A stretch of DNA of 64,000 nt from a virus. Lineage: Duplodnaviria > Heunggongvirae > Uroviricota > Caudoviricetes. The stretch lies in the IMG/VR virus record IMGVR_UViG_3300024270_000010; one strand, written 5' to 3'. The notes below the pieces were generated by a model. The model ran no database searches. It was not told the origin of the DNA and worked only from the letters and a program-made list of their open reading frames with translations. This document shows positions 1-64,000 of this stretch, in pieces (positions within the stretch are counted from its first letter, which is position 1; every line of letters begins with the position of its first letter). A program made the position numbers and the translations under genes.

Positions 1-2
1 CT

Positions 3-3000
3 ATGGGCATTAATATGTCTGACTATTTTGTTCAAATGGCAGATGGGTCTTATAAATTAACTGCTGATGCAAAAGAATTCTATGATGTTGTTAATGCTAA
101 AACTTTAGAACAATTCCAAAATAATATTGACGCTTTACGCGGTCAAAAAGCAGATGTAAATAATTTACAAAATAGTACCTATGATAAGGATTCTATTGCT
201 ACAATGGATACTAATATGATAGGTATGATTAAACAAGATAATGATAAATTAGGAGATCAATTAACTTTCTTAAAAGCAATTGGTTCTGATTTAGAAAATC
301 TTGATAGCTATATTCAAGAGATTGAAGCTGGTAGACAATTAACCCAACGTCAATTAAGAGAAATTCGCAACGAACTTGAAGAAAATGCTTGGCAATGGGA
401 TAATTTATCTCAAGTAACTGAAGGGTTTGATGCAGAAATCCAACGTAATATGGATGCATATGCTATGTCTGCAACTACAGTTGGAGATTTAAATGATATG
501 CTTCGCGAAGGATTAATTAATGCTGAAGCATATAATAAAGCAATTGAATCCGTAATGGATGTGGAATTTGAGGCTGAAGGGTTAGATGTAGAAGCCGCTA
601 ATGATGTAGCAGATGCTTTCCGTGAAATGGCAGATGCTGGTGAAGCAGGCACAGAAGCTTTAAAAGACAATGAAGAAGCTGTTAAAGATGCTACTGTTCG
701 TTATATGGAACTTAACGAAGCTATTACTGATATTTATGATAATTATGATGATTATATAGATGTTTTAAAAGCAGCAAGAAAAGCTTCAACTCCTTTAGAA
801 AAAGCTAACCTATTAAATGAAAAATCTGCTAGATCTTTAAGAACTTCTTTGGCAGGTTTGCTTGGCACTACAGAAGATTTAATTGATGCAGATTTAATGG
901 CAGCAATTAATCCAGCAGATTTCGAAGCAGCTGCAAACGGTAGTGTTGAAGCTATTGATAGAATTAGAGAGGCTTTTATAAAATTATAGATTGAAGGTAT
1001 TGATGGAATTACACTTGATGGCTTAATGGCTGAATTAAATGCATTTAATGATGGTGCTTATATTGATTTAGACAATATGCCAATGCTATGGTCTTTAATT
1101 GAAGCAAAGGTTGCCGCAGGTGCAACTGCAGCTGACATTGAAGCTTTGTTAAGTGGTTTGAACATCGATGCTGATGTTAGTGATTTCTATGGTACGATGG
1201 AAGAAATGGCAGCTATTGCAGAGCAAGCTGGTTCTCGTGTAGTACAAGCTACTTCTTTCTCTCAAACATCAACGACTGAAACTGAAGCTACTCCACGTAC
1301 AGTTGATAATGTAAATTTCACTGAAACTGTTACAACTACTAATCATCCGTCTATTGCGGCAGTGCCTATGACAAATGGTTTTGGACCATTAATTTATGGT
1401 ACTAATATGGTTAGTTATTAGAAGTCTGTAAGTGTTGATCCAGTAAGTTATCAAACTCAAGATACTGCAACTGCTACTGAAGTTGTCACTGAGAACGCTG
1501 CGGGTGAAGAAGGTAAAGTTCGTGGTATTTAGATAAATGGTGCTCATAAAGCTCCAACTGCTTCTAGAACTCCAAGTCCAACTAATACAACCAGAAAACC
1601 TGTATCATCAGGCAGTGGCGGTGGTGGTAGTAGTGGTAGTAAAGCAAAAGAACCTTCTAAACCAAAATAGATGGATACCACTAAACAAACTGATGTAGTA
1701 AAAAGATATAAAGAAATTGATGATGCGCTTGATGATTTATCTGATGAATATGATAGAGCTTCTAAATCTGCAGATAGATTATGGGGCGAACATCGTTTAG
1801 ATGCTCTTCGTGAACAAAATGCTTTAATTGAAGAGTAGCAAGAATTGTTAGCTGAAAAATAGCGTCAAGCAGAACGCTATATGAAACAAGATCAAGTTGC
1901 TTTACAATAGGCTGCAGCTGCAGCGGGATTAGCCTTCTCATTTGATGATAAAGGTAATATTACTAATTACACTGACTAGATGACTGTCCTTTATAATCAG
2001 TTAGCTGCCGCAGAATCTCGTTACAATTCTCTTGCTACTGGTGAAGCTCAAGAGTCTTATGAAGAAACTATTCTTGACCCTCTAAAAAATAAGATCCAAA
2101 ACATTGAAGATGCAATGGAGTTATACGAAGAGAGTAAAGAATTATTTGAAGAATTGGGTATTAACATTGAAGATCTTCAAGATTAGATTATGCAAAATAA
2201 TTATGATATTATAATGGACGGTTTAGAGCTTCATATTGGTTTTAATGAAGAAGATTTAGAAATAATTAATTATTATTTATCTAAGATTGAAGATGATTTT
2301 TATTCTATGGCTGAAGCTGCTGCTTTAATAGCAAATCCAAAAGGAAATAGTCAATTGACTGAGTATATTTCTAATTTAGAAGAATATGAATCTTCTCTTC
2401 AAGGATTAAATAAAGCTTATGTCGCAGGAGAAATTACTGAAGCAATGTATCAAGAAGGCTTAGAAGAAGTCCGTTCTGGTATTAGAGATAATTTAAGTTC
2501 TTTAGTTGAATTAGATAATACTATGAAAGAGTATTATAGTAAAACTCTAAATATGGCCTAGGAAGAATTAGCGAAGTATACTGACCGTATGGAGCATCAA
2601 ACTGAAGTTCTAGAACATTATCAATCTTTAATGGAAATTCTTGGCAAAGAAACTGACTATAACGGTTTAGGAATTATTCTTGAAGGTCAAGCAAAAACTA
2701 TTGAAAATCAAATGAAGGTTGCTAAAGAAGCATATGCTATGTATCAATCTGAAGCAGATGAAAAGAAGAAATTGCTTGATTAGGCTATTGCCACAGGAAA
2801 TACTGAAGCTGCAGAAGTATATCAGAAAGAATGGGAAGCTGCTAATGCTGCTGCCATGGAAGCTCAACAAGATATGCTTGATAAAACTGAAGAGTGGGCT
2901 GATGCATTACGAGCAATACTGGAGAATAAACTATCTGGTTTCGCTCAAAATTTAGAGAACGCTCTGACCGGAGGCACATCTTTTGATACTTTAACTACTT

Positions 3001-4688
3001 CTATGGAGCGAGCAGCTAGTCTACAAGAAGAATATTTAACAACGACTAACCAAATTTATGAGACTAATAAGTTGATGCGCGTTGCACAGCAAGCTATTGA
3101 TAATTCCACTAGTAGTATTGCAAAGCAAAAACTAAAAGGATTTATTAATGAAACTAAGCAATTGCAAGATCAAACAAAGTTAAGTAAATACGAGTTAGAA
3201 ATTCAGCAAGCAAAATATAATTTATTATTGGCTGAGATGGCTCTAGAAGATGCTCGTGATGCGAAAACTGTTGTTAGATTAAAGCGTGATAATGAAGGCA
3301 ATCTTGGTTATGTATATACCGCAGATCAAGATAAGTTGGCCGAAGCGCAACAAGAGTTAGAAGACGCACAAAATAGTTTATATAATATTGGATTGGAAGG
3401 CGCTAATGAATATAGTGAAAAGTATCAGCAAACCATGAGTGAAATGTATGATACATTTACTGAACTCCAAGAGCAGTATTTGAGTGGTGAATTCGAAACT
3501 GAAGCTGAATATCAAGATGCTATGTTAAAAGCTAAGGAATATTATTATGAAAAATTGAAGAGTTATTCTTCTCTGCATCAAATAGCATTGACTACAGATA
3601 GTCGAGTCATTGCAGATGCTTGGTCTTCTGATTATAGCGAAATGATTTTCAATACTGAAGATTGGATGCGCGCAGTTACTGAATATGTTGGTAATGTAAA
3701 TCTTGCATTTGACGAATGGGAAGAAAATGTTGATACTATTACTAATGAGACTCTTGGACCAAATCTTGATACTCTTGAAGATAACGTTAAAGATATTACA
3801 GATGCTAATGATGCTTTAACTGATTCTATCGTAAAAGATGGCGGCGTTATTGACGCTATTGAGTCTGAATTGGATCAAGTTAGTGAATTGACTGGTAAAT
3901 ACGCTAATTTAAGACAATAGATTCAGGGACTGATTGCGGATCATGAAACTCTTATGGTACGTATTGGCAATGAACCTAATCCTTACACTCCTCCTGGAAC
4001 TGGTACTTCTGGAAGTTCTTCTTCTAGCGGAGGTAGTAGTGGAAGTTCTAATTCTGGTAATTCTTCTAGTGGTAGTGGTCGAGGTTCTAGTACAGCAAGC
4101 ACATCTTCTGGAACTAGTACTAAAGAAGCAAGTGCTCCAGAATATAGTGACACTACTAAGCAAGGAGTTGCTCTCGCAATTTGGAATGGTGGTTTTGGTT
4201 GGGGTAACGGTACTACCCGCCGCAACCGGTTGGATGAAAAAGGATTTGATCCCGAAGAAATCCAGCGTATTGTTGATATTACTAATCCTAATGGAGATTG
4301 GCGTACTCGTTATGGAATTTCTGACTTAAGTAAGTATGCTTATTCTAGTTTTGATACTGGTGGTTATACTGGAGCTTGGGGTTCTTATGGTAAGTTCGCT
4401 ATGTTACATGAAAAAGAATTGATTTTGAATCCAGGTGAAACTGAAAACTTTTTAGCAAGTATGGAAGTATTGCGTAGTATTATCAAGATGATTGACTTAC
4501 AAAGCACTGCTTCTCAGCTAGGTGGATTGTTACATAGTCCTGGATATTACGCTCCTCAAACTTCTGAGGTATTAGAGCAAAATGTTCATATTGAAGCTAG
4601 CTTCCCTGAAGTAACTGATAGATATGAAATTGAAGCTGCTTTGACTTCTATCGTCAATCGTGCTTCTCAATACGCTAACCGTAAATAA
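3..4688 (+). CDS. Tape measure protein, C-terminal ~1561 aa (5' truncated by window; TAG read-through)
   Basis: Track fragments at 3, 1026, 1980, 2190, 2589, 2856 and 3954 are all in one frame and separated only by TAG (12 in total). I translated the gaps and found no TAA/TGA until 4686-4688. Long helical A/E/D/Q-rich protein with a C-terminal FDTGGYTG...AMLHEKELILN motif typical of TMP ends, located upstream of tail genes. Confidence 0.88.
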
Positions 4689-4694
4689 ATTTTT

Positions 4695-4727
4695 GGGTAG
4701 GTTGTAGAAATACAACCTACCCTTTTT
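4695..4727 (+). terminator. Rho-independent terminator
   Basis: GGGTAGGTTGTA-GAAA-TACAACCTACCC 12-bp perfect stem followed by TTTTT. Confidence 0.9.
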
Positions 4728-4734
4728 CTTATTT

Positions 4735-4770
4735 GGTCTAATATAAAAAATTGACTTTTCTAAATTTTTA
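4735..4770 (+). promoter_or_regulatory. Phage-specific tripartite motif, copy 1 (candidate late promoter)
   Basis: GGTC-N10-AAT-N13-TTTTTA with spacing identical to six other copies. Confidence 0.6.
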
Positions 4771-4779
4771 TGATATAAT
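4751..4779 (+). promoter_or_regulatory. sigma70/sigmaA-type promoter
   Basis: TTGACT-N17-TATAAT with TG extended -10, followed by GAAAGGAG RBS. Confidence 0.85.
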
Positions 4780-4809
4780 AGATTATAAGAGAGAAAGGAG
4801 ATATTGGTT

Positions 4810-7800
4810 GTGGTAATAGATTATGCTGAGGAACTGTTAAAAGCAGTTGATATAGTTGTAGAATAGCGTATTCGAAATATCCAAATGGATACTACAATTA
4901 TTTGTACTGTTACTGATAATACAGAAAAGAAAAGTGGCATATATCAGGTAACTGATGGTGCCGCAAAATTTACTGCCAAAACCGATGCCAATAGTAGATA
5001 TTATAATGTCGGAGATACTGTAAGAGTTCTTGCTATTAAAGGCGATTTGGGTAACTGTTATATTAGTGGTAAATATTCTTATAATGATGACAGTGATCCC
5101 TTAACTTATATTTCTCCATCTGAAACTGTTGTTGATATGACTGATAATCTGATTCCAGGTAAAGTAGATGCTTGGGGCATTACCGCAAATGGCGATGAAA
5201 CTCAACTTCCTCTTTGGAGTGTAAATTTATCTAATTCAGATTATAAAGATTTACAAACTAACAGTATTTATAATACTCTTAATCTAAAGGCAGATTTTAA
5301 ATGTCTTTTATCTAATTATAAAATGAAAACAGGTACTTATGGTTTAATTTTACGATTAGATGTTAGACCAACAAATGATAATAGCCAAACAATTAGTCAA
5401 TGGGTATCATTAGATTCCACAGATATGTTTGGTAATCCATATGCATTTATGGTATATTCTACACAAGAAGCCACATTCGATATTTCTGGATTGGGCACAA
5501 TTGAAAGTCTTCAATTATTTTTATATCAAAATGATGATTTTGAATTTTATAATGATAAAGGTTTCCCTGAGCGGTTACCTGCGGTTGATTTCAGTAATAT
5601 TCTTGTGAAGAATATTTATTTGAGTTTTGGCTCAGATTTAACTAAAGTAGAAGATAATACTTTACAAATTTATACTGGCGATAGTGCTATTTATAATATT
5701 AGCGACGATGGTAGTAATTCTCGTGACATCGGATTGCTATGGTATAATAAAGACGAAGATAATACTTATATTGGTTTTAGTGATGGTATTTATGACCCCG
5801 GTTATGATGAAATTACTTATTTAGAAATAAGTGAAGTTGATAGTCGTTTGGTCGCTCAAATGGGCAAGGACGTTCCTAATGATGAAATTGCATTAGGGAT
5901 TTCAGCTGATATTGAAGAGGCTCAACCGATTTTCAAAAATCTTCGTAATGCTTTAACAAGAGATTTAAGAAATAACTTAACTTCTTATCGAGATTAGATT
6001 CAATCAATTGAGACTTTTAAAGACGATTTTGAACTTCTGTTATCTGAAATTTCAATTGTCGGTTAGCAAATTGAAGAAGATCAAAAAACTATGACAGAAG
6101 AATATGCTACAATTTTATCTGCGGCAAAAAAAATTCAAGATGGTATTGTTGTAGCTAAACCAAATCAAACTGTTACAATTGATAAGATAAAAGAAAAAGT
6201 AAATTCTGTTATTGGGGATACAGATGCTTTATTGTCAGCAACAGAGACTGAAATAAAAGATAAATATACTGGTTTTGTAAGTATATATGATACTTATGAG
6301 GCTCGTATTGAAAAAGTCAAAAAGTCAATTACTGGTTATATCGATCAGCTGAATGCATTATTAGCTGATGATGCCAATAAGATGGATGCTTTCTTCCTGC
6401 CAGGTTATAATTTTGAGCCTTATGGAAGAACTGATTTTAGTGAATATGATAATAAATACTGTATTTACTGGTATCGGTATGAACCTGGTTATGCTAACTT
6501 AGAAGAAAGATTCCTTGAAACAGGATGGCATAGATTATCAAAAAAATTAAATGTTGGATTGCCTTCTGCAAAACTAAGTGAAGATAGTATTTATAATGCT
6601 AAAAAAACATTAAATCCAGAAGGAATTTTAGAAGTAGAATTAGATACTCAATACGTAGAAGAAAAATATATGGCAGTATTATTCTTTAATCATAATATGT
6701 ATAAGAGTAATATTCTAACTTTTACAAATGCAAATCCTCCTGTAGATGAGAAGATTGTAGACTAGGCTGATGCTTGTCGCATTGAGCATGGAGATAACTC
6801 TCAACCTTCTTATCAAGTTTATGGATTAAATAACTTATTAGTAAATGCGGCCGATGGTTATCGTAAACGCGAACTGTTATTGCGCTATGAGGGCTTGACC
6901 GCAGGTGATGAAGCATTATACGGAGCGCAGATTTTCTGGTACATTCCTAAAAATTCAACTATGTTGAAATATGAACTTGAAGATTTTGACAGTTCTTGGT
7001 CTAATGATGAAAAGGCTATGCCTGGAGTAACTTCTCCTTATTCTAAGACTGGTTATGTATGCTTCTATAAAACAATCGGTGGTACAGAAAGCACTGACGA
7101 AGATGGAAAAGTTCATTATGAAATTGCAAATCGAGACAGATATTTTACATACCGCATAAAAGATTATTATTCTCAAAGTTTTACAAATAATACAATTTAT
7201 TGTAGAGTTGTAAAACCTAATTATTATGACTGCAATGCAGAGATTTCTTTAATATTTAGTAGCTTTGGTACTTCTGGAACAGATTATACTTTAGTAATTT
7301 CTCCTAATACCGCAAAAGCTGCGGCAGATGGTGTATTAGAAGATGGAGCTAATCTTCCTCTTGGTCTGGCATTATATGATTATGATAATAATCGAATTAA
7401 GATTTTGGATAGTGCTCCGGCAGTTGATAATCCAGATCCATACTTAGCAAGTTTAGAATGGATTGGTCCTACTGGATATTATGCCGCACCAGTCTACAAT
7501 AGTGATCCTAAAGGATATGGTGTTGAAAGAATTAATATCACCTTAAAAGAGAGCGAAGGTCCATTGCAAAAATACTATAATGGTATTTTGAAAGCGACAG
7601 TCCCTTACCCTATTGATGAATTAGGTGAAATTATCAATTTAATTTCTATTTATACTGTTCCTTATACAGCTGGAAATTATTATATTGAAGGTCCTGGTAT
7701 TGTAGTTTATAACTCTGATGGAGTTAATCCTACTTATTATAAAAATCCATATAAGATTTTTAGACGTAAGGAAGAAACTGATGCTGATGGTAATGTAATC

Positions 7801-10389
7801 CATGAAGCTGATTCTGAAGTTACTGGTGTAACTTGGAAGATTATGTATTATAAAGAAAATGGCGATATTATGACTGCCACAGATTGGGGTCAATCACAAT
7901 ATGCTGTTTTACAAAGTTATATGCCTAAATTGAATGAGCGAAATTGCTTGATTCCTTGTCATATTTTCTTAGAAAATAATGGTGGTACAATGGTTTATCC
8001 AGTTGTTACTTGTGAAGATGAGGATGCAGTAGTAATTTGGGCTCAGCCAATTTATTGTATGAAAAATAGATACGCTTCTGCTATGATCAATAAATGGGAC
8101 GGTAGTCTAGTTATTGATGAAGAGAATGGAACTATTATGTCTACTATGGTAGGTGCGGGCCGCAAGAACTCAGAAAACCAATTTGAAGGTGTTTTACTGG
8201 GCGATGTAAATACCGCCTCTGAAGATAATGCTACTGGCGTAGGCTTATATGGTTTCCACAAAGGAGCGCAAAGCTTTAATTTCAATGTTGATGGTACTGC
8301 TTTTATCGGTAAATCTGGTAGAGGTAGAATCAAGTTTGATGGAAATACAGGTACTATTACAAGTGCTTCGTATGAACAAGCAAAAGATTCTTCTGGAATG
8401 AAAATTGATTTAGATGATGGTATCATTGACATGAAGGGAGCTAAAATTGATGCTACTACTGGTAAGTATGTAGCAGATACTGCAAGTCATATTCATATTG
8501 ATGTAAAAAGTCCTTATTTCAAGATTGATAGTGTTAAAGGTAAAACTTTAATGTTTATCGGCGGAGAGAAAGAAGGATATTATTTACAATCTGACGAATA
8601 TAATGAAACAAAATTTACTTTGAATGAGACTGAATCTAATGGCTTAACTACACCAACTACTGATACTACTGGTACCGGTATGCGATTGGATTTAAAAAAT
8701 GGTACATTAGATGCATTTGATTTTTATTTAACTTCAAAGAATGTAATGTTAAATTCAAAAGATTCAAGTAAACCTTATTTTGTTATTAAAGATAATTGTA
8801 ACAATATGCTTATGCATATTGGTGGTACTAAGTTCTGGCTAAAATCTGCTGATTATAGTGAGACTGCAGCTGGTGAACCTGAATCTGGTATGAAAATTGA
8901 TTTATCTACTGGTAAAATTGATGCTTTTAATTTTTCATTAGTTTCTAGTAGAGTTAAATTGAGTACTAGCGGAACAGTAACAAAACCTTATTTAGAAATT
9001 GTTGGTAATGATATAACTTTAATGCATATTTCTGAAGCGGGACAATATATTCGTTCTAATACTTTTATTCGAGAGGCTGCTGGTACTCCTGGAACAGGTA
9101 TGGAAATTAATCTTGGTACTGGAGAATTTACAGCTTATACATTTAATTTAAAAGCTGGTAATGCTTCTACTGGTCAATTAAGAATTGATAGTAGTGCCGC
9201 ACAATATCCTTTGTGGATAGGTACAATTGATAAAACCTATGATCCTGAAAATGATGATCCAGAAGATATAATTCCTAATTTTAAAGTTGATTGGGCCGGC
9301 AATTTTTATTCACAAGGTGGTAAATTTACCGGAGCAATTCATGCAACTAGCGGTACTCTTGGTAGTTTAACTGTTAGTGGTGTTTTGACAGGTGGTACTA
9401 TTTCAGGTGCTACTATTGAAGGTGGCGTGTTAAAAGTAGGTCCAACCTCAGGAGAAACTGGTTATCAGTTATATGCTGATAACAAAGAGGTTGTAATTAA
9501 AAATGCAAAAATTATAAATTGTGATATTTAGAGCGGCGATGGAGCTCCCACAGGTACTGGTGGATTTAGTGTCACTCCAGCGGGTATTATGAAAGGTTTT
9601 GGTTGTAGTTTAACAAATGGATCTTTTACCACTTGTACTGTAATTGATTCTTTATATATCGGAGGAACTGTGGATGGAAAGACCGTTTCTGGCAATATTT
9701 ATTTAAATGGTAATAATAAAATATATTTTGGTTCTGGTACTGGTAATTATTTATATTTTTCAGATGATGGTCGTGTTTCAGTAAGTGCTTTAACGGCTTT
9801 TTATGCTAATAAAATAAATGCTTCAAAAATAACTGCTTATCAAATTGTTGGTGCGCTAGAATCGAATGGCATGGAAGACTATAATACTCAAGTGTTATTT
9901 ACTTCAGGAGCAAAAGTAAAAGGTCATTATTTATCAGCAGAAAATTCTTCTGGAGCTTTACTATTTTCAGCAGGTGATAATACCGCTGGTTTATATGCTA
10001 GTAGCGTTTATTTAGGTGGTACTAAGACCGCTTCTGTTAATGTAGCAGATGGTAATGGTAGTGTTGTAAGCTTAGAGGCATATATAAAATCAATAATAAA
10101 AGATAGCGTTACAGTATCTGTGACTTCTGGAGCTAGTGATACAACAGTAACTGGTGGAACAGATGGGGTTTATACAGTAACAACAACAGATAATAAAACT
10201 GTTACAGCATCTTAGACAATTTGTTGTTATACATATACACAACCTTCTGGAGGTTATTTTTCTACTACTGAAACAGCTGGTAGTCCGCCATCAGGTTCTT
10301 ACTATACTTATTGTACTAAAGATAAATCTCAAACAAAAGATGTTTCAACTTCTGGTACAATTCAAGTAGCTGTTACTATTAAAGATTAA
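4810..10389 (+). CDS. Large tail protein (~1859 aa; TAG read-through), beta-rich C-terminal spike/fibre-like region
   Basis: GTG start after RBS. Fragments 4885, 6091, 6880 and 9589 share a frame and are joined by 6 TAG (4864, 5995, 6064, 6763, 9529, 10213); ends in TAA. Follows the TMP and has G/T/S-rich beta repeats. Confidence 0.75.
8395..9150 (+). repeat. Protein-level ~70-aa repeat in the tail protein
   Basis: G-M-x-(I/L)-(D/N)-L-xxG motif at 8395, 8677, 8887 and 9097; the last three are exactly 210 nt apart, with recurring PY(F/L)xI and LM(F/H)I blocks. Confidence 0.7.
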
Positions 10390-10414
10390 AAAGGAGAAAA
10401 AGGAGATATACGTT

Positions 10415-10780
10415 ATGAAAATGACAAATTTAGAAATTTATAATACTGCAAGTCACCTTATGGAGGCTTTCAGTGATGGTAATCAAAAATTACCTGTTAA
10501 ATTGAATTTCTTCTTACAGAAGAATAAAAAGACTTTATTGGGTTTAGCTCAAGAAATTGAAGAGGCTCGTTTGAATGTTGCTAAAGAACTCGGCGTTCAA
10601 AATGAAAATGGTGGATATACCGTCGAACCTGAAAATGTTGATAAGGCCCAAGCTGAATTAACTCAGTTGTTTAATATTGAGCAAGAGGTTGACATTGCTA
10701 TGATTAGTTATGATGATCTCGATCCTGGTATGACAATGACTGCTGCCCAGATGGAAGCATTATTGTTCATGATTAAGTAA
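10415..10780 (+). CDS. Hypothetical protein (121 aa, helical; possible tail assembly protein)
   Basis: AAGGAG RBS, TAA stop, lies within the tail module. Confidence 0.6.
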   Translation: MKMTNLEIYNTASHLMEAFSDGNQKLPVKLNFFLQKNKKTLLGLAQEIEEARLNVAKELGVQNENGGYTVEPENVDKAQAELTQLFNIEQEVDIAMISYDDLDPGMTMTAAQMEALLFMIK

Positions 10781-10785
10781 TTATA

Positions 10786-10820
10786 TGGGCTACTGGAAAT
10801 TTTCCAGTAGCCCAATTTTT
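10786..10820 (+). terminator. Rho-independent terminator
   Basis: TGGGCTACTGGAAA / TTTCCAGTAGCCCA inverted repeat followed by a T-run. Confidence 0.85.
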
Positions 10821-10842
10821 TAGAGAGAAAGGAGTTAGAGTT

Positions 10843-13689
10843 ATGAAATTACATCCACCTGTTATAGATGGTAAATTACCTGCTTTTGCGGGAACCTCAA
10901 TGAATATTCCTTTTATGTTGAATCGTGCAGTTGCTCTATCTGATTTGAATGAAGCCACTCCACTAAAATTGAAAATTAAAACTGTAAAAACCAACAGAGA
11001 GATTGGTACTTTTAGTGGTCAATATATATACAATAAAGCTACGGGTAATTATCATGCTAACTTTATTTTATCTGAAAAGAAAAATGAAATAAAATTTGGT
11101 ACTTTTTATAAAGTTCAAATTGCTTTTGTTTCTAAGGATAATACTGTGGGTTATTATTCTACCGTAGGAATTATTAAATGTACTACATACCCCATCGTAA
11201 AAGTTTAGGGACAAAGTGATAATTTATCTAATAGTTATGAATATGTTGGTGTTTATCAACAGCCAAGCGAAGGTAATAAGTATGATACAACAGAAAAAGC
11301 TTACTCTTATTGTTTTGAATTAAGGGACATTGATGGAAATATTGTTTCTACAAGCGGAACTCAAATTCATAATAGCTCTTATGATACGGAGCCAGAAGAG
11401 ATGCATGACCACTGGGTTTTGCGAAAGAATTTGAAAGAAGGAGTTCCTTATTATCTTACTTATAAAGTAACTACTACCAATGGATTAGAATGTGAAAGTC
11501 AAAGTTATCCAATTGTTACTCAAGAAAGCGTAGACTCTTCTCTTCAAGAGAAATGTGATTTAATTGCCACTTCTAATTTTGAAGATGGTTTTATTCGTTT
11601 AAGTTTACGTCCAAAAGTGAAGCATGGTGTTATTGATGGTAGCTTTGTTTTGTCTCGTTCTTCTAGCGAAGATAATTTTGATAGCTGGAATGAGATTTAC
11701 CGATTCTCTTATAAAAATCTTCATGTATATGGAGATATTGGAGAATCTGCGGACTTATTAACAACTCACCCAGATTTTTGGGATAAGAATGATTTAATCC
11801 TTTGGGAAGATTTTACTGTGCAACAAGGTGTTCAATATGTTTATTCTATTCAAGCATTCAATGCTCAAGGATTATTTTCTAATCGAATGATAAATCATAA
11901 ATGGACACTAGCTTATCGTGACAATGATATGAATGCCGCAGGCGACTATGAAGAGCCTGATGGTTATGATGAATACCGCAGAGGATATTATTTTGACAGC
12001 ACTCCAGAAACTATTACAGTTGATTTTGAAGATATGTTCTTATTTGATGGCTCTCGTCAATTAAAGATTAGATTTAATCCAAAGGTTACTTCTTTTAAGT
12101 CTACTGTTTTGGAATCTAAAATTGATACTTTAGGCGGTAAATATCCATTCGTATTTAGAAATGGTAATGTAGAATATAAAGAATTCCCTGTATCTGGATT
12201 ATTATCTCTCATTAGTGATCCAAATGAGTTCTTCTTAAAAGGTATTTAGACTGAGAAGTTATTATATCGTTCTTAGGCTAATGGCGATGAAATTATCGGT
12301 CCAGGAGATACTCATGTAACTATGGATAATTTACGCAGAGAACGCGAATTTAAAATGGAGGCTTTGTCTTGGCTAACAAATGGCAAGCCTAAGTTGTTCC
12401 GCTCTCCTAGCGAGGGTAATTTTATTGTTCGTATTATGAATGTATCCATGTCTCCACTTGATGTAGTGGGACGTATGCTTCATAGCTTTAGCGGAACTGC
12501 TTACGAGATTGCGGAATGCACTTTTGATAATCTAAATACATATGGATTTATTTCTGCTCCTGATAGAGATAATCGCGATCTGAAAATCGGTTAGATTAGA
12601 CTTGCGGACGCCGCAGATCCCAAAAAAGATGTACAAGGATTTAGTGCAGAAGGTAATAAAATTACCACTCCCGCAATTTATCGAGCTAGCTTTACTGGTG
12701 TCGCTCCTGGAACAATTTTTGCATTAAACTTTGAAGATGGATATGGTAATGTTGAAATTGAAATTGGCTATACGGGTACTTATTATGTACAAGTACAGGA
12801 TAAACCAATTACTTCAATTACTTTATTAAAATCCGCAGATATTGATAAATTAGATTATACTAAGAAACCTGAGACCGATGATTGGAGAGACGCATATTTA
12901 ACTTTCTGTTATTATGATAGTAATCCTACTGATAATTTTAGTAAGATTACAAGCATCGCAGTACAAGACGAATTTAGACAATTTATTGGCACTGGCTTTA
13001 ATGCTAATCTTATTTCTTTTTTGGAAGATATTCGTCGATAGACTGGTAGATTCCATTATTTGCGAATTAGCGAAAGACCAATTCGTCAGATTTATAAAGA
13101 TAGTAACGGAGTTTGGTTCTTTAATCCACAGTTCACCGATCGTATATATGATACTGAATGGGATGCTAGTGTAATTTATCAAGTCGGAAATTCAGGAACT
13201 TATTATAGCGGTAAACCTCGTTCTCCCATGGGTAAGCCTGATTATCGTCTAAAGATTGTAAATGGTGATGGCGAGTATGAGGATGAAATCAAATTCGATG
13301 GTAGAAAATCACCTGGCATCGAATTAGATAAATGGTGGCCTACTAATTCTTATAATAATGGTCGTATCAATAAATCTTCTGGTACTCACAGTAGAATTGA
13401 TGCGATTACTGGTGTTGATAAAATTGATGGAATTTATATTGGCACTGGTTTAATGGTTGAGATGGCTTATCGTGTTAAATTCTTAGGATATGATGTTGAG
13501 ACTAGTAGTAGTGCAGTTAGAAATGCTAAAGCAACTTGGCAGGCTGCAATTGAGAATTGGGAAGCTGTCACTGGTGATGCAGAATCTACCAGAGAACAAA
13601 TTGATGCTAGTTTACAACAAATTGAATCTGCTTATGCAAAATATATAGAAGCACTTGAATATGCTTTGGCACAGGAGGTTGAAGATTAA
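10843..13689 (+). CDS. Minor tail protein (~948 aa; TAG read-through; distal-tail-like central region)
   Basis: Fragments 10843, 11401, 12322 and 13060 are in frame and joined by 5 TAG (11206, 12247, 12274, 12592, 13039); TAA stop overlaps the next ATG. Confidence 0.7.
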
Positions 13690-16586
13690 TGGTTTATGAT
13701 AAAAATTTTTTATTAGAGTTAGATAGAGATAAAAACAAAACCATTTATGCTCGTATCACAGCTTTGCGCTTTGATGAATCTCCTATTGAATTTATTGAAG
13801 GTCGTGTAACGCAGGGTTCCATCAATATCGATGGAACCTCTGCCATCAGACGCTCTTGTTCTTTAACCATGGTCGCCGCAGATTTTGATTATCGAAATTA
13901 TTATTGGGGACTGAATACTAAATTCAAGTTAGAAATTGGATTGGAAAATTATATCAATCCTGCCTACCCAAAAGTATGCTGGTTTGATTAGGGTGTCTTT
14001 TTAATTACTCAATTTAATACAAGTCGTAATGCCTCAAGTTTTAATATTTCTGTATCTGGTAAAGATAAGATGTGTTAGCTAAATGGTGAAATTGGTGGTA
14101 ATTTTGAATCTTCTGTTGATTTCGGTCAAATTGAAGAACAAAATCCTGATGGCTCTTGGAAAATTACTAAACTTCCAATTCATCGTATTATTCGCGAAAT
14201 GATTCACCAATACGCCGGAGAGCCTTTTCACAATATTATTATCAATGATTTAGAAGAATATGGTTTAGAGCTTTTAGAGTATCAATACGATGTTCCAATG
14301 TTTTTATACAGACATATTGATTCTCCAATTTATACAAACGCTTTATTAAAAGGTGAAGTCGAATGTAAGGTAGACAGAGTTAATCCAGAAACAAAAGAAG
14401 TAGAGCGAGTATCCATTCAAGTAAAAGATTTAACTAATACAGAATTAGAAATGTTAGTTGATCCATTGACTGGAACACCTAATCCCTCTGAAGTATGGAT
14501 TTGGGACAGTGAAGAAAAGCAAGATATTCCTTATTATTTTGCTAAGATTGAAACTAATTAGACTGCAGGTTATCGAACTACTGAGTTAACTTACCCAGGT
14601 GATTTGATTGCGGCCGCAGGTGAAACAGTTACTTCTGTTTTAGATAAGATCGTAAATATGCTTGGTGAATTCGAGTATTTTTATGATTTATAGGGACAAT
14701 TCATTTTCTAGAAAAAGCGTTCTTTTGTCAATACTTTATGGTCTCCATTGGTTGATAGTAGTTCCGATGATGAGGATGGTTCTTATGATGAACAATATGT
14801 AGAAAGCTTGGCGATTGCTTCCTCTCAAAGTTATGTATTCCATGAAGGAGAGCTAATTACTGCTTTCAATAATAATCCTAATTTGACTAATATGAAAAAT
14901 GATTATTCAATTTGGGGTACTCGTGCTTCCGTTCAAAATACTGAAATTCCAATTCATATGCGCTATGCAATTGATAAGAAACCAACCTTCTACCGCACAT
15001 ATGACGGAAGTAAATTCTTTACAACTGAGAAAAAAACTGATGAAGATTTATATAATGAAATCTTTAGCGAGCTATATGAAGAATTTACTAAAAAGCCAAA
15101 TCCAAATGGATTACCGGAAGATTGGTGGGATATTATGGATTGGGCTGAAAGATATAAAATGCTAAAAGGTTTTTATCCTCCTGGACGTATTGGCCAATAC
15201 TGTTCTGAAGCAGTAAGTAAAAGAATTGATTTAAATTCTTATTTCCCTGCTCCTCCTGAGGATTAGAATTTGAATGATAGTAGAGGTAAATGGAATCATT
15301 ATCGTGACATTTATATCTTTGATGTAGAAAGTGATGGAACTCTTGGATATTATGGACATTATAATGGATGTACTCATTATTATGAATATTTCTTAGAAAG
15401 AGCGTTAGAAGGATTAGGAACTTCTTACATTTATAAGCCAGAAATTCCCGAATCTGAAGGCGGCGATGTAAGTAATATTGTTGTTGATATTATGAAAAAT
15501 CGTGTTTATAATCAAGATTGGCGAGAAATTATTTATCAAATGGCTTTAGACTATTATCAGCATGGTCAAGAAGAAGATTTTGAGCAACGGATTATTGAAA
15601 ATAATTATCCTTATTATCCTACTGGATTGACTGGATATGAATCTTATTATATTGATTTACAAGGCTTTTGGAGACAGTTATATTATCCCATTGAAAGAAC
15701 TGTGCAAGAATACCAAGATGAAAAAGCAAAATTAATGGAAGAGAAAGGGTTCATTGGAAATTTTATTTATACTCCTGAATATATTGAAGAGAACAAAGAA
15801 GCATTATCTAACCTAGATAAGAAATTTGATTATTTCTTCTATGTAAGAAAAGAAAAGGACGAAGAAGGCGTAGTGCATGAGCTAGATCGATTTGGACCTG
15901 AGCAAGAAGAAGATGAAACAGATGACGCTTATGCGGAAAGAATAGACGCATTGTTATTACAATTCCAAGATGCTTTATACGTCACTTTAACTGAAATTGA
16001 AGAGCTTATTGCGAAGTGCGATACAAAAATTGAAGCAGTTGAAGAAGAAAGCTCTTATTATTATACCAAAGATGAACTTTATCCTCATTGGCGTAAAGAT
16101 GTTTATGAATCTCCTTAGAGCTTGAATTTCTGGTTTGACTTTTTAGATACAGATGGAGAACTGGCACAATTCAATGTGTAGAATGTCGGTCGTAGGCCAA
16201 AAGTTGTAAATGATTCAAGTGTAAAATCCATTTATTTTAGAGATACACCGGACATTATTTTTAGAACTGCTGATGAGGGAGAAATAATGACTGGTTATAG
16301 ATACATTTAGGCTCCAATGATTGAGACCATGTTTAAGATTAGTACTCAAGGCAAATCCGCAAAAGATAAGTTAGATGAACTAATTTATACTCATGGATAT
16401 TGCATTGAAAATGCTACAATTACAACTATTCCAATCTATTATTTGGAACCTAATATTCGTGTGCATTTATATGACAACGAAACCAATCTATGCGGAGATT
16501 ATATTATTAGCAAATATACTATTCCATTAGCATATAATGGAACAATGAGTATTACTGCTACTAAAGCCGCAGAAAATATTGTTTAA
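13689..16586 (+). CDS. Baseplate hub/tail protein (~965 aa; TAG read-through)
   Basis: Fragments 13689, 14199, 14748, 15270 and 16317 are in frame and joined by 9 TAG. N-terminal GSINIDGTSAIRRSCSLTM and C-terminal IPIYYLEPN...YIISKYTIPL motifs resemble gut-phage hub proteins. Confidence 0.7.
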
Positions 16587-16602
16587 AAGGAGGACGGACG
16601 AA

Positions 16603-16971
16603 TTGAAAGCTATTAGACAATTTAGATATTATGGATCTGATTTGATTAATAATGAATTTGCCAAAATAAATAATTATCCAAATGATCCTTCTTTCCCAGA
16701 AAGATTGATCGGTGGTAATATTTTTAATGAATATAGCGCAATCACAAAGCTTGGTATTCAAGGTCGTCCAGGTACAATGTTCTATTTGAATGATAGTAAT
16801 TACCCAATCGTCATTGGCGAGACAGGTATTTATGAGATTGATTTAGAAGGTTATGGACAGATTTTCCGTATCAAATTTGACGGTCCTTCATTGAAGTGGT
16901 ACGATGAAGATGGCAAAGGCGACCGTCTTCTAATTGACATTGTATTTGAAGGGTCAGGTGGAAGCGCATGA
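16603..16971 (+). CDS. Small structural/baseplate-associated hypothetical protein (122 aa)
   Basis: TTG start after AAAGGAGG; TGA stop overlaps the next ATG (ATGA). Confidence 0.6.
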   Translation: MKAIRQFRYYGSDLINNEFAKINNYPNDPSFPERLIGGNIFNEYSAITKLGIQGRPGTMFYLNDSNYPIVIGETGIYEIDLEGYGQIFRIKFDGPSLKWYDEDGKGDRLLIDIVFEGSGGSA

Positions 16972-19124
16972 GTTTTTATGGTAGCATATATTACCAATTA
17001 GTTGATGCTTTCAATCGACTATGGTTTAGTAACTAGGGAAAAGACAGCATTATTTTCCCCGGTGAAGATAAATTAGTAAATCCAAATCCTGCTGAGGGTG
17101 TTCCAGAAGATACTTTTGAATATCATTCTCCTGGACGCCAAGGTGTTATCGACTTAAAGTCTGGTAACAGATGGATTGTTTTTACTTAGAATGAAGAAGA
17201 TAAATCTTTCAAGATTTGGCATAGAGAAGCAGATGCCGAGAGTAATGTTCCTGGTAATGGTTTTTATCATGTTCCAAATATGTATTTGGTTGTTTAGCAA
17301 GATGGAGAAAAAATCGAATAGGTTATTGATAGATGTATTCAAGAAACTTCTGACAGAATTGCAGAAGAGGGCGGAACTTTTACTTTAGAAGAGGGCTGTA
17401 GAGTAGTTGTTGAAATTCCAAGCAAAGAAGATAATGTTGATCCTTCTCATGCAATCTATAAATATACTATTGATGGTGAATGGGAAGAGGAATTAGAAGC
17501 AACTCAAGGAATGGTAACCATTCTAAATCCCGATGATTTCTTTGTAACTACTGAATCTTATGCTGTAGATGGAGCAGGACATATGATTCCTGGTACTCGT
17601 CATTTATACAAGATGCCAAAGTCTGATGTTCAAGAAGAAATTGATGCTCTAAAGGCTCGTATGACGAAGAATGAAGAGCACGATGGAGAGCAAGACGACG
17701 ATATTGATCTATTGGAAGAATATGTCGGTGATTGGAATCTATACAGAGGCGCAACCAATGATAAAGGATTTAATTATTGGATGCCGGGTGTCTCTGATGC
17801 CATTGGCGATATGTGTGAATTAATCGCAGGTCACCAAAATACTTTTAATGAAGATGGAAGCGTCAAAGATGTTTGGTCTGACTGGGAAGACCATCGTGAT
17901 GTTAATATTGCTCGTGTTATCGGTAACTTAACACTATTAAGAGAAAGCTTAAAATCTTTTGATAATGCTCATTTTAGAGTTGATGATACTAAAATGAGTG
18001 ATATTAGCTTGATTGATGTTATTTTGTATATTAAAGATAATTTAGTTGCGACAAATACAACAACTCTTACTGGTCATAAAGGAAGACTTGATAACTTAAC
18101 TGACGATATTAATAGATTAACTTCAGATACTTTAGCTTTGACAAAACGTGCAGATGACTTAGAAGCAAAAGATATTGAAATTGAAGCTGATATTGATGCA
18201 ATTAACGATCCTGCTACTGGCATTTTGATTACTGCTAAAAATTATACTGATAGTTTAGCCAATGGCGCTGTAAAAGCAAATACTGATGCCATTGCCGCGA
18301 TTAATGATCCTACTACAGGTATTTTAGCAAATGCTAAGTCTTATACTGATAATTTAGCAAATGGAGCAGTAAAAGATAATACTAATGCTATTACCGCAAT
18401 TAATGATAGTGAAACTGGTATTTTAGCAAAGGCTAATAAGTATACAGATGAATTAGCCAATGGTGCAGTAACAGATAATGCTAATGCTATTATTGCAATT
18501 AATGATGGCGAAACTGGTATTTTAAAATCTGCAAATAATTACACTGATGATGAAATTGATAAATTAGATTATACTGACAGTGCTGCCGATGGACAATATG
18601 TCTATTCTGTAAATGAAACTGATGGTATTATTGCAGTTGAGCATAAAGCTCTTCCTACTTATACTTTAACTTCTGGTAGTACCAATGGTACAGTCGCTTT
18701 CAATGGATCTGATGTAATTGTAAAAGGATTAGGTACTGCTGCTTATTCTAATACAGACGCTTTTGATGCGGCTGGTGCGGCCGCAACTGCCAAGAACGAG
18801 GCAATTGCTGCAGCTAAAACCGAAACTGAAAATCAGATATAGGCATTAACTGAAGGCGCTATTGCAACTGCCAAGAGTGAAGCAATTGCTGAAGCCAAAA
18901 CTGAAACTGAAAACCAAGTAAAAGCATTGGCTGAAGGTGCTGTTGCAGACAACAGTGCAGCAATTGAAGATTTAGAATTATTGCTTCAAAATTACAATGA
19001 ACTGGTTGCGAAGGTAGCTGAGCTAGAAGGCAGAATTGCTGCCCTAGAACCCGCACCCGAAGAACCAGATCCAGAAGAACCAGATCCCACTCCAGGAGAT
19101 GAAGGTTCTGAACCCACTACATAA
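16968..19124 (+). CDS. Coiled-coil tail fibre-like protein (~718 aa; TAG read-through)
   Basis: ATG at 16968; 5 in-frame TAG (17034, 17187, 17295, 17319, 18840); internal 33-aa and 27-aa repeats; acidic Pro-rich tail; TAA stop. Confidence 0.72.
18198..18552 (+). repeat. 99-nt (33-aa) tandem repeat, ~3.6 copies
   Basis: AINDxxTGIL..AxxYTDxLANGAV units start at 18198, 18297, 18396 and 18495. Confidence 0.9.
18783..18944 (+). repeat. 81-nt (27-aa) tandem repeat, 2 copies, spanning an in-frame TAG
   Basis: ATAKNEAIAAAKTETENQI*ALTEGAI / ATAKSEAIAEAKTETENQVKALAEGAV starting at 18783 and 18864. Confidence 0.9.
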
Positions 19125-19187
19125 TTTCTTTCTATTGAGAAATTAATATATATAAGTAAATAATTTTTAGGAAGGAGAGAGATTATA

Positions 19188-20675
19188 TTGGCAAGATACG
19201 TTAAGTTTATGCGAGGTACTCCTACACAGTACGCCGCTTTGGTTGAAAAAGATATTGATACCCTGTATTTTATTGCTGAACCTACTGCTAGTGAAGGTTG
19301 CTTGTACTTAGGTAATAAGTTAATTGCTGGTAATGGCGAAAGCAATAGCGGAGATCTATCTGAATTACTAAGTTTAAACGACTTATCTGATGTCATTGTA
19401 AATTCCTTAGACTTATCTGATGCTTCCTTTCTAATCTACAATCAATCTCAAGGTGCTTGGGTAAATTGTAGTAAAGAAGCATTAGTATTTGTTGGCTCTT
19501 CTTCTTTGTCCGACGGTAAGGCTGGCCTAGTGCCAGCCCCCGCAAAGGGCGAAGAAAATATGTTCTTGCGTGCGGACGGCACTTGGGCCGTTCCTGAAGG
19601 CGCAGGAGCTGCTTCTAATGCTGTTGTTTATCAAGTAACCGCAGAAGCAGATGAGAGCAAGGAGGCCGCAATCGTTCGCATCGTAAATGGTGCTGAATTG
19701 CATAAAAATGATGTAGCAATCGTAAGAGTCTTAATTGCTAATGATATGTATGAGCATACTGCTTATGTATATGACGGTACAAATTGGGCCGCCATGGATG
19801 GCAATTATAACGCTGAAAATGTTTACTTCAAAAGCGATTTTGTATTTACTGAAAATGTAGGTACAGTAAAAATTCCAGAGTCTGGTAATATTGAAGTTCA
19901 GGCCGCAGGTTTGAATGTTGCTGAGTTCTTTAATAAGTTGTTCTCTGAGGTAAAAGATCCAACAATTACCGATGTAGAGTTCACTGTCTCCTGGGATGGA
20001 ACTAAGACTTCTTATGAAGTTGGCACTTCTGTAATTCCTAAGTATACTTCTACTTTCACTCCTGGTAGTTATGAATTTGGCCCTGAAAGTACTGGCGTAA
20101 CTGTTAGTAGTTATAGTGTTGTTGATACCAATAACAATACTGCTAATACAGCTTCTGGCTCCATGCCAGAAATTACCATTACTGATGATACTAAGTATTC
20201 TGTAGCAATTACTGCTACTTATACTGATGGTGTTAAAGCCTATAATAACTTACAGCAAGAAAGCGCAGAATATATCAAGGGTGGTTCCGTAACTAAGGCT
20301 ACTAGTTCTATTATTGGTTATCGCGCTTCTTTTGTTGGTGTTGATAATGGTACTGGAGCTATTGACTCTGCTGTAATTAGAGGTTTAGCTACTTCTTGGA
20401 ATTATAATGCCGGTAAGGTTATTACTGTTGACGCAGAAACTATTAATAATCCTACTCGTATTATTATTGCTATTCCTGCTTCTAATACTCGTAATGGTAT
20501 TAAAGAAATTATTATGCCTGAATCTATGAATTATAATTGCACTGCTGACTATGTACAGCAAGATAATGTTATGGTTGAAGGTGCTAATGGTGCTACCGCT
20601 GCTGAGTATGAAGTTTGGGTTTATGCTCCAAGTAAAATGGGTGTTGATGAAGTCCATAAAATTACTTTGAACTAA
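19188..20675 (+). CDS. Tail fibre/virion adhesin-like protein (495 aa)
   Basis: TTG start after GAAGGAG; N-terminal VKFMRGT...LYFI...LYLG fibre-anchor-like motif; beta/Ig-like C-terminal half. Confidence 0.6.
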   Translation: MARYVKFMRGTPTQYAALVEKDIDTLYFIAEPTASEGCLYLGNKLIAGNGESNSGDLSELLSLNDLSDVIVNSLDLSDASFLIYNQSQGAWVNCSKEALVFVGSSSLSDGKAGLVPAPAKGEENMFLRADGTWAVPEGAGAASNAVVYQVTAEADESKEAAIVRIVNGAELHKNDVAIVRVLIANDMYEHTAYVYDGTNWAAMDGNYNAENVYFKSDFVFTENVGTVKIPESGNIEVQAAGLNVAEFFNKLFSEVKDPTITDVEFTVSWDGTKTSYEVGTSVIPKYTSTFTPGSYEFGPESTGVTVSSYSVVDTNNNTANTASGSMPEITITDDTKYSVAITATYTDGVKAYNNLQQESAEYIKGGSVTKATSSIIGYRASFVGVDNGTGAIDSAVIRGLATSWNYNAGKVITVDAETINNPTRIIIAIPASNTRNGIKEIIMPESMNYNCTADYVQQDNVMVEGANGATAAEYEVWVYAPSKMGVDEVHKITLN

Positions 20676-20689
20676 GGAGGAATTGAAGA

Positions 20690-22111
20690 ATGGCTGTAAT
20701 TAGACAAGATTTTAATGTCATGTACTTGCCTGCTGCTATTCAGAGAAATAATCCAATTCCTCTGGATAGTACTGCCTTATGGTATGACTATGATTTGATG
20801 GCTGCTTATGCAGCTAGTGATCCTACTGCCTATGTAGGTCAGATTTTAAGCTTGGTTGTTGATGATGTAGCTAATGCTTATATTATTACTAACTTAGCTG
20901 GAGATTTAGAAAAAGTTGGCTCTGCTGTTGTTGCTGATAACAAAACTATTGTTTTGGATAATGGCGCAGTAGCTTTCAAAGATTTTGGTAAGCGTTATTA
21001 TAAATATGACGCAGAAACCGAAGAATATACTTTACAGGAAGTTGATGAAAACCATCCTTGGATTGCTGGTCTAGAACCAAAAGTAACTAGTGAAGCCGGT
21101 CAATTGGTATTAGGTTGGTTTGAGCCAAATTCAACTACATTGGAAGGTGTAAATAGTTCTTTAAGCACTTTACAGACTTCTGTAAGTGATTTACAGGGTA
21201 CTGTTGAGAGCTTGGGTATCCAGGTTTCTTTGAATGAGAAGGCTTTAGAGAATGTTTATACTAAAGAAGAGACCTTAGCTGAAATTGCTAAGGCTGGACA
21301 TCTAGTATATAAAAAAGTTGATAGTTTAGATGACATTCAGGCGGATATTGATAATGAAGATGCTAATGTTTCTAATACTATTTACTTAGTTCCTGTTTTA
21401 GAAGGCTTAGTAAATGACGTATATGATGAATATATGGTTATTGATGGTGGGATTGAAAGATTAGGTTCTTGGGAAGTTAATCTTGATAATTATGCCACCA
21501 AGGATGATCTTGATGGAAAAGTTGATAAAGTTGATGGCTATGGACTAATGTCTACAGCTCAGACTGCTAAATTAGCTACCATTGAAGAAGGCGCTCAAAA
21601 GAACGTTATCAATGAAGTTAGTGATGAGTTTGAAATTACTGATGGTAAGTTAAAACTTATCAGCTTACCTGATACTGCTAATATTGCAAATCATACAACT
21701 ATTTTATCTTTACAGTCTGGTATTGACTCTAAAGTCACTATTGTCCCAGGCAAGAGCTTAGTTGATGATACTCTAATTGCAAAGTTAGAGGCAATGAATG
21801 CAGAGGGCGAGAAAAATGTTATCAATGCGGTTGATGAAAATGAATTAGCAATTGATGAAAACCGCACTTTATCTATTGTTTCCGTAAGTGGTTCTAAGAT
21901 TGCTGAATTGGATTTAAATGAAGATTTTAAGAATTTGTCTAATAATGTAGATAGTTTATCTACTGACTTAGCTGCTTTAAATGCTTCTTTACAATCTTTG
22001 GATACAACTTTAACTGCTTATAAGATTGAAGTTTCTCAAACTTATTTAACTAAGTCTGAGTTTGAGGATCGTTTTGCTTGGCATGAGTTATCTGACTTTG
22101 TCACTACTTAA
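20690..22111 (+). CDS. Tail fibre-like structural protein (473 aa)
   Basis: RBS, coiled-coil segments, located among fibre genes. Confidence 0.55.
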   Translation: MAVIRQDFNVMYLPAAIQRNNPIPLDSTALWYDYDLMAAYAASDPTAYVGQILSLVVDDVANAYIITNLAGDLEKVGSAVVADNKTIVLDNGAVAFKDFGKRYYKYDAETEEYTLQEVDENHPWIAGLEPKVTSEAGQLVLGWFEPNSTTLEGVNSSLSTLQTSVSDLQGTVESLGIQVSLNEKALENVYTKEETLAEIAKAGHLVYKKVDSLDDIQADIDNEDANVSNTIYLVPVLEGLVNDVYDEYMVIDGGIERLGSWEVNLDNYATKDDLDGKVDKVDGYGLMSTAQTAKLATIEEGAQKNVINEVSDEFEITDGKLKLISLPDTANIANHTTILSLQSGIDSKVTIVPGKSLVDDTLIAKLEAMNAEGEKNVINAVDENELAIDENRTLSIVSVSGSKIAELDLNEDFKNLSNNVDSLSTDLAALNASLQSLDTTLTAYKIEVSQTYLTKSEFEDRFAWHELSDFVTT

Positions 22112-22131
22112 TATAAGGAGGATTACTAATA

Positions 22132-24261
22132 ATGGCTGATGAAAAATTAAGTTTATTATTTAGAAGAGGTACAATCGACCAGATTTTAGCTGGCGATAAT
22201 ATTGTTCCTGGTGCCGTTTCTTTCTGTACTGATGAGCCTGGTATTTATCTAGATTTAACTACTGATGAAGGCGGCGGTGTTGCTAAGAGAGTCCGTGTCG
22301 GTGATTTCATCTCTGTTGCTAGCTTTGACGATATCAAGGCTGCTGCCGCAGCTGCTACAGATCCTGACAAAGCTTTCTCTGAGCATTGCTTATACTACTC
22401 TATCCAAGAGAATGCTTTGATGAAGTACAAGAAGAGCGAAAAGACTTTTGTACTTATCAATGATTTAAGTGATGTAAATGCTGATATTGCGGCCCTTGAT
22501 GTTAGAATTACTACTAATGAGGGCTATATTAAGACCTTGCAAACTAATTTAGCTACTGAGACTACTCGTGCTACTAACGCTGAAGCCGCCCTAAGAAATC
22601 GTATTGATGCTTTAACTGGCGGTGGAGATGGCTCTACTGATTCTTTAACCCAATTAAGAGCAGATTTAAATGCTGAAATTGAGGCTAGAGAAGATGGCGA
22701 TGAGGCTTTACAAGGCAGTATTACCACTCTAAGTGGACGTGTTAGTACCAATGAGGGTGATATCTCTAACTTAAAGACTTTGTTTGGTCAATTACCAGAT
22801 GGAGTTGCTACTAACATTGTTGATTATGTAAATGCTAAGGTTCTTGCAGAGCAGGAACGTGCAACTGGTATTGAAAATGGCTTACGTACCGATGTAGATA
22901 AGAATACTGGTAATATCAGTACCTTAACAACTGGTTTGACTGATGAAGCTGCTCGTGCTAAGGCTGCTGAGCAAGCTAATGCGACTGCTGCTGCTAATGC
23001 TCAGTCTAAGGCTGATGAAGCTGCCACAGCTGCCGCCAATGAAGCTTCTCGTGCTATTGGAGTTGAAGGCAAGTTAAGAACACTTATTACTAACCTAACT
23101 AATACTCACACTACTGATAAGAATGCTTTAGAGCAGTCTATTACTGGTTTAACTAGTAGCTTAGCTGCCACTACTGGTATTGCTAACGATGCTAAGACTC
23201 AGTCTGACACTAATAAAGCTGGTTTAGCTCAAGAATTGGTAGACCGTGCCACTGGCGATCAAGCTAATGCTGATGCTATTGAAGCCTTGGATGGCGAATT
23301 GGCCGAAGAAGTCGAAAGACTGGAAGGTTTGATTGGTGAGGCTGGCTCTAGTGCTGATGCTGTTCGGTTGAATTTGAATAAAGAAATTGCAGACCGTCAA
23401 GCAGCTGATCAGGCTAATGCTCAAGCTATCGCTAATGTCGATACTGCTTTAGAACAGGAAAAGACAGCTCGTACTAATGCCGATACTGAGTTAGACGGAA
23501 AGATTACTACTGTTTCTAATGGTTTGGCTGCAACTGATGGTAAAGTTTCTACTTTAGAAAATTGGAAGACAACTGCTTCAAAACAAATTAAAGATTTAGA
23601 GGATTGGGCAACTGATACTGATGACACAATTCAGCAGGAAGCTCAAGCCCGTCAGACTGCTATCAATAATTTAAACAATGCTTTGACTTCTGAAACTGAG
23701 GCTCGTGAGAAGAGAGACGAAGAGTTAACTAATTTAATTAGTGCTGAAACCAAGGATCGTGAAGATGCTATTGCCGATGCTTTAACTCAGGCTGCTAATA
23801 CTGCTGACGAAAAAGACCAGGCTTTGCTAGATCTGATTAATGAGAATATGGCTGCCGCAAACTCCATGTCCTTCAAGGGTAGCGTAACCGGTTATGACAG
23901 CTTACCTGCTTCTGGAATCCAGGCTGGTGACACTTACGTTGTAACTACTGCTTTTAGTAACGCTGAAACTGAGCCTCAGATTGGTGACTTATTGGTTGCT
24001 AGAGATGATCAGGCAGACGGTGCTACTTTAGCTGATGCTAATGCTAAGAAGGATTTCTTCATCTGGGTTAAGACTGGTTATTCTACTTTCAATGATCCTG
24101 AATTGGTTGTTGAAGATGCCAAGATCAAGATGAAGAGCCATTTAGGTGAAGTTTTAGGAACTGTTTCTGTTATTTCTGCTAGCGAGAATATTGTAACTAA
24201 TATTTCTGGCGAAGGAAAAGACTGCACCGTAAATGTTAGCTTCGTATGGGGAACATTCTAA
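22132..24261 (+). CDS. Long trimeric coiled-coil fibre protein (709 aa)
   Basis: N-terminal FRRGT...PGAVSFCTD anchor-like motif; repeated ExxxRxxAD heptad motifs. Confidence 0.65.
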   Translation: MADEKLSLLFRRGTIDQILAGDNIVPGAVSFCTDEPGIYLDLTTDEGGGVAKRVRVGDFISVASFDDIKAAAAAATDPDKAFSEHCLYYSIQENALMKYKKSEKTFVLINDLSDVNADIAALDVRITTNEGYIKTLQTNLATETTRATNAEAALRNRIDALTGGGDGSTDSLTQLRADLNAEIEAREDGDEALQGSITTLSGRVSTNEGDISNLKTLFGQLPDGVATNIVDYVNAKVLAEQERATGIENGLRTDVDKNTGNISTLTTGLTDEAARAKAAEQANATAAANAQSKADEAATAAANEASRAIGVEGKLRTLITNLTNTHTTDKNALEQSITGLTSSLAATTGIANDAKTQSDTNKAGLAQELVDRATGDQANADAIEALDGELAEEVERLEGLIGEAGSSADAVRLNLNKEIADRQAADQANAQAIANVDTALEQEKTARTNADTELDGKITTVSNGLAATDGKVSTLENWKTTASKQIKDLEDWATDTDDTIQQEAQARQTAINNLNNALTSETEAREKRDEELTNLISAETKDREDAIADALTQAANTADEKDQALLDLINENMAAANSMSFKGSVTGYDSLPASGIQAGDTYVVTTAFSNAETEPQIGDLLVARDDQADGATLADANAKKDFFIWVKTGYSTFNDPELVVEDAKIKMKSHLGEVLGTVSVISASENIVTNISGEGKDCTVNVSFVWGTF

Positions 24262-24264
24262 TTC

Positions 24265-24300
24265 GGACAGAAAAGGACAATAAATAAGTTGTTATTTTCA
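24265..24300 (+). promoter_or_regulatory. Tripartite motif, copy 2 (candidate late promoter)
   Basis: GGAC-N10-AAT-N13-TTTTCA. Confidence 0.6.
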
Positions 24301-24322
24301 AATCCTTATGAAGGATGATTAT

Positions 24323-24360
24323 ATGGAGAGGATAATATAATTATCCTCTCCATTTTTTTT
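24323..24360 (+). terminator. Terminator-like hairpin in the leader of the giant gene
   Basis: ATGGAGAGGATAAT-ATA-ATTATCCTCTCCAT 14-bp stem followed by a T-run. Confidence 0.75.
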
Positions 24361-24386
24361 ATATTTGGATAGAAAGGAGAGCAACA

Positions 24387-27300
24387 ATGGTAGATCAAAA
24401 AAATGTTTTACAATCTATTGGCGCCCGTGAGACCGGCAATGTTTTTAGACCTGTAAATTGTACTGAGCAAGACATGAAGAGAAAACGTGCTATTCCAGGC
24501 TACTTATACTTCACACAAGATTCTCATAAGATTTATCAAGGCTTAGGCTCTGGTGAATACCAGATGGTCGGCGGCAGTTCTAGTATTTTCTACGGCAAAT
24601 ATCCTATGACCGATGATGAAAAATACGGAACTAATGTTTTCTTTACTTTCTCTATGACTGAACATATTGAAGGAGAAAATGTTCCTGCCTTAGATTCTTT
24701 GATTTTGAATATACCTGATGGCGGTTTTTACAGAGTATTAAATGTTGATGGTGACGCCATTGCTGTAGAAAGACTGGCTATGTCTGGCGGCGGTGGAGAT
24801 AACACTGGTCCTGGCTCTAATCAAAAAGGTAATATTACTATTGAATATTACAATGGCGCTGACGTTGATACTAATATCACTATCTTAAATGGTGTTGAGC
24901 ATTGGATTGAGTTTACTATTACTGCAACTGATGAAGTTGGAGATATCTTAACTGAAACTGGTACCGCAAGTTGGGCTATTAATGGTAAGACTTATACTCA
25001 ATCTGTAACTACTGGCTATAATAAATTCAGAGTTGATGAACTTTTACCCATGGCAAAAGATGGTAACTATACTCGTATTAACTTGATGGTCTATATGAAT
25101 ACTGGCGGTATCACTGATAACTATGCTAGTAAGCAATGGAATATCCAAAAAGTTGATTTGCGTTTAGAGTGGCCTTTCACTTATTCTGAAGATGAATATC
25201 GTAAAGATTCAACCTTTACTTTAGTATTCAAACCTTTTGGTGGTATTAATTGTACCGCTCATATTACTTTTGACAATGGTTCTACTCTAGGACAAGATTA
25301 CTTCGAGGAAGATATTCCTGCTAATCGCGCAAACGGTAATGAATTTACTACTCAAGCAATGAAGAGTCTGTCTTATGGTGAGCATACTTGTTCTATTTAT
25401 TTGGATGCCACTATCAATGAAGATACTGGAAAGCCAATTACTGTTAGAACACAAGAAATTGTTCATAGAATCACTTTCACCGAAGGTGGTACTTCTACAA
25501 TTTTAACCGTCCCATTTGATCAAAAGACTGCTACTCAATATGACACTATTGAGATTCCATTCTTAGTTTATGACCCAGATACAACTGAATGTAGTGTTAC
25601 TTTCTCTGTTAATGATAACGTAATTTCTACTCGTAGCTACAACAGAGATAAGCAATCTATTCCTTACACAATTACCACTCATGGTACTATTAAGTTAGCT
25701 TTAGAGTCTACTAATGGTGATACTAAGAGAGAATTCAATATCACTGTTGAACCTTTGGATTTGAACAGAGAAGAAGTTAGTGGTGCAGCTTTTAGCTTAA
25801 AAGCAATTAATTTCTCTGGTAATGATGAAGTTATTAACTGGGTTGGCGGTAGTGAAACTAAGCCTGTAAGATTGAACTTCTCTGATAATTTTGACTGGCG
25901 TAATGGCGGTCTAAAATATGAAGTTCTTGCAGATGGAAGCATTGAAAAGTTTATCTGTGTGCGCCAGGGTACTTGGATGGAAATTGACTATAAGTTATTT
26001 GAAAATTTCAAAACTGGTACTACCGGTGGTAAGAACTTTAAGTTCTGCTTCAAGGCAGCCAACTGTTATGATTATGAAGCTCCAGTTTTAAGCTGTATCC
26101 ATTATAATTATAACGAAATTGAATTGACTGAAGATACTTATAGAACTAATAAGTATTATATCCTTTCTGGCTCTGATTATATTATTTCTAGAAATCCATT
26201 TGATGAAACTGCTACTTATTTTGAGAAAGTAAGAGTCGCTGAAATTGGTCTAGAATTTGATGCTCAGAAAGCAACTTTCTCTTCTGCTACTTATCCTAAT
26301 TTCGCAACTCAGTATTGTGAAAACTCTTATATTGAAGTTGAAACTGAAATTTGGCCCAATGTAGGAGATAGACAGCAAGGTAGTAAAACCGTTTATGGTG
26401 ATCGCTACTTAATGATTTGGGTTGATGGTGTTCCTGCAGGTGCTAAGCCTTACAGCCAAAACATGGCTTTACAGCAAAATGATGCTCAAACCATTCGCAT
26501 TGGTTCTGATTCTTGTGACGTCTATGTATATACCGCAAAAGCATATGAACGTAGATTAACAAATGATGAACATTTAAATAACTTCGTTATGGATGCTCCT
26601 AGCGTTAATAAGATGCTAGAGCGCCATCGCCGCAATGATATTATTGACTCCAGTACCGGCGAAATTTCTTATGAGCTTTTGGTGCAGAAAAATCCTGGAT
26701 GCCATGCTTATTTGTATGATATTCCAGAATTAACTACTAATAAAGAAGATAAGATTGATGGCTGTACTTATTATGAGTTGATTAATGAATATGATAATTT
26801 AGGTAAGCCATTTATGAGAGCAGATAAAGTTAGAACTTATGTTCAGGGCACTTCTTCTGCCGCTTATGGTGTTGCCGCATTTAACTTACGTTCTGATTTT
26901 ACTAAAAAAGGTAAAATTTATGATAAGAATGGTAATGAAATCCCTGGATGGAGACCTTCTGATGAAGATGAATATATTGACATTGCTTGTACTAAAGTTA
27001 ATGTTGCTTCTTGTGAAAATGCCAATAACGTTGTAAACGCAGAATGGTATAACAGATTCCAGCCTTACTGGGATGCTCACAGAAGAAAAGGTACTCGTTA
27101 TGACAGTGATGGTAATTTATTATACAATCCTATGCGTGACTGTATGAAATTCCACTCTGGCGTTGTCTTCTTGAGAGACCACAATACACAATTCAAATAT
27201 TTAGATGACAATGGAGATCCTAAGAGTGAAATCTATTTGGAGTCCAATGCATTTATCAACCCAACTAACCCTGATTGGGAAGCAAAATATGCCGCAGAAC

Positions 27301-30300
27301 CTTATTTTAAGATGTATTCTATCGGCAATATGGGTAATGATAAGAAGAATTTGAATGTTTTCCATGATACTACCAATCCACGTGCGGCCTGTGTCGAAGT
27401 TCTAGATAACCAGAACGCAGAACACTGGATGACTATTTTCAATGAAAAAGCTTTTGAAAAAGAAGTTGTAGGTCAGGACGAAGAAGGTAAAGATATTACC
27501 AAGGGTCCATACTATGAGTTCCGTTATGGTCTTGTAGAAAATGAAGACTTGTTAGAAAATGAGCAGGGCATTACCGTAGAACAACAAGAACAAGATTTCT
27601 TGAGACTGGCTGAATGGTTCGCAATGAATGATCCAAGTCCATATGATGAGTTGTCTCACCCCAATGGATATACTGGTGAAGAATTGCCTGAACCTGTAAC
27701 CTTTACTGATGATTTTGTGTTTGAAGGCTTCGATCCTCCTGGATACGAAGGCCAGCCAAATCCAACTGAAATTAGTCTAAAGGGTCAGAAAATTAGTCGT
27801 TACAAAGGTACTTATACCCACGACACTAAAGATTATCGTATCGCTAAAATGTTGTATGAATGTGAAGATTACTTGGTTATGGATTCTGTTGTATTCCATT
27901 ATTTGTATATCTCTCGTCACACCATGGTTGATAACGTTGCTAAGAACACTTTCTGGAGCACCGAAGATGGATTCCACTGGGATCTAACTAAAAACTACGA
28001 TAATGATACTTCTGATGGTAATGATAATACTGGTAACTTGACTTATACATATGGTCTAGAAGTCGGTGATATTAACCCCAATGGTAAAGATGTTTTCAAT
28101 GCTTCTCCTTCCGTATGGTTGAATTTCATTCATGAATTAAGAGAGGCTCAGCAATATCTATTCCAGGAGTTGAGTAAGAAGGGTGCTTGGGATGCTGATG
28201 ATTATCTAGCTGAATTTAAGGCTCACCAAGATATTATTCCCGAAATTTGCTGGATTCAGGACTATGAAAGAAAATATATTCGTCCTAGACGCTTAGGTCT
28301 TGATGAAACTACTTTCTTAAGTCGTCTAGAGGGTGGTCGTAAGACTCACCAGAGAAAGCAATATGAAACTTATCAAGAGTTCTATCTGAACTCTAAATAT
28401 GTTGCAAGTACTGCTTTCACAGACAGTGCTGGTATCGAATTCCGTTTCAATAAAGACGGTGATTTCGCATTGCAACCAACTGACGTTCTTCCCATGACTT
28501 TCTATATTGATTGTTATGGCACTATCCACTTAGGTGGTCAGAAGAGAACTTCTACTCGTATTAAGAGAGGTAATTATTATAATGCCCCTGTCGGTGAATT
28601 GATTTCTGCCGCAAGCGATGCTACTTGCTATATTTATGGTGCAAGTATGATTCAAACAATTAAAGACTTGTATAAGTTGTATCCTGGTTATGCCAAGATG
28701 ACTAATGCAAGTAAATTGCGTGAATTTGAAATCGGTTCTGATATAGAAGGTTATTATAACCCTCGTTTGAGCGAAGTTAGCGTTGGTACTAACGCAATGT
28801 TACAAAAATTCCAGGCTAGAAATGTCGGTAACCCCGAGAATATTTCTATCCTAAGCTTAACTAACGCAACTCAGCTAGAAACTGTTCTAATGAGTGGTAG
28901 TGCTTTCAAAGAATTGTCTTTGGCTCCTAACGCAACTACCAAAGAACTTGAATTAAACCCATTAGCAATCTTCTCTGCAACAAATCTTCTTGATTTGGAA
29001 ACTGTTAGATTGGATGATGGAATTTATGATTCAATTCAGCAGGCTTACATTAATAACTGCCCTGGCTTAGATGTTTACACTTATCGCTTCGCAAAAGCTC
29101 CTTCTTTAACTAACTATCAATTTACCGATGTAAATTGGGTTATTAATGATGAGACTGAAGATGATTTCGTCTTAGATGCCGATAATAATGTTGTAGCCTT
29201 TGCCGCTCTTGAAAACTTAACTGATAATAATACTGGTCCTAGACTTGGTACTACTACTGTTACTGCTTTAAGCGGTACATTAACAGTTGATAAGGCTTGC
29301 GCTATTGATGAATATAAGATTTACAAAACTTATGCAAAAACTTATCCAAACTTGATTTTCAAGTACACTGATAAAGTTGGTGCTAATTTCAACCCCGCAG
29401 TTGAATTAATTTTCTTAACCAATGAAAATTCTGAGGAACAATATTACAGAGTATTGGGTAGCGGTGATACCTCTGGAGAAAATGCTCACAGTATTGCTTA
29501 TCTAACTTCCGCACAAGGTCCTTTAGGTTTTGCTATTGGTACTCCTCACAAGGAATCTACTTCTTCTCATGATTTTGCATTTACTGGCTATTGGATTCAT
29601 AAAAAGGATAATGTAATTACTAAGTATTACAATACAAAAGATTTGCCAGATGGAGCAGTTCCAGAAGCATCTGCAATCTCCTTTGAAGATATTACTCCAA
29701 CTGAAAGTATGACATTCTATCCAGAGTATATTACTACTGATAGAGAGTACAAAGTTCGCTTCTGCGACTGGGCTGGTAATATTATCTTACAGAATGGTGA
29801 AGAGTATTGGCCTGTTCCTTATGGTAAGACTTACGTCGAGGCCGCAGGTCCAATGACTAATTTCCACTATCGTGATAATACAGGTCTACAAGATCATATG
29901 AGATGGGCATTCCAAGGTTGGTCTAAGAACCAATACAAGGATAAGGAAATTAAGAATCCTGTTTATGAAGATTTGGCAACAATGGTAGTTACTAATGATG
30001 TGACTTTACATGGTCACTATTTAACTGAAGACTGCCGTGATGTCGCTTCTAAATTGGAATATTTCAATTTCAGCGAGCGTGGTAAGATCTCAATCGCTGA
30101 GGAATATCGTGAAACTTTACAAGGTAAAATTACTTTACCTAGTGAATATGATGGTATCCCTCTAACTCAGGTAAAAGACTTTAAGAATATGGCTCGTGTT
30201 ACTCACGTATTCTTCTTGAGAACCAATACTTCTTATACAAGTATTTTCCAACAAGCCTTCGAAGGAGCTTTAGCTTTGCAATATGTTGATTTGCCTATTG

Positions 30301-30857
30301 GAATTACTCATATCGGAACATATGCTTTCAAGAGTATCAAGAGTTTAACTACTGTTGATATGAAATCTAATGTTGAAGAAATTGGTAGCCAGGCATTCTA
30401 TGAAACCAACATTAACTTAACTTCTTTACCTGCTAAACTAAAACTTCTAAAGTCTGGTGCATTCATGGATTGTCGTGAATTGACTTTGTCTGCTTTACCA
30501 GCTTCTTTAGAGACTATCGAAAGCCACGTATTTTTCTTATGTCCTAAGATTAGTATTAATCAATTGGGTGGCGGTGACGCTAAATTGAGTTATATCGGTA
30601 TGCAAGCTTTTGGCGGCGGTTCTGGCGCTAATGGCACTGTTACTGATATTTACTTCGGCTCAACGGTTAACTTCATTGGTGAAAACGCCTTCAAGGGATA
30701 TGGTAAAAATGGTCGTGTAAGTACTATTAGCTTTGCTAAACAAAGTGTTGAAGATTATCTAATGACTGATACAGCCTACCATACTAGTATTTCTACTATG
30801 GGATTTGATAATCCTCCTTACACTGAAGTTTGGGATTGGAAAGGAGAAGGTTCTTAA
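24387..30857 (+). CDS. Giant multidomain virion protein (2156 aa): anchor/Ig-like, LamG-like, CotH-kinase-like, LRR, InlB B-repeat-like, BspA-type LRR
   Basis: IWVDG...IRIGSDSCDVYVY (LamG-like); QGTSS, MVDNVAKNTFW and YDNDTSDG (CotH-like); FYFTGYW/FQGW Flg_new-like repeats; C-terminal LPxxITHIGTYAF-type LRRs. Confidence 0.65.
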   Translation: MVDQKNVLQSIGARETGNVFRPVNCTEQDMKRKRAIPGYLYFTQDSHKIYQGLGSGEYQMVGGSSSIFYGKYPMTDDEKYGTNVFFTFSMTEHIEGENVPALDSLILNIPDGGFYRVLNVDGDAIAVERLAMSGGGGDNTGPGSNQKGNITIEYYNGADVDTNITILNGVEHWIEFTITATDEVGDILTETGTASWAINGKTYTQSVTTGYNKFRVDELLPMAKDGNYTRINLMVYMNTGGITDNYASKQWNIQKVDLRLEWPFTYSEDEYRKDSTFTLVFKPFGGINCTAHITFDNGSTLGQDYFEEDIPANRANGNEFTTQAMKSLSYGEHTCSIYLDATINEDTGKPITVRTQEIVHRITFTEGGTSTILTVPFDQKTATQYDTIEIPFLVYDPDTTECSVTFSVNDNVISTRSYNRDKQSIPYTITTHGTIKLALESTNGDTKREFNITVEPLDLNREEVSGAAFSLKAINFSGNDEVINWVGGSETKPVRLNFSDNFDWRNGGLKYEVLADGSIEKFICVRQGTWMEIDYKLFENFKTGTTGGKNFKFCFKAANCYDYEAPVLSCIHYNYNEIELTEDTYRTNKYYILSGSDYIISRNPFDETATYFEKVRVAEIGLEFDAQKATFSSATYPNFATQYCENSYIEVETEIWPNVGDRQQGSKTVYGDRYLMIWVDGVPAGAKPYSQNMALQQNDAQTIRIGSDSCDVYVYTAKAYERRLTNDEHLNNFVMDAPSVNKMLERHRRNDIIDSSTGEISYELLVQKNPGCHAYLYDIPELTTNKEDKIDGCTYYELINEYDNLGKPFMRADKVRTYVQGTSSAAYGVAAFNLRSDFTKKGKIYDKNGNEIPGWRPSDEDEYIDIACTKVNVASCENANNVVNAEWYNRFQPYWDAHRRKGTRYDSDGNLLYNPMRDCMKFHSGVVFLRDHNTQFKYLDDNGDPKSEIYLESNAFINPTNPDWEAKYAAEPYFKMYSIGNMGNDKKNLNVFHDTTNPRAACVEVLDNQNAEHWMTIFNEKAFEKEVVGQDEEGKDITKGPYYEFRYGLVENEDLLENEQGITVEQQEQDFLRLAEWFAMNDPSPYDELSHPNGYTGEELPEPVTFTDDFVFEGFDPPGYEGQPNPTEISLKGQKISRYKGTYTHDTKDYRIAKMLYECEDYLVMDSVVFHYLYISRHTMVDNVAKNTFWSTEDGFHWDLTKNYDNDTSDGNDNTGNLTYTYGLEVGDINPNGKDVFNASPSVWLNFIHELREAQQYLFQELSKKGAWDADDYLAEFKAHQDIIPEICWIQDYERKYIRPRRLGLDETTFLSRLEGGRKTHQRKQYETYQEFYLNSKYVASTAFTDSAGIEFRFNKDGDFALQPTDVLPMTFYIDCYGTIHLGGQKRTSTRIKRGNYYNAPVGELISAASDATCYIYGASMIQTIKDLYKLYPGYAKMTNASKLREFEIGSDIEGYYNPRLSEVSVGTNAMLQKFQARNVGNPENISILSLTNATQLETVLMSGSAFKELSLAPNATTKELELNPLAIFSATNLLDLETVRLDDGIYDSIQQAYINNCPGLDVYTYRFAKAPSLTNYQFTDVNWVINDETEDDFVLDADNNVVAFAALENLTDNNTGPRLGTTTVTALSGTLTVDKACAIDEYKIYKTYAKTYPNLIFKYTDKVGANFNPAVELIFLTNENSEEQYYRVLGSGDTSGENAHSIAYLTSAQGPLGFAIGTPHKESTSSHDFAFTGYWIHKKDNVITKYYNTKDLPDGAVPEASAISFEDITPTESMTFYPEYITTDREYKVRFCDWAGNIILQNGEEYWPVPYGKTYVEAAGPMTNFHYRDNTGLQDHMRWAFQGWSKNQYKDKEIKNPVYEDLATMVVTNDVTLHGHYLTEDCRDVASKLEYFNFSERGKISIAEEYRETLQGKITLPSEYDGIPLTQVKDFKNMARVTHVFFLRTNTSYTSIFQQAFEGALALQYVDLPIGITHIGTYAFKSIKSLTTVDMKSNVEEIGSQAFYETNINLTSLPAKLKLLKSGAFMDCRELTLSALPASLETIESHVFFLCPKISINQLGGGDAKLSYIGMQAFGGGSGANGTVTDIYFGSTVNFIGENAFKGYGKNGRVSTISFAKQSVEDYLMTDTAYHTSISTMGFDNPPYTEVWDWKGEGS

Positions 30858-31069
30858 TGACTAAAGATAGAAAATACAGATACCTTGGCCGCAATGGTAT
30901 TTTAGATACTAAGGTCCTTCTAGATGGTATCAATCATATCAATATCGTAACTATCAATGCTGATCCCGGCAAGATTTTAACTAATGGTGAGCGTACTCAG
31001 TACAGCGTCACTGTTGAAGAGGCCGAGGAACATAAGTGGAGAGAAATTACGGACAATACCAAAAAATAA
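30857..31069 (+). CDS. Small hypothetical protein coupled to the giant gene (70 aa)
   Basis: TAATG stop/start overlap at 30855-30859. Confidence 0.6.
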   Translation: MTKDRKYRYLGRNGILDTKVLLDGINHINIVTINADPGKILTNGERTQYSVTVEEAEEHKWREITDNTKK

Positions 31070-31086
31070 GGTTATTTGATTTTTCA
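31051..31086 (+). promoter_or_regulatory. Tripartite motif, copy 3 (candidate late promoter)
   Basis: GGAC-N10-AAT-N13-TTTTCA, partly inside the end of the upstream small gene. Confidence 0.6.
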
Positions 31087-31145
31087 GTTCTAGGGAAGGG
31101 AAATTCCTTCCCTAGAACAATATTATAAAGAAAGGAAGATATAAC

Positions 31146-33158
31146 GTGATTACAGTCTATAATAAAGATTATAAAGACCAATATACCGTTCTATTCCAAG
31201 ACGCATATAACGTTTTATTGGATATGCAGGCTAAAGATCCTCTTGGTGTAAAGATTAATCAGTCTGTTTTGGATAAAGGCAAAATCAGTTCTCTTGAAGA
31301 GTATTTTGCTCATATTGGTTATTTAGCAGATTATCACACTGAAAATATTAGAAATAATCCACCTTCTAATGTTGCATATCAAAACTCTGCTAAGTTCTTG
31401 ATGCTTCCTATGGATGAAAAATACGATGTCAAGTCTGGCTGTTTTTACATTGACCTAAATACTAGAAATATTCAGGTTCCTGATATTTATAGTAAATATG
31501 GTGTTAGTGTTACTGGTGATCAGTTAGCCGAGACTTTGATGTTTAAGGTTCCTCGCTATTTCGATTATACTGACTTGGCTTCTACTGAAATTTATGTTCA
31601 GTGGACTAACCCAGCAGGAGACGAAGGTGCTTCTCGTATTGTCTTAGTTGACTTTGAAGCAGAAGAAGGTTATCTATTATTTGGTTGGCCTTTGACCAGT
31701 AAGGTTACTGTTGAAGGTAAAAATCCTTTGAAGTTCTCTGTTCGTTTCTTCGTAAGAAATGAAGAGAAAGAAATTCAGTACAGCTTAAATACTTTGGCTA
31801 GTTCTGTTATGATTAAGCAAGCTCTATATACTCATTTCAATGCTGACCTAGACATTGATGATCCATCTTTGTTGTTTGCGGCCGCAGTTGAAAATGGCGT
31901 TGACTCCAACATGACTCTACCTCAGATTCCTGTCTTCTTCTATGATTGGAAATTGGGTAATGACGAAGGAAAAGCTTTCTTAAAGAATGATGCAATTAAG
32001 CTATATGCTAGCGGTGCCACTGCTGATGCAGGTCAGTTGTGCTACAAGTGGTATTATACTCCTCGATTCATCGAAAATAATGTCGCTGTAACTAAAGATA
32101 CTGAAGAAGTTTTCAAGGCTTACGCTGATGTAGATACTATCTTCAAGCCCACAAATGATACTGAAAAAGAAGCTGGCAAGACTTATTATGTTGAAGAAAT
32201 CGAAGCTGAAACTGGCAATCAGATTTATACTGTTTTCCTAGGCGATGCTTTTGAAGAGCCAGAAGAGGGAGAAGCTGCTCCTGTTTATTATGAGCAGGTA
32301 AGTGTTTATACCATTTTGGCTGTTGATGATGATGCTGAGGATTTGGGTGCTTCTACTGCGCTAGCACCTAATAAGAGATATTGGCCTCACGTCACCGGTG
32401 AATACAAGCTAACTTTGAACAATCAAGTTGGTAGTAGCAAATCTGCAGAGAGCGTTGATTCTTTGAAGTGCGTAATTCCTTGTGTTGAAAAAGTTGAGTT
32501 CACCGCAGATTTACCTAAGAACAAAGTTCTATCTACTATTGGCGAAGGCGAAGAGACTGTTAGCCAGGCTATTTTAACTGTTACTGTTGATGCAAATGAC
32601 GGTGCTGAAAAGAGCTATGTATGGTATGAAGCTGCTTCTTCTGACGCTGAATATGTTGAAGTTCCCAATGCTTCTAATGCTAGTATGACTGCTACTCAGC
32701 CAGGCTGGTATAAAGTTAAGGCTATCGGTACTTTGAACAGAGAGAGTATGTGGAAAGAAAGTTCTGAATGTAAGGTTACTTATCCTGCTGAAGCTCCTGA
32801 AATCGTCAAGTATCTAGTTGATGGTATCGAGTATCCTATTACAGATGATGACCCAACTTTAGAGAATGTTCCTGGCTTGAATACTCCTATTACCTTCAAG
32901 ATTGAAATTGAAGAAATGAATGAGTTCCAGACTGACGGTGTCACTTACAAGTGGTTCCGCAATACTCCTAACCAGAATGGTACTCCTATTAAGGATTCTG
33001 ATCTAGATATTATTAGTGTAAATGGCAGTGAAATTACTGTTAAGCTATTAGCTAATAATGACTTGCCTGTTAATATTGCCTTCTATTACTGTGAAATCAC
33101 TAATACTCTAGCAGGAGAAGAAAAGAAAACTACTTCTAAGGTATTCCAGATTTCTTAA
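31146..33158 (+). CDS. Baseplate upper (BppU-like) protein with Ig-like domains (670 aa)
   Basis: IDLNTRNI..GDQLAETLMFKVPRYFDYTDL..FGWPLT..FSVRF pattern; C-terminal YxWY Ig repeats. Confidence 0.6.
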   Translation: MITVYNKDYKDQYTVLFQDAYNVLLDMQAKDPLGVKINQSVLDKGKISSLEEYFAHIGYLADYHTENIRNNPPSNVAYQNSAKFLMLPMDEKYDVKSGCFYIDLNTRNIQVPDIYSKYGVSVTGDQLAETLMFKVPRYFDYTDLASTEIYVQWTNPAGDEGASRIVLVDFEAEEGYLLFGWPLTSKVTVEGKNPLKFSVRFFVRNEEKEIQYSLNTLASSVMIKQALYTHFNADLDIDDPSLLFAAAVENGVDSNMTLPQIPVFFYDWKLGNDEGKAFLKNDAIKLYASGATADAGQLCYKWYYTPRFIENNVAVTKDTEEVFKAYADVDTIFKPTNDTEKEAGKTYYVEEIEAETGNQIYTVFLGDAFEEPEEGEAAPVYYEQVSVYTILAVDDDAEDLGASTALAPNKRYWPHVTGEYKLTLNNQVGSSKSAESVDSLKCVIPCVEKVEFTADLPKNKVLSTIGEGEETVSQAILTVTVDANDGAEKSYVWYEAASSDAEYVEVPNASNASMTATQPGWYKVKAIGTLNRESMWKESSECKVTYPAEAPEIVKYLVDGIEYPITDDDPTLENVPGLNTPITFKIEIEEMNEFQTDGVTYKWFRNTPNQNGTPIKDSDLDIISVNGSEITVKLLANNDLPVNIAFYYCEITNTLAGEEKKTTSKVFQIS

Positions 33159-33176
33159 TAAAGGAGGTCAATAATT

Positions 33177-33824
33177 ATGTCACAGTTAAGTCAAACTGCT
33201 ATTGACAAATTATATGAAATCCAAAGAAGTAATCCTCCAAAGATGGCTTCCATTCCATATGCGGAGGATTACATTGAAGTTGATTGGCGTACTCGCTCAA
33301 TTGGAGAACGTGATATCCTAAGCACTGCTCGTGACCATAAATCCGAAAATTTATACTTTATCATGGATAGATATTGGGATTATATGGACTTGTCTACCAC
33401 CACCTGTGTTATTTCTTATAAGACTTATCCCGCAGACCCCCAGAAGCAAGGTGTGACTGGTTTATATGCCGTTCCATATTACGACATTTATACTCATAAA
33501 GCTACTCCTGGCACTTTGGAAAAGGATAAGATGGTTATTCCATGGTGTATTGATGGACGAGTAACTCAAGACGAAGCAGAAGTAGAATATGCCATTCGTT
33601 TTTATCGTGTTGATGCTGATGGAAAGAAAATCCTCTATAATATCAGCACCATGCCAAATGTTGGCAAAGTCCTATATGGACTAAACGTTCAGCCAAACGG
33701 CCTTGAAGACGCCGGAGATCTAGCTGGTGATTATGATATTGCTAGTAGTATGTATGAACATTTTACTGACGAAATCAGAAAATTAAATCAGCAAGATATT
33801 TTTTGGATTGAATTTGTTTCATAA
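33177..33824 (+). CDS. BppU-like paralog (215 aa)
   Basis: VDWRTRSI..DHKSENLYFIMDRYWDYMDL..IPWCI..YAIRFY aligns by eye with the upstream gene. Confidence 0.55.
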   Translation: MSQLSQTAIDKLYEIQRSNPPKMASIPYAEDYIEVDWRTRSIGERDILSTARDHKSENLYFIMDRYWDYMDLSTTTCVISYKTYPADPQKQGVTGLYAVPYYDIYTHKATPGTLEKDKMVIPWCIDGRVTQDEAEVEYAIRFYRVDADGKKILYNISTMPNVGKVLYGLNVQPNGLEDAGDLAGDYDIASSMYEHFTDEIRKLNQQDIFWIEFVS

Positions 33825-33829
33825 CTTTT

Positions 33830-33867
33830 ATGGGTGGAAGTAATTTTTACTTCCACCCATTTTTTTT
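33830..33867 (+). terminator. Rho-independent terminator
   Basis: ATGGGTGGAAGTAA-TTT-TTACTTCCACCCAT followed by a T-run. Confidence 0.9.
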
Positions 33868-33873
33868 GTTATT

Positions 33874-33909
33874 GGCCGAATAAAAATAATATACTAATCT
33901 CTTTTTTTA
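33874..33909 (+). promoter_or_regulatory. Tripartite motif, copy 4 (candidate late promoter)
   Basis: GGCC-N10-AAT-N13-TTTTTA. Confidence 0.55.
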
Positions 33910-33975
33910 TTTATATTAGAAAATAAAAAGAGATACTCTTTTTTTATAAAAATTTTTAGAAAAGGAGGAACATAT

Positions 33976-36081
33976 ATGGCAACTCTTCCACCCGATGGGA
34001 TTTATAGTGGTTTTTATATTCGTTATTTTTTTGAAGGCGAAGAAATGACAGGCTACTATGGATCTAGTATGGGCATTTATAAAAGTGGAGATCCCGTCGA
34101 AGCGACAGTTACTTCAGATTGGATTATTAATGGGCCTAATGGCGAAGCTGCTTTATGGTATTGGGATTCAAATTATTAGAATGAAATTCAAATTGGTAGT
34201 TCATTAAGTTTTCAAGCTCATATTTATTTAGATGATGGAATCTCCTTTGGAATTATCATATATGGAAAGAGAATGGATATCAAATTAAAGATGGGTGCGA
34301 AGACTGATCTTCCATCCAGTAAAAATAAAGGCACAGTATATTTTGCTAAAGATGGAGATAAAAACTTTGGTGAATTATATTATGATGATGAAAATGGCAA
34401 TCGAGTAAAAATTGGCGGTAGCAATATTAGCAGCGCTAAATTTAAAATTTAGTATAATTCTAGCAATATTGATTTAGTTGATGGCCTTAGATTAGATTTA
34501 ACTTTTGAAGATGGAACTGTAATAGCTTCTAATTTTTTCCCTGAAGCAACAATATATAACCCTGGTTTAATGATGCCTGCCAAGAATAGTATTACAGAAA
34601 TCCAATAGATGCCATTAGGATTGAAATCTTTTTATCCAGGCATTATAATTGGTACAATGCCTGCATTAGAATTAAATAACGGTTATGCCATTGGAATTGG
34701 AGATGCTGCAGTTTTATTTGGAGATGATAGTACAGAATATAATAAAGTAGGAATAATTCAAAGTCCAGAAACTTTAATATTAGCTACAGAGGATTAGACC
34801 GCAGTGTTTAGTGTAAGCAATTAGGATAATACTCCAGGAATAGTGGCTATGGCTGGTGATGCAAGTTTTACGCTTGCAGAAGGTTATTTTTGGACAGGTT
34901 CCTTAGGAGCTGAATCTAATTATATTCCTACTGCTTATATTGAAGAACTTCATTCCACTTCAATCAATGCAGCCCAGTTTGAAGGAGCTTTTGCTGGAGA
35001 TTTAGAAGGTACAGCTAGAGATGCAACTTCTTGGACCAATGCAATTCTTTTAAATGGCACTGAAGTTAAAGGCGGAGAAACTGAAGCAATTACTACTGCT
35101 AAATGGGGTGCTGAACGCAATATCTCTATTTCTGGCACTGCCGGCACAACTGGAACTATTGTTGATGGTTCTAATGAAGATGGTTATACTCTAATCATTC
35201 CCGCAACTATGATTGGTTTCACTAGCATCACTTCTACTAATTTATTGGCAACTAACTTAGGAGCTGCTGGAGCCCCAGTTGAAGTTGCTCATTTTAAAGA
35301 AACTTATTTCCATAATCCTAATAATAATAACTATAAGCATAAGCTAACAAGTAATGCTGGTTCTGCTGATTGTGAATTACAGCTACCTAATACTTCTGGC
35401 TTAATTGTTACTAAGGCTAGCACTACTGCGGCCGTTGGTGGTCTGAATGCACCAGTGTTTGTTGCTGCGAGCGGTGAAGTTACTGCTTGTTCTACTGTCT
35501 CTGTCGAGCATGGTGGTACTGGCGCTAACTCTTTAAGTGCTTATTCTTTATTATATGGCAATGGAACTAATGCAGTAGGACAGGTTACTCCTATGGCCGC
35601 AGGCCGTATTTTAGTATCTGGCGGTACTACTTCTGCTCCTCTATATGCTAGCCCAAGTTTAAGTTTCAGCACAGGCGCTTCTAATCCAACTATTAGTTTT
35701 GTCATTAATGGTGCTACTTATACTTCTACTAATGGCATTCAATCTGCTACTGGCGAAAATCCTGGTCTAGTTTCTACTACTACTCAGACTTTTGCAGGAG
35801 CAAAGACTTTTACTGGAGCTGTTAATTTTAGCGCTGGTATCACAAGTACAACAGGTACATTCTCTGGACAAATCAATGCTACAAACATCAAGTTGAGTGG
35901 TCAATTGAAGAGTCATTCCGCAGGTACTTCTTATCTAACTTTGACTGATACTAAAGCAACTGTGACTTCTCCAACTGTTTATTTAAATGGTACAACTATC
36001 GTTCTAAATTCTAGTAATTATGGTCCTACTTTACCAACTACTAATTTAGAAGAAGGTCGAATTTTCTTCTTATTGACTTAA
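33976..36081 (+). CDS. Tail fibre protein (~701 aa; TAG read-through)
   Basis: AGGAGG RBS; 5 in-frame TAG (34177, 34450, 34606, 34795, 34822); T/G/A/S-rich fibre repeats (GGTGA, QTFAGAKTFT); C-terminal LPTTNLEEGRIFF. Confidence 0.7.
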
Positions 36082-36113
36082 TAAAATCTAGGTGAGAAAG
36101 GAGAAAATATACA

Positions 36114-38288
36114 ATGGCAACTTATGATTGCACTATAAATGGTGTTCGTGCAAGAGTTGCTGCCACTGGAGTCTACTGGTTTGGACCCTCTGGCGGCAAC
36201 CTAGGCACTTCTACAACTGACGATGAAGGTTGGGGCGTTAATGATGGAGAAGATTTCTTCGGTGGAAATGTCAACCCCATGGCTTGTGATCCAAGCGGTA
36301 ATAGTAAATTTACAGTTGCTATCAAAGTAACTACTCCAAATTTATCAAATGTTACTATTAGTGCTTTAACAATTACAGTTCAAGGTTTTGACCATACTTA
36401 CAAAGGTCTTACTTCTACTTATCCATTATATGCTAGTTTAAGAACTACTTCTACAAGTAGTAGTAGTGATACTTACAGCACTTTTAGAAATTACGCAATT
36501 GGAAGTGAGGCTAGTACCAGTTCTCTTACTGGAAATTCTCTAAATCTTAATACTTGGTCTCCTACTTTCTACGGATCTTTTTCCCCAAATACTTCATATT
36601 ATTTATTCTTATATACTAAATCTACAAGCCAAATTTATGGTTTTTATCACAGTGGCGCAATTTGCACTGATGCTTATGTTACTTATACTCAAAATGCAGC
36701 ATCTTATACTGTAAGTTTGAGTAAAGGTACTGGTATCAGTTCTGTAAGTGGCGGTGGCACTTATACAGAAGGCGATTTAGTAACCATTAGAGCTACTCCA
36801 TCTTCTGGATATAGCTTTGTAAACTGGACAGGTTCAGAAACTTCAACCGCAAACCCTTATAGTTTTTATATTTATGGTAATAAGTCTTATACTGCTAACG
36901 CAAGTTCTGCGACTTATTTAGTTCAATATAAAGCTGGTACTTATGGTTCTGGTACAGAGAGTTCTGTTTATAAAACTCATGGTACAAATTTAACCTTAAA
37001 AGGAGTGCAATTCACTCGTTCTGGTTATACTCAAACTGATTGGGCTTCTGACGCCGCAGGTACGGTATGGGTAAATACCTTAAATGGAACTTATCAGACA
37101 GATGCTCCTGCAACTTTTTATCCATATTGGACACCCAATGTATATACATTAACCATTAATCCAAATGGTGGTACAATGTATAACGGTGACAATACTACTT
37201 CAAGTCCTTTTACCACAGAATTCTCTTATGGTACTCTAACTTATATTGGTAATTTAGATAGTTACGAAGGATACTAGCCAGACAATAAGCCAACAAAACC
37301 TGGTTATACTTGTACTGGATTTACTTTCTCTGGAGGCTCAGGTCAATAGAATACTAGTGGTGCTACTTTCTATTTTATGGGCGATAATCCAGCCGCCGCA
37401 ATGGTTACTGCTTCTGATACTCGCTCTTGGGTTTTCAATGGTAATTATGCTGGCAATGTAACTGCGACTGCAGAATGGGTTGGAAATACTTATACTGTTG
37501 TTTATAATGCTAATGGTGGTACTGGTTCTATGGCTAATACATCTCATACTTATGGTGAAGGCTCTAGTTTAAGAACTAATAGTTTTACCCATTCTGGTTA
37601 TACCTTTACCGGATGGAATACCAAAGAAGATGGAACAGGAACTACATATGCTAATAATGCTGTAGTAACTGATTTAACAACTACTGCCGGAGGAACTGTT
37701 ACTTTATACGCTCAATGGGGTGAAGCCACTTATACAGTTATTTTCAATCTAAATGGTGGTAGTATTCAAAGTGGTGATTTTAGTAATATGACTTGTGCTC
37801 GTAATACTAATTATACCATTCCTACTGGAACCATTGCAGCCAATGGCTTAATCTTCTTAGGATGGTCTACATCATCTTCTGCTACGACTGCGACTTATGA
37901 AGCTGGAGATACTTTCAATAATATTGGAGCCGCAGGCGCAACAGTTATTTTATATGCAGTTTGGGATACAAAAGAGTTTACAATTAAATATCATGACAAT
38001 AGCAATGGTAATACATTAAGTGTTAGTTGTATTCCTGCAGCTACCACCAATACTTTTAGAACTCTTCCTTCTGGATGGACGAAGGATGGCTATGAAGCTA
38101 TTGGTTGGAGTAGATCTGCATCTGCCACTTCTCCTGACTATCGATTTGGTCAAGGATTTGTTGATGATTTAGGCGTAGCAGATGGAGCTACTTTAAATTT
38201 ATATGTTGTTTGGACCCTGTAGCAACCATGGACTCTGACTCAATTATATATGTATATTGATTCTAGAGATTCATTTGTTCAATTCTAA
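36114..38288 (+). CDS. Adhesin-like fibre-associated protein with InlB B-repeats (Flg_new/Listeria-Bacteroides repeat; ~724 aa; TAG read-through)
   Basis: Repeats such as YTVVYNANGGTG...GYTFTGWNT...Y and YTVSLSKGTGISSVSGGGTY..GYSFVNW; 3 in-frame TAG (37275, 37347, 38220); TAA at 38286. Confidence 0.78.
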
Positions 38289-38309
38289 TAAAAAAAAGGG
38301 GGATATAAT

Positions 38310-38717
38310 ATGGACTGGATGGTTATGTTATATCAAATTTTTGAACTTTGCGTTATTCCTCTCTTGGGTGTATTGACTATGTACTTAGTTCAATTCATTA
38401 AAATGAAGAGCCAAGAAATCGCAGATAAGACTGATAGTGAATTAGCAGATAAGTACATTCAAATGCTTGCTGATACTATCACTACTTGCGTTATCGCAAC
38501 TAATCAGACTTATGTTGAATCTTTGAAGAAGCAAGGTAAGTTTGATGCAGAAGCTCAGAAGGAAGCTTTCAATTTGACTTATAATGCAGTTATGTCTGTA
38601 TTAACTGATGAAGCTAAGCATTATTTGGCTTCCATTTATGGCGACTTGACCGCCTACATTACTAGTCGTATTGAGGCTGAGGTTAATGTAAGTAAGATTG
38701 TTCCTGTTACTGAGTAA
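38310..38717 (+). CDS. Holin-like protein (135 aa)
   Basis: Single N-terminal hydrophobic helix followed by a charged helical domain; end of the structural operon. Confidence 0.65.
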   Translation: MDWMVMLYQIFELCVIPLLGVLTMYLVQFIKMKSQEIADKTDSELADKYIQMLADTITTCVIATNQTYVESLKKQGKFDAEAQKEAFNLTYNAVMSVLTDEAKHYLASIYGDLTAYITSRIEAEVNVSKIVPVTE

Positions 38718-38725
38718 TTGCGGAG

Positions 38726-38770
38726 ATACCCGAAAAATACCTAAAAAGTATTTTTCGGGTATTTTTTTTT
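38726..38770 (+). terminator. Rho-independent terminator
   Basis: ATACCCGAAAAATAC / GTATTTTTCGGGTAT 15-bp stem followed by a T-run. Confidence 0.9.
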
Positions 38771-38780
38771 GTCATTCGCA

Positions 38781-38912
38781 GGACCTCAAAAAGTTATGTC
38801 CCGGTATTCTTACGGTCCATTTTTGGTTATTTTTCATTCCAGTCGCGGTCCATTTTCGGTTAGGGTTCGGTCCTCGTTTGGACAAATTAGGGTAATTTTT
38901 CGGTCCTAATTT
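38781..38912 (+). repeat. Degenerate 11-bp-period direct-repeat array (12 units)
   Basis: GG(T/A)N at 38781, 38803, 38814, 38825, 38847, 38858, 38869, 38880, 38891 and 38902, all multiples of 11 apart, most followed by T-tracts. Confidence 0.75.
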
Positions 38913-38915
38913 TCA
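38880..38915 (+). promoter_or_regulatory. Tripartite motif, copy 5 (candidate late promoter of the cassette)
   Basis: GGAC-N10-AAT-N13-TTTTCA. Confidence 0.6.
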
Positions 38916-38971
38916 TAAAGCTATGAGGGGATTGGATAAAATATTTTTTGTATGGAGAGGAGACCTTACAT

Positions 38972-39406
38972 ATGTACTCAAACTATAATTATTATCCACA
39001 ACAACCCTAGCAAGTCGCCCAATAGCAACCAGTGTACCAACCATTGTCTTACTTACGACAGGCGCCGCCGCAAGCAGGACTGAAAGGACGCTTGGTAGCA
39101 TCATTGGAAGAGGCCCGTGCAACCTCTATTGACTTTGATGGTTCTGTATTCTACTTCCCAGATTTAGCGAACAGACGAATCTACACAAAACAAATAAATA
39201 TGGATGGCACCGCATCACTGTGTGTGTATGAATTAAGGGAAATGCCCGTTTAGAGAGAAGAGAGCGGTTCTGTTCCATCCGTTGAGAAATTTGTAACGAG
39301 AGAAGAGTTTGAGCAGGTCCTGGCGCAACTACAAATGCTCCAGAAGCCAACCGAGCCGGCCGTATCTGCCCCCGCAAAAGAAAAAGTAGAATTAATGTCA
39401 TTCTAA
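38972..39406 (+). CDS. Cassette gene A: N-terminal Q/P/Y/N-rich low-complexity region plus small beta domain (144 aa; TAG read-through)
   Basis: GAGAGGAG RBS; 3 TAG, two inside the Q-rich tract PQQP*QVAQ*QPVYQP; TAA at 39404. Confidence 0.78.
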
Positions 39407-39416
39407 GGAGGTATGA

Positions 39417-39671
39417 ATGATGTATCCAGTAAACCCAAATAAATTAATCCAAATGATTAAATCCGGGCAAAATCCTCAGCAATTGATGTTATCAATTTTG
39501 AAAGGACAAGCCTATGATAATCCCCTCGGAAAAAATCTCCTAAATTTAGCTCAATCTGGTCGCACTGTCGAATTAGAGAAAGTAATTCGCAACCTTTACG
39601 CCCAGTAGGGCGGTCAAAATTTCGACCAGGAGTTCGAAGCCTTTAAACGTGCATTAGGCTACAACACTTAA
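39417..39671 (+). CDS. Cassette gene B: small helical NP/Q-rich protein (84 aa; TAG read-through)
   Basis: AAGGAGG RBS; TAG at 39606, reading continues GGQNFDQEFEAFKRALGYNT to TAA. Confidence 0.72.
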
Positions 39672-39692
39672 AATTTAAGGAGGAAAAAAATT

Positions 39693-40409
39693 ATGTTCAA
39701 TGGAAAAGGTTATAATTTATCTGATATCGCTGCTGTAACCCGTGGAAGTGGTACTGGTTTCGGTGGAGATGGCGACGGCGCATGGTGGCTGTTACTGTTA
39801 TTCCTGTTTGCGGGATGGGGTAATGGTGGCTATGGCGGCGGCCTTGGCGCAGGTAACGCTCGCGACGCTGTTTCTTATGGCTTTGATATCAACAATCTAG
39901 AAAATGGAATCCGTGGACTAGAGCATGGTCTATGCGATGGTTTCTATGACATGAACACTTCTTTGCTAACTGGTTTTGGTAATGTTACTATGGGTAATAT
40001 GCAGAACACTAACGCCATTATGGGCCGTTTGTGTGATATGTCCGCAGAGCAAGCTGCTTGTTGCTGCGAAACTCAGCGCTTGATTGAGAGAGGTTTGTGC
40101 GAAGTCAACTATAATATCTTGACTCAATCTAACGCAACTAATACTAATATTGCCAATGCCGCGAGAGATATTATTGAAAACAATAATAATGGTGTTCGCT
40201 CTATCTTAGACTTCTTGACTCAGGATAAGATTGCTACTTTGCAGGCTGAAAATCAGGCTTTGCGCTTGACCGCTTCTCAGCAAGCTCAGAACGCTTTCTT
40301 GATCGACCAGTTAGGAACTAAGGCTCCTATTCCTGCATACATGGTAGCTAATCCATATGCTAGCTATGGTTGTGGTATGAACTACTATGCTGGATGTGGC
40401 TGCAACTAA
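39693..40409 (+). CDS. Cassette gene C: Gly-rich, hydrophobic segment, CCC motif, coiled coil, Y/C/G tail (238 aa)
   Basis: AAGGAGG RBS; AWWLLLLFLFAGWG segment; ACCCETQ; LQAENQALRL coiled coil; YGCGMNYYAGCGCN end. Confidence 0.8.
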   Translation: MFNGKGYNLSDIAAVTRGSGTGFGGDGDGAWWLLLLFLFAGWGNGGYGGGLGAGNARDAVSYGFDINNLENGIRGLEHGLCDGFYDMNTSLLTGFGNVTMGNMQNTNAIMGRLCDMSAEQAACCCETQRLIERGLCEVNYNILTQSNATNTNIANAARDIIENNNNGVRSILDFLTQDKIATLQAENQALRLTASQQAQNAFLIDQLGTKAPIPAYMVANPYASYGCGMNYYAGCGCN

Positions 40410-40428
40410 TATCTAAGGAGGAAAGTAT

Positions 40429-40851
40429 ATGGAAATTATTGCTAATGCTGTTCAAACAGTTCCCGCAAATCAGAATGTTTATTTCACTGATTCTGTTACT
40501 TCTGGAAATTATTCTATCGAGCATCGTGATGGTAGTGGATTGGTGACTCTTCGCGGAGTCACCAATACTCAGTGCCGCGCCCGTTTTAGAGTACATTTCG
40601 GCGCAAATGTCGCGATTGCAGAAGGTGGCACCGTCGGACCAATTTCCTTAGCTATCTCTTTGGATGGTGAAGCGGTTCCAGCTACAATTATGACTGTCAC
40701 CCCTGCCGCAGTTGGAGATTTCTTCAATGTGAGCGCATCTATCTTTATTGATATTCCAAAAGGATGCTGCTCTCATGTGGCCGTGAAGAATATTTCTACT
40801 CAGCCAATTGATGTACAAAATGCAAATCTAATTGCTGAACGTTCTGCGTAA
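40429..40851 (+). CDS. Cassette gene D: predicted all-beta sandwich protein (140 aa)
   Basis: Alternating hydrophobic beta-strand pattern throughout; AAGGAGG RBS; GCC motif. Confidence 0.75.
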   Translation: MEIIANAVQTVPANQNVYFTDSVTSGNYSIEHRDGSGLVTLRGVTNTQCRARFRVHFGANVAIAEGGTVGPISLAISLDGEAVPATIMTVTPAAVGDFFNVSASIFIDIPKGCCSHVAVKNISTQPIDVQNANLIAERSA

Positions 40852-40862
40852 GGAGGGATAGT

Positions 40863-41444
40863 ATGGACCACGAAAGATTAAAACACATGAAAGAAACTTT
40901 AATGTGTGCTGTTGAAGTACAATTATGTGATTTGGGTGAAGTAGATACTAAAGAGCTTGGAGAAGCTATTGATATGATTAAAGATTTAGAAGAGGCAATC
41001 TACTATTGCACCGTTACAGAAGCTATGAACAACTCTTCACACGAAATGGAGTTTGAAATGAAAAAAGGCGGCCATCACCAGTAGGAAAATGGTGACAGCC
41101 GCATGTATTATGACAGAAATCGTAGAAGTGATGGTACATTCTATGCTGACAATGATAATTCTTCTTCTTCTGGAATGAATAGTTCTAATGGAAGAAATTA
41201 TTACGATGACCCAGGTATGTGGCGCGATGAGCGCGAAGGCCGCAGTTATAATAGTCGTAGAATGTATATGGAAGCCAAGGATATGAAACGAGATAAAGCT
41301 ACTCAATTGCGTGAGTTAGAAAAGTATATGCAAGAGCTATCTCTGGATATTACCGAAATGATTGCGGATGCTTCTCCAGAAGAAAAAGCATATCTTGAAA
41401 AGAAGATAACCGCATTGGCTTCTAAAATTGGTCAAATGAAATGA
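40863..41444 (+). CDS. Cassette gene E: helical ends with a central S/N/Y/R/D-rich linker (193 aa; TAG read-through)
   Basis: Fragments 40863 and 41103 are in frame and joined by TAG 41082; TGA stop overlaps the next ATG. Confidence 0.78.
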
Positions 41445-41752
41445 TTATAAATGGCGTGCGCTGGCGGGTCCGGTTGGTCTCGCCAGCCCATCCAATGCTA
41501 CTTACGCCTTGGAGAACTCACGCTCTTGGAGTTTGTGATAAAGTCACATAGACTATATGTATAGACAAGACTCTTTCCCCTCAACAACTAAAAGAAGTCT
41601 TATGTCATGAATTAGTTCATGCTTTTATGTTTAGCTATGCTGTGGATTTATCATATGATGAAGAGGAAATGGTAGCAGAGCTTATGACTGAATATGGAGA
41701 AGATATATTAGAACGGACAAACGCGATTTATAATGGTATAAAAATGAAATAA
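41441..41752 (+). CDS. Cassette gene F: small HExxH (zincin, ImmA/IrrE-like) metallopeptidase (103 aa; TAG read-through; absent from ORF track)
   Basis: ATGA overlap; MIINGVRWRVRLV...GVCDKVT*TICID...EVLCHELVHAFMFSY...EEEMVA; TAG at 41549; TAA at 41750. Confidence 0.78.
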
Positions 41753-41795
41753 GGGTCGATTATGAATAATCATAATCGACCCCTTATTTTTTTTT
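41747..41795. terminator. Bidirectional terminator between convergent operons
   Basis: 19-bp perfect inverted repeat AAATAAGGGTCGATTATGA / TCATAATCGACCCTTATTT, with a T-run on + and an A-rich 5' flank. Confidence 0.88.
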
Positions 41796-41798
41796 GGT

Positions 41799-42257
41799 TT
41801 AATCAACAACGTCGTCATTATCAACTTTTAAGTCTAAAGCCATAGCCTTATCATAATAGATTTTAGCTTGACCGTTGCCACCCAAACCAGTATATAATTT
41901 ATAGAACTCGGTTAACTGTTCCATCTGTGCAGGAGTAATATATCCCTGAGCTAAGAATCCTTTGCATAATTGTACTAAGCGGAAACGATAAGAAGCAATA
42001 ATCAGATTCATATGAGTCTTCTCGATGTTCTCAGTTTCTCTGATATATTTTCTTAGTTCCTCTAATTCCTGATATACTGGTTCTAAATGGATCTCAATGG
42101 TGTCCTCGACATGTTGTCTCTCTTGGGCGGCGGCTAATTCTCTAGCGTTTCTTAATTCACGATTCAATTCACGAGTTTTGAACTTAGCATAACCAATTAC
42201 ACCGGCACTGATAAGAGCAAACAAAATCTCCATACCCCACTCAGCTAATAATTCCAT
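41799..42257 (-). CDS. Holin-like membrane protein (152 aa)
   Basis: N-terminal TM helix, coiled coil, C-terminal YKLYTGLGGNG motif; GAAAGGGG RBS. Confidence 0.55.
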   Translation of the reverse strand: MELLAEWGMEILFALISAGVIGYAKFKTRELNRELRNARELAAAQERQHVEDTIEIHLEPVYQELEELRKYIRETENIEKTHMNLIIASYRFRLVQLCKGFLAQGYITPAQMEQLTEFYKLYTGLGGNGQAKIYYDKAMALDLKVDNDDVVD

Positions 42258-42293
42258 TTAAAGTATCCCCCTTTCTAACTTCTCTGACATTTA

Positions 42294-42329
42294 TAAGAAG
42301 TTGGATAGGGGGATTTATTAGTTAGGACC
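42294..42329 (-). promoter_or_regulatory. Tripartite motif, copy 6 (candidate late promoter)
   Basis: GGTC-N10-AAT-N13-TTCTTA on the minus strand, starting inside the 3' end of ruvC. Confidence 0.55.
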
Positions 42330-42807
42330 AATCGAATACTTCGACCTTATTTTTGGTATAATGAGCGCCAATACAAATAGCATCACATTCATCCTGTGTT
42401 GGTTTTACATTATAGGTTTTTACAACCCAATCTTGTGCGGCTTTCTTCTAGGCTGGACGATCTTTTCCCTTGATACCAAGAGAAGATTTCCAGACGGTAG
42501 AAAGAACGGCGGTTCGAGGCATTTTCATTTCAACAAATAATTCATGTAAAACGCCAAATACCTCAGCCAATGCTTTAAAGGTGGCTACATTATTGACAAC
42601 ATTATTTTGAAGTTGAATATCTTCAAAGACGACTTCGTCAATATCAAACTTCTCAATTAAACCAATAACTTCCTTGCGAATAAAGTGAAGTCTATCTCCA
42701 ACATCGGTTTGAGTTGCGGAGAACTTGCCATAATTGTAAAGTTCACCATCATCAAATACTGCCCAACCAGTCACGCGACTGGCCTGGTCCAATGCAAGAG
42801 TTCTCAC
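42322..42807 (-). CDS. ruvC: RuvC-like Holliday junction resolvase (161 aa; TAG read-through)
   Basis: LALDQASRVTGW and VVFEDIQ motifs; after the TAG at codon 120 the frame continues KKAAQDWV...DECDAICIG, supplying the C-terminal catalytic acids. Confidence 0.88.
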
Positions 42808-43343
42808 TTAGAAGTAGAACCGAATCCGCCAGTGCGTTCGCCCATTACCACATCATCAGAAGTGATACCATATGGAAGAATGGTTGCCTGACCGATTGCG
42901 TCACCTTTCTTAATTTGAATATTAAATGGAGATAGATTGTAAATCTGGAAGAAAATCTCACCTTCATTATCGGGGTTATTGTAGTAATCAGCATCGATAA
43001 TACCAATGCCGTTACCCAACATCAACCAATATTTCAAGGGAGAGGAACTGCGGACACTTAGTTGTAACCAAGAGCCAGGATCTAACTTACACTTCATTCC
43101 AGTAGAAACAAGAGTTGGCTTGAAACCAATCTTCTTAGTAAAGTCAGCCATTTGTTCCAGACTTACATATTCATCGACCTCAACAGGCCATAATAATTTT
43201 GCTTCTTCACACATCAAAGGAAGAGAAGGAATTACATAATCCTCTGCGGCGACCATGTCATATCCTGCGGATTGACTGGTTTTACGGACCGGCATAGCTA
43301 AGTCCGCGTCCGCATACTTAGAAACTTTTTCAAAATGTGCCAT
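42804..43343 (-). CDS. dut: Trimeric dUTPase
   Basis: SAGYD, RSS, GIIDADY, GEI and RTGGFGST motifs. Confidence 0.95.
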   Translation of the reverse strand: MAHFEKVSKYADADLAMPVRKTSQSAGYDMVAAEDYVIPSLPLMCEEAKLLWPVEVDEYVSLEQMADFTKKIGFKPTLVSTGMKCKLDPGSWLQLSVRSSSPLKYWLMLGNGIGIIDADYYNNPDNEGEIFFQIYNLSPFNIQIKKGDAIGQATILPYGITSDDVVMGERTGGFGSTSK

Positions 43344-43348
43344 GATGA

Positions 43349-43591
43349 TTAACCCCTTTCATAAGTGACGGTATAAACATCCTCGGGGTCTTTCTCATTA
43401 GTGAAAATCTTAGTAGCAGTAACTACTTGATATTCTTCAATAACTTCACCCTTAGCCTTAATTTGCTTAGTCTTATAACTAAAAGCAGTTAGGTCAAAAG
43501 TGGGATCATCTAGTAATTGTTCATGAAGAGCCTCAACATCGGCAATGGTGGGAACTCTATAAGTATCAACAGCTTTTAATAAATATTTCAT
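43349..43591 (-). CDS. Hypothetical protein (80 aa)
   Basis: Coupled ORF within the operon; TAA stop. Confidence 0.6.
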   Translation of the reverse strand: MKYLLKAVDTYRVPTIADVEALHEQLLDDPTFDLTAFSYKTKQIKAKGEVIEEYQVVTATKIFTNEKDPEDVYTVTYERG

Positions 43592-43866
43592 CTTATTACC
43601 TCTACAACAATATTATTTCGACTATAATTCATTTTTGAGTAAGCAAGAATATCTTCGGAAACAGCATTACCGAAAACACTATTGCCACTCAAATATACAT
43701 GATCAATTTTCTTTTCATTACTGATTGTACTGATTACCTCTGGAAGTCCTTCCATGGTGGTAATTGCTACGCACTCTTTATCTCCAGTATCTGTATCAAC
43801 GATATAGACTCTCTGGTGCAAATCGAACATATGTAATTCACAATAAATTCTTTTCATTTCATTCAC
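43588..43866 (-). CDS. Hypothetical protein (~92 aa)
   Basis: Overlapping start/stop with both neighbours. Confidence 0.55.
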   Translation of the reverse strand: MNEMKRIYCELHMFDLHQRVYIVDTDTGDKECVAITTMEGLPEVISTISNEKKIDHVYLSGNSVFGNAVSEDILAYSKMNYSRNNIVVEVIR

Positions 43867-44356
43867 CTACCTGAACTAAGCCACTATCATAAGGGAACAG
43901 ATATAGACAGGTTGGGCCGTCATCTGTTTCCACCCAAATCTCCACGGCAGTGCCAGGTTCGTCGGGGTCAATGGCTTTAATTTTTCCCACATTTCGCAGA
44001 CAATCAAGAACCTCTTGTGCGAAATACTGAGGCTCAATTAGTTTGAATACAGTAAAATAAGAAATCTCTTTACCGTAAAGCATATAGTATTTATTACGAT
44101 ACATTTCATGTAATGCTTCAATGGTTTGGATTGCCTTATTTAAATCAGCCAACTCAGGAAGCTGGGCGATAATTTGTTTATTCAAATCATATAGACCTAA
44201 ATTCAAGCCTGCGCCATCAGTTCTCATTGTAACCCAATGACCGTCATGATATACGCGAATTTCACCTGAAATGGAATCTTGAATTACTTCTCCTTCCATT
44301 GGTTCAAAATTGACTTGTGAAAGGTCCATTTTCTTGACAGTGAGTTTACTTCCCAT
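43859..44356 (-). CDS. Hypothetical protein (165 aa)
   Basis: AAAGGAGG RBS and its own sigmaA promoter. Confidence 0.65.
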   Translation of the reverse strand: MGSKLTVKKMDLSQVNFEPMEGEVIQDSISGEIRVYHDGHWVTMRTDGAGLNLGLYDLNKQIIAQLPELADLNKAIQTIEALHEMYRNKYYMLYGKEISYFTVFKLIEPQYFAQEVLDCLRNVGKIKAIDPDEPGTAVEIWVETDDGPTCLYLFPYDSGLVQVGE

Positions 44357-44386
44357 ATCAAGACCTCCTTTTACTCTTTATACTAA

Positions 44387-44415
44387 ATTATATCAATTTT
44401 TTTTATGTAAGTCAA
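44387..44415 (-). promoter_or_regulatory. sigmaA-type promoter (identical to 51979-52007)
   Basis: TTGACT-TACATAAAAAAAATTGA-TATAAT, 17-nt spacer. Confidence 0.85.
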
Positions 44416-44875
44416 TTATACGCTGGTTGCGAGAGCCTCTCATTTCTAGAGTCAAATCTCGCTCTGCTTCAATATATGGACCGTCGATTAGGACGTCCGC
44501 TAATTCCAGACATGATTTGACATGAGGGTCGCCAGACCGCAATAATTCTTCATAAGTGTAGCCGCTCCAAATATATATCTTCACTTCTGGAAGCTTATGT
44601 CTTACCTCTTGGAGAATCAAATTTACCAGAAAAGCATTTGCTTCACACAAAGGTTCACCGCCCATAATACATAAATTACGCTTGATTCCTTGTGCGGTTA
44701 GTCCTTCTAAAATCTTATGTAAAGTATTATTTGTAAACTCCTTACCTCCATCAAAGGCCCAGGTGCCAGGATTATGACACCCAGGACAATGATGAGGACA
44801 GCCTTGTGTAAAAAAGCTTACACATAAACCTGGAGCAGCGGTGATATCATTTAGTATCAATCCACTGTATCTCAT
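44393..44875 (-). CDS. nrdG: Anaerobic ribonucleotide reductase activating enzyme (radical SAM)
   Basis: FTQGCPHHCPGCHNP CxxxCxxC; MGGEP; DVLIDGPY; RGSRNQR. Confidence 0.95.
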   Translation of the reverse strand: MRYSGLILNDITAAPGLCVSFFTQGCPHHCPGCHNPGTWAFDGGKEFTNNTLHKILEGLTAQGIKRNLCIMGGEPLCEANAFLVNLILQEVRHKLPEVKIYIWSGYTYEELLRSGDPHVKSCLELADVLIDGPYIEAERDLTLEMRGSRNQRIIDLHKKN

Positions 44876-44922
44876 AGTTATCTCTCTTTCTTATAGCGTA
44901 GCTAAGTTGTAGTTAGCAACAG

Positions 44923-47127
44923 TTAGGAAAATTGAGAATGCTTGACGCGGTGTTCAACCTCTGCTTGTTTTCCGTTGTTGAAATGGCGATAGTCAGTAGT
45001 CAAATAACCAGTTACACGACGAAGCTGTTGAATATTCTGGCTTCCGCACTCGGGACAAGCATCATTGAACTCGCCTTGATAACCACAATCTAAGCAAGAG
45101 TCGATTGGGAAGTTGAAAGCTAAATAAGGGATATCTAGCTCTTTGAAAGCATAATCAATAATCTGCTCGATAGCCTTAGTATTCTTTACGAAAGTAGAAT
45201 CCAATTCTACATAAGTGATACAACCACCAGTAGGATACTTACAGAAAGGAGCTTCAATAGCTAACTTCTCAAAGATACCAACTTCCTGCCAAACAGGAAC
45301 ATGGTGACTGTTAGTCAAGAACTCCTTATCAGTAACATTAGGAATGATTCCATATTGCTTACGTAAGCCCTTCAGCGCGGTATGGCATAGACCTTCCGCA
45401 GGAGTAGCATAACAAGAGAAATTCAAATCGTGACGCTCGGAAGCTTCCTTAGCGTATTCATTGATTCTCTTGACAACCTTCAAAGCGAAAGCATGAACTT
45501 CGGAGTCTTCTGCGTGATTCTTACCAAACAGAGCCTGGCACATTTCAGCAATACCGATATAACCCATAGCTAAAGTGCCGTGCTTCAATGCTTCATAGTT
45601 AGACATTTTGCACTTCTGAGCATCCTTCATAGTACCATTTTGATACATAAATGGAGCGGCCTCAGGTGGCTGATTAACCATAATATCAAAGCGCTCTAAT
45701 AAACCTTGTTCACATAGCATCAATAAATCCTCAAACGCAGACCAGAAGCCGTCTAAGTCTGGGGTCTCACGCTCACCAAGGCAGATACCATATTCGATAC
45801 CGAGCTTTGGCAAAATCATAGTATTAGGAACAAGGTTACCACGTCCGACGCGATTATAAGATTTGCTGTGTCTGTCATAACCCAACATTGTGCGGCAACC
45901 CATTGTTGCGAAATATGTGTCAATATTATTTGGGTCTTCATGTGCTTCGGAATAATCACAATTGACAAAGTTGGGATAAATGCGCTTACTTAAAGATTCG
46001 ATAGCCAACTGCTTCAAATCATAGTTAGGATCTTCGGGATTAGCATTACAACCCTGCTTATATTGGAAAATACTAATTGGGAAAATAGGAGTTAGATGAT
46101 GCTTACCAATACCAGACAAGGAAGCCTCTAACATCTTGCGAGATACGAAACGACCTTCAACAGATTCGTCTCTACCAAAATTAATAGAAGTGAAAGGAAC
46201 CTGAGAACCTGCGCGAGACTCTAATGTATTCAAGTTGTGATACATAGCTTCGGCAGCCTGGGTGCCTTCGCGCTCAACCTGGCGGACCGCAAACTTATGT
46301 GCAGGATCATCTGCATATGCGGGATTACCCATATCCAAATCGGGGAACTTGGCATGAATAACTAATTCAGCATCCTCTTCACTCATCTCTTGGACGTCAG
46401 TATAATACTGCATTAGCTTCTTCTTATAACTCTTCTTTACGAAAGGAGCCAAGTCATAATCCAAGTGAACAGTACCAACACCACCGAACTGAACTTGAGA
46501 CTGGCACTGGTCAATAACAGCAGTTTGTTGACAAGCACTACTGAAATTAGAAGGTGGTCTTACATCACCATTACGGGTTATAAAGCCATCGGTAAATAGC
46601 TTCTTCATATCAACGAACAAGCAGTTATGCTGGCCGATATTAGTCTTTTCCATATCATGTTGATATAACAACATATTCTTGTGAGCATTTGAGACTTCTG
46701 GAGACAAAGTATAATCGAGGGCAATAATCTTCTGAATATCTGCGGAAGCCTCTTTCTCTCTACCAGAGAAGCTCTTTTCGTCAACATTAGCATTAGCATT
46801 TTCTACTGCAGTAGCTTCAATGCGCTTCATTACTGCTTTGACTAACTTGCTGCGACGAGTGCGCTCTTTACTACGCTGGTCGCGATATAGGATATATTCT
46901 TTTGCTACTTCTGGATACTCGCTCTTCATCAAGTATCCTTCAACTAAATCTTGGATTTGCTCAACGCTCATATCAACATTGCGCTGACCAATTAAATCGG
47001 CAATCTCTTCGGCAGTTTCAGTCTCATAGACTGCGCCGTAAGTGCTAATCATAGCTTTGTTGATAGCTTGAACAATCTTATCGGGATTGAATAGAACTCT
47101 TGTTCCATCTCGTTTAATTACATACAT
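44923..47127 (-). CDS. nrdD: Anaerobic (class III) ribonucleoside-triphosphate reductase with N-terminal ATP cone
   Basis: YVIKRDG ATP cone; MGCRT; TPAEGL; TNSHHVP; CLDCG..CPECG; RRVTGYL glycyl-radical motif; ATG at 47127 after GGAGGT. Confidence 0.95.
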   Translation of the reverse strand: MYVIKRDGTRVLFNPDKIVQAINKAMISTYGAVYETETAEEIADLIGQRNVDMSVEQIQDLVEGYLMKSEYPEVAKEYILYRDQRSKERTRRSKLVKAVMKRIEATAVENANANVDEKSFSGREKEASADIQKIIALDYTLSPEVSNAHKNMLLYQHDMEKTNIGQHNCLFVDMKKLFTDGFITRNGDVRPPSNFSSACQQTAVIDQCQSQVQFGGVGTVHLDYDLAPFVKKSYKKKLMQYYTDVQEMSEEDAELVIHAKFPDLDMGNPAYADDPAHKFAVRQVEREGTQAAEAMYHNLNTLESRAGSQVPFTSINFGRDESVEGRFVSRKMLEASLSGIGKHHLTPIFPISIFQYKQGCNANPEDPNYDLKQLAIESLSKRIYPNFVNCDYSEAHEDPNNIDTYFATMGCRTMLGYDRHSKSYNRVGRGNLVPNTMILPKLGIEYGICLGERETPDLDGFWSAFEDLLMLCEQGLLERFDIMVNQPPEAAPFMYQNGTMKDAQKCKMSNYEALKHGTLAMGYIGIAEMCQALFGKNHAEDSEVHAFALKVVKRINEYAKEASERHDLNFSCYATPAEGLCHTALKGLRKQYGIIPNVTDKEFLTNSHHVPVWQEVGIFEKLAIEAPFCKYPTGGCITYVELDSTFVKNTKAIEQIIDYAFKELDIPYLAFNFPIDSCLDCGYQGEFNDACPECGSQNIQQLRRVTGYLTTDYRHFNNGKQAEVEHRVKHSQFS

Positions 47128-47148
47128 ATATATTACCTCCAATTAAAA

Positions 47149-47196
47149 ACCCTACATCTTGTGTAGAGGGCAAAATTTCTCTACTAAATATGGGTT
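47149..47196 (-). promoter_or_regulatory. Tandem NrdR boxes
   Basis: Minus strand AACCCATATTTAGTAG (47196-47181) and ACACAAGATGTAGGGT (47164-47149) match acaCwAtATaTwGtgt and are 32 bp apart. Confidence 0.75.
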
Positions 47197-47214
47197 TATG
47201 GATTGATCACTTAA

Positions 47215-47790
47215 TCAATCTCGTCCTTGGGCGAATGTGGTCTCGGTCTGGTACACAATCTCTTCAGGGCCAGTCCAACCGTCCAATTCAGTGGCGTTTC
47301 TAATTTCAAAAAATGGGAAATCAATCTCGCCAAAATCAGAATAGTCAGCTAAGAAGCGACGACAAACTTCCTTGACGTCAGGATCTTCTTCTCGATTCAA
47401 CTGACGCATTAGACGCAACTTATCGGGCGTCCGCAAACGAATAGCTAGAACTTCACAATCCCCACGAGCCAAGAGATCATGGATGCCTTGAGGATTGAAA
47501 ACTCCAACATTGATATTATCTTCAACCACAGACTCGGTACTTGTGCCGTAATACCAATTATTGAACATTACACATTCAAGCATTTGGTCATTGTTAATTT
47601 TTTCTTTGAACTCATCCATTGTGTGATAAAAATAATTCACACCATGCTGTTCACCCTGTCTCATAGGACGAGTAGTACAGCTAATAATTTTATGCCAGTC
47701 AGGTCTCATAGCGAGGACCTTATTCAACATAAAGTCCTTGCCGGAGCCTGCCTCGCCAAACAAAGCAACGATTTTATACATTTTATTCAT
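47215..47790 (-). CDS. gmk: Guanylate kinase-like protein
   Basis: GEAGSGKD P-loop; SCTTRPMRQGEQHGVNYFY; YYGT. Confidence 0.88.
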   Translation of the reverse strand: MNKMYKIVALFGEAGSGKDFMLNKVLAMRPDWHKIISCTTRPMRQGEQHGVNYFYHTMDEFKEKINNDQMLECVMFNNWYYGTSTESVVEDNINVGVFNPQGIHDLLARGDCEVLAIRLRTPDKLRLMRQLNREEDPDVKEVCRRFLADYSDFGEIDFPFFEIRNATELDGWTGPEEIVYQTETTFAQGRD

Positions 47791-47977
47791 CCTCGAACTC
47801 ATATTCAATACTGCCATTTTTAGTAGTGCTTGTTGTAGTCGTTCCGCAATTCAAACACTCATAGCAGTGCTGTGCAGGATAAGTACAGAGTGTATGAGTG
47901 CAACGCATGGGCTTACCGCACTCTTCACAGACAATCTGCACAACATACATAGCTTTTACTTTTCTTTTTTGGATCAT
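47783..47977 (-). CDS. Small zinc-ribbon protein (64 aa)
   Basis: CEECG...CLNCG. Confidence 0.6.
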   Translation of the reverse strand: MIQKRKVKAMYVVQIVCEECGKPMRCTHTLCTYPAQHCYECLNCGTTTTSTTKNGSIEYEFEDE

Positions 47978-50900
47978 TTATTCGTCTCCTTGATAACGAG
48001 CATCTAATAGTTTCAAATCACCATTAGGATAAATTTTATCAATTTTATATAACTGGTGTCCACCAGTTGAAGCATACTTCTTAGAAATGAAATCATCACC
48101 AGAACGAATACCAGTTACCACAATCATATTACCTCGATTGAACCAGGACTTTTCCATGATCTTCTTAGTTCCATCGGGTTGACGAGCAGAAATCTGCTTA
48201 TCAAATAATGTGAAATATTCTTTTCTAAATTTCACATTTACAACACCTGTGTTAGTCAAAATAGTAACTGTACTCTTAGTTTTATTCTTCGCGATACAAG
48301 TTCCGCAAATACGATTCAAGTGAAAGATATGGATTTCTTTGTCACCCTTTTTAAAAGTCTTTTCAATTACGGGGTCTTCTGGCAAAGCAAAGAAATCAAC
48401 AAAGCCATACTTGTCATTATTTACATGAGCCAATTCGTGCTCATGATAATAGAAGCACAATACTTCCATCTCCCATGCGGAGATACTGCCCTGGGCATAT
48501 TTCTCCCAGTCTTCCATGAAGATTTTTGTATTCAATGCTTCAAGGATTTCTTCCTTATCAGTAGCAATCCAATTTCTGAAAATGTTCATATACTTCTGAT
48601 ATACATTATCCCAAGTCTTGACTTTGATAAACCAAGCGAGATTATCGCTTTCCATCAAGTCTTCACATTCAATTTCATGTAAGAATGAAATTGCTCGTGG
48701 ATCAAGACTATACATATCTTTGTAAGCACATTCATCAGCCTTTGTAATTGCTTTTAGATAACGATTGAACTCATAAACTCTACGAGCCATAATTTGCTCT
48801 TCTGTGGATTCAGGTAATAAACCATGCTTGATAAGACCACCCATATTCTGTAAAGTCAAACGGCTCTTCTTATCACAAGTCTCCCACAGATACCATGCCA
48901 TTACGAAACGACGATCTTCCATATCATCAAAGGCACCGCCCTTGATTAGAGAAATCATTGCTTGCTTACCGGGCTTTACTTTCTGTAAGAAATCCTTGGG
49001 AGAAGCATATGGTCTATTTGCGATGATTGCGGCGATAACATCATCGCCGACATTTAGCATACCTTTCAAACCAAACAGAATACGATTATTTTCCACGTCG
49101 GGAGCAAATCCAAATTGAGATTTATTGATATCAACCAGACTCACCTTGATGCCAGCCGCACGAATATCTCCAATTGCCTTAGCAATCTTACCATAGTCAG
49201 TGCTTGCGGTCTTACGAATCTTACCAGACCGATCGGGCAGATCCTGGAAAGTCACGCCTTCGCTTAGGTCTTGTCCTTCTGGCTCATAAATATCAACAAT
49301 CTCTTCTTCACTATTATCTTCCAAAGAACCACTATTGACAATCAGACAAGCTGTATTCCAGTAGATGGGATTGAAATTCATGGCAAGATAAATAGATTGC
49401 ATACCAACGAATGAATAAGGTAATGAGTGATTCAAGCTAAATGCGTATCCTAACTGAGGGGCAACCGCATTTTCCCAGAAGTAATTCGCAGAATTGACAT
49501 GGTCAAATCTACTATATACATCCTCGCGCAACTGCGGAATCTTACTCATTTGCTTTTTACCGACAATCTTTCTTGCGGTATTTGCTTCACCTAATGTGAA
49601 GCCAGCGACATCCATCAACAGTTCCATCATTTGCTCCTGGATTGCACAACAACCCCAATATTGATCACAATGCTTATGCATCAACGCAATCATATTAGAA
49701 TCAAGTCCTGCTTGAACCATTTCTCGATGAAACTCAGTCAAACCTTTCCGTTGAATACGGACGTATCTGTCCTGCTGAGACTCTTTGCCTTTTTCGCTCA
49801 TCAGTCTCATCATGGCGTTTGCCGCAGTCATCTCCATAGGATTTTGAGGCTTCAACTTTTTCGCAATGGCTAGACCGACACCTGTGCTGAACTGAAACAC
49901 GTCCAGAACATCACCGGCCGCAAGGTGATCCCAAATGCGCTGGTCAGTTGTATCCATTACTTCTGGATGGATATATTTATTATATAATTCACGCAAACTC
50001 AAATCTGGAATTACTTTATCTGCTACCAAAAGTTCAAAACATTTAATAATCTTATCAGAAATTTCAGTAACCAGGAAGTCGTACTTAGTATCACCTGCGG
50101 CCTCAGCTTTATGTAGGTCATAACAGGTAATCAAGTCACCACTAGGAGTTCTCATAAAAGCTGCTGTATCAAATGGATCATCACCATATAAGATAACACC
50201 AGATGCGTGAGAAGAACATTTATTTACAAGTCCATCAATGGACTTGATAATATTTAGCAAACCAGGATACTGATTTACTTCTCGAATGAAAGCAACAACA
50301 GGCTTTCTGTCTTTACTTTCATTACCATTAACAACATCATCAATAGACCACAAAAAACCACGTTCCTGTGGGATTAGAGATGACATATATTGGGCTTGGT
50401 CGACATCAATTCCATCAGGAAAATCTTCACTTCGGTATCCTCGGCAGGCGGTAAGGATGGCTGATTTAGTTCCTTCTGTGCCGAAGGTTCCAACTTGGAT
50501 AAGTCCAAGTTCACCTCTTTCTTTCCGAATTCTTCGAAAGATTTCTGGTCGCTTTGAGGGAGCGAGGTCAATATCAATATCGGGCAACTCAGCTCTTTCT
50601 TTGTTAAGAAAGCGCCAATATGGTAACTTCCATCGTACTGGATCAAGTTGGGTGATACCCAAGAGATAGTTAGAGAGGAATCCAGTCGCTGAACCTCGTC
50701 CTGGACCAACGATACTGCCGCACTCCCAGAAGAGGTCAATATAGTGTTTGAATGTGTTGAAATAAGCGAAGAGACAATCTTCAAGCTTTCTTCCAATGTC
50801 GTCAATTACGTCTGCCTCCGTTTCAAGTCTATCCCAATATTCTCTCTTATCAATGAAGCCTTTTTCGTGCATACTCTTCAAGCATTCACCCAACCAATAT

Positions 50901-51943
50901 CTCTCTTGATCATTACCCGCACAAATAATGCGATCTAAAGTGGGCCACTGATAAGAATCCCATTGAATATCTTCTGGCAATAAATCCCAAAGATTATCAT
51001 AAAATGGAACTTGAACTTTAGGAATAATCTGCTTACGCTCCAAAGAGTAATCTTCAATTTTACTCTGAGCTTCTAAGGTCGCCGCAAAAATATCATCAAT
51101 ATCAACATCACTAAATGACTTTGACAATAATGTTCGACACTCTTCTGGACTCATTAAATATGCGAACTCATAGAAGTCATCAACTTCTCGTTCACCATCT
51201 TTTGAGTTCAAATAAGATTTATGGACAAATCTATCTTCTTTTGTCAAATAATGAGAGTCAGTACCAACAACCATATTGATACCATATGCTTTCGCAATTC
51301 TCATTAGTTTGCGGTTGACCTCACATTGTTGACTTGCGCTTGAGGGAGCGCACTCAATATAAAAATCATCACCAAACAAGCCTCGACAATAATCAATAAA
51401 ATCGCAAATCTGGTCATAATAAACCTTTGCGTTTACCATATCATTTACTCGTTCAGCCTGCGACATATTCCAGGCGGCGGTAGATAATTCACCACCAAGA
51501 CAAGCAGAGGTCGCAATTACATGGCCACGATATTTGCTAATGATTTTAGTCATTTCTTCTTTCGTGATTGGCACACGCTTCATACCTCTATCAGTATAAG
51601 CGTAATACCATGCAATAGAACTCAATTCACGAAGTGCCTTATGTCCGATGGCATCCTTCGCAACTAAAATAAAGTGATAATATTTTATACCACTTTCTCG
51701 TTTATCTACTAAATAAACCTCATTGCCTAAAGCGATTTTGAAGTCGGGATGGTTCTTTTTAACTTCCTTCGCATATTGATTTACTTCCATATGACCACTA
51801 ATACATTCATGGTCAGTAATCGCAATGCCAGAAAGACCCAACTCAATCGCTTTGTCAATGAGGTCTTTTGGTCTATTGATACAATCGAGCAAGCGGATAT
51901 TAGAATACATAGTATGATTGTGAATATTGAAGTAAGTTGTCAT
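47978..51943 (-). CDS. dnaE: DNA polymerase III alpha subunit (family C, PHP domain)
   Basis: HNHTMYS and AITDH PHP motifs; GPGRGSA; PDIDID; HASG; YAFSLNH. Confidence 0.95.
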   Translation of the reverse strand: MTTYFNIHNHTMYSNIRLLDCINRPKDLIDKAIELGLSGIAITDHECISGHMEVNQYAKEVKKNHPDFKIALGNEVYLVDKRESGIKYYHFILVAKDAIGHKALRELSSIAWYYAYTDRGMKRVPITKEEMTKIISKYRGHVIATSACLGGELSTAAWNMSQAERVNDMVNAKVYYDQICDFIDYCRGLFGDDFYIECAPSSASQQCEVNRKLMRIAKAYGINMVVGTDSHYLTKEDRFVHKSYLNSKDGEREVDDFYEFAYLMSPEECRTLLSKSFSDVDIDDIFAATLEAQSKIEDYSLERKQIIPKVQVPFYDNLWDLLPEDIQWDSYQWPTLDRIICAGNDQERYWLGECLKSMHEKGFIDKREYWDRLETEADVIDDIGRKLEDCLFAYFNTFKHYIDLFWECGSIVGPGRGSATGFLSNYLLGITQLDPVRWKLPYWRFLNKERAELPDIDIDLAPSKRPEIFRRIRKERGELGLIQVGTFGTEGTKSAILTACRGYRSEDFPDGIDVDQAQYMSSLIPQERGFLWSIDDVVNGNESKDRKPVVAFIREVNQYPGLLNIIKSIDGLVNKCSSHASGVILYGDDPFDTAAFMRTPSGDLITCYDLHKAEAAGDTKYDFLVTEISDKIIKCFELLVADKVIPDLSLRELYNKYIHPEVMDTTDQRIWDHLAAGDVLDVFQFSTGVGLAIAKKLKPQNPMEMTAANAMMRLMSEKGKESQQDRYVRIQRKGLTEFHREMVQAGLDSNMIALMHKHCDQYWGCCAIQEQMMELLMDVAGFTLGEANTARKIVGKKQMSKIPQLREDVYSRFDHVNSANYFWENAVAPQLGYAFSLNHSLPYSFVGMQSIYLAMNFNPIYWNTACLIVNSGSLEDNSEEEIVDIYEPEGQDLSEGVTFQDLPDRSGKIRKTASTDYGKIAKAIGDIRAAGIKVSLVDINKSQFGFAPDVENNRILFGLKGMLNVGDDVIAAIIANRPYASPKDFLQKVKPGKQAMISLIKGGAFDDMEDRRFVMAWYLWETCDKKSRLTLQNMGGLIKHGLLPESTEEQIMARRVYEFNRYLKAITKADECAYKDMYSLDPRAISFLHEIECEDLMESDNLAWFIKVKTWDNVYQKYMNIFRNWIATDKEEILEALNTKIFMEDWEKYAQGSISAWEMEVLCFYYHEHELAHVNNDKYGFVDFFALPEDPVIEKTFKKGDKEIHIFHLNRICGTCIAKNKTKSTVTILTNTGVVNVKFRKEYFTLFDKQISARQPDGTKKIMEKSWFNRGNMIVVTGIRSGDDFISKKYASTGGHQLYKIDKIYPNGDLKLLDARYQGDE

Positions 51944-51978
51944 TCTATTATCCTCTTTCTTTTTACTTATTATACTAT

Positions 51979-52007
51979 ATTATATCAATTTTTTTTATGT
52001 AAGTCAA
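51979..52007 (-). promoter_or_regulatory. sigmaA-type promoter of dnaE (identical to 44387-44415)
   Basis: TTGACT-N17-TATAAT. Confidence 0.85.
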
Positions 52008-53196
52008 TCTTTGGTGACAATCACCAATTTCTCTGCCGCACGAGTGGCCGCAGTGTATAACCAACGAGCATGATCAACGGGCTGGAAGGGGAACTTTTCT
52101 TCCAGAACCAAGACGTTATCCCATTCAGAACCCTGCGCTTTATGACAGGTAATGGCATATCCATAAGTAAATTCCTTTGGCACAACATCGCCAATACGAT
52201 TTTTTAGCTTATTCAGCTTATACTTATCACGCCATTCAAGCTCGCTTTCGCCGCCCTTCATAATGCGAGGGTCCATATTGATATGACCATAATTCTCACC
52301 TAAGTCAGATTCAAATACACCAGTAAGGATATTGATCTTACCCTTCTCATAAGCGTAAAACGGGACATTGATATGACTATACTTGGGATCATGTAATGTT
52401 CCAATAGTGCCATTTACCAATGGGTCGCCGTTAGTCAAATTACCCCAGTCCCAGTAATTCCGCAGACAAATAACTTTATCTCCTTCTTCTGGCTCAGGTC
52501 CAAAACCTCGTTGCTGACGCATGAAATCATTCATACTGTGCCGTTGTAGATTAGTCGCAACAAGAACCTGGTCTGCCCAATCAAGCATTCCGGTATTGAG
52601 CGCGCTGGCTGGATAAATTTGAACTTGGTCATTCTTTATATATTCCAAAGGCTTCTGGTCTCGAATATCCATAGTCAAACGGATAATACCAGATTCAGTA
52701 GCCTGTCTCATAATTTCATCAAGGAAGATATGAGGATGGTCAAGCAAATGATTATCCTCGTCTTTCTCAATGGGTGGCAACTGGAACGGGTCGCCAAGAC
52801 AAATTACATATACATTATGGGAGAATAATTTATCCATAATACTCTTGGGCGCCATGGACACCTCATCAACCACAACGACTGTATATTCCAAAGATTTCTT
52901 TGGGATTCTAGTAAATCCACCGCCTGGACGAGGCACGCTATCATAAAGCAGACGATGTAGAGTCATTGCGTTCTTATTGCCCTTCTTAGCTAGAACCTGG
53001 GCGGCCTTGCCTGTAAAAGTAGCAAAGCAAACTTTATTATGTTCTACATCTAATGCTTCAATGATAAATTTTACCAGAGTGCTCTTTCCTGTACCTGCCT
53101 TTAGGCGTAGCCAGCAATCACAGTGTACTTTTCATGTGCTCTGTGTCTGGCTACGGCAATTTTCAAACCTTCTTCTTGCTTTCTTGTAAGAATCAC
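52004..53196 (-). CDS. RecD/Dda-like SF1B helicase interrupted by 8 nt in Walker A (~394 aa if bypassed; may be a pseudogene)
   Basis: GTG start gives MILTRKQEEGL...IAGYA then TAA (53103-53101). The second frame gives AGTGKST, TFTGKAA, TLHRLLY, VVVDEVSM, LGDPFQLPP, YAITCHKAQGSEW and YTAATRA. Confidence 0.85.
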
Positions 53197-53720
53197 AGTT
53201 CTACTTCCTCTCTTTCTTCAATATTCAAATCTTCAATATTCCATAGATTATCATGTAGTTCTTTATGACAATTAGAACAAATTAAAATACATTTTTTACT
53301 TTCTTCTACTGCTTCTAATAAGTGAAAATGGTCATTGCTAATTGTAAAATCTTTTTTAGAGGGGTCAATGTGATGAAATTCTAATGCTTTTATACATCTA
53401 TCATATCCACATCTTATACATTTTCCACCACGAGATTCTTTTATTTTAGCTAAAAACATTCCTCTCGTTAATTGAACTCCATTTGGCATACAGTTATAAC
53501 AACAGGTTCTTTGATGAGCCGTAGAAGTTAAAGGATAAAATTCTTTTCCACAAATGGGACAAATTTTTGGTTTTCCTTTATAAGAAGTATCTTTTTGATT
53601 CTTTTCTTTATTGGCGTATTTTTCTCTGCGCGAAGCGTTTTGACATTCTATACTACAGTATTTTTTAGTAGAACGGATTGCCTCAAATTCATTTCCACAC
53701 ATAACACATTTATTTATCAT
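53193..53720 (-). CDS. Free-standing HNH endonuclease with zinc-binding N-terminal repeats (175 aa)
   Basis: CIRCG..ALEFHHIDP..CILICSNCHKELH; N-terminal CxxC...CSxxC repeats; AAAGGAG RBS; GTGA overlap with the helicase start. Confidence 0.88.
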   Translation of the reverse strand: MINKCVMCGNEFEAIRSTKKYCSIECQNASRREKYANKEKNQKDTSYKGKPKICPICGKEFYPLTSTAHQRTCCYNCMPNGVQLTRGMFLAKIKESRGGKCIRCGYDRCIKALEFHHIDPSKKDFTISNDHFHLLEAVEESKKCILICSNCHKELHDNLWNIEDLNIEEREEVEL

Positions 53721-53759
53721 ATATTTTCTCCTTTTTTGAAATATTTCTTTCATTATATT

Positions 53760-53795
53760 TCAAAAATAAGACAAGTAAATTCGTCAGCTTTGTCC
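53760..53795 (-). promoter_or_regulatory. Tripartite motif, copy 7, upstream of the HNH
   Basis: GGAC-N10-AAT-N13-TTTTGA on the minus strand. Confidence 0.55.
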
Positions 53796-53844
53796 GGAGT
53801 TTTACACAACGAACTTACCTAACCAAAGTTGCACAAGCAACTTA

Positions 53845-54078
53845 TCAATCATGCTCTCCTATTGCTTCATCTAAAATCTGAATAAAACGCATCATATCTC
53901 GTTCATGCCTACGTATGACAGCCTCATGTGCTTTTGGTTCAGAGAACCCTTTACACTTCATCAATTCAATTTTGTCGTGTTCAAAGGCTTTTGCCTGGTA
54001 TTCCTTAAAACGGAATACCAGACTATCAAACATATAACCCTTTAAATGCTTATTATCACTAAAATGTACTTTTTCCAT
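53845..54078 (-). CDS. Hypothetical protein (77 aa)
   Basis: ATG downstream of its own promoter (54126-54098). Confidence 0.55.
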   Translation of the reverse strand: MEKVHFSDNKHLKGYMFDSLVFRFKEYQAKAFEHDKIELMKCKGFSEPKAHEAVIRRHERDMMRFIQILDEAIGEHD

Positions 54079-54097
54079 ACTAATACCTTTTATTTTT

Positions 54098-54126
54098 ATT
54101 ATACCAAAATATTTCTTATAAATCAA
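54098..54126 (-). promoter_or_regulatory. sigmaA-type promoter
   Basis: TTGATT-N17-TATAAT with TG extended -10. Confidence 0.75.
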
Positions 54127-54445
54127 TAAGGAACATATTGTTGTCCAATTTAAGAAAATCTTCATCCCACTCAATTTGGGGAAAAATTTCTAAATCGCTT
54201 TTTTGTTTTGGGTTTTCGGCTGGCGCGTCTGGCACCGGTCGGATGGCGTCTTGGAGAGCAATTATATTGGCAATAGCATTGCTTATCGCTCTTTCAAGTT
54301 CATCGACTCTACATTCAAGCACTCGAAAAGAATCACTCAATGTAGTTGCAGTACTAGCCATATCACAAGTTAGCATATCAACTCTATCTTGGATTAGATC
54401 AACCATGTACTTTGCGCCATCAGCAGTTAATACTTGTAATGCCAT
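54116..54445 (-). CDS. Hypothetical coiled-coil protein (109 aa)
   Basis: AAGGAGG RBS; heptad pattern. Confidence 0.6.
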   Translation of the reverse strand: MALQVLTADGAKYMVDLIQDRVDMLTCDMASTATTLSDSFRVLECRVDELERAISNAIANIIALQDAIRPVPDAPAENPKQKSDLEIFPQIEWDEDFLKLDNNMFLIDL

Positions 54446-54454
54446 ATATCCTCC

Positions 54455-56248
54455 TTAGAAGTAATACTTCTGTTCACCAACAATTTCATAATCCTCAATA
54501 ATAATTTGAGGAGAAACACTTCCGTTCCAGACATTGCGTTCACATTTGCCAACTACATTGATGGTGATACAACCCATCTCACTCTTCAACTTCTCATATT
54601 CTTCTTGAGAAGATTTGAATTTGATAAGACTTGTGCCATTTGGTAAAGTGATCTTCAAAGTAGGACTCTTATCGGGAGACATGAGCACAATATTACCGCT
54701 TGATACATTGATATGTTCAATAGCAACAAATGGTTCATCAACGCCTTGACCCCAAAGAGATTTCAAACCAGCAATCTCAATGATATCACTACCTCTGAAA
54801 TCTGCTCCACTGAAAATGAAATCAACTTTATAACAAGGAGTAAAATCAAACTCAGCCAAAGCCTTATTTGAATACTCCACAAATTCAGAAAATACTTTAT
54901 CGTAAATGCCAACGCCGAGCGCATTAGCATGGCCTTCCGCATACATTACCAGGCCACTATTTTGTAGGAACTGGCGCAAATTATCAAACTTAGATTTATC
55001 ATAACCACGACCAGAGCCTTCCCAGCTTTGCTCCTGTAAAGTCATAATCTTCTTACCATTGGTATCAAATATGTCTTGCTCAGTAATTGTCTTATTCAGT
55101 AGTAAAACTGGACGCTGGTATTTAGCCATAAGTTGGTTGGCGATAAGACCGGTTAGATTGCGATCCGCAGAAAAAGAATCCAGCTTGATTGCCAGAATTT
55201 TATTCTTCAATAAATCTTTTTGCTTGATAATAGCTTCAATAGTCTCAAGCGCAGCATCTCTTGCCTTAGTCTGACGATTTTTGATATTCGTACAATTTCG
55301 GCACGCCTGCTCTACGCGAGTTTCTTGCTGACCCTTACAGCCTCTCTTGGTTGAAGGAATTAGCTCATATCCACGATAATCTAACATCGATTCAAACATC
55401 AATAACTTTTCCTCTTGGCTACCCATTCGGATAGTAGCATTGACATATGGAGCAACATAGAACGCAATACCAATAGGAGTGATACCGTCCTTTAGCGAAT
55501 ACTGTTGCTTATCAACCATGCCTTTGAAATAAGGATTTCTGATATTTTGTAAGCCACGATGAATTAAATGCTTGGTTTCAAAATCTCTCAAATCCATCAT
55601 ATCGGCAATCATGCCAAGAGCAACCAAATCAAGAAACTGATCGGCATAATCAACATTCATAAGTTCGTCAATATAAGAACAAAACTTATAAACCATGCCG
55701 ACACCAGAAAGAGATTTAGTTGGATAATCACATAGCTGGTTATTGATAACGCAAGCATATTCGCTAACTTTTTCAGCTTCGTGGTGGTCAATAACCAGAA
55801 CATCTACTCCACGCTCATGGAGCTTTTTATGTTCTTCATAATCATTTGAACTTGAGTCTGGCGCAATTACCAACTTTACATCAGCTGGAATTGTATTGAG
55901 AATAATACCATGTTCTTTACCATTATGGATGCGGTAATAAACATTATTCTGAACATATCCAGGAAATAGGCAGTTCAAATAATTGATTAGTGTTGCCGCT
56001 GAAGTGTAACCATCACAGTCGCTATCAATTTGGATTAGGATCTTGTGTCCTTGCGAGATGTGATAAATCAACAGCTTTACACCCTACGCGATATTCGCAA
56101 TAAGGGAGGGTGCTAAAATGTCTTCATCAGTTGTATTTAGATAATGCTCAATTTTATCGGGTTCAATGCCACGATTTACGAGTACCTGTTCGACCGCAGA
56201 TAAAACATCCTTGTGCGGGATGCGAGGTACTATTAGTTGATATTCCAA
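54455..56248 (-). CDS. recJ: RecJ-like DHH single-strand exonuclease (597 aa; TAG read-through)
   Basis: TTG start after AAAGGAGG; TAG at codon 55 (56086-56084); DSDCDG, DHH, IAD, GSGR and GHANALG motifs. Confidence 0.9.
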
Positions 56249-56274
56249 AAGAAATCAACCTCCTTTCATAATCC

Positions 56275-56595
56275 TTACCACTCCTTAGGATAAAAAAATT
56301 CGTAGTGACGAGGACCAAAAGGACAGCAAAGGGTTCGTAAAATTACAAGATAACAAAATTCCTGAGATACACGAGCATCAATCAAAGCATAATTGGCACG
56401 AATACCTCTACCGCTTTCATTTGCGGGAGCTACTCTCCAATAATCTCCATTTTCAAATTCAATAAATGAATTACTACGGGAATATATTTCTCTAACTGGA
56501 TTGATACCTTTCCAAATATATTCATCTCGGACGCATTTTAATTGTCTTACACCATCGCCTGCTCTATCACAGGACCAAATAACACCTTTTATCAT
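56275..56595 (-). CDS. Hypothetical protein (106 aa)
   Basis: ATGA overlap with the upstream gene. Confidence 0.55.
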   Translation of the reverse strand: MIKGVIWSCDRAGDGVRQLKCVRDEYIWKGINPVREIYSRSNSFIEFENGDYWRVAPANESGRGIRANYALIDARVSQEFCYLVILRTLCCPFGPRHYEFFYPKEW

Positions 56596-56924
56596 TCTTT
56601 TTTCCTCGTTCCTGCCCAACGGCGCTTACCAATCTCATGTCCTTCTGGACACATGGTGGCCGCTTCAATATGTATTTCTTTCTCATACTCATAGGGTTCT
56701 AGGTAACCCATCAATGGATTGATGCAAGTTGTCTTTTCTTCTTCAAAAAACTTTGTATTACAATCCTTTTTATAGTACCAGCGACCGCATCCACTACACC
56801 AGTTACCCTGCGCCTGAACATCAGTTTGAAGTTGAAGTAGCGCATCAAATGAATTAGCAATTACATTCATTCGCTCTTGAATGTCGTCGGGACCATTTTT
56901 GAATACTTCTTCTAAAATTAACAT
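56592..56924 (-). CDS. Hypothetical protein with CxxC (110 aa)
   Basis: TAATG coupling to the primase; WCSGCGRW. Confidence 0.55.
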   Translation of the reverse strand: MLILEEVFKNGPDDIQERMNVIANSFDALLQLQTDVQAQGNWCSGCGRWYYKKDCNTKFFEEEKTTCINPLMGYLEPYEYEKEIHIEAATMCPEGHEIGKRRWAGTRKKE

Positions 56925-58027
56925 TAGAGAATTATCCTTTCTTTGAATAATTGTAAAAATATCTGCGGGCCGCAGTCGATCGGTGAGTCCTTGTATCCTG
57001 TAACCATATTCTTATCAAAGATAAAAGAAATTGTAGTAAAGTTCTTATATCTATCTCTTAGTCTGATTAGATTAGTTTTTAGGCGCTTATATTCAGCATC
57101 GCCAATTTCCTTGAACTGACGGTCAAAGGCAATGATTACTTCTTCGGCGCCCACATCCAAAAGCATCTGCATCTGGTGCGAAGATACACTTGAACCGCAA
57201 CACGCAACAGAAATATCATTTTCCAAACCAAAATAAGATTTATATAATAAACAGGATTTCTCACCTTCAAAGATAATAGCCTTTTTCATAAGACTAATAT
57301 TATCTTTACTAAAATTGAAATTATATAAGTTCATGCCAAGAGGATGATTATATAATACTTTATTGATTTTTAGAGGTCTATACTTACCATACAACTCGCC
57401 CTCTTCTGCGCATACAGTTCGTCCGCGCAAACCAACAAATCTTCCATCCTTATCAAAGTGCGGGATGGTTATTTGATCTCCTCCTGGATAAAAACCAATG
57501 CGAGCTTGGTCTAATGCGGCCTGGGAAATACCCTCCCGCAACCACGGGCCAATCTTCACCTTGTAGTTGAAGCGTTCCAATATGTCATTTTCATAATCTT
57601 TTAGTAAAATCGTATTAGACTTCACAGAGACTTCTTGAATACGCTCGTAGTTAGCAAGAAACTTCCAATCGTCTAATGCTTCATCGTCTGGGCCATCTTC
57701 ATGTTCGCCAGAAAATCCAAATCTTTGAGCGACCCACCTTACTGCGTCGTTAAGGTCAAAGTCTTTATCCCATTGGATTTTCGCAACTTTGATGACTAAC
57801 TCAAACGGGTCGAAATATTCGTCGCAACCAGTGAAACACTTGAACAGACCTGTATTCTCATAATAATACAATTTACGACTACCTTCTCCAGGAGGATTGT
57901 GGCAGATAGTAGAAGAGGTGAGCCCGAACGATGTGCGTCCGGGATCACCGCCAAATTCTTGAAGTAAATCGTATATATAGTCAGTTGTAAGTGCTTCTCT
58001 GATTTTGACTTTATCAAAGACGAGCAT
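56924..58027 (-). CDS. dnaG: DNA primase (zinc finger + TOPRIM)
   Basis: TICHN..FKCFTGC zinc finger; GLRGR; IIFEGEKS; AFD TOPRIM motifs. Confidence 0.85.
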   Translation of the reverse strand: MLVFDKVKIREALTTDYIYDLLQEFGGDPGRTSFGLTSSTICHNPPGEGSRKLYYYENTGLFKCFTGCDEYFDPFELVIKVAKIQWDKDFDLNDAVRWVAQRFGFSGEHEDGPDDEALDDWKFLANYERIQEVSVKSNTILLKDYENDILERFNYKVKIGPWLREGISQAALDQARIGFYPGGDQITIPHFDKDGRFVGLRGRTVCAEEGELYGKYRPLKINKVLYNHPLGMNLYNFNFSKDNISLMKKAIIFEGEKSCLLYKSYFGLENDISVACCGSSVSSHQMQMLLDVGAEEVIIAFDRQFKEIGDAEYKRLKTNLIRLRDRYKNFTTISFIFDKNMVTGYKDSPIDCGPQIFLQLFKERIIL

Positions 58028-58338
58028 TAGTTGATGTCAACAAGGACCTTGACGCAATAGCCCTTCAGACCGCACTCCTGATTTACATACTTACACAGGA
58101 CTTCCTGGGGAGTGCCAGGCAACTTACCGCTCTTGGACTTAGCTGCCTTCAGAATCTCTTCTGCCATCAGCTTGCCCATCTTATACTCGATGGTGCCAGC
58201 ACAAACATCGGGAGCGGGCTGACGAATGTCGCTCTTACTGCCGAAGTCCTTATTACGGGGAGCGTTGTTCTTATTGCGGTTGAAGTTACCCTTGGTCTTG
58301 TTATTTCTCTTGTTGTCATTCTTTACAAACTCTGCCAT
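58027..58338 (-). CDS. Basic hypothetical protein with N/K/R-rich N-terminus (103 aa)
   Basis: ATG at 58338 after AAAGGAG. Confidence 0.6.
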   Translation of the reverse strand: MAEFVKNDNKRNNKTKGNFNRNKNNAPRNKDFGSKSDIRQPAPDVCAGTIEYKMGKLMAEEILKAAKSKSGKLPGTPQEVLCKYVNQECGLKGYCVKVLVDIN

Positions 58339-58417
58339 ATTATTTATCTCCTTTATATTTCCAATTCCAAAATCGGAATCGTGTAACAAATTTAGTTTAG
58401 CTCTCAACCCTCGTTGC

Positions 58418-59956
58418 TTAGTCGCACTCAAAGGCAGATTCTTCGTCGATTCTAATTCGTACATCATCAATACTTACCATTTCATAATCATAGGTAGTGC
58501 AGAACATTGGCTTGATTCTACATACACCCAAGTCTGCCTTACACCACAAAATTACACCCTTGTATCTTCCTCGTCTATTTTTGTAAACCGACATTTTGAT
58601 TGTAGGTCTTTCAAAAACATTTGTAGACAAGATATTTTCCAGAGCAACAAGGTCATCGTCTTTTACCGCCAATAGAATTGAACCATAGTCAATCTTATCC
58701 GCAATAGACTTAGCACCACGAAGTAGATTTTGGTCAGGAGTCTTACTGTCTTGATAATCGCCATTTAGCTGAGTAGCAGACATAATAAATACTCCATATT
58801 GATTACAAATATCTTTCAAACGAGTGGATAACATAAATAGAATATTATCTTCTCTCAATTTTACGCCGCCAGATCGACGAGTAATTTCTTCCAAGATTTT
58901 TAGACTTGTATGAATATAATCATGGAAAATATATTTGACACCATGGTCGCGAATATTCTTCTTGATTTTATTCTCAATATCCTGAAGAGAGAAGTCAGGA
59001 AGTTCTTCTACATAAATTGGACTCTCTTTTAAGAGTTTTGCGGCCTGAAGCACGCGCTCTTTTTCACCCTCGCCATATTCACTGTAAATGATATGTTCCT
59101 CATTTACATTAGACAAGAATGCCAACATCATAGTTTGAATTTCCTCAAGGTCCTGCTCTGTTGCGATGAATAGGACTGGTTCCGCAGGACCGCTACCAAT
59201 CCACCCGAAAGTTTCATCGTAAATCTTATTACAGCCAATATAACAGGCATCCGCAATCATTGAACGAGTCTTACCGATACCAGTAGCCGCGGACCGCAAA
59301 TAAAATTTCTTCAATCTTGCTCCACGAGTGACTGTATTTACCAATGGACCATATAATGGAACACCAGCTTCTGGATGCTCAGCAAATCGTTCAATTAGTT
59401 CAAAAATACCTTCAGCGGCTTGTTGGGCCTCGCCAAAGGCGTCATCAACATACTGAAGTCGGATAGAGTCAATCTTGGCATCAACCTTGTCCGCAATCTG
59501 TTCCAGCGTCGCATTATCTAATTGGTCCTCCTGTAATTGTTTTTTCTTTGTATCTAAAATATTGTCGGCATCGTAAATATCAGATACATCAACACCGCAA
59601 TTATCATACGCACGAAGCAAAGAGAATTTCTTCAATCGTCCATAATAATAATCAAATGCTGATGGCATACAATTTTCTGATATTTTTAGTAGCCATTCTT
59701 CGCCCTTGCCTTGCTTATAGACTGCCGCACTCTTGGGGCGAGAACTGAAAAAGTCTGATAGACTTTCTAATGTGATTTTATTTGCGCCAAGCTCATGGAT
59801 TTTGTAAATTGCACCGAATACAGTTTTATGGAATGTATCAGCGAAATCTTCATCCACGATTGAATACTTATCAGTGATTTCCAAAAGACGAGGATTATTG
59901 AACACACAACCAATAACCTGCATTACCGCAGTTGTATCAACATATTTGCTACCCAT
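58418..59956 (-). CDS. dnaB: DnaB-like replicative helicase
   Basis: SAATGIGKTR Walker A; ATEQ; FHDYIH; SATQLN; DKID; YKNRRG. Confidence 0.9.
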   Translation of the reverse strand: MGSKYVDTTAVMQVIGCVFNNPRLLEITDKYSIVDEDFADTFHKTVFGAIYKIHELGANKITLESLSDFFSSRPKSAAVYKQGKGEEWLLKISENCMPSAFDYYYGRLKKFSLLRAYDNCGVDVSDIYDADNILDTKKKQLQEDQLDNATLEQIADKVDAKIDSIRLQYVDDAFGEAQQAAEGIFELIERFAEHPEAGVPLYGPLVNTVTRGARLKKFYLRSAATGIGKTRSMIADACYIGCNKIYDETFGWIGSGPAEPVLFIATEQDLEEIQTMMLAFLSNVNEEHIIYSEYGEGEKERVLQAAKLLKESPIYVEELPDFSLQDIENKIKKNIRDHGVKYIFHDYIHTSLKILEEITRRSGGVKLREDNILFMLSTRLKDICNQYGVFIMSATQLNGDYQDSKTPDQNLLRGAKSIADKIDYGSILLAVKDDDLVALENILSTNVFERPTIKMSVYKNRRGRYKGVILWCKADLGVCRIKPMFCTTYDYEMVSIDDVRIRIDEESAFECD

Positions 59957-59967
59957 GCGCGCCTCCT

Positions 59968-60618
59968 TTATTCATCTAAAAATGTAAATAATTGACGCTT
60001 CTTGACTGTGCTCTGCGGTCTTGGGATAACAATCTCTTTGACTTTTGGAGTGTATAGTTCAATTTGGACGTCCTTGTTTTTCTGTTGAGTAAGCCATAAG
60101 TTATAGTGATAATTGTAAGCATCCTTATATACATAAGGCACAATACCAATACCACCATTTGCCTTCGACTTATCTCCGCCTTTTATTTCGTAATGATAGT
60201 ATAATGCTTTTTGGATGCCCGAATAAGTATAATTATATTCCTCCACATATTTTTTGATTTGTGCTTTTACTCTTGGCTCGATAAAAGAAATTTGGAATAA
60301 TTCTTTGATATAATCTTCCAACTTTTCTCGATCAGTTTTTTCACGATGCTCTTCTAAATCTTTACAAGCGGCGTGAACATATTTACCATTACCAATCATT
60401 ACACAATCTGCGTCCTTTTTGGATAATAGCTTTTTACAGTAAGCACAAGTCACATTGTCTGAGGGGTCAATAATTTCTACTTTCAGAGCTGGGTTCTTTG
60501 CTGCTTCACGAAGCATACAGGCGGCATGAGCATAACGACGAGCACCCACTAAGGCATACTCTTCCTTATCTCTATCAAACTTAGCTTTACAATATGGACA
60601 GATGACAATATGCGCCAC
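59968..60618 (-). CDS. Zinc-binding replication protein with two CxxC...HxxC fingers (possible helicase loader)
   Basis: CPYC...HAAC and CAYC...HAAC; directly upstream of dnaB. Confidence 0.55.
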   Translation of the reverse strand: MAHIVICPYCKAKFDRDKEEYALVGARRYAHAACMLREAAKNPALKVEIIDPSDNVTCAYCKKLLSKKDADCVMIGNGKYVHAACKDLEEHREKTDREKLEDYIKELFQISFIEPRVKAQIKKYVEEYNYTYSGIQKALYYHYEIKGGDKSKANGGIGIVPYVYKDAYNYHYNLWLTQQKNKDVQIELYTPKVKEIVIPRPQSTVKKRQLFTFLDE

Positions 60619-60652
60619 TATTATGCTCCTTTCTTTTCATTTCTTATATTAT

Positions 60653-60681
60653 ATTATACCAAAAAATATAAAAAAAATCAA
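60653..60681 (-). promoter_or_regulatory. sigmaA-type promoter
   Basis: TTGATT-N17-TATAAT with TG extended -10; the -35 overlaps the terminator. Confidence 0.75.
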
Positions 60682-60706
60682 GTCGGAGCGGATCGCCCCG
60701 ACTTGA
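60671..60706 (-). terminator. Rho-independent terminator
   Basis: TCAAGTCGG..CCGACTTGA stem with a U-run on the minus strand. Confidence 0.8.
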
Positions 60707-60714
60707 CATAAATA

Positions 60715-61686
60715 TTACATCAGGTCAGCCTTAATATCGCTAACGATTAGGCTTACAAACTCAGCCTGCTCGGGAGTGGTATCACTTACCTTCTTGCCCT
60801 TACCAAGATACTTCTCAACAACAGCAGTGATCTTGGGGCCATTGGTAGTGCCCTTGCTCATCAGCTGTCCAACCAGATCCTGGAACTCACCCATCAGAGC
60901 CTCATAATTATAAGAAACTTCAACGGGAGCAACAATGCGCTCATTGGTTACGAACTGACCAGCAGTTTCGACTGCTTCCTTATCGATAGCTTCATTTAGA
61001 GCATCGATCAAGTTCTTATAGCTCATAGTAATCTCAACAGGCATATGCTTGAAGCGGCAGCCGCACTCAATAATACCAGAGCCATCACGCAGAGTTAGAA
61101 CAGACATTTCACCGGCGGCCTTCTGATGAGCATAACCATAAATGTCAGCCATACCAGCGATAACGGTCTTGGTAGAATTGCTCAACTGAGGACGAATCTT
61201 GGTGGTCTTAGTACCATCAGGATTATCAATACTCTCCAGCTTTTCGTGTCCGATGAAGAACACAGCATAACCCAGTTGAGTTAGTCCACGGAAGACTTCG
61301 TTGAATTCATCCTTGAACTTAGTCCAGCCCTTGCCGTAACCCATATCACCCAGGTCTTCGATGCCATTCTGATTGCAGATATACTTTTTACAACGATCAG
61401 CGGCAATATCGATAGTATCAACGATAACACAGTTATACATTTCCTTGACCTCAGGCATCTTCAACTGACGATAAACCTGCTTCATTTCGGCCCAAGAAGT
61501 AATATCCTGTGCCATGATACCAGGCAGTGCGTGGTAACCAGGCTCGAAAGCCAGCAATAGAGGCTTATCCATCTGGGCGGCAAGAGTGGTCTTGCCGCAC
61601 TTAGGAGCGCCATAAATATAAGTAATGTAACCACTTAGGTCACGAGAAACCTTGTGAGGCTTCAAAGCCAATAAATCAATAGCCAT
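60715..61686 (-). CDS. AAA-family ATPase (Sak4-like recombinase)
   Basis: YGAPKCGKTT; VIVDTID; FIGH; adjacent to the SSB-like gene. Confidence 0.8.
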   Translation of the reverse strand: MAIDLLALKPHKVSRDLSGYITYIYGAPKCGKTTLAAQMDKPLLLAFEPGYHALPGIMAQDITSWAEMKQVYRQLKMPEVKEMYNCVIVDTIDIAADRCKKYICNQNGIEDLGDMGYGKGWTKFKDEFNEVFRGLTQLGYAVFFIGHEKLESIDNPDGTKTTKIRPQLSNSTKTVIAGMADIYGYAHQKAAGEMSVLTLRDGSGIIECGCRFKHMPVEITMSYKNLIDALNEAIDKEAVETAGQFVTNERIVAPVEVSYNYEALMGEFQDLVGQLMSKGTTNGPKITAVVEKYLGKGKKVSDTTPEQAEFVSLIVSDIKADLM

Positions 61687-61710
61687 ATTTTATGTCCTCC
61701 TCAGATTTGA

Positions 61711-62655
61711 TTAGAAATTGAAGCCACCAGCGGCAGGAGCAGCAGCGCCAGCCTTAGGAGCAGCGTTACGGGATGCCTTGTATTCATCCTGACGCTTCTT
61801 CATAGCAGCCAAATCAACTTCACGCTTCTGGATAGCCTCGTTCAGTTCAGCAACGGTGATAGAACCTTCATCGTCCCAAACATAAGGCTCCTTAGCAGCG
61901 CCAGTAATAACGAAGTCACGACGAGTGTTCTTTACCTCACGAACTTCATCTTCACCGAAGGCGGATTCAGTACGAATCTGCTTTACAACAGTCTCAGAAA
62001 CCTGGCGGCCCCAGACACAGGTGAAGACAGGATTCTTCTGAGAAGCTTCCAGACCCTCAAAGTATCTCATAGCATTGGGGTTGGTAGCACTGAATTCGAT
62101 AGGCATCAAATCCTTACGGAAGTTGAAGATAGCACCCTTGACAACGCACTTTTCAGGCAAGCTCTTCTCTTCATCAGCGTCAACGTGAGTAACGCAGGTG
62201 ATAATCATATCAGCCTTGAAAGTGTTACGGACCTTTTCGTCCTCGTCCAGAGCGTCAACCTTGTGAACGAAACCACCCTCGTTACGCTTTGCAGAAACCA
62301 GCTCTTCCTTACCATTACGGTCAGTATAGAACTCATTCAAGCCCAGGGCAGAATCAACACGAAGCTTAACAGCCTTATCGGCGCCATCCTTCATATAAGT
62401 ACCAAAAGTACCATTGATGATATTAGAAAGAGTGGTGTAAGTGTCGTTAGGCTTACCAGAACCAAAAGTGGCAGTCACATAAGTGAAGTGAACAGGAACA
62501 ATGTTGGTCATGGCATCATCAGTTGCGATACTGATAGTACCGGTGATGAAGGGAGTGCCAGGATTCTTGGAAGTATCACCAGAAACCTTGGCTTCCAAAG
62601 CGTGTTCGTACAATACACCCTCGATGTGAGTCTGATTAATCATAGTCTTTTTCAT
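61711..62655 (-). CDS. ssb: Single-stranded DNA-binding protein-like (314 aa)
   Basis: Two OB-like beta-rich halves; flexible A/P tail ending GGFNF; position next to the recombinase. Confidence 0.6.
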   Translation of the reverse strand: MKKTMINQTHIEGVLYEHALEAKVSGDTSKNPGTPFITGTISIATDDAMTNIVPVHFTYVTATFGSGKPNDTYTTLSNIINGTFGTYMKDGADKAVKLRVDSALGLNEFYTDRNGKEELVSAKRNEGGFVHKVDALDEDEKVRNTFKADMIITCVTHVDADEEKSLPEKCVVKGAIFNFRKDLMPIEFSATNPNAMRYFEGLEASQKNPVFTCVWGRQVSETVVKQIRTESAFGEDEVREVKNTRRDFVITGAAKEPYVWDDEGSITVAELNEAIQKREVDLAAMKKRQDEYKASRNAAPKAGAAAPAAGGFNF

Positions 62656-62672
62656 AATTAAAATAAATCTCC

Positions 62673-63032
62673 TTATTCAATAGTAATATTCTTTCCATTT
62701 TCAGTAATAGAATAGATTACTGGGTCTTGGCCGACTTTCTCGACAAAACCATCAGTGACTAGCTTTCGCATAGCACCAGACACCGCACGAGAACTGATAA
62801 ATAGTCCTTCGGCAATATCTCTTGCCTTCCACATAGGAGTCTCCTGGTGATTCTGTAAGAACTGAAGAATCAGCTTACCATTATCAGTGAATAGAGGCTT
62901 TTCTCCATTTTCGTCCAAGCCACAGAATGCAGTCCAATACAGCTGTGCTTCCTCATTCATAGGAACAGGATCTGCCTTGGTTGCATCAATCAATTCATTT
63001 ACATACTTAATAAATTCTTGCTTTTTACTCAT
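62673..63032 (-). CDS. Winged-helix DNA-binding protein (119 aa)
   Basis: KARDIAEGLFISSRAVSGAMRKLVTDGFVEK helix-turn-helix plus wing. Confidence 0.75.
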   Translation of the reverse strand: MSKKQEFIKYVNELIDATKADPVPMNEEAQLYWTAFCGLDENGEKPLFTDNGKLILQFLQNHQETPMWKARDIAEGLFISSRAVSGAMRKLVTDGFVEKVGQDPVIYSITENGKNITIE

Positions 63033-63073
63033 AGTTATTTATAACTCACTTTCTTTATTTACCTTATGTATAT

Positions 63074-63102
63074 ATTATAACAATTTTATTTAGAAAAATC
63101 AA
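63074..63102 (-). promoter_or_regulatory. sigmaA-type promoter
   Basis: TTGATT-N17-TATAAT with TG extended -10. Confidence 0.78.
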
Positions 63103-63590
63103 CTAATTCTATCATATTGCCAGAATTGATAAGATAAATCATTATATGTTCGAATGTCGCTACAACAAGCTGGCGCCCATTCATCCGATTCATCTAGATT
63201 CGGGAAATATGTATCAACATTTTCGTGGTCTTTGTAAATCTTAGTTACATATACTCGGTCACAAAGAGGCAGTAGTTCTTTATATATTTGCCCTCCGCCA
63301 ATAACGAAAGAATCAATGGGATGATATAACATCATATTAACTCCCTCTTTCCAATCGGCAAACCATCTGTCATGTAGAGAAGGATCGTTCTCTGGATTGC
63401 GAGTTAGAACAAGATGGAAGCGATTTGGTAAAGGGCCTGGAAGGCTCTCCCAGGTTTTACGACCCATAATAATCATATGGTCATCTGTGAGAGCCTTGAA
63501 GTATTTCATATCTTCGGGGATTCGTTCCAAAAGCTGGCCATTATAACCAATTCCCCAATTATTATCCACAGCAACGATTGCGGAAATCAT
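63099..63590 (-). CDS. folA: Dihydrofolate reductase
   Basis: IVAVDNNWGIG; MGRKTWESL..PLPNR; VIGGGQIY; DTYFP. Confidence 0.95.
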   Translation of the reverse strand: MISAIVAVDNNWGIGYNGQLLERIPEDMKYFKALTDDHMIIMGRKTWESLPGPLPNRFHLVLTRNPENDPSLHDRWFADWKEGVNMMLYHPIDSFVIGGGQIYKELLPLCDRVYVTKIYKDHENVDTYFPNLDESDEWAPACCSDIRTYNDLSYQFWQYDRIS

Positions 63591-64000
63591 ATACCCAACT
63601 CCAATGTCAATTGAGGTTTGATAGGATTATATGCGAACATAGTAAAATCATCGATAGTAAATTCGTAGAAATTACTTGTGCGGTCAGTGTTCAAAAACAG
63701 ACTTGGAGTAGGGGATTTTACTTGCGCTCCCTCTGGATAAAATTCATCATATCTGCGGAGCATTTCATAAGCAGCATTGATGTGTCTGTCATAGATATGC
63801 TCATTAGCTACAATATGAGTGAAAACACCAGGAGTCAAACCAGTGTCGGCCGCAGTCATCATCAGCAAAGCCGCATACTGAATTTCGTTGATTCCTCCTG
63901 GACCAGAAGCAGTAAGCATATCGCCACTACGCTGAACCAGCATCATATCAAGGAAGCCATCACGCACATTCCAAATGGTCATGAATGCACATGGAGCCAA
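63587..64000 (-). CDS. thyA: Thymidylate synthase ThyA, C-terminal part (5' truncated by window)
   Basis: PC catalytic motif; QRSGD; N..QYAAL; HIYDRH. Confidence 0.92.
   Translation of the reverse strand: MAPCAFMTIWNVRDGFLDMMLVQRSGDMLTASGPGGINEIQYAALLMMTAADTGLTPGVFTHIVANEHIYDRHINAAYEMLRRYDEFYPEGAQVKSPTPSLFLNTDRTSNFYEFTIDDFTMFAYNPIKPQLTLELGI

Follow-up and report, generated by a model that had tools for sequence, protein, structure and literature searches.

In the phage analysed here, TAG is a sense codon, which never terminates a gene and interrupts conserved proteins in frame. The window, i.e., the whole stretch of 64,000 nucleotides, is part of a phage contig of 91,480 bp with a completeness of 44% (CheckV), and we consider it very likely that this contig represents a fragment (about 44%) of an uncultured tailed phage of roughly 200 kb, in which TAG is translated as glutamine (code 15). 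The genes discussed below are listed with their coordinates in the window.

3..4688, plus strand: C-terminal half of the tape measure protein (PHROG tape-measure matches, CW_7 repeat); the gene begins 4.7 kb before the window (contig ORF 8029-17418) and encodes 3,129 aa with 36 TAGs in total, 12 of them in frame inside the window
4804..10389, plus strand: tail protein, 1,861 aa, 6 in-frame TAGs, TAA end; its counterpart in the recoded relative G001 has 26 TAGs
10843..13689, plus strand: tail-module protein, 948 aa, 5 in-frame TAGs; the phrog_30026 match (395-567) spans TAG469/478
13689..16586, plus strand: tail-module protein, 965 aa, 9 in-frame TAGs; the phrog_32343 match (3-152, E 1e-35) spans TAG101 and TAG130
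16968..19124, plus strand: fibre-like protein, 718 aa, 5 in-frame TAGs, with 33-aa and 27-aa tandem repeats
19188..33824, plus strand: seven TAG-free ORFs amid the late plus-strand genes, one of which encodes 2,156 aa and contains BspA-type leucine-rich repeats
33976..38288, plus strand: two fibre/adhesin-like genes (701 aa, 5 TAGs; 724 aa, 3 TAGs, Listeria-Bacteroides repeats)
38948..41752, plus strand: small late genes with in-frame TAGs, namely the four that follow
38948-39406, plus strand: late gene, 3 TAGs, Q-rich tract
39417-39671, plus strand: late gene, 1 TAG
40863-41444, plus strand: late gene, 1 TAG
41441-41752, plus strand: HELVH metallopeptidase-like gene, 1 TAG (codon 37, before HELVH)
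42322-42807, minus strand: RuvC-like Holliday junction resolvase, TAG at codon 120
53845..54261, minus strand: 138-aa ORF that matches no family by itself, TAG at codon 24; we interpret it as the N-terminal part of a Dda-like helicase that an HNH endonuclease gene has split
54455..56248, minus strand: RecJ-like ssDNA exonuclease, 597 aa (phrog_2484, E 5e-153, residues 17-594; DHH and RecJ_OB domains), TAG codon 55 inside the family match

With TAG as sense, a greedy ORF set of the window contains 53 in-frame TAGs in 15 ORFs, or 55 TAGs if the ORF at 38948-39406 (PHROG match, 3 TAGs) is used. An earlier note, made from the sequence alone, had counted about 53 TAGs in 13 genes. Three of the window's TAGs lie within the first 24 codons and could precede the true starts (codon 21 of the 4804 ORF, codon 10 of the 10340 ORF, codon 24 of the 53845 ORF). 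Once TAG is read as sense, 72 fragments in the window become 49 genes, and the coding coverage of the window increases from 90.2% to 96.8% (contig: 86.0% to 95.7%), which is the comparison of coding densities that the note had proposed. Control reassignments of TGA or TAA gave no gain in coverage in either. Terminators are TAA (36) and TGA (13) in the window and TAA (57) and TGA (16) in the contig, so that, as the note had stated for its reconstructed genes, none ends in TAG (0 of 73 in the contig), as opposed to 10-12% of genes in standard-code relatives. Chance is excluded because the frames that read through TAG run on for 700-3,129 codons, despite an off-frame frequency of TAA plus TGA of 8.2% per codon. 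Family matches cross TAGs in RecJ, RuvC, the tape measure protein, the phrog_32343 protein and an endolysin just outside the window. The catalytic motif DECDAICIG of RuvC was found 19 codons downstream of TAG120 and HELVH was found after TAG37, both 3' of a TAG as first described.

To assign an amino acid, 83 TAG sites of the contig were aligned to the standard-code relatives G004 and G005, resulting in 153 cells. Glutamine was the commonest residue in these columns (41 of 153, against a background of 3.8%), followed by Lys (17) and Glu (15). This profile (Q 27%, K 11%, E 10%) resembles that of substitutions at true Gln positions (Q 37%, E 10%, K 9%), unlike the profiles of true Lys positions (K 48%) or true Glu positions (E 44%). 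The log-likelihood favours Gln over Lys by 63 at the contig's TAG columns; the gaps range from 63 to 72 for the contig and from about 190 to 200 for G001, with a lead of 193 for the latter. The commonest codon swap between the contig and G001 is TAG<->CAA. Conservation is poor at the sites of the window taken by themselves (Gln in 10 of 65 cells, a lead of 14), and the Gln call from the window alone is therefore modest. Based on the TAG columns, the TAG<->CAA swaps and the Gln-type tRNA(CUA) genes of the nearest relatives, sequence comparison supports glutamine as by far the best-supported meaning of TAG. The assignment proposed in the earlier note is thus upheld by bulk statistics and not by single sites.

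Single columns do not discriminate between residues. The Q-rich tract PQQP*QVAQ*QP, to which the note had pointed, is indeed encoded at 38996-39030 on the plus strand. The 81-nt (27-aa) repeat at 18783-18947 spans a TAG at 18840 as claimed, but the second copy has AAA (Lys) and not a Gln codon opposite this TAG, which makes it weak as an argument for Gln. At RecJ codon 55, the column varies between E, Q, D and others; the nearest relatives have Glu, and Gln occurs only at greater distance. The last two sites, together with the second and third rank of K and E at the TAG columns, are what favours another sense reading of TAG (Lys, Glu, pyrrolysine or a mixture), as does the label 'Pyl' that ARAGORN assigns to the tRNA(CUA) genes of the relatives. 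However, this label is due to the anticodon only, and these tRNAs are ordinary cloverleaves with Gln-type acceptor ends. In view of the column profile and the log-likelihood gaps as well, we regard a residue other than glutamine as improbable.

The decoding machinery is not encoded in the contig. No tRNA, tmRNA or other Rfam family was found in the window or the 91-kb contig by ARAGORN and Rfam, and a domain search of the contig revealed neither a release factor domain, RF2 included, nor GlnRS/GluRS-class domains. This agrees with the note, which had seen no suppressor tRNA or release factor in the window; the search for tRNA(CUA), GlnRS and RF2 that it had suggested for the rest of the genome yielded none in these 91 kb, which are 44% complete. 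The lack of a suppressor tRNA is probably due to the fragmentary state of the contig, in which the tRNA/release-factor region of the relatives is missing, and we therefore infer the machinery from the relatives. The nearest of these, G006 and G010, whose RecJ is 80-82% identical to that of the window, carry arrays of roughly 40 tRNAs with two tandem tRNA(CUA) genes. Next to one tRNA array lies an RF2 gene, whose product has the motifs SPF and GGQ; it is present in one of two genome copies in G006. The suppressors show U1, a weak or mismatched 1:72 pair and G73, as in the array's own tRNA-Gln, and no theta or HDV-like ribozymes were matched beside them at the Rfam gathering score. The recoded relatives G001-G003 contain no tRNAs. 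A recoded lineage without tRNAs was nevertheless rejected, since G001, which has 349 in-frame TAGs, matches a stretch of the 402-kb record G006 identically throughout the 21.7 kb that were compared, and G006 has tRNA arrays; at that offset, G001 would start about 3 kb past the end of one of them.

In one relative, a tRNA(CUA) of 97 nt has an enlarged extra arm, and the loop of this arm, CUCUGAC, is identical to that of the anticodon in tRNA-Gln(CUG). This extra arm could be a decoy identity element, in which case the Gln-charging pathway of the host would accept a tRNA with a stop anticodon. It is possible, if somewhat doubtful, that the complete genome holds such a 'two-headed' amber suppressor, as one nearest relative does. 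No paper describing this extra-arm design was found in the literature.

The 105 TAGs of the contig are confined to 23 of its 73 genes, for the most part those of tail, fibre, lysis and homing endonucleases; the other 50 are TAG-free. The tape measure gene has 36 TAGs, the tail and fibre genes 3-9 each and the endolysin 2, as opposed to zero in the genes of DNA polymerase, NrdD, primase, DnaB, topoisomerase and ligase. TAG is thus concentrated in late genes (tail, fibre, lysis), and the replication genes are nearly TAG-free. The TAG-bearing genes are CAG-poor (19% vs 49.5%, p = 1e-22). A derivation of the late-gene TAGs from CAG is nevertheless unsupported, as the late-gene orthologues of the standard-code relatives are likewise CAA-rich and the TAG columns show no enrichment of CAG.

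This distribution also bears on the question of whether the host itself reads TAG as sense, with the phage merely adapted to it and no switch during infection. The contig carries no suppressor tRNA, and phages with code 25 that match code-25 hosts have been described (Borges et al., bioRxiv 10.1101/2021.08.26.457843), both of which count in favour of such a host. However, host-matched phages have the codon in about 90% of their genes, as opposed to its skew to late genes here, the standard code is found in relatives whose RecJ is 63-69% identical, and the nearest relatives own tRNA(CUA) pairs, together with RF2 in one of the two G006 genome copies. A host code is accordingly, in our view, slightly less probable still than another residue. 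As for TAGs being real stops in fragmented or decaying genes, or assembly or sequencing errors, nothing beyond the formal table 11 reading speaks for it, and the sequence has already refuted it, leaving it a negligible chance, as only TAG interrupts genes and never TAA or TGA, each more than twice as frequent off-frame, frames remain open up to 3,129 codons, TAG terminators are lacking, and the pattern recurs in relatives that were assembled independently.

The nearest relatives suggest that the missing part of the genome would carry a large array of tRNAs, two of them neighbouring tRNA(CUA) suppressors of Gln origin, and it may carry an RF2 gene too, whose product terminates at TAA and TGA only. 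Early genes would be translated by the standard-code machinery of the host, until the suppressor tRNAs accumulate and allow full translation of the TAG-bearing late genes. In that case, the recoding would at the same time act as a timing lock for the proteins of the virion and of lysis.

Code-15 gut phages comprise the crAss-like, Lak, Garnet, Amethyst, Sapphire, Agate and Topaz clades (bioRxiv 10.1101/2021.08.26.457843), and in crAss-like phages TAG recoding was validated by proteomics (PMC9523058). The present phage resembles them in its in-frame TAGs that align with Gln, the lack of TAG terminators, the recoded structural and lysis genes next to largely standard replication genes, the close relatives with standard code, and the suppressor tRNA(CUA) and RF2 in the lineage; the same pattern is found in the literature (bioRxiv 10.1101/2021.08.26.457843; PMC9523058; PMC10607447). 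It differs in that this contig, a fragment, has no suppressor tRNA. Of the TAG-recoded genomes studied by Borges et al. (bioRxiv 10.1101/2021.08.26.457843), just 40% had a detected suppressor tRNA. The 91-kb contig contains no terminase gene by which to place it in one of these clades.

The phage is also similar to phAss-1 of the proposed Phassvirus (PMC10607447; OQ749652), TAG-recoded siphovirus-type gut phages with a tape measure of roughly 3,150 aa, about 30-36 tRNAs including 2-3 tRNA-Sup(CUA), and no dedicated aminoacyl-tRNA synthetase. The phAss-1 suppressor has a predicted Gln isotype (PMC10607447), and the suppressor tRNA of one relative shares 80% identity with a tRNA of phAss-1 that is annotated as tRNA-TERM. 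However, the DNA polymerase of phAss-1, homologous to that of the contig, is only 38% identical, and megablast of 25 kb of the window against a collection of GenBank phages gave no nucleotide match. With a full genome of probably about 200 kb compared to 136 kb, the phage is therefore placed outside the phAss-1 genus, as distant kin only.

The replication module of the contig is SPbeta-like; among cultured phages, the closest for these genes are those of the Bacillus phage SPbeta group (YorK RecJ-like exonuclease, YorL DNA polymerase), in which the two genes are close together. At 38-39% identity for the DNA polymerase and 37% for RecJ, this group is only distantly related to the phage, and we know of no recoding reported for SPbeta phages. 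The CW_7 domain, the Listeria-Bacteroides repeats, the BspA LRR and the anaerobic NrdD hint at a host that is probably a Gram-positive anaerobe.

Translation table 15 is required to annotate this contig, as the tail, fibre and lysis genes fall into about 30 spurious fragments with table 11. The phage is one more TAG-to-Gln lineage, and the phenomenon is already well described in gut phages, as the earlier note had stated and as Borges et al. and the phAss-1 group bear out; the knowledge of recoding itself is unchanged. Since there are standard-code relatives with a RecJ identity of 63-69%, the lineage is useful for studying the origin of recoding, and with both standard-code and recoded members it could serve as a model for the acquisition of the code change.

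The window corresponds to bases 12731-76730 of a single contig of 91,480 bp with a G+C content of 37%, which is classed as linear in IMG/VR, is 44% complete according to CheckV and represents a tailed phage. For 25 kb of the window, no nucleotide-level match exists among GenBank phages, and a terminase gene is absent from the 91,480-bp contig. The closest cultured phages are those of the Bacillus SPbeta group, with identities of 38-39% for the DNA polymerase and 37% for RecJ. Late genes lie on one strand and replication and nucleotide-metabolism genes on the other, as follows (window positions).

1 to about 41.7 kb, + strand: late module
within 1 to about 41.7 kb, + strand: tape measure protein
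within 1 to about 41.7 kb, + strand: large tail and fibre proteins with Listeria-Bacteroides repeats and a CW_7 repeat
within 1 to about 41.7 kb, + strand: small late genes
from 41.8 kb onward, - strand: RuvC, NrdD, guanylate kinase, Pol III alpha-type DNA polymerase (1,321 aa), Dda-like helicase, HNH endonuclease, RecJ, primase, DnaB, Sak4-like annealing protein and DHFR
contig, just past the window: topoisomerase II, NAD-dependent ligase, RNase H, endolysin and PhoH

The Dda-like helicase looks split around the HNH endonuclease gene (52004-54261, - strand):

52004-52966, - strand: C-terminal part of the helicase, 320 aa
53193-53753, - strand: HNH endonuclease gene between the helicase pieces
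53845-54261, - strand: 138-aa ORF containing one TAG, itself without a family match, taken as the N-terminal piece

The earlier note had proposed that TAG is a sense codon between 3 and 56248, and gene calling confirmed this. In a greedy set of window ORFs of 60 aa or more, the standard bacterial code (table 11) gave 72 ORFs covering 90.2% of the window, 26 of them "ending" in TAG, as opposed to 49 ORFs covering 96.8% when TAG was read through, which stop at TAA (36) or TGA (13) and never at TAG. The TAG count, previously put at about 53, is 53 in-frame codons spread over 15 ORFs, or 55 once the antisense ORF of the greedy set is replaced by the PHROG-matching + strand ORF 38948-39406. For the whole contig, reading TAG as sense raised coverage from 86.0% to 95.7% and reduced the genes from 106 to 73, which contain 105 TAGs in frame and never terminate at TAG. 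Control reassignment of TGA or TAA gave no comparable gain in the window or the contig. Since off-frame TAA and TGA together occur at 8.2% per codon, chance cannot explain frames of 700 to 3,129 codons that are interrupted by as many as 36 TAGs and by no other stop. Moreover, profile matches run across the TAGs of RecJ (phrog_2484, E 5e-153, residues 17-594, TAG at 55), of RuvC (residues 1-150, TAG at 120), of a phrog_32343 match (residues 3-152, TAGs at 101 and 130) and of the endolysin outside the window (2 TAGs). The motifs cited by the earlier note are all present where it placed them. In the 27-aa tandem repeat (18783-18947, + strand), the TAG at 18840 stands opposite AAA (Lys) of the second copy, which shows that this TAG lies within coding sequence and gives no pointer to Gln.

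With RecJ as the query, IMG/VR yielded 25 related loci, including two near-complete standard-code genomes, G004 (194 kb, RecJ 69% identical) and G005 (176 kb, with terminal repeats, RecJ 63% identical), to which the contig proteins, with X at each TAG, were aligned. Here, 83 TAG sites gave 153 aligned cells. Gln, whose background frequency is 3.8%, was the commonest residue in them (Q 41, K 17, E 15, A 14), and the true Gln positions of these alignments show a matching profile (Q 37%, E 10%, K 9%). In log-likelihood units, Gln is preferred over Lys by 63 and over Glu by 72; the Gln margin falls to 14 units for the window TAGs alone (35 sites in poorly conserved proteins) and reaches 193 units for 200 sites of the recoded relative G001 (176.6 kb, RecJ 82% identical). 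This relative contains 349 in-frame TAGs, and its coverage increases from 78% to 93% with TAG as sense. Its codons opposite contig TAGs are most often CAA (12), followed by TAG (11) and AAA (8), and the contig codons opposite its own TAGs are likewise CAA (37), TAG (11) and AAA (11). Two single-site clues are of no use in deciding for Gln: the repeat faces Lys, and the RecJ column, although Gln in some relatives, is Glu in the nearest ones. Taken over all columns, the alignments support the interpretation of TAG as Gln.

Neither a suppressor tRNA nor a release factor had been seen in the window, and the rest of the contig does not supply them: this fragment contains no tRNA gene, release-factor domain or GlnRS/GluRS-class domain anywhere in its 91,480 bp. 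The decoding genes of its nearest relatives are probably what it lacks, and, by the relatives' coordinates, a tRNA array would sit tens of kilobases past either contig end. The record G006 (IMGVR_UViG_3300032167_000002, 402,311 bp) has two tRNA arrays with about 40 genes apiece, both including two adjacent tRNA(CUA) genes, and the same pair occurs in the fragment G010 (RecJ 80% identical). G006 contains a genome of roughly 200 kb in two copies that have diverged, with RecJ proteins 82% and 80% identical to that of the window. Its halves are matched by G001 and by G002/G010 at 99.99-100% identity in the regions compared, G001 being identical over the 21.7 kb compared. Instead of a true 402-kb genome, the G006 record may represent a chimeric or concatenated assembly. 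An RF2 gene adjoins one array, the 360-aa release factor being assigned to RF2 because of its SPF and GGQ motifs.

All four distinct suppressor sequences have U1, G73 and a 1:72 pair that is weak or mismatched. The tRNA-Gln genes of the arrays carry the same acceptor-end signature (UGGGG...CCCCAGCCA), and from what is established for bacterial tRNA-Gln recognition we take these features to be Gln identity elements. One suppressor, in one of the G006 arrays, is unusual in form:

L092:2265-2361, - strand: 97-nt tRNA(CUA) with extra arm CACGG-CUCUGAC-CCGUG

It folds as a cloverleaf plus the extra arm, whose 7-nt loop CUCUGAC is the anticodon loop of the tRNA-Gln(CUG) of the same array, and the arm may serve in Gln charging as a decoy identity element. 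We found no paper on such a design. One of the relatives' suppressors shares 80% identity with a tRNA of phAss-1 annotated as terminator-reading; a Gln isotype was predicted for the phAss-1 suppressor (PMC10607447). Besides tRNAs, the relatives' arrays contain ROOL RNAs of full length (313-328 bits) and a drum RNA (78 bits), and the OLE RNA model is matched over a short stretch of its 3' part (53 bits, barely over the cut-off):

L092:6246-6837, L093:9967-10580, L094:3174-3284, L092:507-590, L093:4034-4121, L095:3209-3296: ROOL, drum and OLE matches

In G004 and G005, table 11 already covers 88-89%, no reassignment adds more than about 3 points and TAG terminates 10-12% of genes. No CUA anticodon was seen among their 36 and 25 tRNAs, respectively, a few Rfam-only hits being left untyped. 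Their standard code places the origin of the recoding within this lineage.

TAG is present in 23 of the 73 contig genes. The tape measure protein has 36, five further tail and fibre genes have 5-9 each, the endolysin has 2 and a gene resembling GIY-YIG homing endonucleases has 3; small late genes, the two fibre-like genes at 33976-38288 and, upstream of the window, connector or virion genes also carry TAG. It is missing from the core replication enzymes, apart from a single TAG in each of RecJ and RuvC. Amid the TAG-rich late strand, seven consecutive ORFs (19188-33824, + strand) lack TAG and show a CAG-rich Gln codon usage resembling early genes. One of them encodes a 2,156-aa protein with BspA-type leucine-rich repeats, whose G001 counterpart has 14 TAGs but shows just 31% identity, over 15% of the length. 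The block may have been acquired recently from a standard-code source; alternatively, its expression may precede the code switch.

All features tested agree with what has been published on code-15 phages. Of the groups described, the nearest one, phAss-1 and its kin, is TAG-recoded, with a tape measure protein of roughly 3,150 aa and about 30-36 tRNAs including 2-3 tRNA-Sup(CUA), and lacks a dedicated synthetase (PMC10607447); the kinship is distant, the DNA polymerase being 38% identical and a DNA match absent. TAG-to-Gln recoding is an already known phenomenon, to which the contig adds a new example. The same late-gene distribution of TAG was described by Borges et al. and interpreted as keeping the expression of late and lytic genes locked as long as the phage suppressor has not been made (bioRxiv 10.1101/2021.08.26.457843). 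In this phage, too, TAGs in late and lytic genes would hold back their expression until the suppressor accumulates, giving the recoding a putative role in timing.

Follow-up and report, generated by a model that had tools for sequence, protein, structure and literature searches.

The Dda/RecD-like helicase of the gut phage studied here probably arises as a single polypeptide through a short programmed translational bypass (stop-hop), which would operate within an HNH homing cassette. The gene lies on the minus strand of the window, i.e. the whole stretch of 64,000 nt that was analysed, and its ATP-binding motif (Walker A) is split by 8 nt opening with a stop codon. The window turned out to be a member of a family of about 180 related phage alleles with inserts of 5, 6, 7 or 8 nt. 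Ribosomal bypass had been proposed for this locus from its letters alone, and this interpretation is supported, as each computable expectation of the original prediction (linkage to HNH, purifying selection, the layout of the junction, a TAA that is not recoded and no start for re-initiation) agreed with the data described below. The elements of the locus are the following:

53193..53720, minus strand: HNH homing-endonuclease gene, 175 aa from ATG 53720, with AGGAG ribosome-binding site; phrog_2255
53104..53196, minus strand: N-terminal exon of the helicase (31 codons), GTG 53196 up to and including the take-off codon GCC 53106-53104
53106..53155, minus strand: mRNA hairpin 5′ of the stop, outer stem of 9 bp CGUAGCCAG / CUGGCUACG, inner stem of 5 bp CACAG / CUGUG
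53104..53106, minus strand: proposed take-off codon GCC (Ala), assigned from the sequence
53096..53103, minus strand: 8 nt presumed to stay undecoded, comprising the stop TAA, the spacer AG and the landing triplet GCA
52004..53095, minus strand: body of the helicase, read in the +2 frame from the resume codon GGT 53095-53093, with Walker A G-T-G-K-S-T and TGA at 52006-52004

Read along the minus strand, the junction is GCT GGC TAC GCC (53106-53104) TAA (53103-53101) AG (53100-53099) GCA (53098-53096) GGT (53095-53093) ACA GGA AAG AGC, and, going 3′ from the take-off codon, GCA at 53098-53096 is the first triplet that fits GCN exactly. Deletion of 8 nt in silico gives GYAGTGKST, as in uninterrupted relatives; since the latter have ...I[SA]GY-AG[TSA]GK[ST]T at this place, the surplus in the window is exactly 8 nt. 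Both the minus-strand sequence and the uninterrupted relatives therefore confirm the stop-containing insert of 8 nt that had been suspected in Walker A. The product of the N-terminal exon (N-exon) consists of an N-terminal helix and strand beta-1, extends up to ...YTVIAGYA and is collinear with the N-termini of uninterrupted relatives. This peptide is conserved, but helicase function and the hairpin constrain it too. All SF1B motifs are present in the helicase body downstream of Walker A, and its Pfam matches to AAA_30 (2e-21) and UvrD_C_2 (2.6e-19) identify it as an SF1B Dda/RecD-like enzyme. The Walker A/B and Q motifs are intact, and the motif columns are invariant in an alignment of 29 sequences (A1), in agreement with the expectation that the downstream motifs had survived. 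Megablast and blastn searches of the region against GenBank phages returned zero matches; a cultured system with the insert was not found, and the closest helicases of cultured phages are 37% identical.

Across the family the insert lengths put the helicase body in all three frames. Thus, with inserts of 5–8 nt and all three frames in use, a mechanism shared by all alleles can be neither readthrough nor one particular frameshift. The predicted succession of take-off codon, stop and landing triplet recurs in about 180 alleles irrespective of frame. In this large set, gathered by a pattern fixing GGCTAY and a T-R-R triplet (the unbiased sample contains only 8 insert alleles), nearly all inserts place a stop, rarely the rare codon CGG, right after a GCY Ala codon, and the take-off codon is GCC or GCT in 96% of insert alleles. 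TAA, TGA or TAG follows the take-off codon in more than 75 viral contigs, and scans for non-stop inserts yielded only two alleles, both with CGG. A slow A-site codon in the insert is near-obligatory. The protein-based sample showed the same preference for GCY at take-off, with 8/8 insert alleles against 21/61 uninterrupted ones. Spacer nucleotides vary freely, AG, AA, AT, GA, CG, CC and TG all being found (AT or AA in L036 and L040). The triplet preceding the resume codon, on the other hand, matches GCN at position 1 or 2 in 143/143 alleles: it is GCN in 51 of them, differs by one mismatch in 92, where it is near-cognate only (ACY, GTN or TCN), and shows a double mismatch in none. Counting from the take-off codon onward, it is strictly the best GCN-like match in 100/143 alleles, compared with ≤10/143 for neighbouring offsets; in the 5-nt class it is tied with an earlier offset in about half of alleles. 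The near-cognate landing triplets ACY, GTN and TCN also encode small residues. In four relatives (L022, L297, L323 and L343) the same P-loop harbours an intein four codons downstream.

Two ways of decoding the stop itself were rejected. Amber recoding does not apply, just as had been argued at the outset, because the insert stop is TAA, a true stop in this phage, which recodes TAG. A suppressor tRNA is equally missing: neither the window nor its 91-kb record encodes any tRNA, and the 28 tRNAs encoded by the complete relative G001 include no suppressor. TAG is never the insert stop in about 29 TAG-recoded alleles and is used in only about 13 others, which is not significant.

Besides the codons flanking the gap, insert alleles share a hairpin immediately upstream. 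In the window it folds with –20 kcal/mol (z –2.6, 0/200 shuffles equally stable), and the last pair of its outer stem uses G of the take-off codon. For the family, z averages –4.7 over 139 alleles with the insert and 0.06 over 67 uninterrupted ones. What is conserved is a hairpin of 14–20 bp whose 3′ arm covers the codons for Gly and Tyr as well as the beginning of the take-off codon. The outer stem is kept in about 70–100% of alleles; the inner stem is varied yet complementary. Changes in a Val/Ile codon go together with synonymous changes at the third base of the Tyr codon, and the numerous G.U pairs point to RNA of the sense strand. Pairing in the hairpin accounts for the invariable GGC as Gly codon in insert alleles of the protein-based sample (8/8, against 12/61 in uninterrupted ones). 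Counted on a named structure, 71.6% of cells are paired versus 23–46% in slid controls; the covariation score is not decisive alone, as one slid control (–2) scored similarly, and the argument for the hairpin rests on the percentage of paired cells together with single-sequence z-scores. RNAalifold, applied to an alignment of 86 sequences, missed the hairpin and gave a trivial structure of 3 bp; the register of the inner stem differs between alleles. The signal emerges only when 63 nt ending at the take-off codon are folded. Folds of the junction were not significant (z –0.25 in the window, where the folded segment started inside the 5′ arm of the hairpin, and family median z –0.19), and junction folds of ±30 nt gave no signal. 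A mini-hairpin GCC-UAAA-GGC, to which the original prediction had drawn attention, does exist in the window, but it has only 3 bp, is not conserved and its fold is not significant. For the large upstream hairpin, we infer a role as bypass stimulator.

Based on these data one can imagine the following course of events. After translating the N-exon of 31 codons, the ribosome would have peptidyl-tRNA-Ala on GCC in its P site when the slow TAA enters the A site. Codon–anticodon pairing would break, the mRNA would slide by 8 nt, and the tRNA would re-pair with GCA, so that decoding would resume at GGT. Such a hop would yield the canonical GYAGTGKST P-loop with the junction peptide ...YTVIAGYAGTGK. 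The hairpin 5′ of the stop is the probable driver of this movement: once behind the ribosome, the inner stem can form again, and the outer stem, with the Gly-Tyr-Ala codons of its 3′ arm still inside the ribosome, would draw the mRNA forward as it zips up. A pull of this kind has been suggested for the 5′ stem-loop of T4 gene 60, as a “motor”. The anatomy of the locus, the family, purifying selection, the hairpin with its covariation, the linkage to HNH and the recombination breakpoint at the insert were observed, whereas the hop and its efficiency, the motor role, the target of HNH and the protection from HNH cleavage are inferred.

The ribosome could instead shift frame at the stop (+2 in the window, +1 for 7-nt inserts, with readthrough for 6-nt ones) and decode the remaining nucleotides of the insert, adding one or two residues before the P-loop, as in GYA-K-A-GTGKST. 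Such products are compatible with the small residue (Ala, Thr, Val or Ser) that the triplet before GGN always encodes, and in our reading of the sequence A-x-x-x-x-G-K-S with two extra residues still fits the Walker A consensus; moreover, forward slippage of whatever kind should be helped by a 5′ hairpin that refolds (PMC5009743). We nevertheless consider decoding of the insert unlikely, since three different events (+1, +2 and readthrough) would be needed for one conserved set of signals, the triplets offered for +1 and +2 re-pairing (CCU and CUA) are non-cognate for tRNA-Ala and there is no suppressor tRNA. The freely varying spacer argues against it too, as does the GCN-like triplet found exactly where a P-site landing would need it. 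Removal of the insert before translation, whether by RNA editing or splicing or in a subpopulation of genomes, seems quite improbable: it would not explain why the Ala codon should be followed directly by an in-frame stop or rare codon, or why a tRNA-Ala-cognate triplet should precede the resume codon, independent assemblies consistently hold the insert, and we know of no intron of 5–8 nt.

Substitution patterns were compared on both sides of the gap. Downstream of the stop, the window and a 9%-diverged relative (L244) are separated by 92 nucleotide changes and only 3 amino acid changes. The 44 codons of the Walker segment account for 22 of the former and all 3 of the latter (dN 0.046, dS 1.09), and the next 320 codons for 70 and 0, respectively; the N-exon differs by 1 nt and 0 aa. 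In five related insert alleles dN/dS is 0.04–0.07 at dS of 0.25–0.6. Since recombination breaks at the insert, part of the divergence between bodies may have built up in uninterrupted genomes ahead of the cassette, and some dN/dS values therefore overstate selection after insertion. The pair L043/L045 diverged evenly (dS 0.32 for HNH and 0.25 for the body, flanks likewise; dN/dS 0.037), hence in this case the insert is older than the split. Purifying selection thus acts on both sides of the gap, and judging by these ratios the frame after the stop is probably translated; together with the missing start codon of the body (see below), this points indirectly to a single polypeptide. Selection on the helicase had been named in advance as a check, and accumulation of further disabling mutations as a sign against the bypass. 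The former is strong downstream of the stop, and the latter is not seen: 0/115 complete insert alleles are decayed, 82 being intact, about 29 having in-frame TAG only, at conserved Gln positions, 2 an intron-like insertion and 2 assembly oddities. Early stops in 33 alleles were considered as traces of decay and discarded, being mostly TAG at conserved Gln positions, and a pseudogene was likewise rejected for want of relaxed selection or decayed alleles.

Another explanation supposes that the helicase is dead because the selfish HNH cassette disables a dispensable gene, each case being a recent invasion. In T4 dda is non-essential, and with breakpoints at the insert (see below) helicase bodies can be freshly joined to a cassette. 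However, no decay is seen even though 73% of the alleles are already without the HNH gene, L043 and L045 co-diverged with their cassette under the constraint given above, and in a dead gene one would not expect upkeep of a conserved hairpin with covariation, of an obligatory stop or of a cognate landing triplet; we hold this explanation to be very improbable. Even less credit can be given to a helicase of two pieces, in which a 31-aa peptide is released at TAA, the body is started separately and the pieces assemble. Split genes made by homing endonucleases are known, for instance T4 gene 39/60 and Aeh1 nrdA, but in the window the body frame is open only from 53131 and there is no ATG, GTG or TTG ahead of the Walker A Lys, just as had been claimed, which leaves re-initiation without a start codon; in the family the triplets found there are GCN, ACY, GTN or TCN, and the first downstream Met is not conserved.

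Identical 8 nt are present in an independent assembly from another sample (L243, JGI 3300022654, contig of 127.8 kb), which differs from the window by one internal base over 3,963 nt. The truncated ORF of 320 aa, the gene-caller product of this helicase, is recorded in 37 blocks of the assembly collection, and L244 has its own 8-nt insert with spacer AA instead of AG. Confirmation in raw reads, the check originally suggested, is in this way replaced by independent assemblies with the same junction. Although the window is a metagenome-assembled contig, a sequencing or assembly artefact deserves practically no consideration, given this recurrence in another sample, the variant spacer of the diverged relative and about 180 alleles from many assemblies.

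The gene upstream of the helicase also conforms to what had been foreseen, namely an HNH gene overlapping the helicase start: PHROGs assigns it to phrog_2255 “HNH endonuclease” (E 4e-23), and its TGA stop overlaps the GTG start of the helicase (GTGA). Pfam did not recognise this ORF; its sequence shows HH...N...H and CxxC motifs, and the closest GenBank phage proteins are annotated as HNH endonuclease. An alternative start at ATG 53753 would give 186 aa. Exact look-up of this longer form found no match because gene callers use the 175-aa form; other assemblies have it as 175 or 171 aa. Full-length homologues, 68% identical, occupy the same position in L043–L046 and L049 and evolve at dN/dS of about 0.02–0.04. 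A full HNH gene lies upstream of 27/102 insert alleles and 0/26 uninterrupted ones, and remnants remain in L019 and L025. The suggested co-occurrence of the insert with the nuclease gene or its remnants is therefore seen in relatives, with the correction that HNH is gone from about 73% of insert alleles, and the insert thus outlives the nuclease.

Signs of mobility were also found. On the helicase tree, alleles with the insert are scattered among those without it. The insert also marks a break in the similarity of relatives: between L044 and L046 identity is about 100% in the two flanks and 85–95% from the insert to the gene end, and the window and L244 show the same pattern. Discordant pairs across the insert number 39, compared with 16 and 3 at control boundaries, and near-identical helicase bodies are joined to different N-exon/insert units. 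The best reading of these patterns is a mobile homing cassette that would comprise the HNH gene, the N-exon with its hairpin and the insert. Uninterrupted alleles are presumably cut by HNH within the Walker A codons or close to them, and a carrier of the insert would be immune.

No paper describing a short hop in this helicase was found in the literature. We consider it reasonably likely that these alleles represent the first natural family of programmed hops of 5–8 nt, and that in hundreds of uncultured phages from gut and rumen an HNH cassette homes through the P-loops of Dda-like helicases. As part of the same joint reading, and with the same fair degree of assurance, the cassette would contain the HNH gene, a replacement N-exon with a 14–20-bp “motor” hairpin, a stop and a near-cognate landing triplet. 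Efficient bypassing has so far been known from T4 gene 60 and its direct homologues, and from yeast mitochondrial byps. If the reading is true, a hop length that shifts freely between 5 and 8 nt among close relatives is a natural mutational series, which could resolve how mRNA refolding behind the ribosome drives bypassing. About 180 natural alleles, which differ in hop length (four), in stop codon (three, plus a rare-codon variant) and in the fit of the landing triplet (matched or near-matched) and which have a 5′ hairpin that covaries, would let the rules of take-off, sliding and landing be tested by comparison and simple reporters. It would also be a third way, beside inteins and introns, in which homing endonucleases can settle in the most conserved codons of a gene and yet spare it. 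In annotation, where gene callers at present cut these helicases short at 320 aa, such “frameshifts” in phage metagenomes should then not be dismissed as errors or pseudogenes.

Inteins and group I introns in P-loop codons of phages resemble the proposed cassette as selfish elements that settle in the same motif while the gene survives, but they are hundreds of nucleotides long and excise themselves from the protein or the RNA. Closer in size are the synthetic stop-hops of E. coli (Weiss et al. 1987; O’Connor et al. 1989; reviewed in PMC5009743), which were engineered and of low efficiency. There the peptidyl-tRNA leaves the codon 5′ of a stop and re-pairs a few nt 3′, independently of frame, and 6-nt members of the helicase family (GCC TAA GCA) share exactly this design; the helicase version differs in being natural, conserved and equipped with a dedicated hairpin. 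According to the same review of recoding (PMC5009743, 2016), no natural in-frame stop-hop was known, and shorter counterparts had “long been presumed”. The byps of Magnusiomyces capitatus mitochondria (Lang et al. 2014, cited in PMC5009743) are likewise numerous short inserts bypassed at translation, with an unused or slow A-site codon and take-off and landing sites often matched at 2/3 positions only. Unlike the helicase inserts they are 27–55 nt long, mitochondrial, spread over many genes and not linked to homing endonucleases.

The T4 system offers the nearest parallel; its gene 60 bypass and MobA HNH mobile element are said to have been described by Huang and co-workers in 1988 and Bonocora and co-workers in 2011. 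In both systems the take-off codon is followed by a stop, rarely by a hungry codon, the landing triplet is synonymous or matched, an mRNA stem-loop stands 5′ of or around the take-off site, and the insert sits inside a highly conserved motif. The 3′ end of the upstream HNH gene overlaps the start of a replacement target coding sequence in each case, and the endonuclease is often lost while the bypass is retained. Loss of HNH with bypass kept, change of the stop to a hungry codon and a replacement copy of the target have all been described for MobA/gene 60 (Manning & Atkins, bioRxiv 10.1101/2022.08.31.505936). The two systems also differ. The gap is 50 nt in T4 gene 60 (20 nt in the shortest reported clade) and 5–8 nt in the helicase family; the target is a topoisomerase there and the P-loop of an SF1B Dda/RecD-like helicase here, and the tRNA is specific for Gly there and for Ala here. 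The helicase insert has neither a Shine-Dalgarno sequence in the coding gap nor a take-off stem-loop 3′ of the codon; its hairpin is wholly 5′, with the take-off codon included in the 3′ arm. Efficient bypassing known so far also needs a nascent-peptide signal, and the helicase family has no known one. The helicase is not split into two genes as in T4 gene 39/60, HNH being upstream of the whole gene, and this HNH has no detected relationship to MobA. Thus, because of its 8-nt gap (5–8 nt in the family), different gene and different HNH, the helicase cassette is an analogue and not a member of the MobA/gene 60 element family.

At the helicase junction the window has, on its minus strand, GCT GGC TAC GCC TAA AG GCA GGT ACA GGA AAG AGC. 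The following features surround this junction.

53720-53193, minus strand: ORF of an HNH endonuclease, directly upstream of the helicase (phrog_2255, E 4e-23)
GTG 53196 to TAA 53103-53101, minus strand: 31-codon ORF with the first helicase codons (N-exon), from ORF reading
53155-53106, minus strand: mRNA hairpin (fold −20 kcal/mol, z −2.6, 0 of 200 shuffles as stable)
53103-53101, minus strand: TAA stop, from the sequence
GGT 53095 to stop 52006-52004, minus strand: rest of the Dda/RecD-like SF1B helicase (body) in the +2 frame (Pfam AAA_30 and UvrD_C_2)

Pfam alone recognised no HNH in ORF 53720-53193. The TGA of this ORF overlaps the helicase GTG, out of frame; the original prediction already had the HNH gene overlapping the helicase start. 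Since the motif ...I[SA]GY/AG[TSA]GK[ST]T is uninterrupted in 25 of the 29 relatives retrieved through protein similarity, the extra sequence in the window is exactly 8 nt, the length counted in the original prediction. Its claim that the body cannot be supplied by re-initiation also holds: the +2 frame opens no earlier than 53131, and ATG, GTG and TTG are all absent from it up to the Walker A lysine. An assembly error, left there as an alternative, is contradicted by recurrence of the same 8 nt in a 127.8-kb contig from another JGI sample (L243 from 3300022654; over 3,963 nt its sole internal difference from the window is 1 nt deleted within the HNH gene) and by a 9% diverged ENA scaffold of 210.9 kb (L244), which has its own 8-nt version, GCC TAA AA GCA, at the equivalent place. 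The truncated 320-aa gene-caller ORF of the window helicase is on record in 37 blocks of the assembly collection.

Two relatives from the first sample (L019, GCC TAG GTA, and L025, GCC TAA GTA) had 6 extra nt and an in-frame stop at the equivalent place. Scans with DNA patterns, which make the resulting allele set pattern-selected, matched at least 80 viral and at least 120 metagenome contigs. Among the matches listed at least 182 were genuine helicase junctions (143 different sequence contexts), with inserts of 5, 6, 7 or 8 nt and never of 3, 4 or 9, so that the helicase body occupies each of the three frames. The stop of the insert is TAA, TGA or TAG in this set, and 96% of insert alleles have GCC or GCT as the preceding Ala (take-off) codon. 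Dedicated scans for inserts starting without a stop registered no more than two helicase alleles; in each, the rare Arg codon CGG takes the place of the stop. When 80 relatives were picked on protein similarity alone, the helicase was uninterrupted in 69 and carried a short insert in 8; the other three (L022 = L323; L297; L343) contained a P-loop intein of ~365 aa, which is inserted after G-x-G-K, ends in ...VTHN/T and sits four codons 3′ of the position of the short inserts. Selfish elements of several kinds thus have a hot spot in the P-loop codons. In the same sample the Gly codon was GGC in 8/8 insert alleles versus 12/61 uninterrupted ones, and the Ala codon was GCY in 8/8 versus 21/61. 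In one contig (L133) the ORF after the insert runs into unrelated ABC-ATPase-like sequence (…ILRCLNMIEKPTKGAIYFD); probably it is a chimera joined at the shared P-loop codons.

Functional constraint on the interrupted gene was estimated from the window and L244, both with 8-nt inserts.

Changes between the window and L244
N-exon, 31 codons: 1 nt and 0 aa changes, dN 0, dS 0.05
Walker A segment, 44 codons: 22 nt and 3 aa changes, dN 0.046, dS 1.09
Rest of body, 320 codons: 70 nt and 0 aa changes, dN ~0, dS 0.45

No start codon could serve the 44-codon segment. The purifying selection proposed as a check on the helicase was evident among five related alleles that have both an insert and a full HNH gene, where dN/dS is 0.04–0.07 for the body and ~0.02–0.04 for the HNH. 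In another pair (L043, 8 nt, and L045, 7 nt) divergence is even over HNH, N-exon, body and flanks; their ancestor therefore already had the cassette (HNH, N-exon with hairpin, and insert) and the body has been selected ever since. In the family at large, some body-to-body divergence may be older than the arrival of the cassette. A pseudogene was rejected, as 0/115 unique insert alleles uncut by a contig end had decayed. The body was intact in 82 of them, while in ~29 the sole interruptions were in-frame TAG codons at conserved Gln (GDPF-TAG-LPP, HRA-TAG-GS); the remainder were two alleles with a ~1.3-kb intron-like insertion and two assembly oddities. These TAG positions imply that the ~29 alleles (e.g. 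L055, L065, L100, L239) derive from TAG-recoded phages; the stop of the insert is there always TAA or TGA. The window phage likewise reads TAG as Gln: its RecJ-like gene is continuous if the TAG at codon 55 (56083-56081) is Gln, and taking TAG as sense raises long-ORF coverage of its 91-kb record from 70.7 to 95.2 kb. The TAA of its insert is therefore a genuine stop, which amber recoding, as already argued, cannot explain, and no suppressor tRNA is encoded in this record or in a complete 196-kb relative genome (G001). The two intron-like insertions, additional to the Walker A insert, interrupt the GDPx/QLPP motif (after body codon 107 in L092 and codon 104 in L205) by TAA and a shared sequence, …ggg..ggaataaa.taatctaa.tgc…, and the helicase of L092 resumes ~1.26 kb later. 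The insertion resembles a group I intron and may carry an endonuclease gene of its own.

A stretch of 63 nt with the take-off codon at its 3′ end was folded and compared with shuffles. Insert alleles gave a mean of −21.8 kcal/mol and a mean z of −4.7 (n=139), versus −7.5 kcal/mol and 0.06 for uninterrupted ones (n=67). In the window the hairpin has an outer stem of 9 bp (CGUAGCCAG/CUGGCUACG), whose last pair includes the G of the take-off codon, and an inner stem of 5 bp. Across 86 alleles outer-stem pairs are retained in ~70–100% of sequences, and the inner stem varies in sequence but keeps its complementarity. An upstream codon, Val (GUA) or Ile (AUA), covaries with the Tyr codon, for which UAC and UAU are synonymous (GC 49, AU 15, GU 12). 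Many G.U pairs assign the hairpin to the sense-strand RNA, and its pairing accounts for fixation of GGC UAY GCY at the nucleotide level. The 3-bp GCC-UAAA-GGC mini-hairpin of the original prediction exists in the window, but junction folds found it unconserved in the family.

The landing triplet, which immediately precedes the resume codon GGN, is GCN in 51 alleles and has one mismatch, at position 1 or 2, in 92; it differs from GCN at both first positions in 0/143, against a chance expectation of 56%. From the take-off codon onward it is the strictly best GCN-like match in 100/143 alleles (neighbouring offsets, at most 10/143). G001 has a 7-nt insert and a single cluster of 28 tRNA genes at 16.9–38.3 kb; among them is tRNA-Ala(UGC), which would fit the GUA landing triplet of G001 well and its GCC take-off codon weakly.

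Judged from sequence, a stop-hop over the insert is the best-supported model for the window. With TAA occupying the A site, peptidyl-tRNA-Ala would dissociate from GCC, the mRNA would slide 8 nt, the tRNA would re-pair at GCA and decoding would restart at GGT. The role of the hairpin is probably that of the gene 60 5′ stem-loop, for which a model of mRNA pulling by refolding and zipping was proposed (PMC5009743): the inner stem would refold once outside the exit channel, and the outer stem would draw the mRNA forward as it zips up. Alternatively, the insert may be shifted over and partly decoded, giving a helicase with 1–2 extra residues.

Besides the stop-hop itself, mobility of the interrupted site was considered. 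Co-occurrence of insert and HNH, suggested earlier as a check, was confirmed: a full HNH of the window's family lies directly upstream in 27/102 insert alleles with enough flank and in 0/26 uninterrupted ones. L019 and L025 retain only the last ~15–25 HNH codons, and a second copy of the first 4–6 helicase codons (ATGGAGTTAAC..., ATGGAACTTACA) precedes this remnant (L019:113-208, L025:3824-3880). The duplication suggests that the cassette entered just past the original start codon with its own replacement N-exon. In L243 the deletion, at position 891, frameshifts the HNH (called as 63 + 98 aa) and spares helicase, hairpin and insert, apparently a case of ongoing endonuclease decay. Thus the nuclease decays and the insert persists. 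Two other relatives, L044 and L046, share ~100% identity on both sides of the gene, the upstream side taken to include HNH and N-exon, versus 85–95% between the insert and the gene end; a similarity jump at the insert also separates the window and L244. Over all allele pairs similarity is discordant across the insert in 39, versus 16 and 3 at control boundaries. Insert alleles are interleaved with uninterrupted ones in the helicase tree, and near-identical bodies (L113 versus L193 and L201) bear different N-exon/insert units. HNH, N-exon with hairpin, and insert therefore behave like a single mobile unit that ends, on its 3′ side, at the insert. By analogy with MobA, which has been shown to cut uninterrupted alleles and to be blocked by its insert (bioRxiv 10.1101/2022.08.31.505936), the HNH would presumably cleave uninterrupted helicase genes close to the Walker A codons, with the insert preventing cleavage.

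We found no description of such short inserts in helicases in the literature; helicases are unmentioned in the Manning & Atkins preprint (bioRxiv 10.1101/2022.08.31.505936), and GenBank phage searches found the cassette in no cultured phage. The helicase match in Bacillus phage vB_BpuM-BpSp (KT895374.1, 49662-51078) falls into two pieces, spans ~330 nt beyond the protein's need and is annotated as two hypothetical proteins, so this cultured phage may have an interrupted Dda-like helicase. No natural stop-hop was known according to a 2016 review (PMC5009743); in design the helicase insert is equivalent to the synthetic stop-hops reported by Weiss et al. 1987. With T4 gene 60/MobA it shares a stop or hungry codon, a cognate landing triplet, a 5′ structure, an HNH with a replacement copy of its target, and loss of the HNH with bypass retained. 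However, the gap is 5–8 nt instead of 50 nt, and target, tRNA and HNH are all different. Thus the helicase cassette falls outside that element family, and the likeness lies in the logic of the design.
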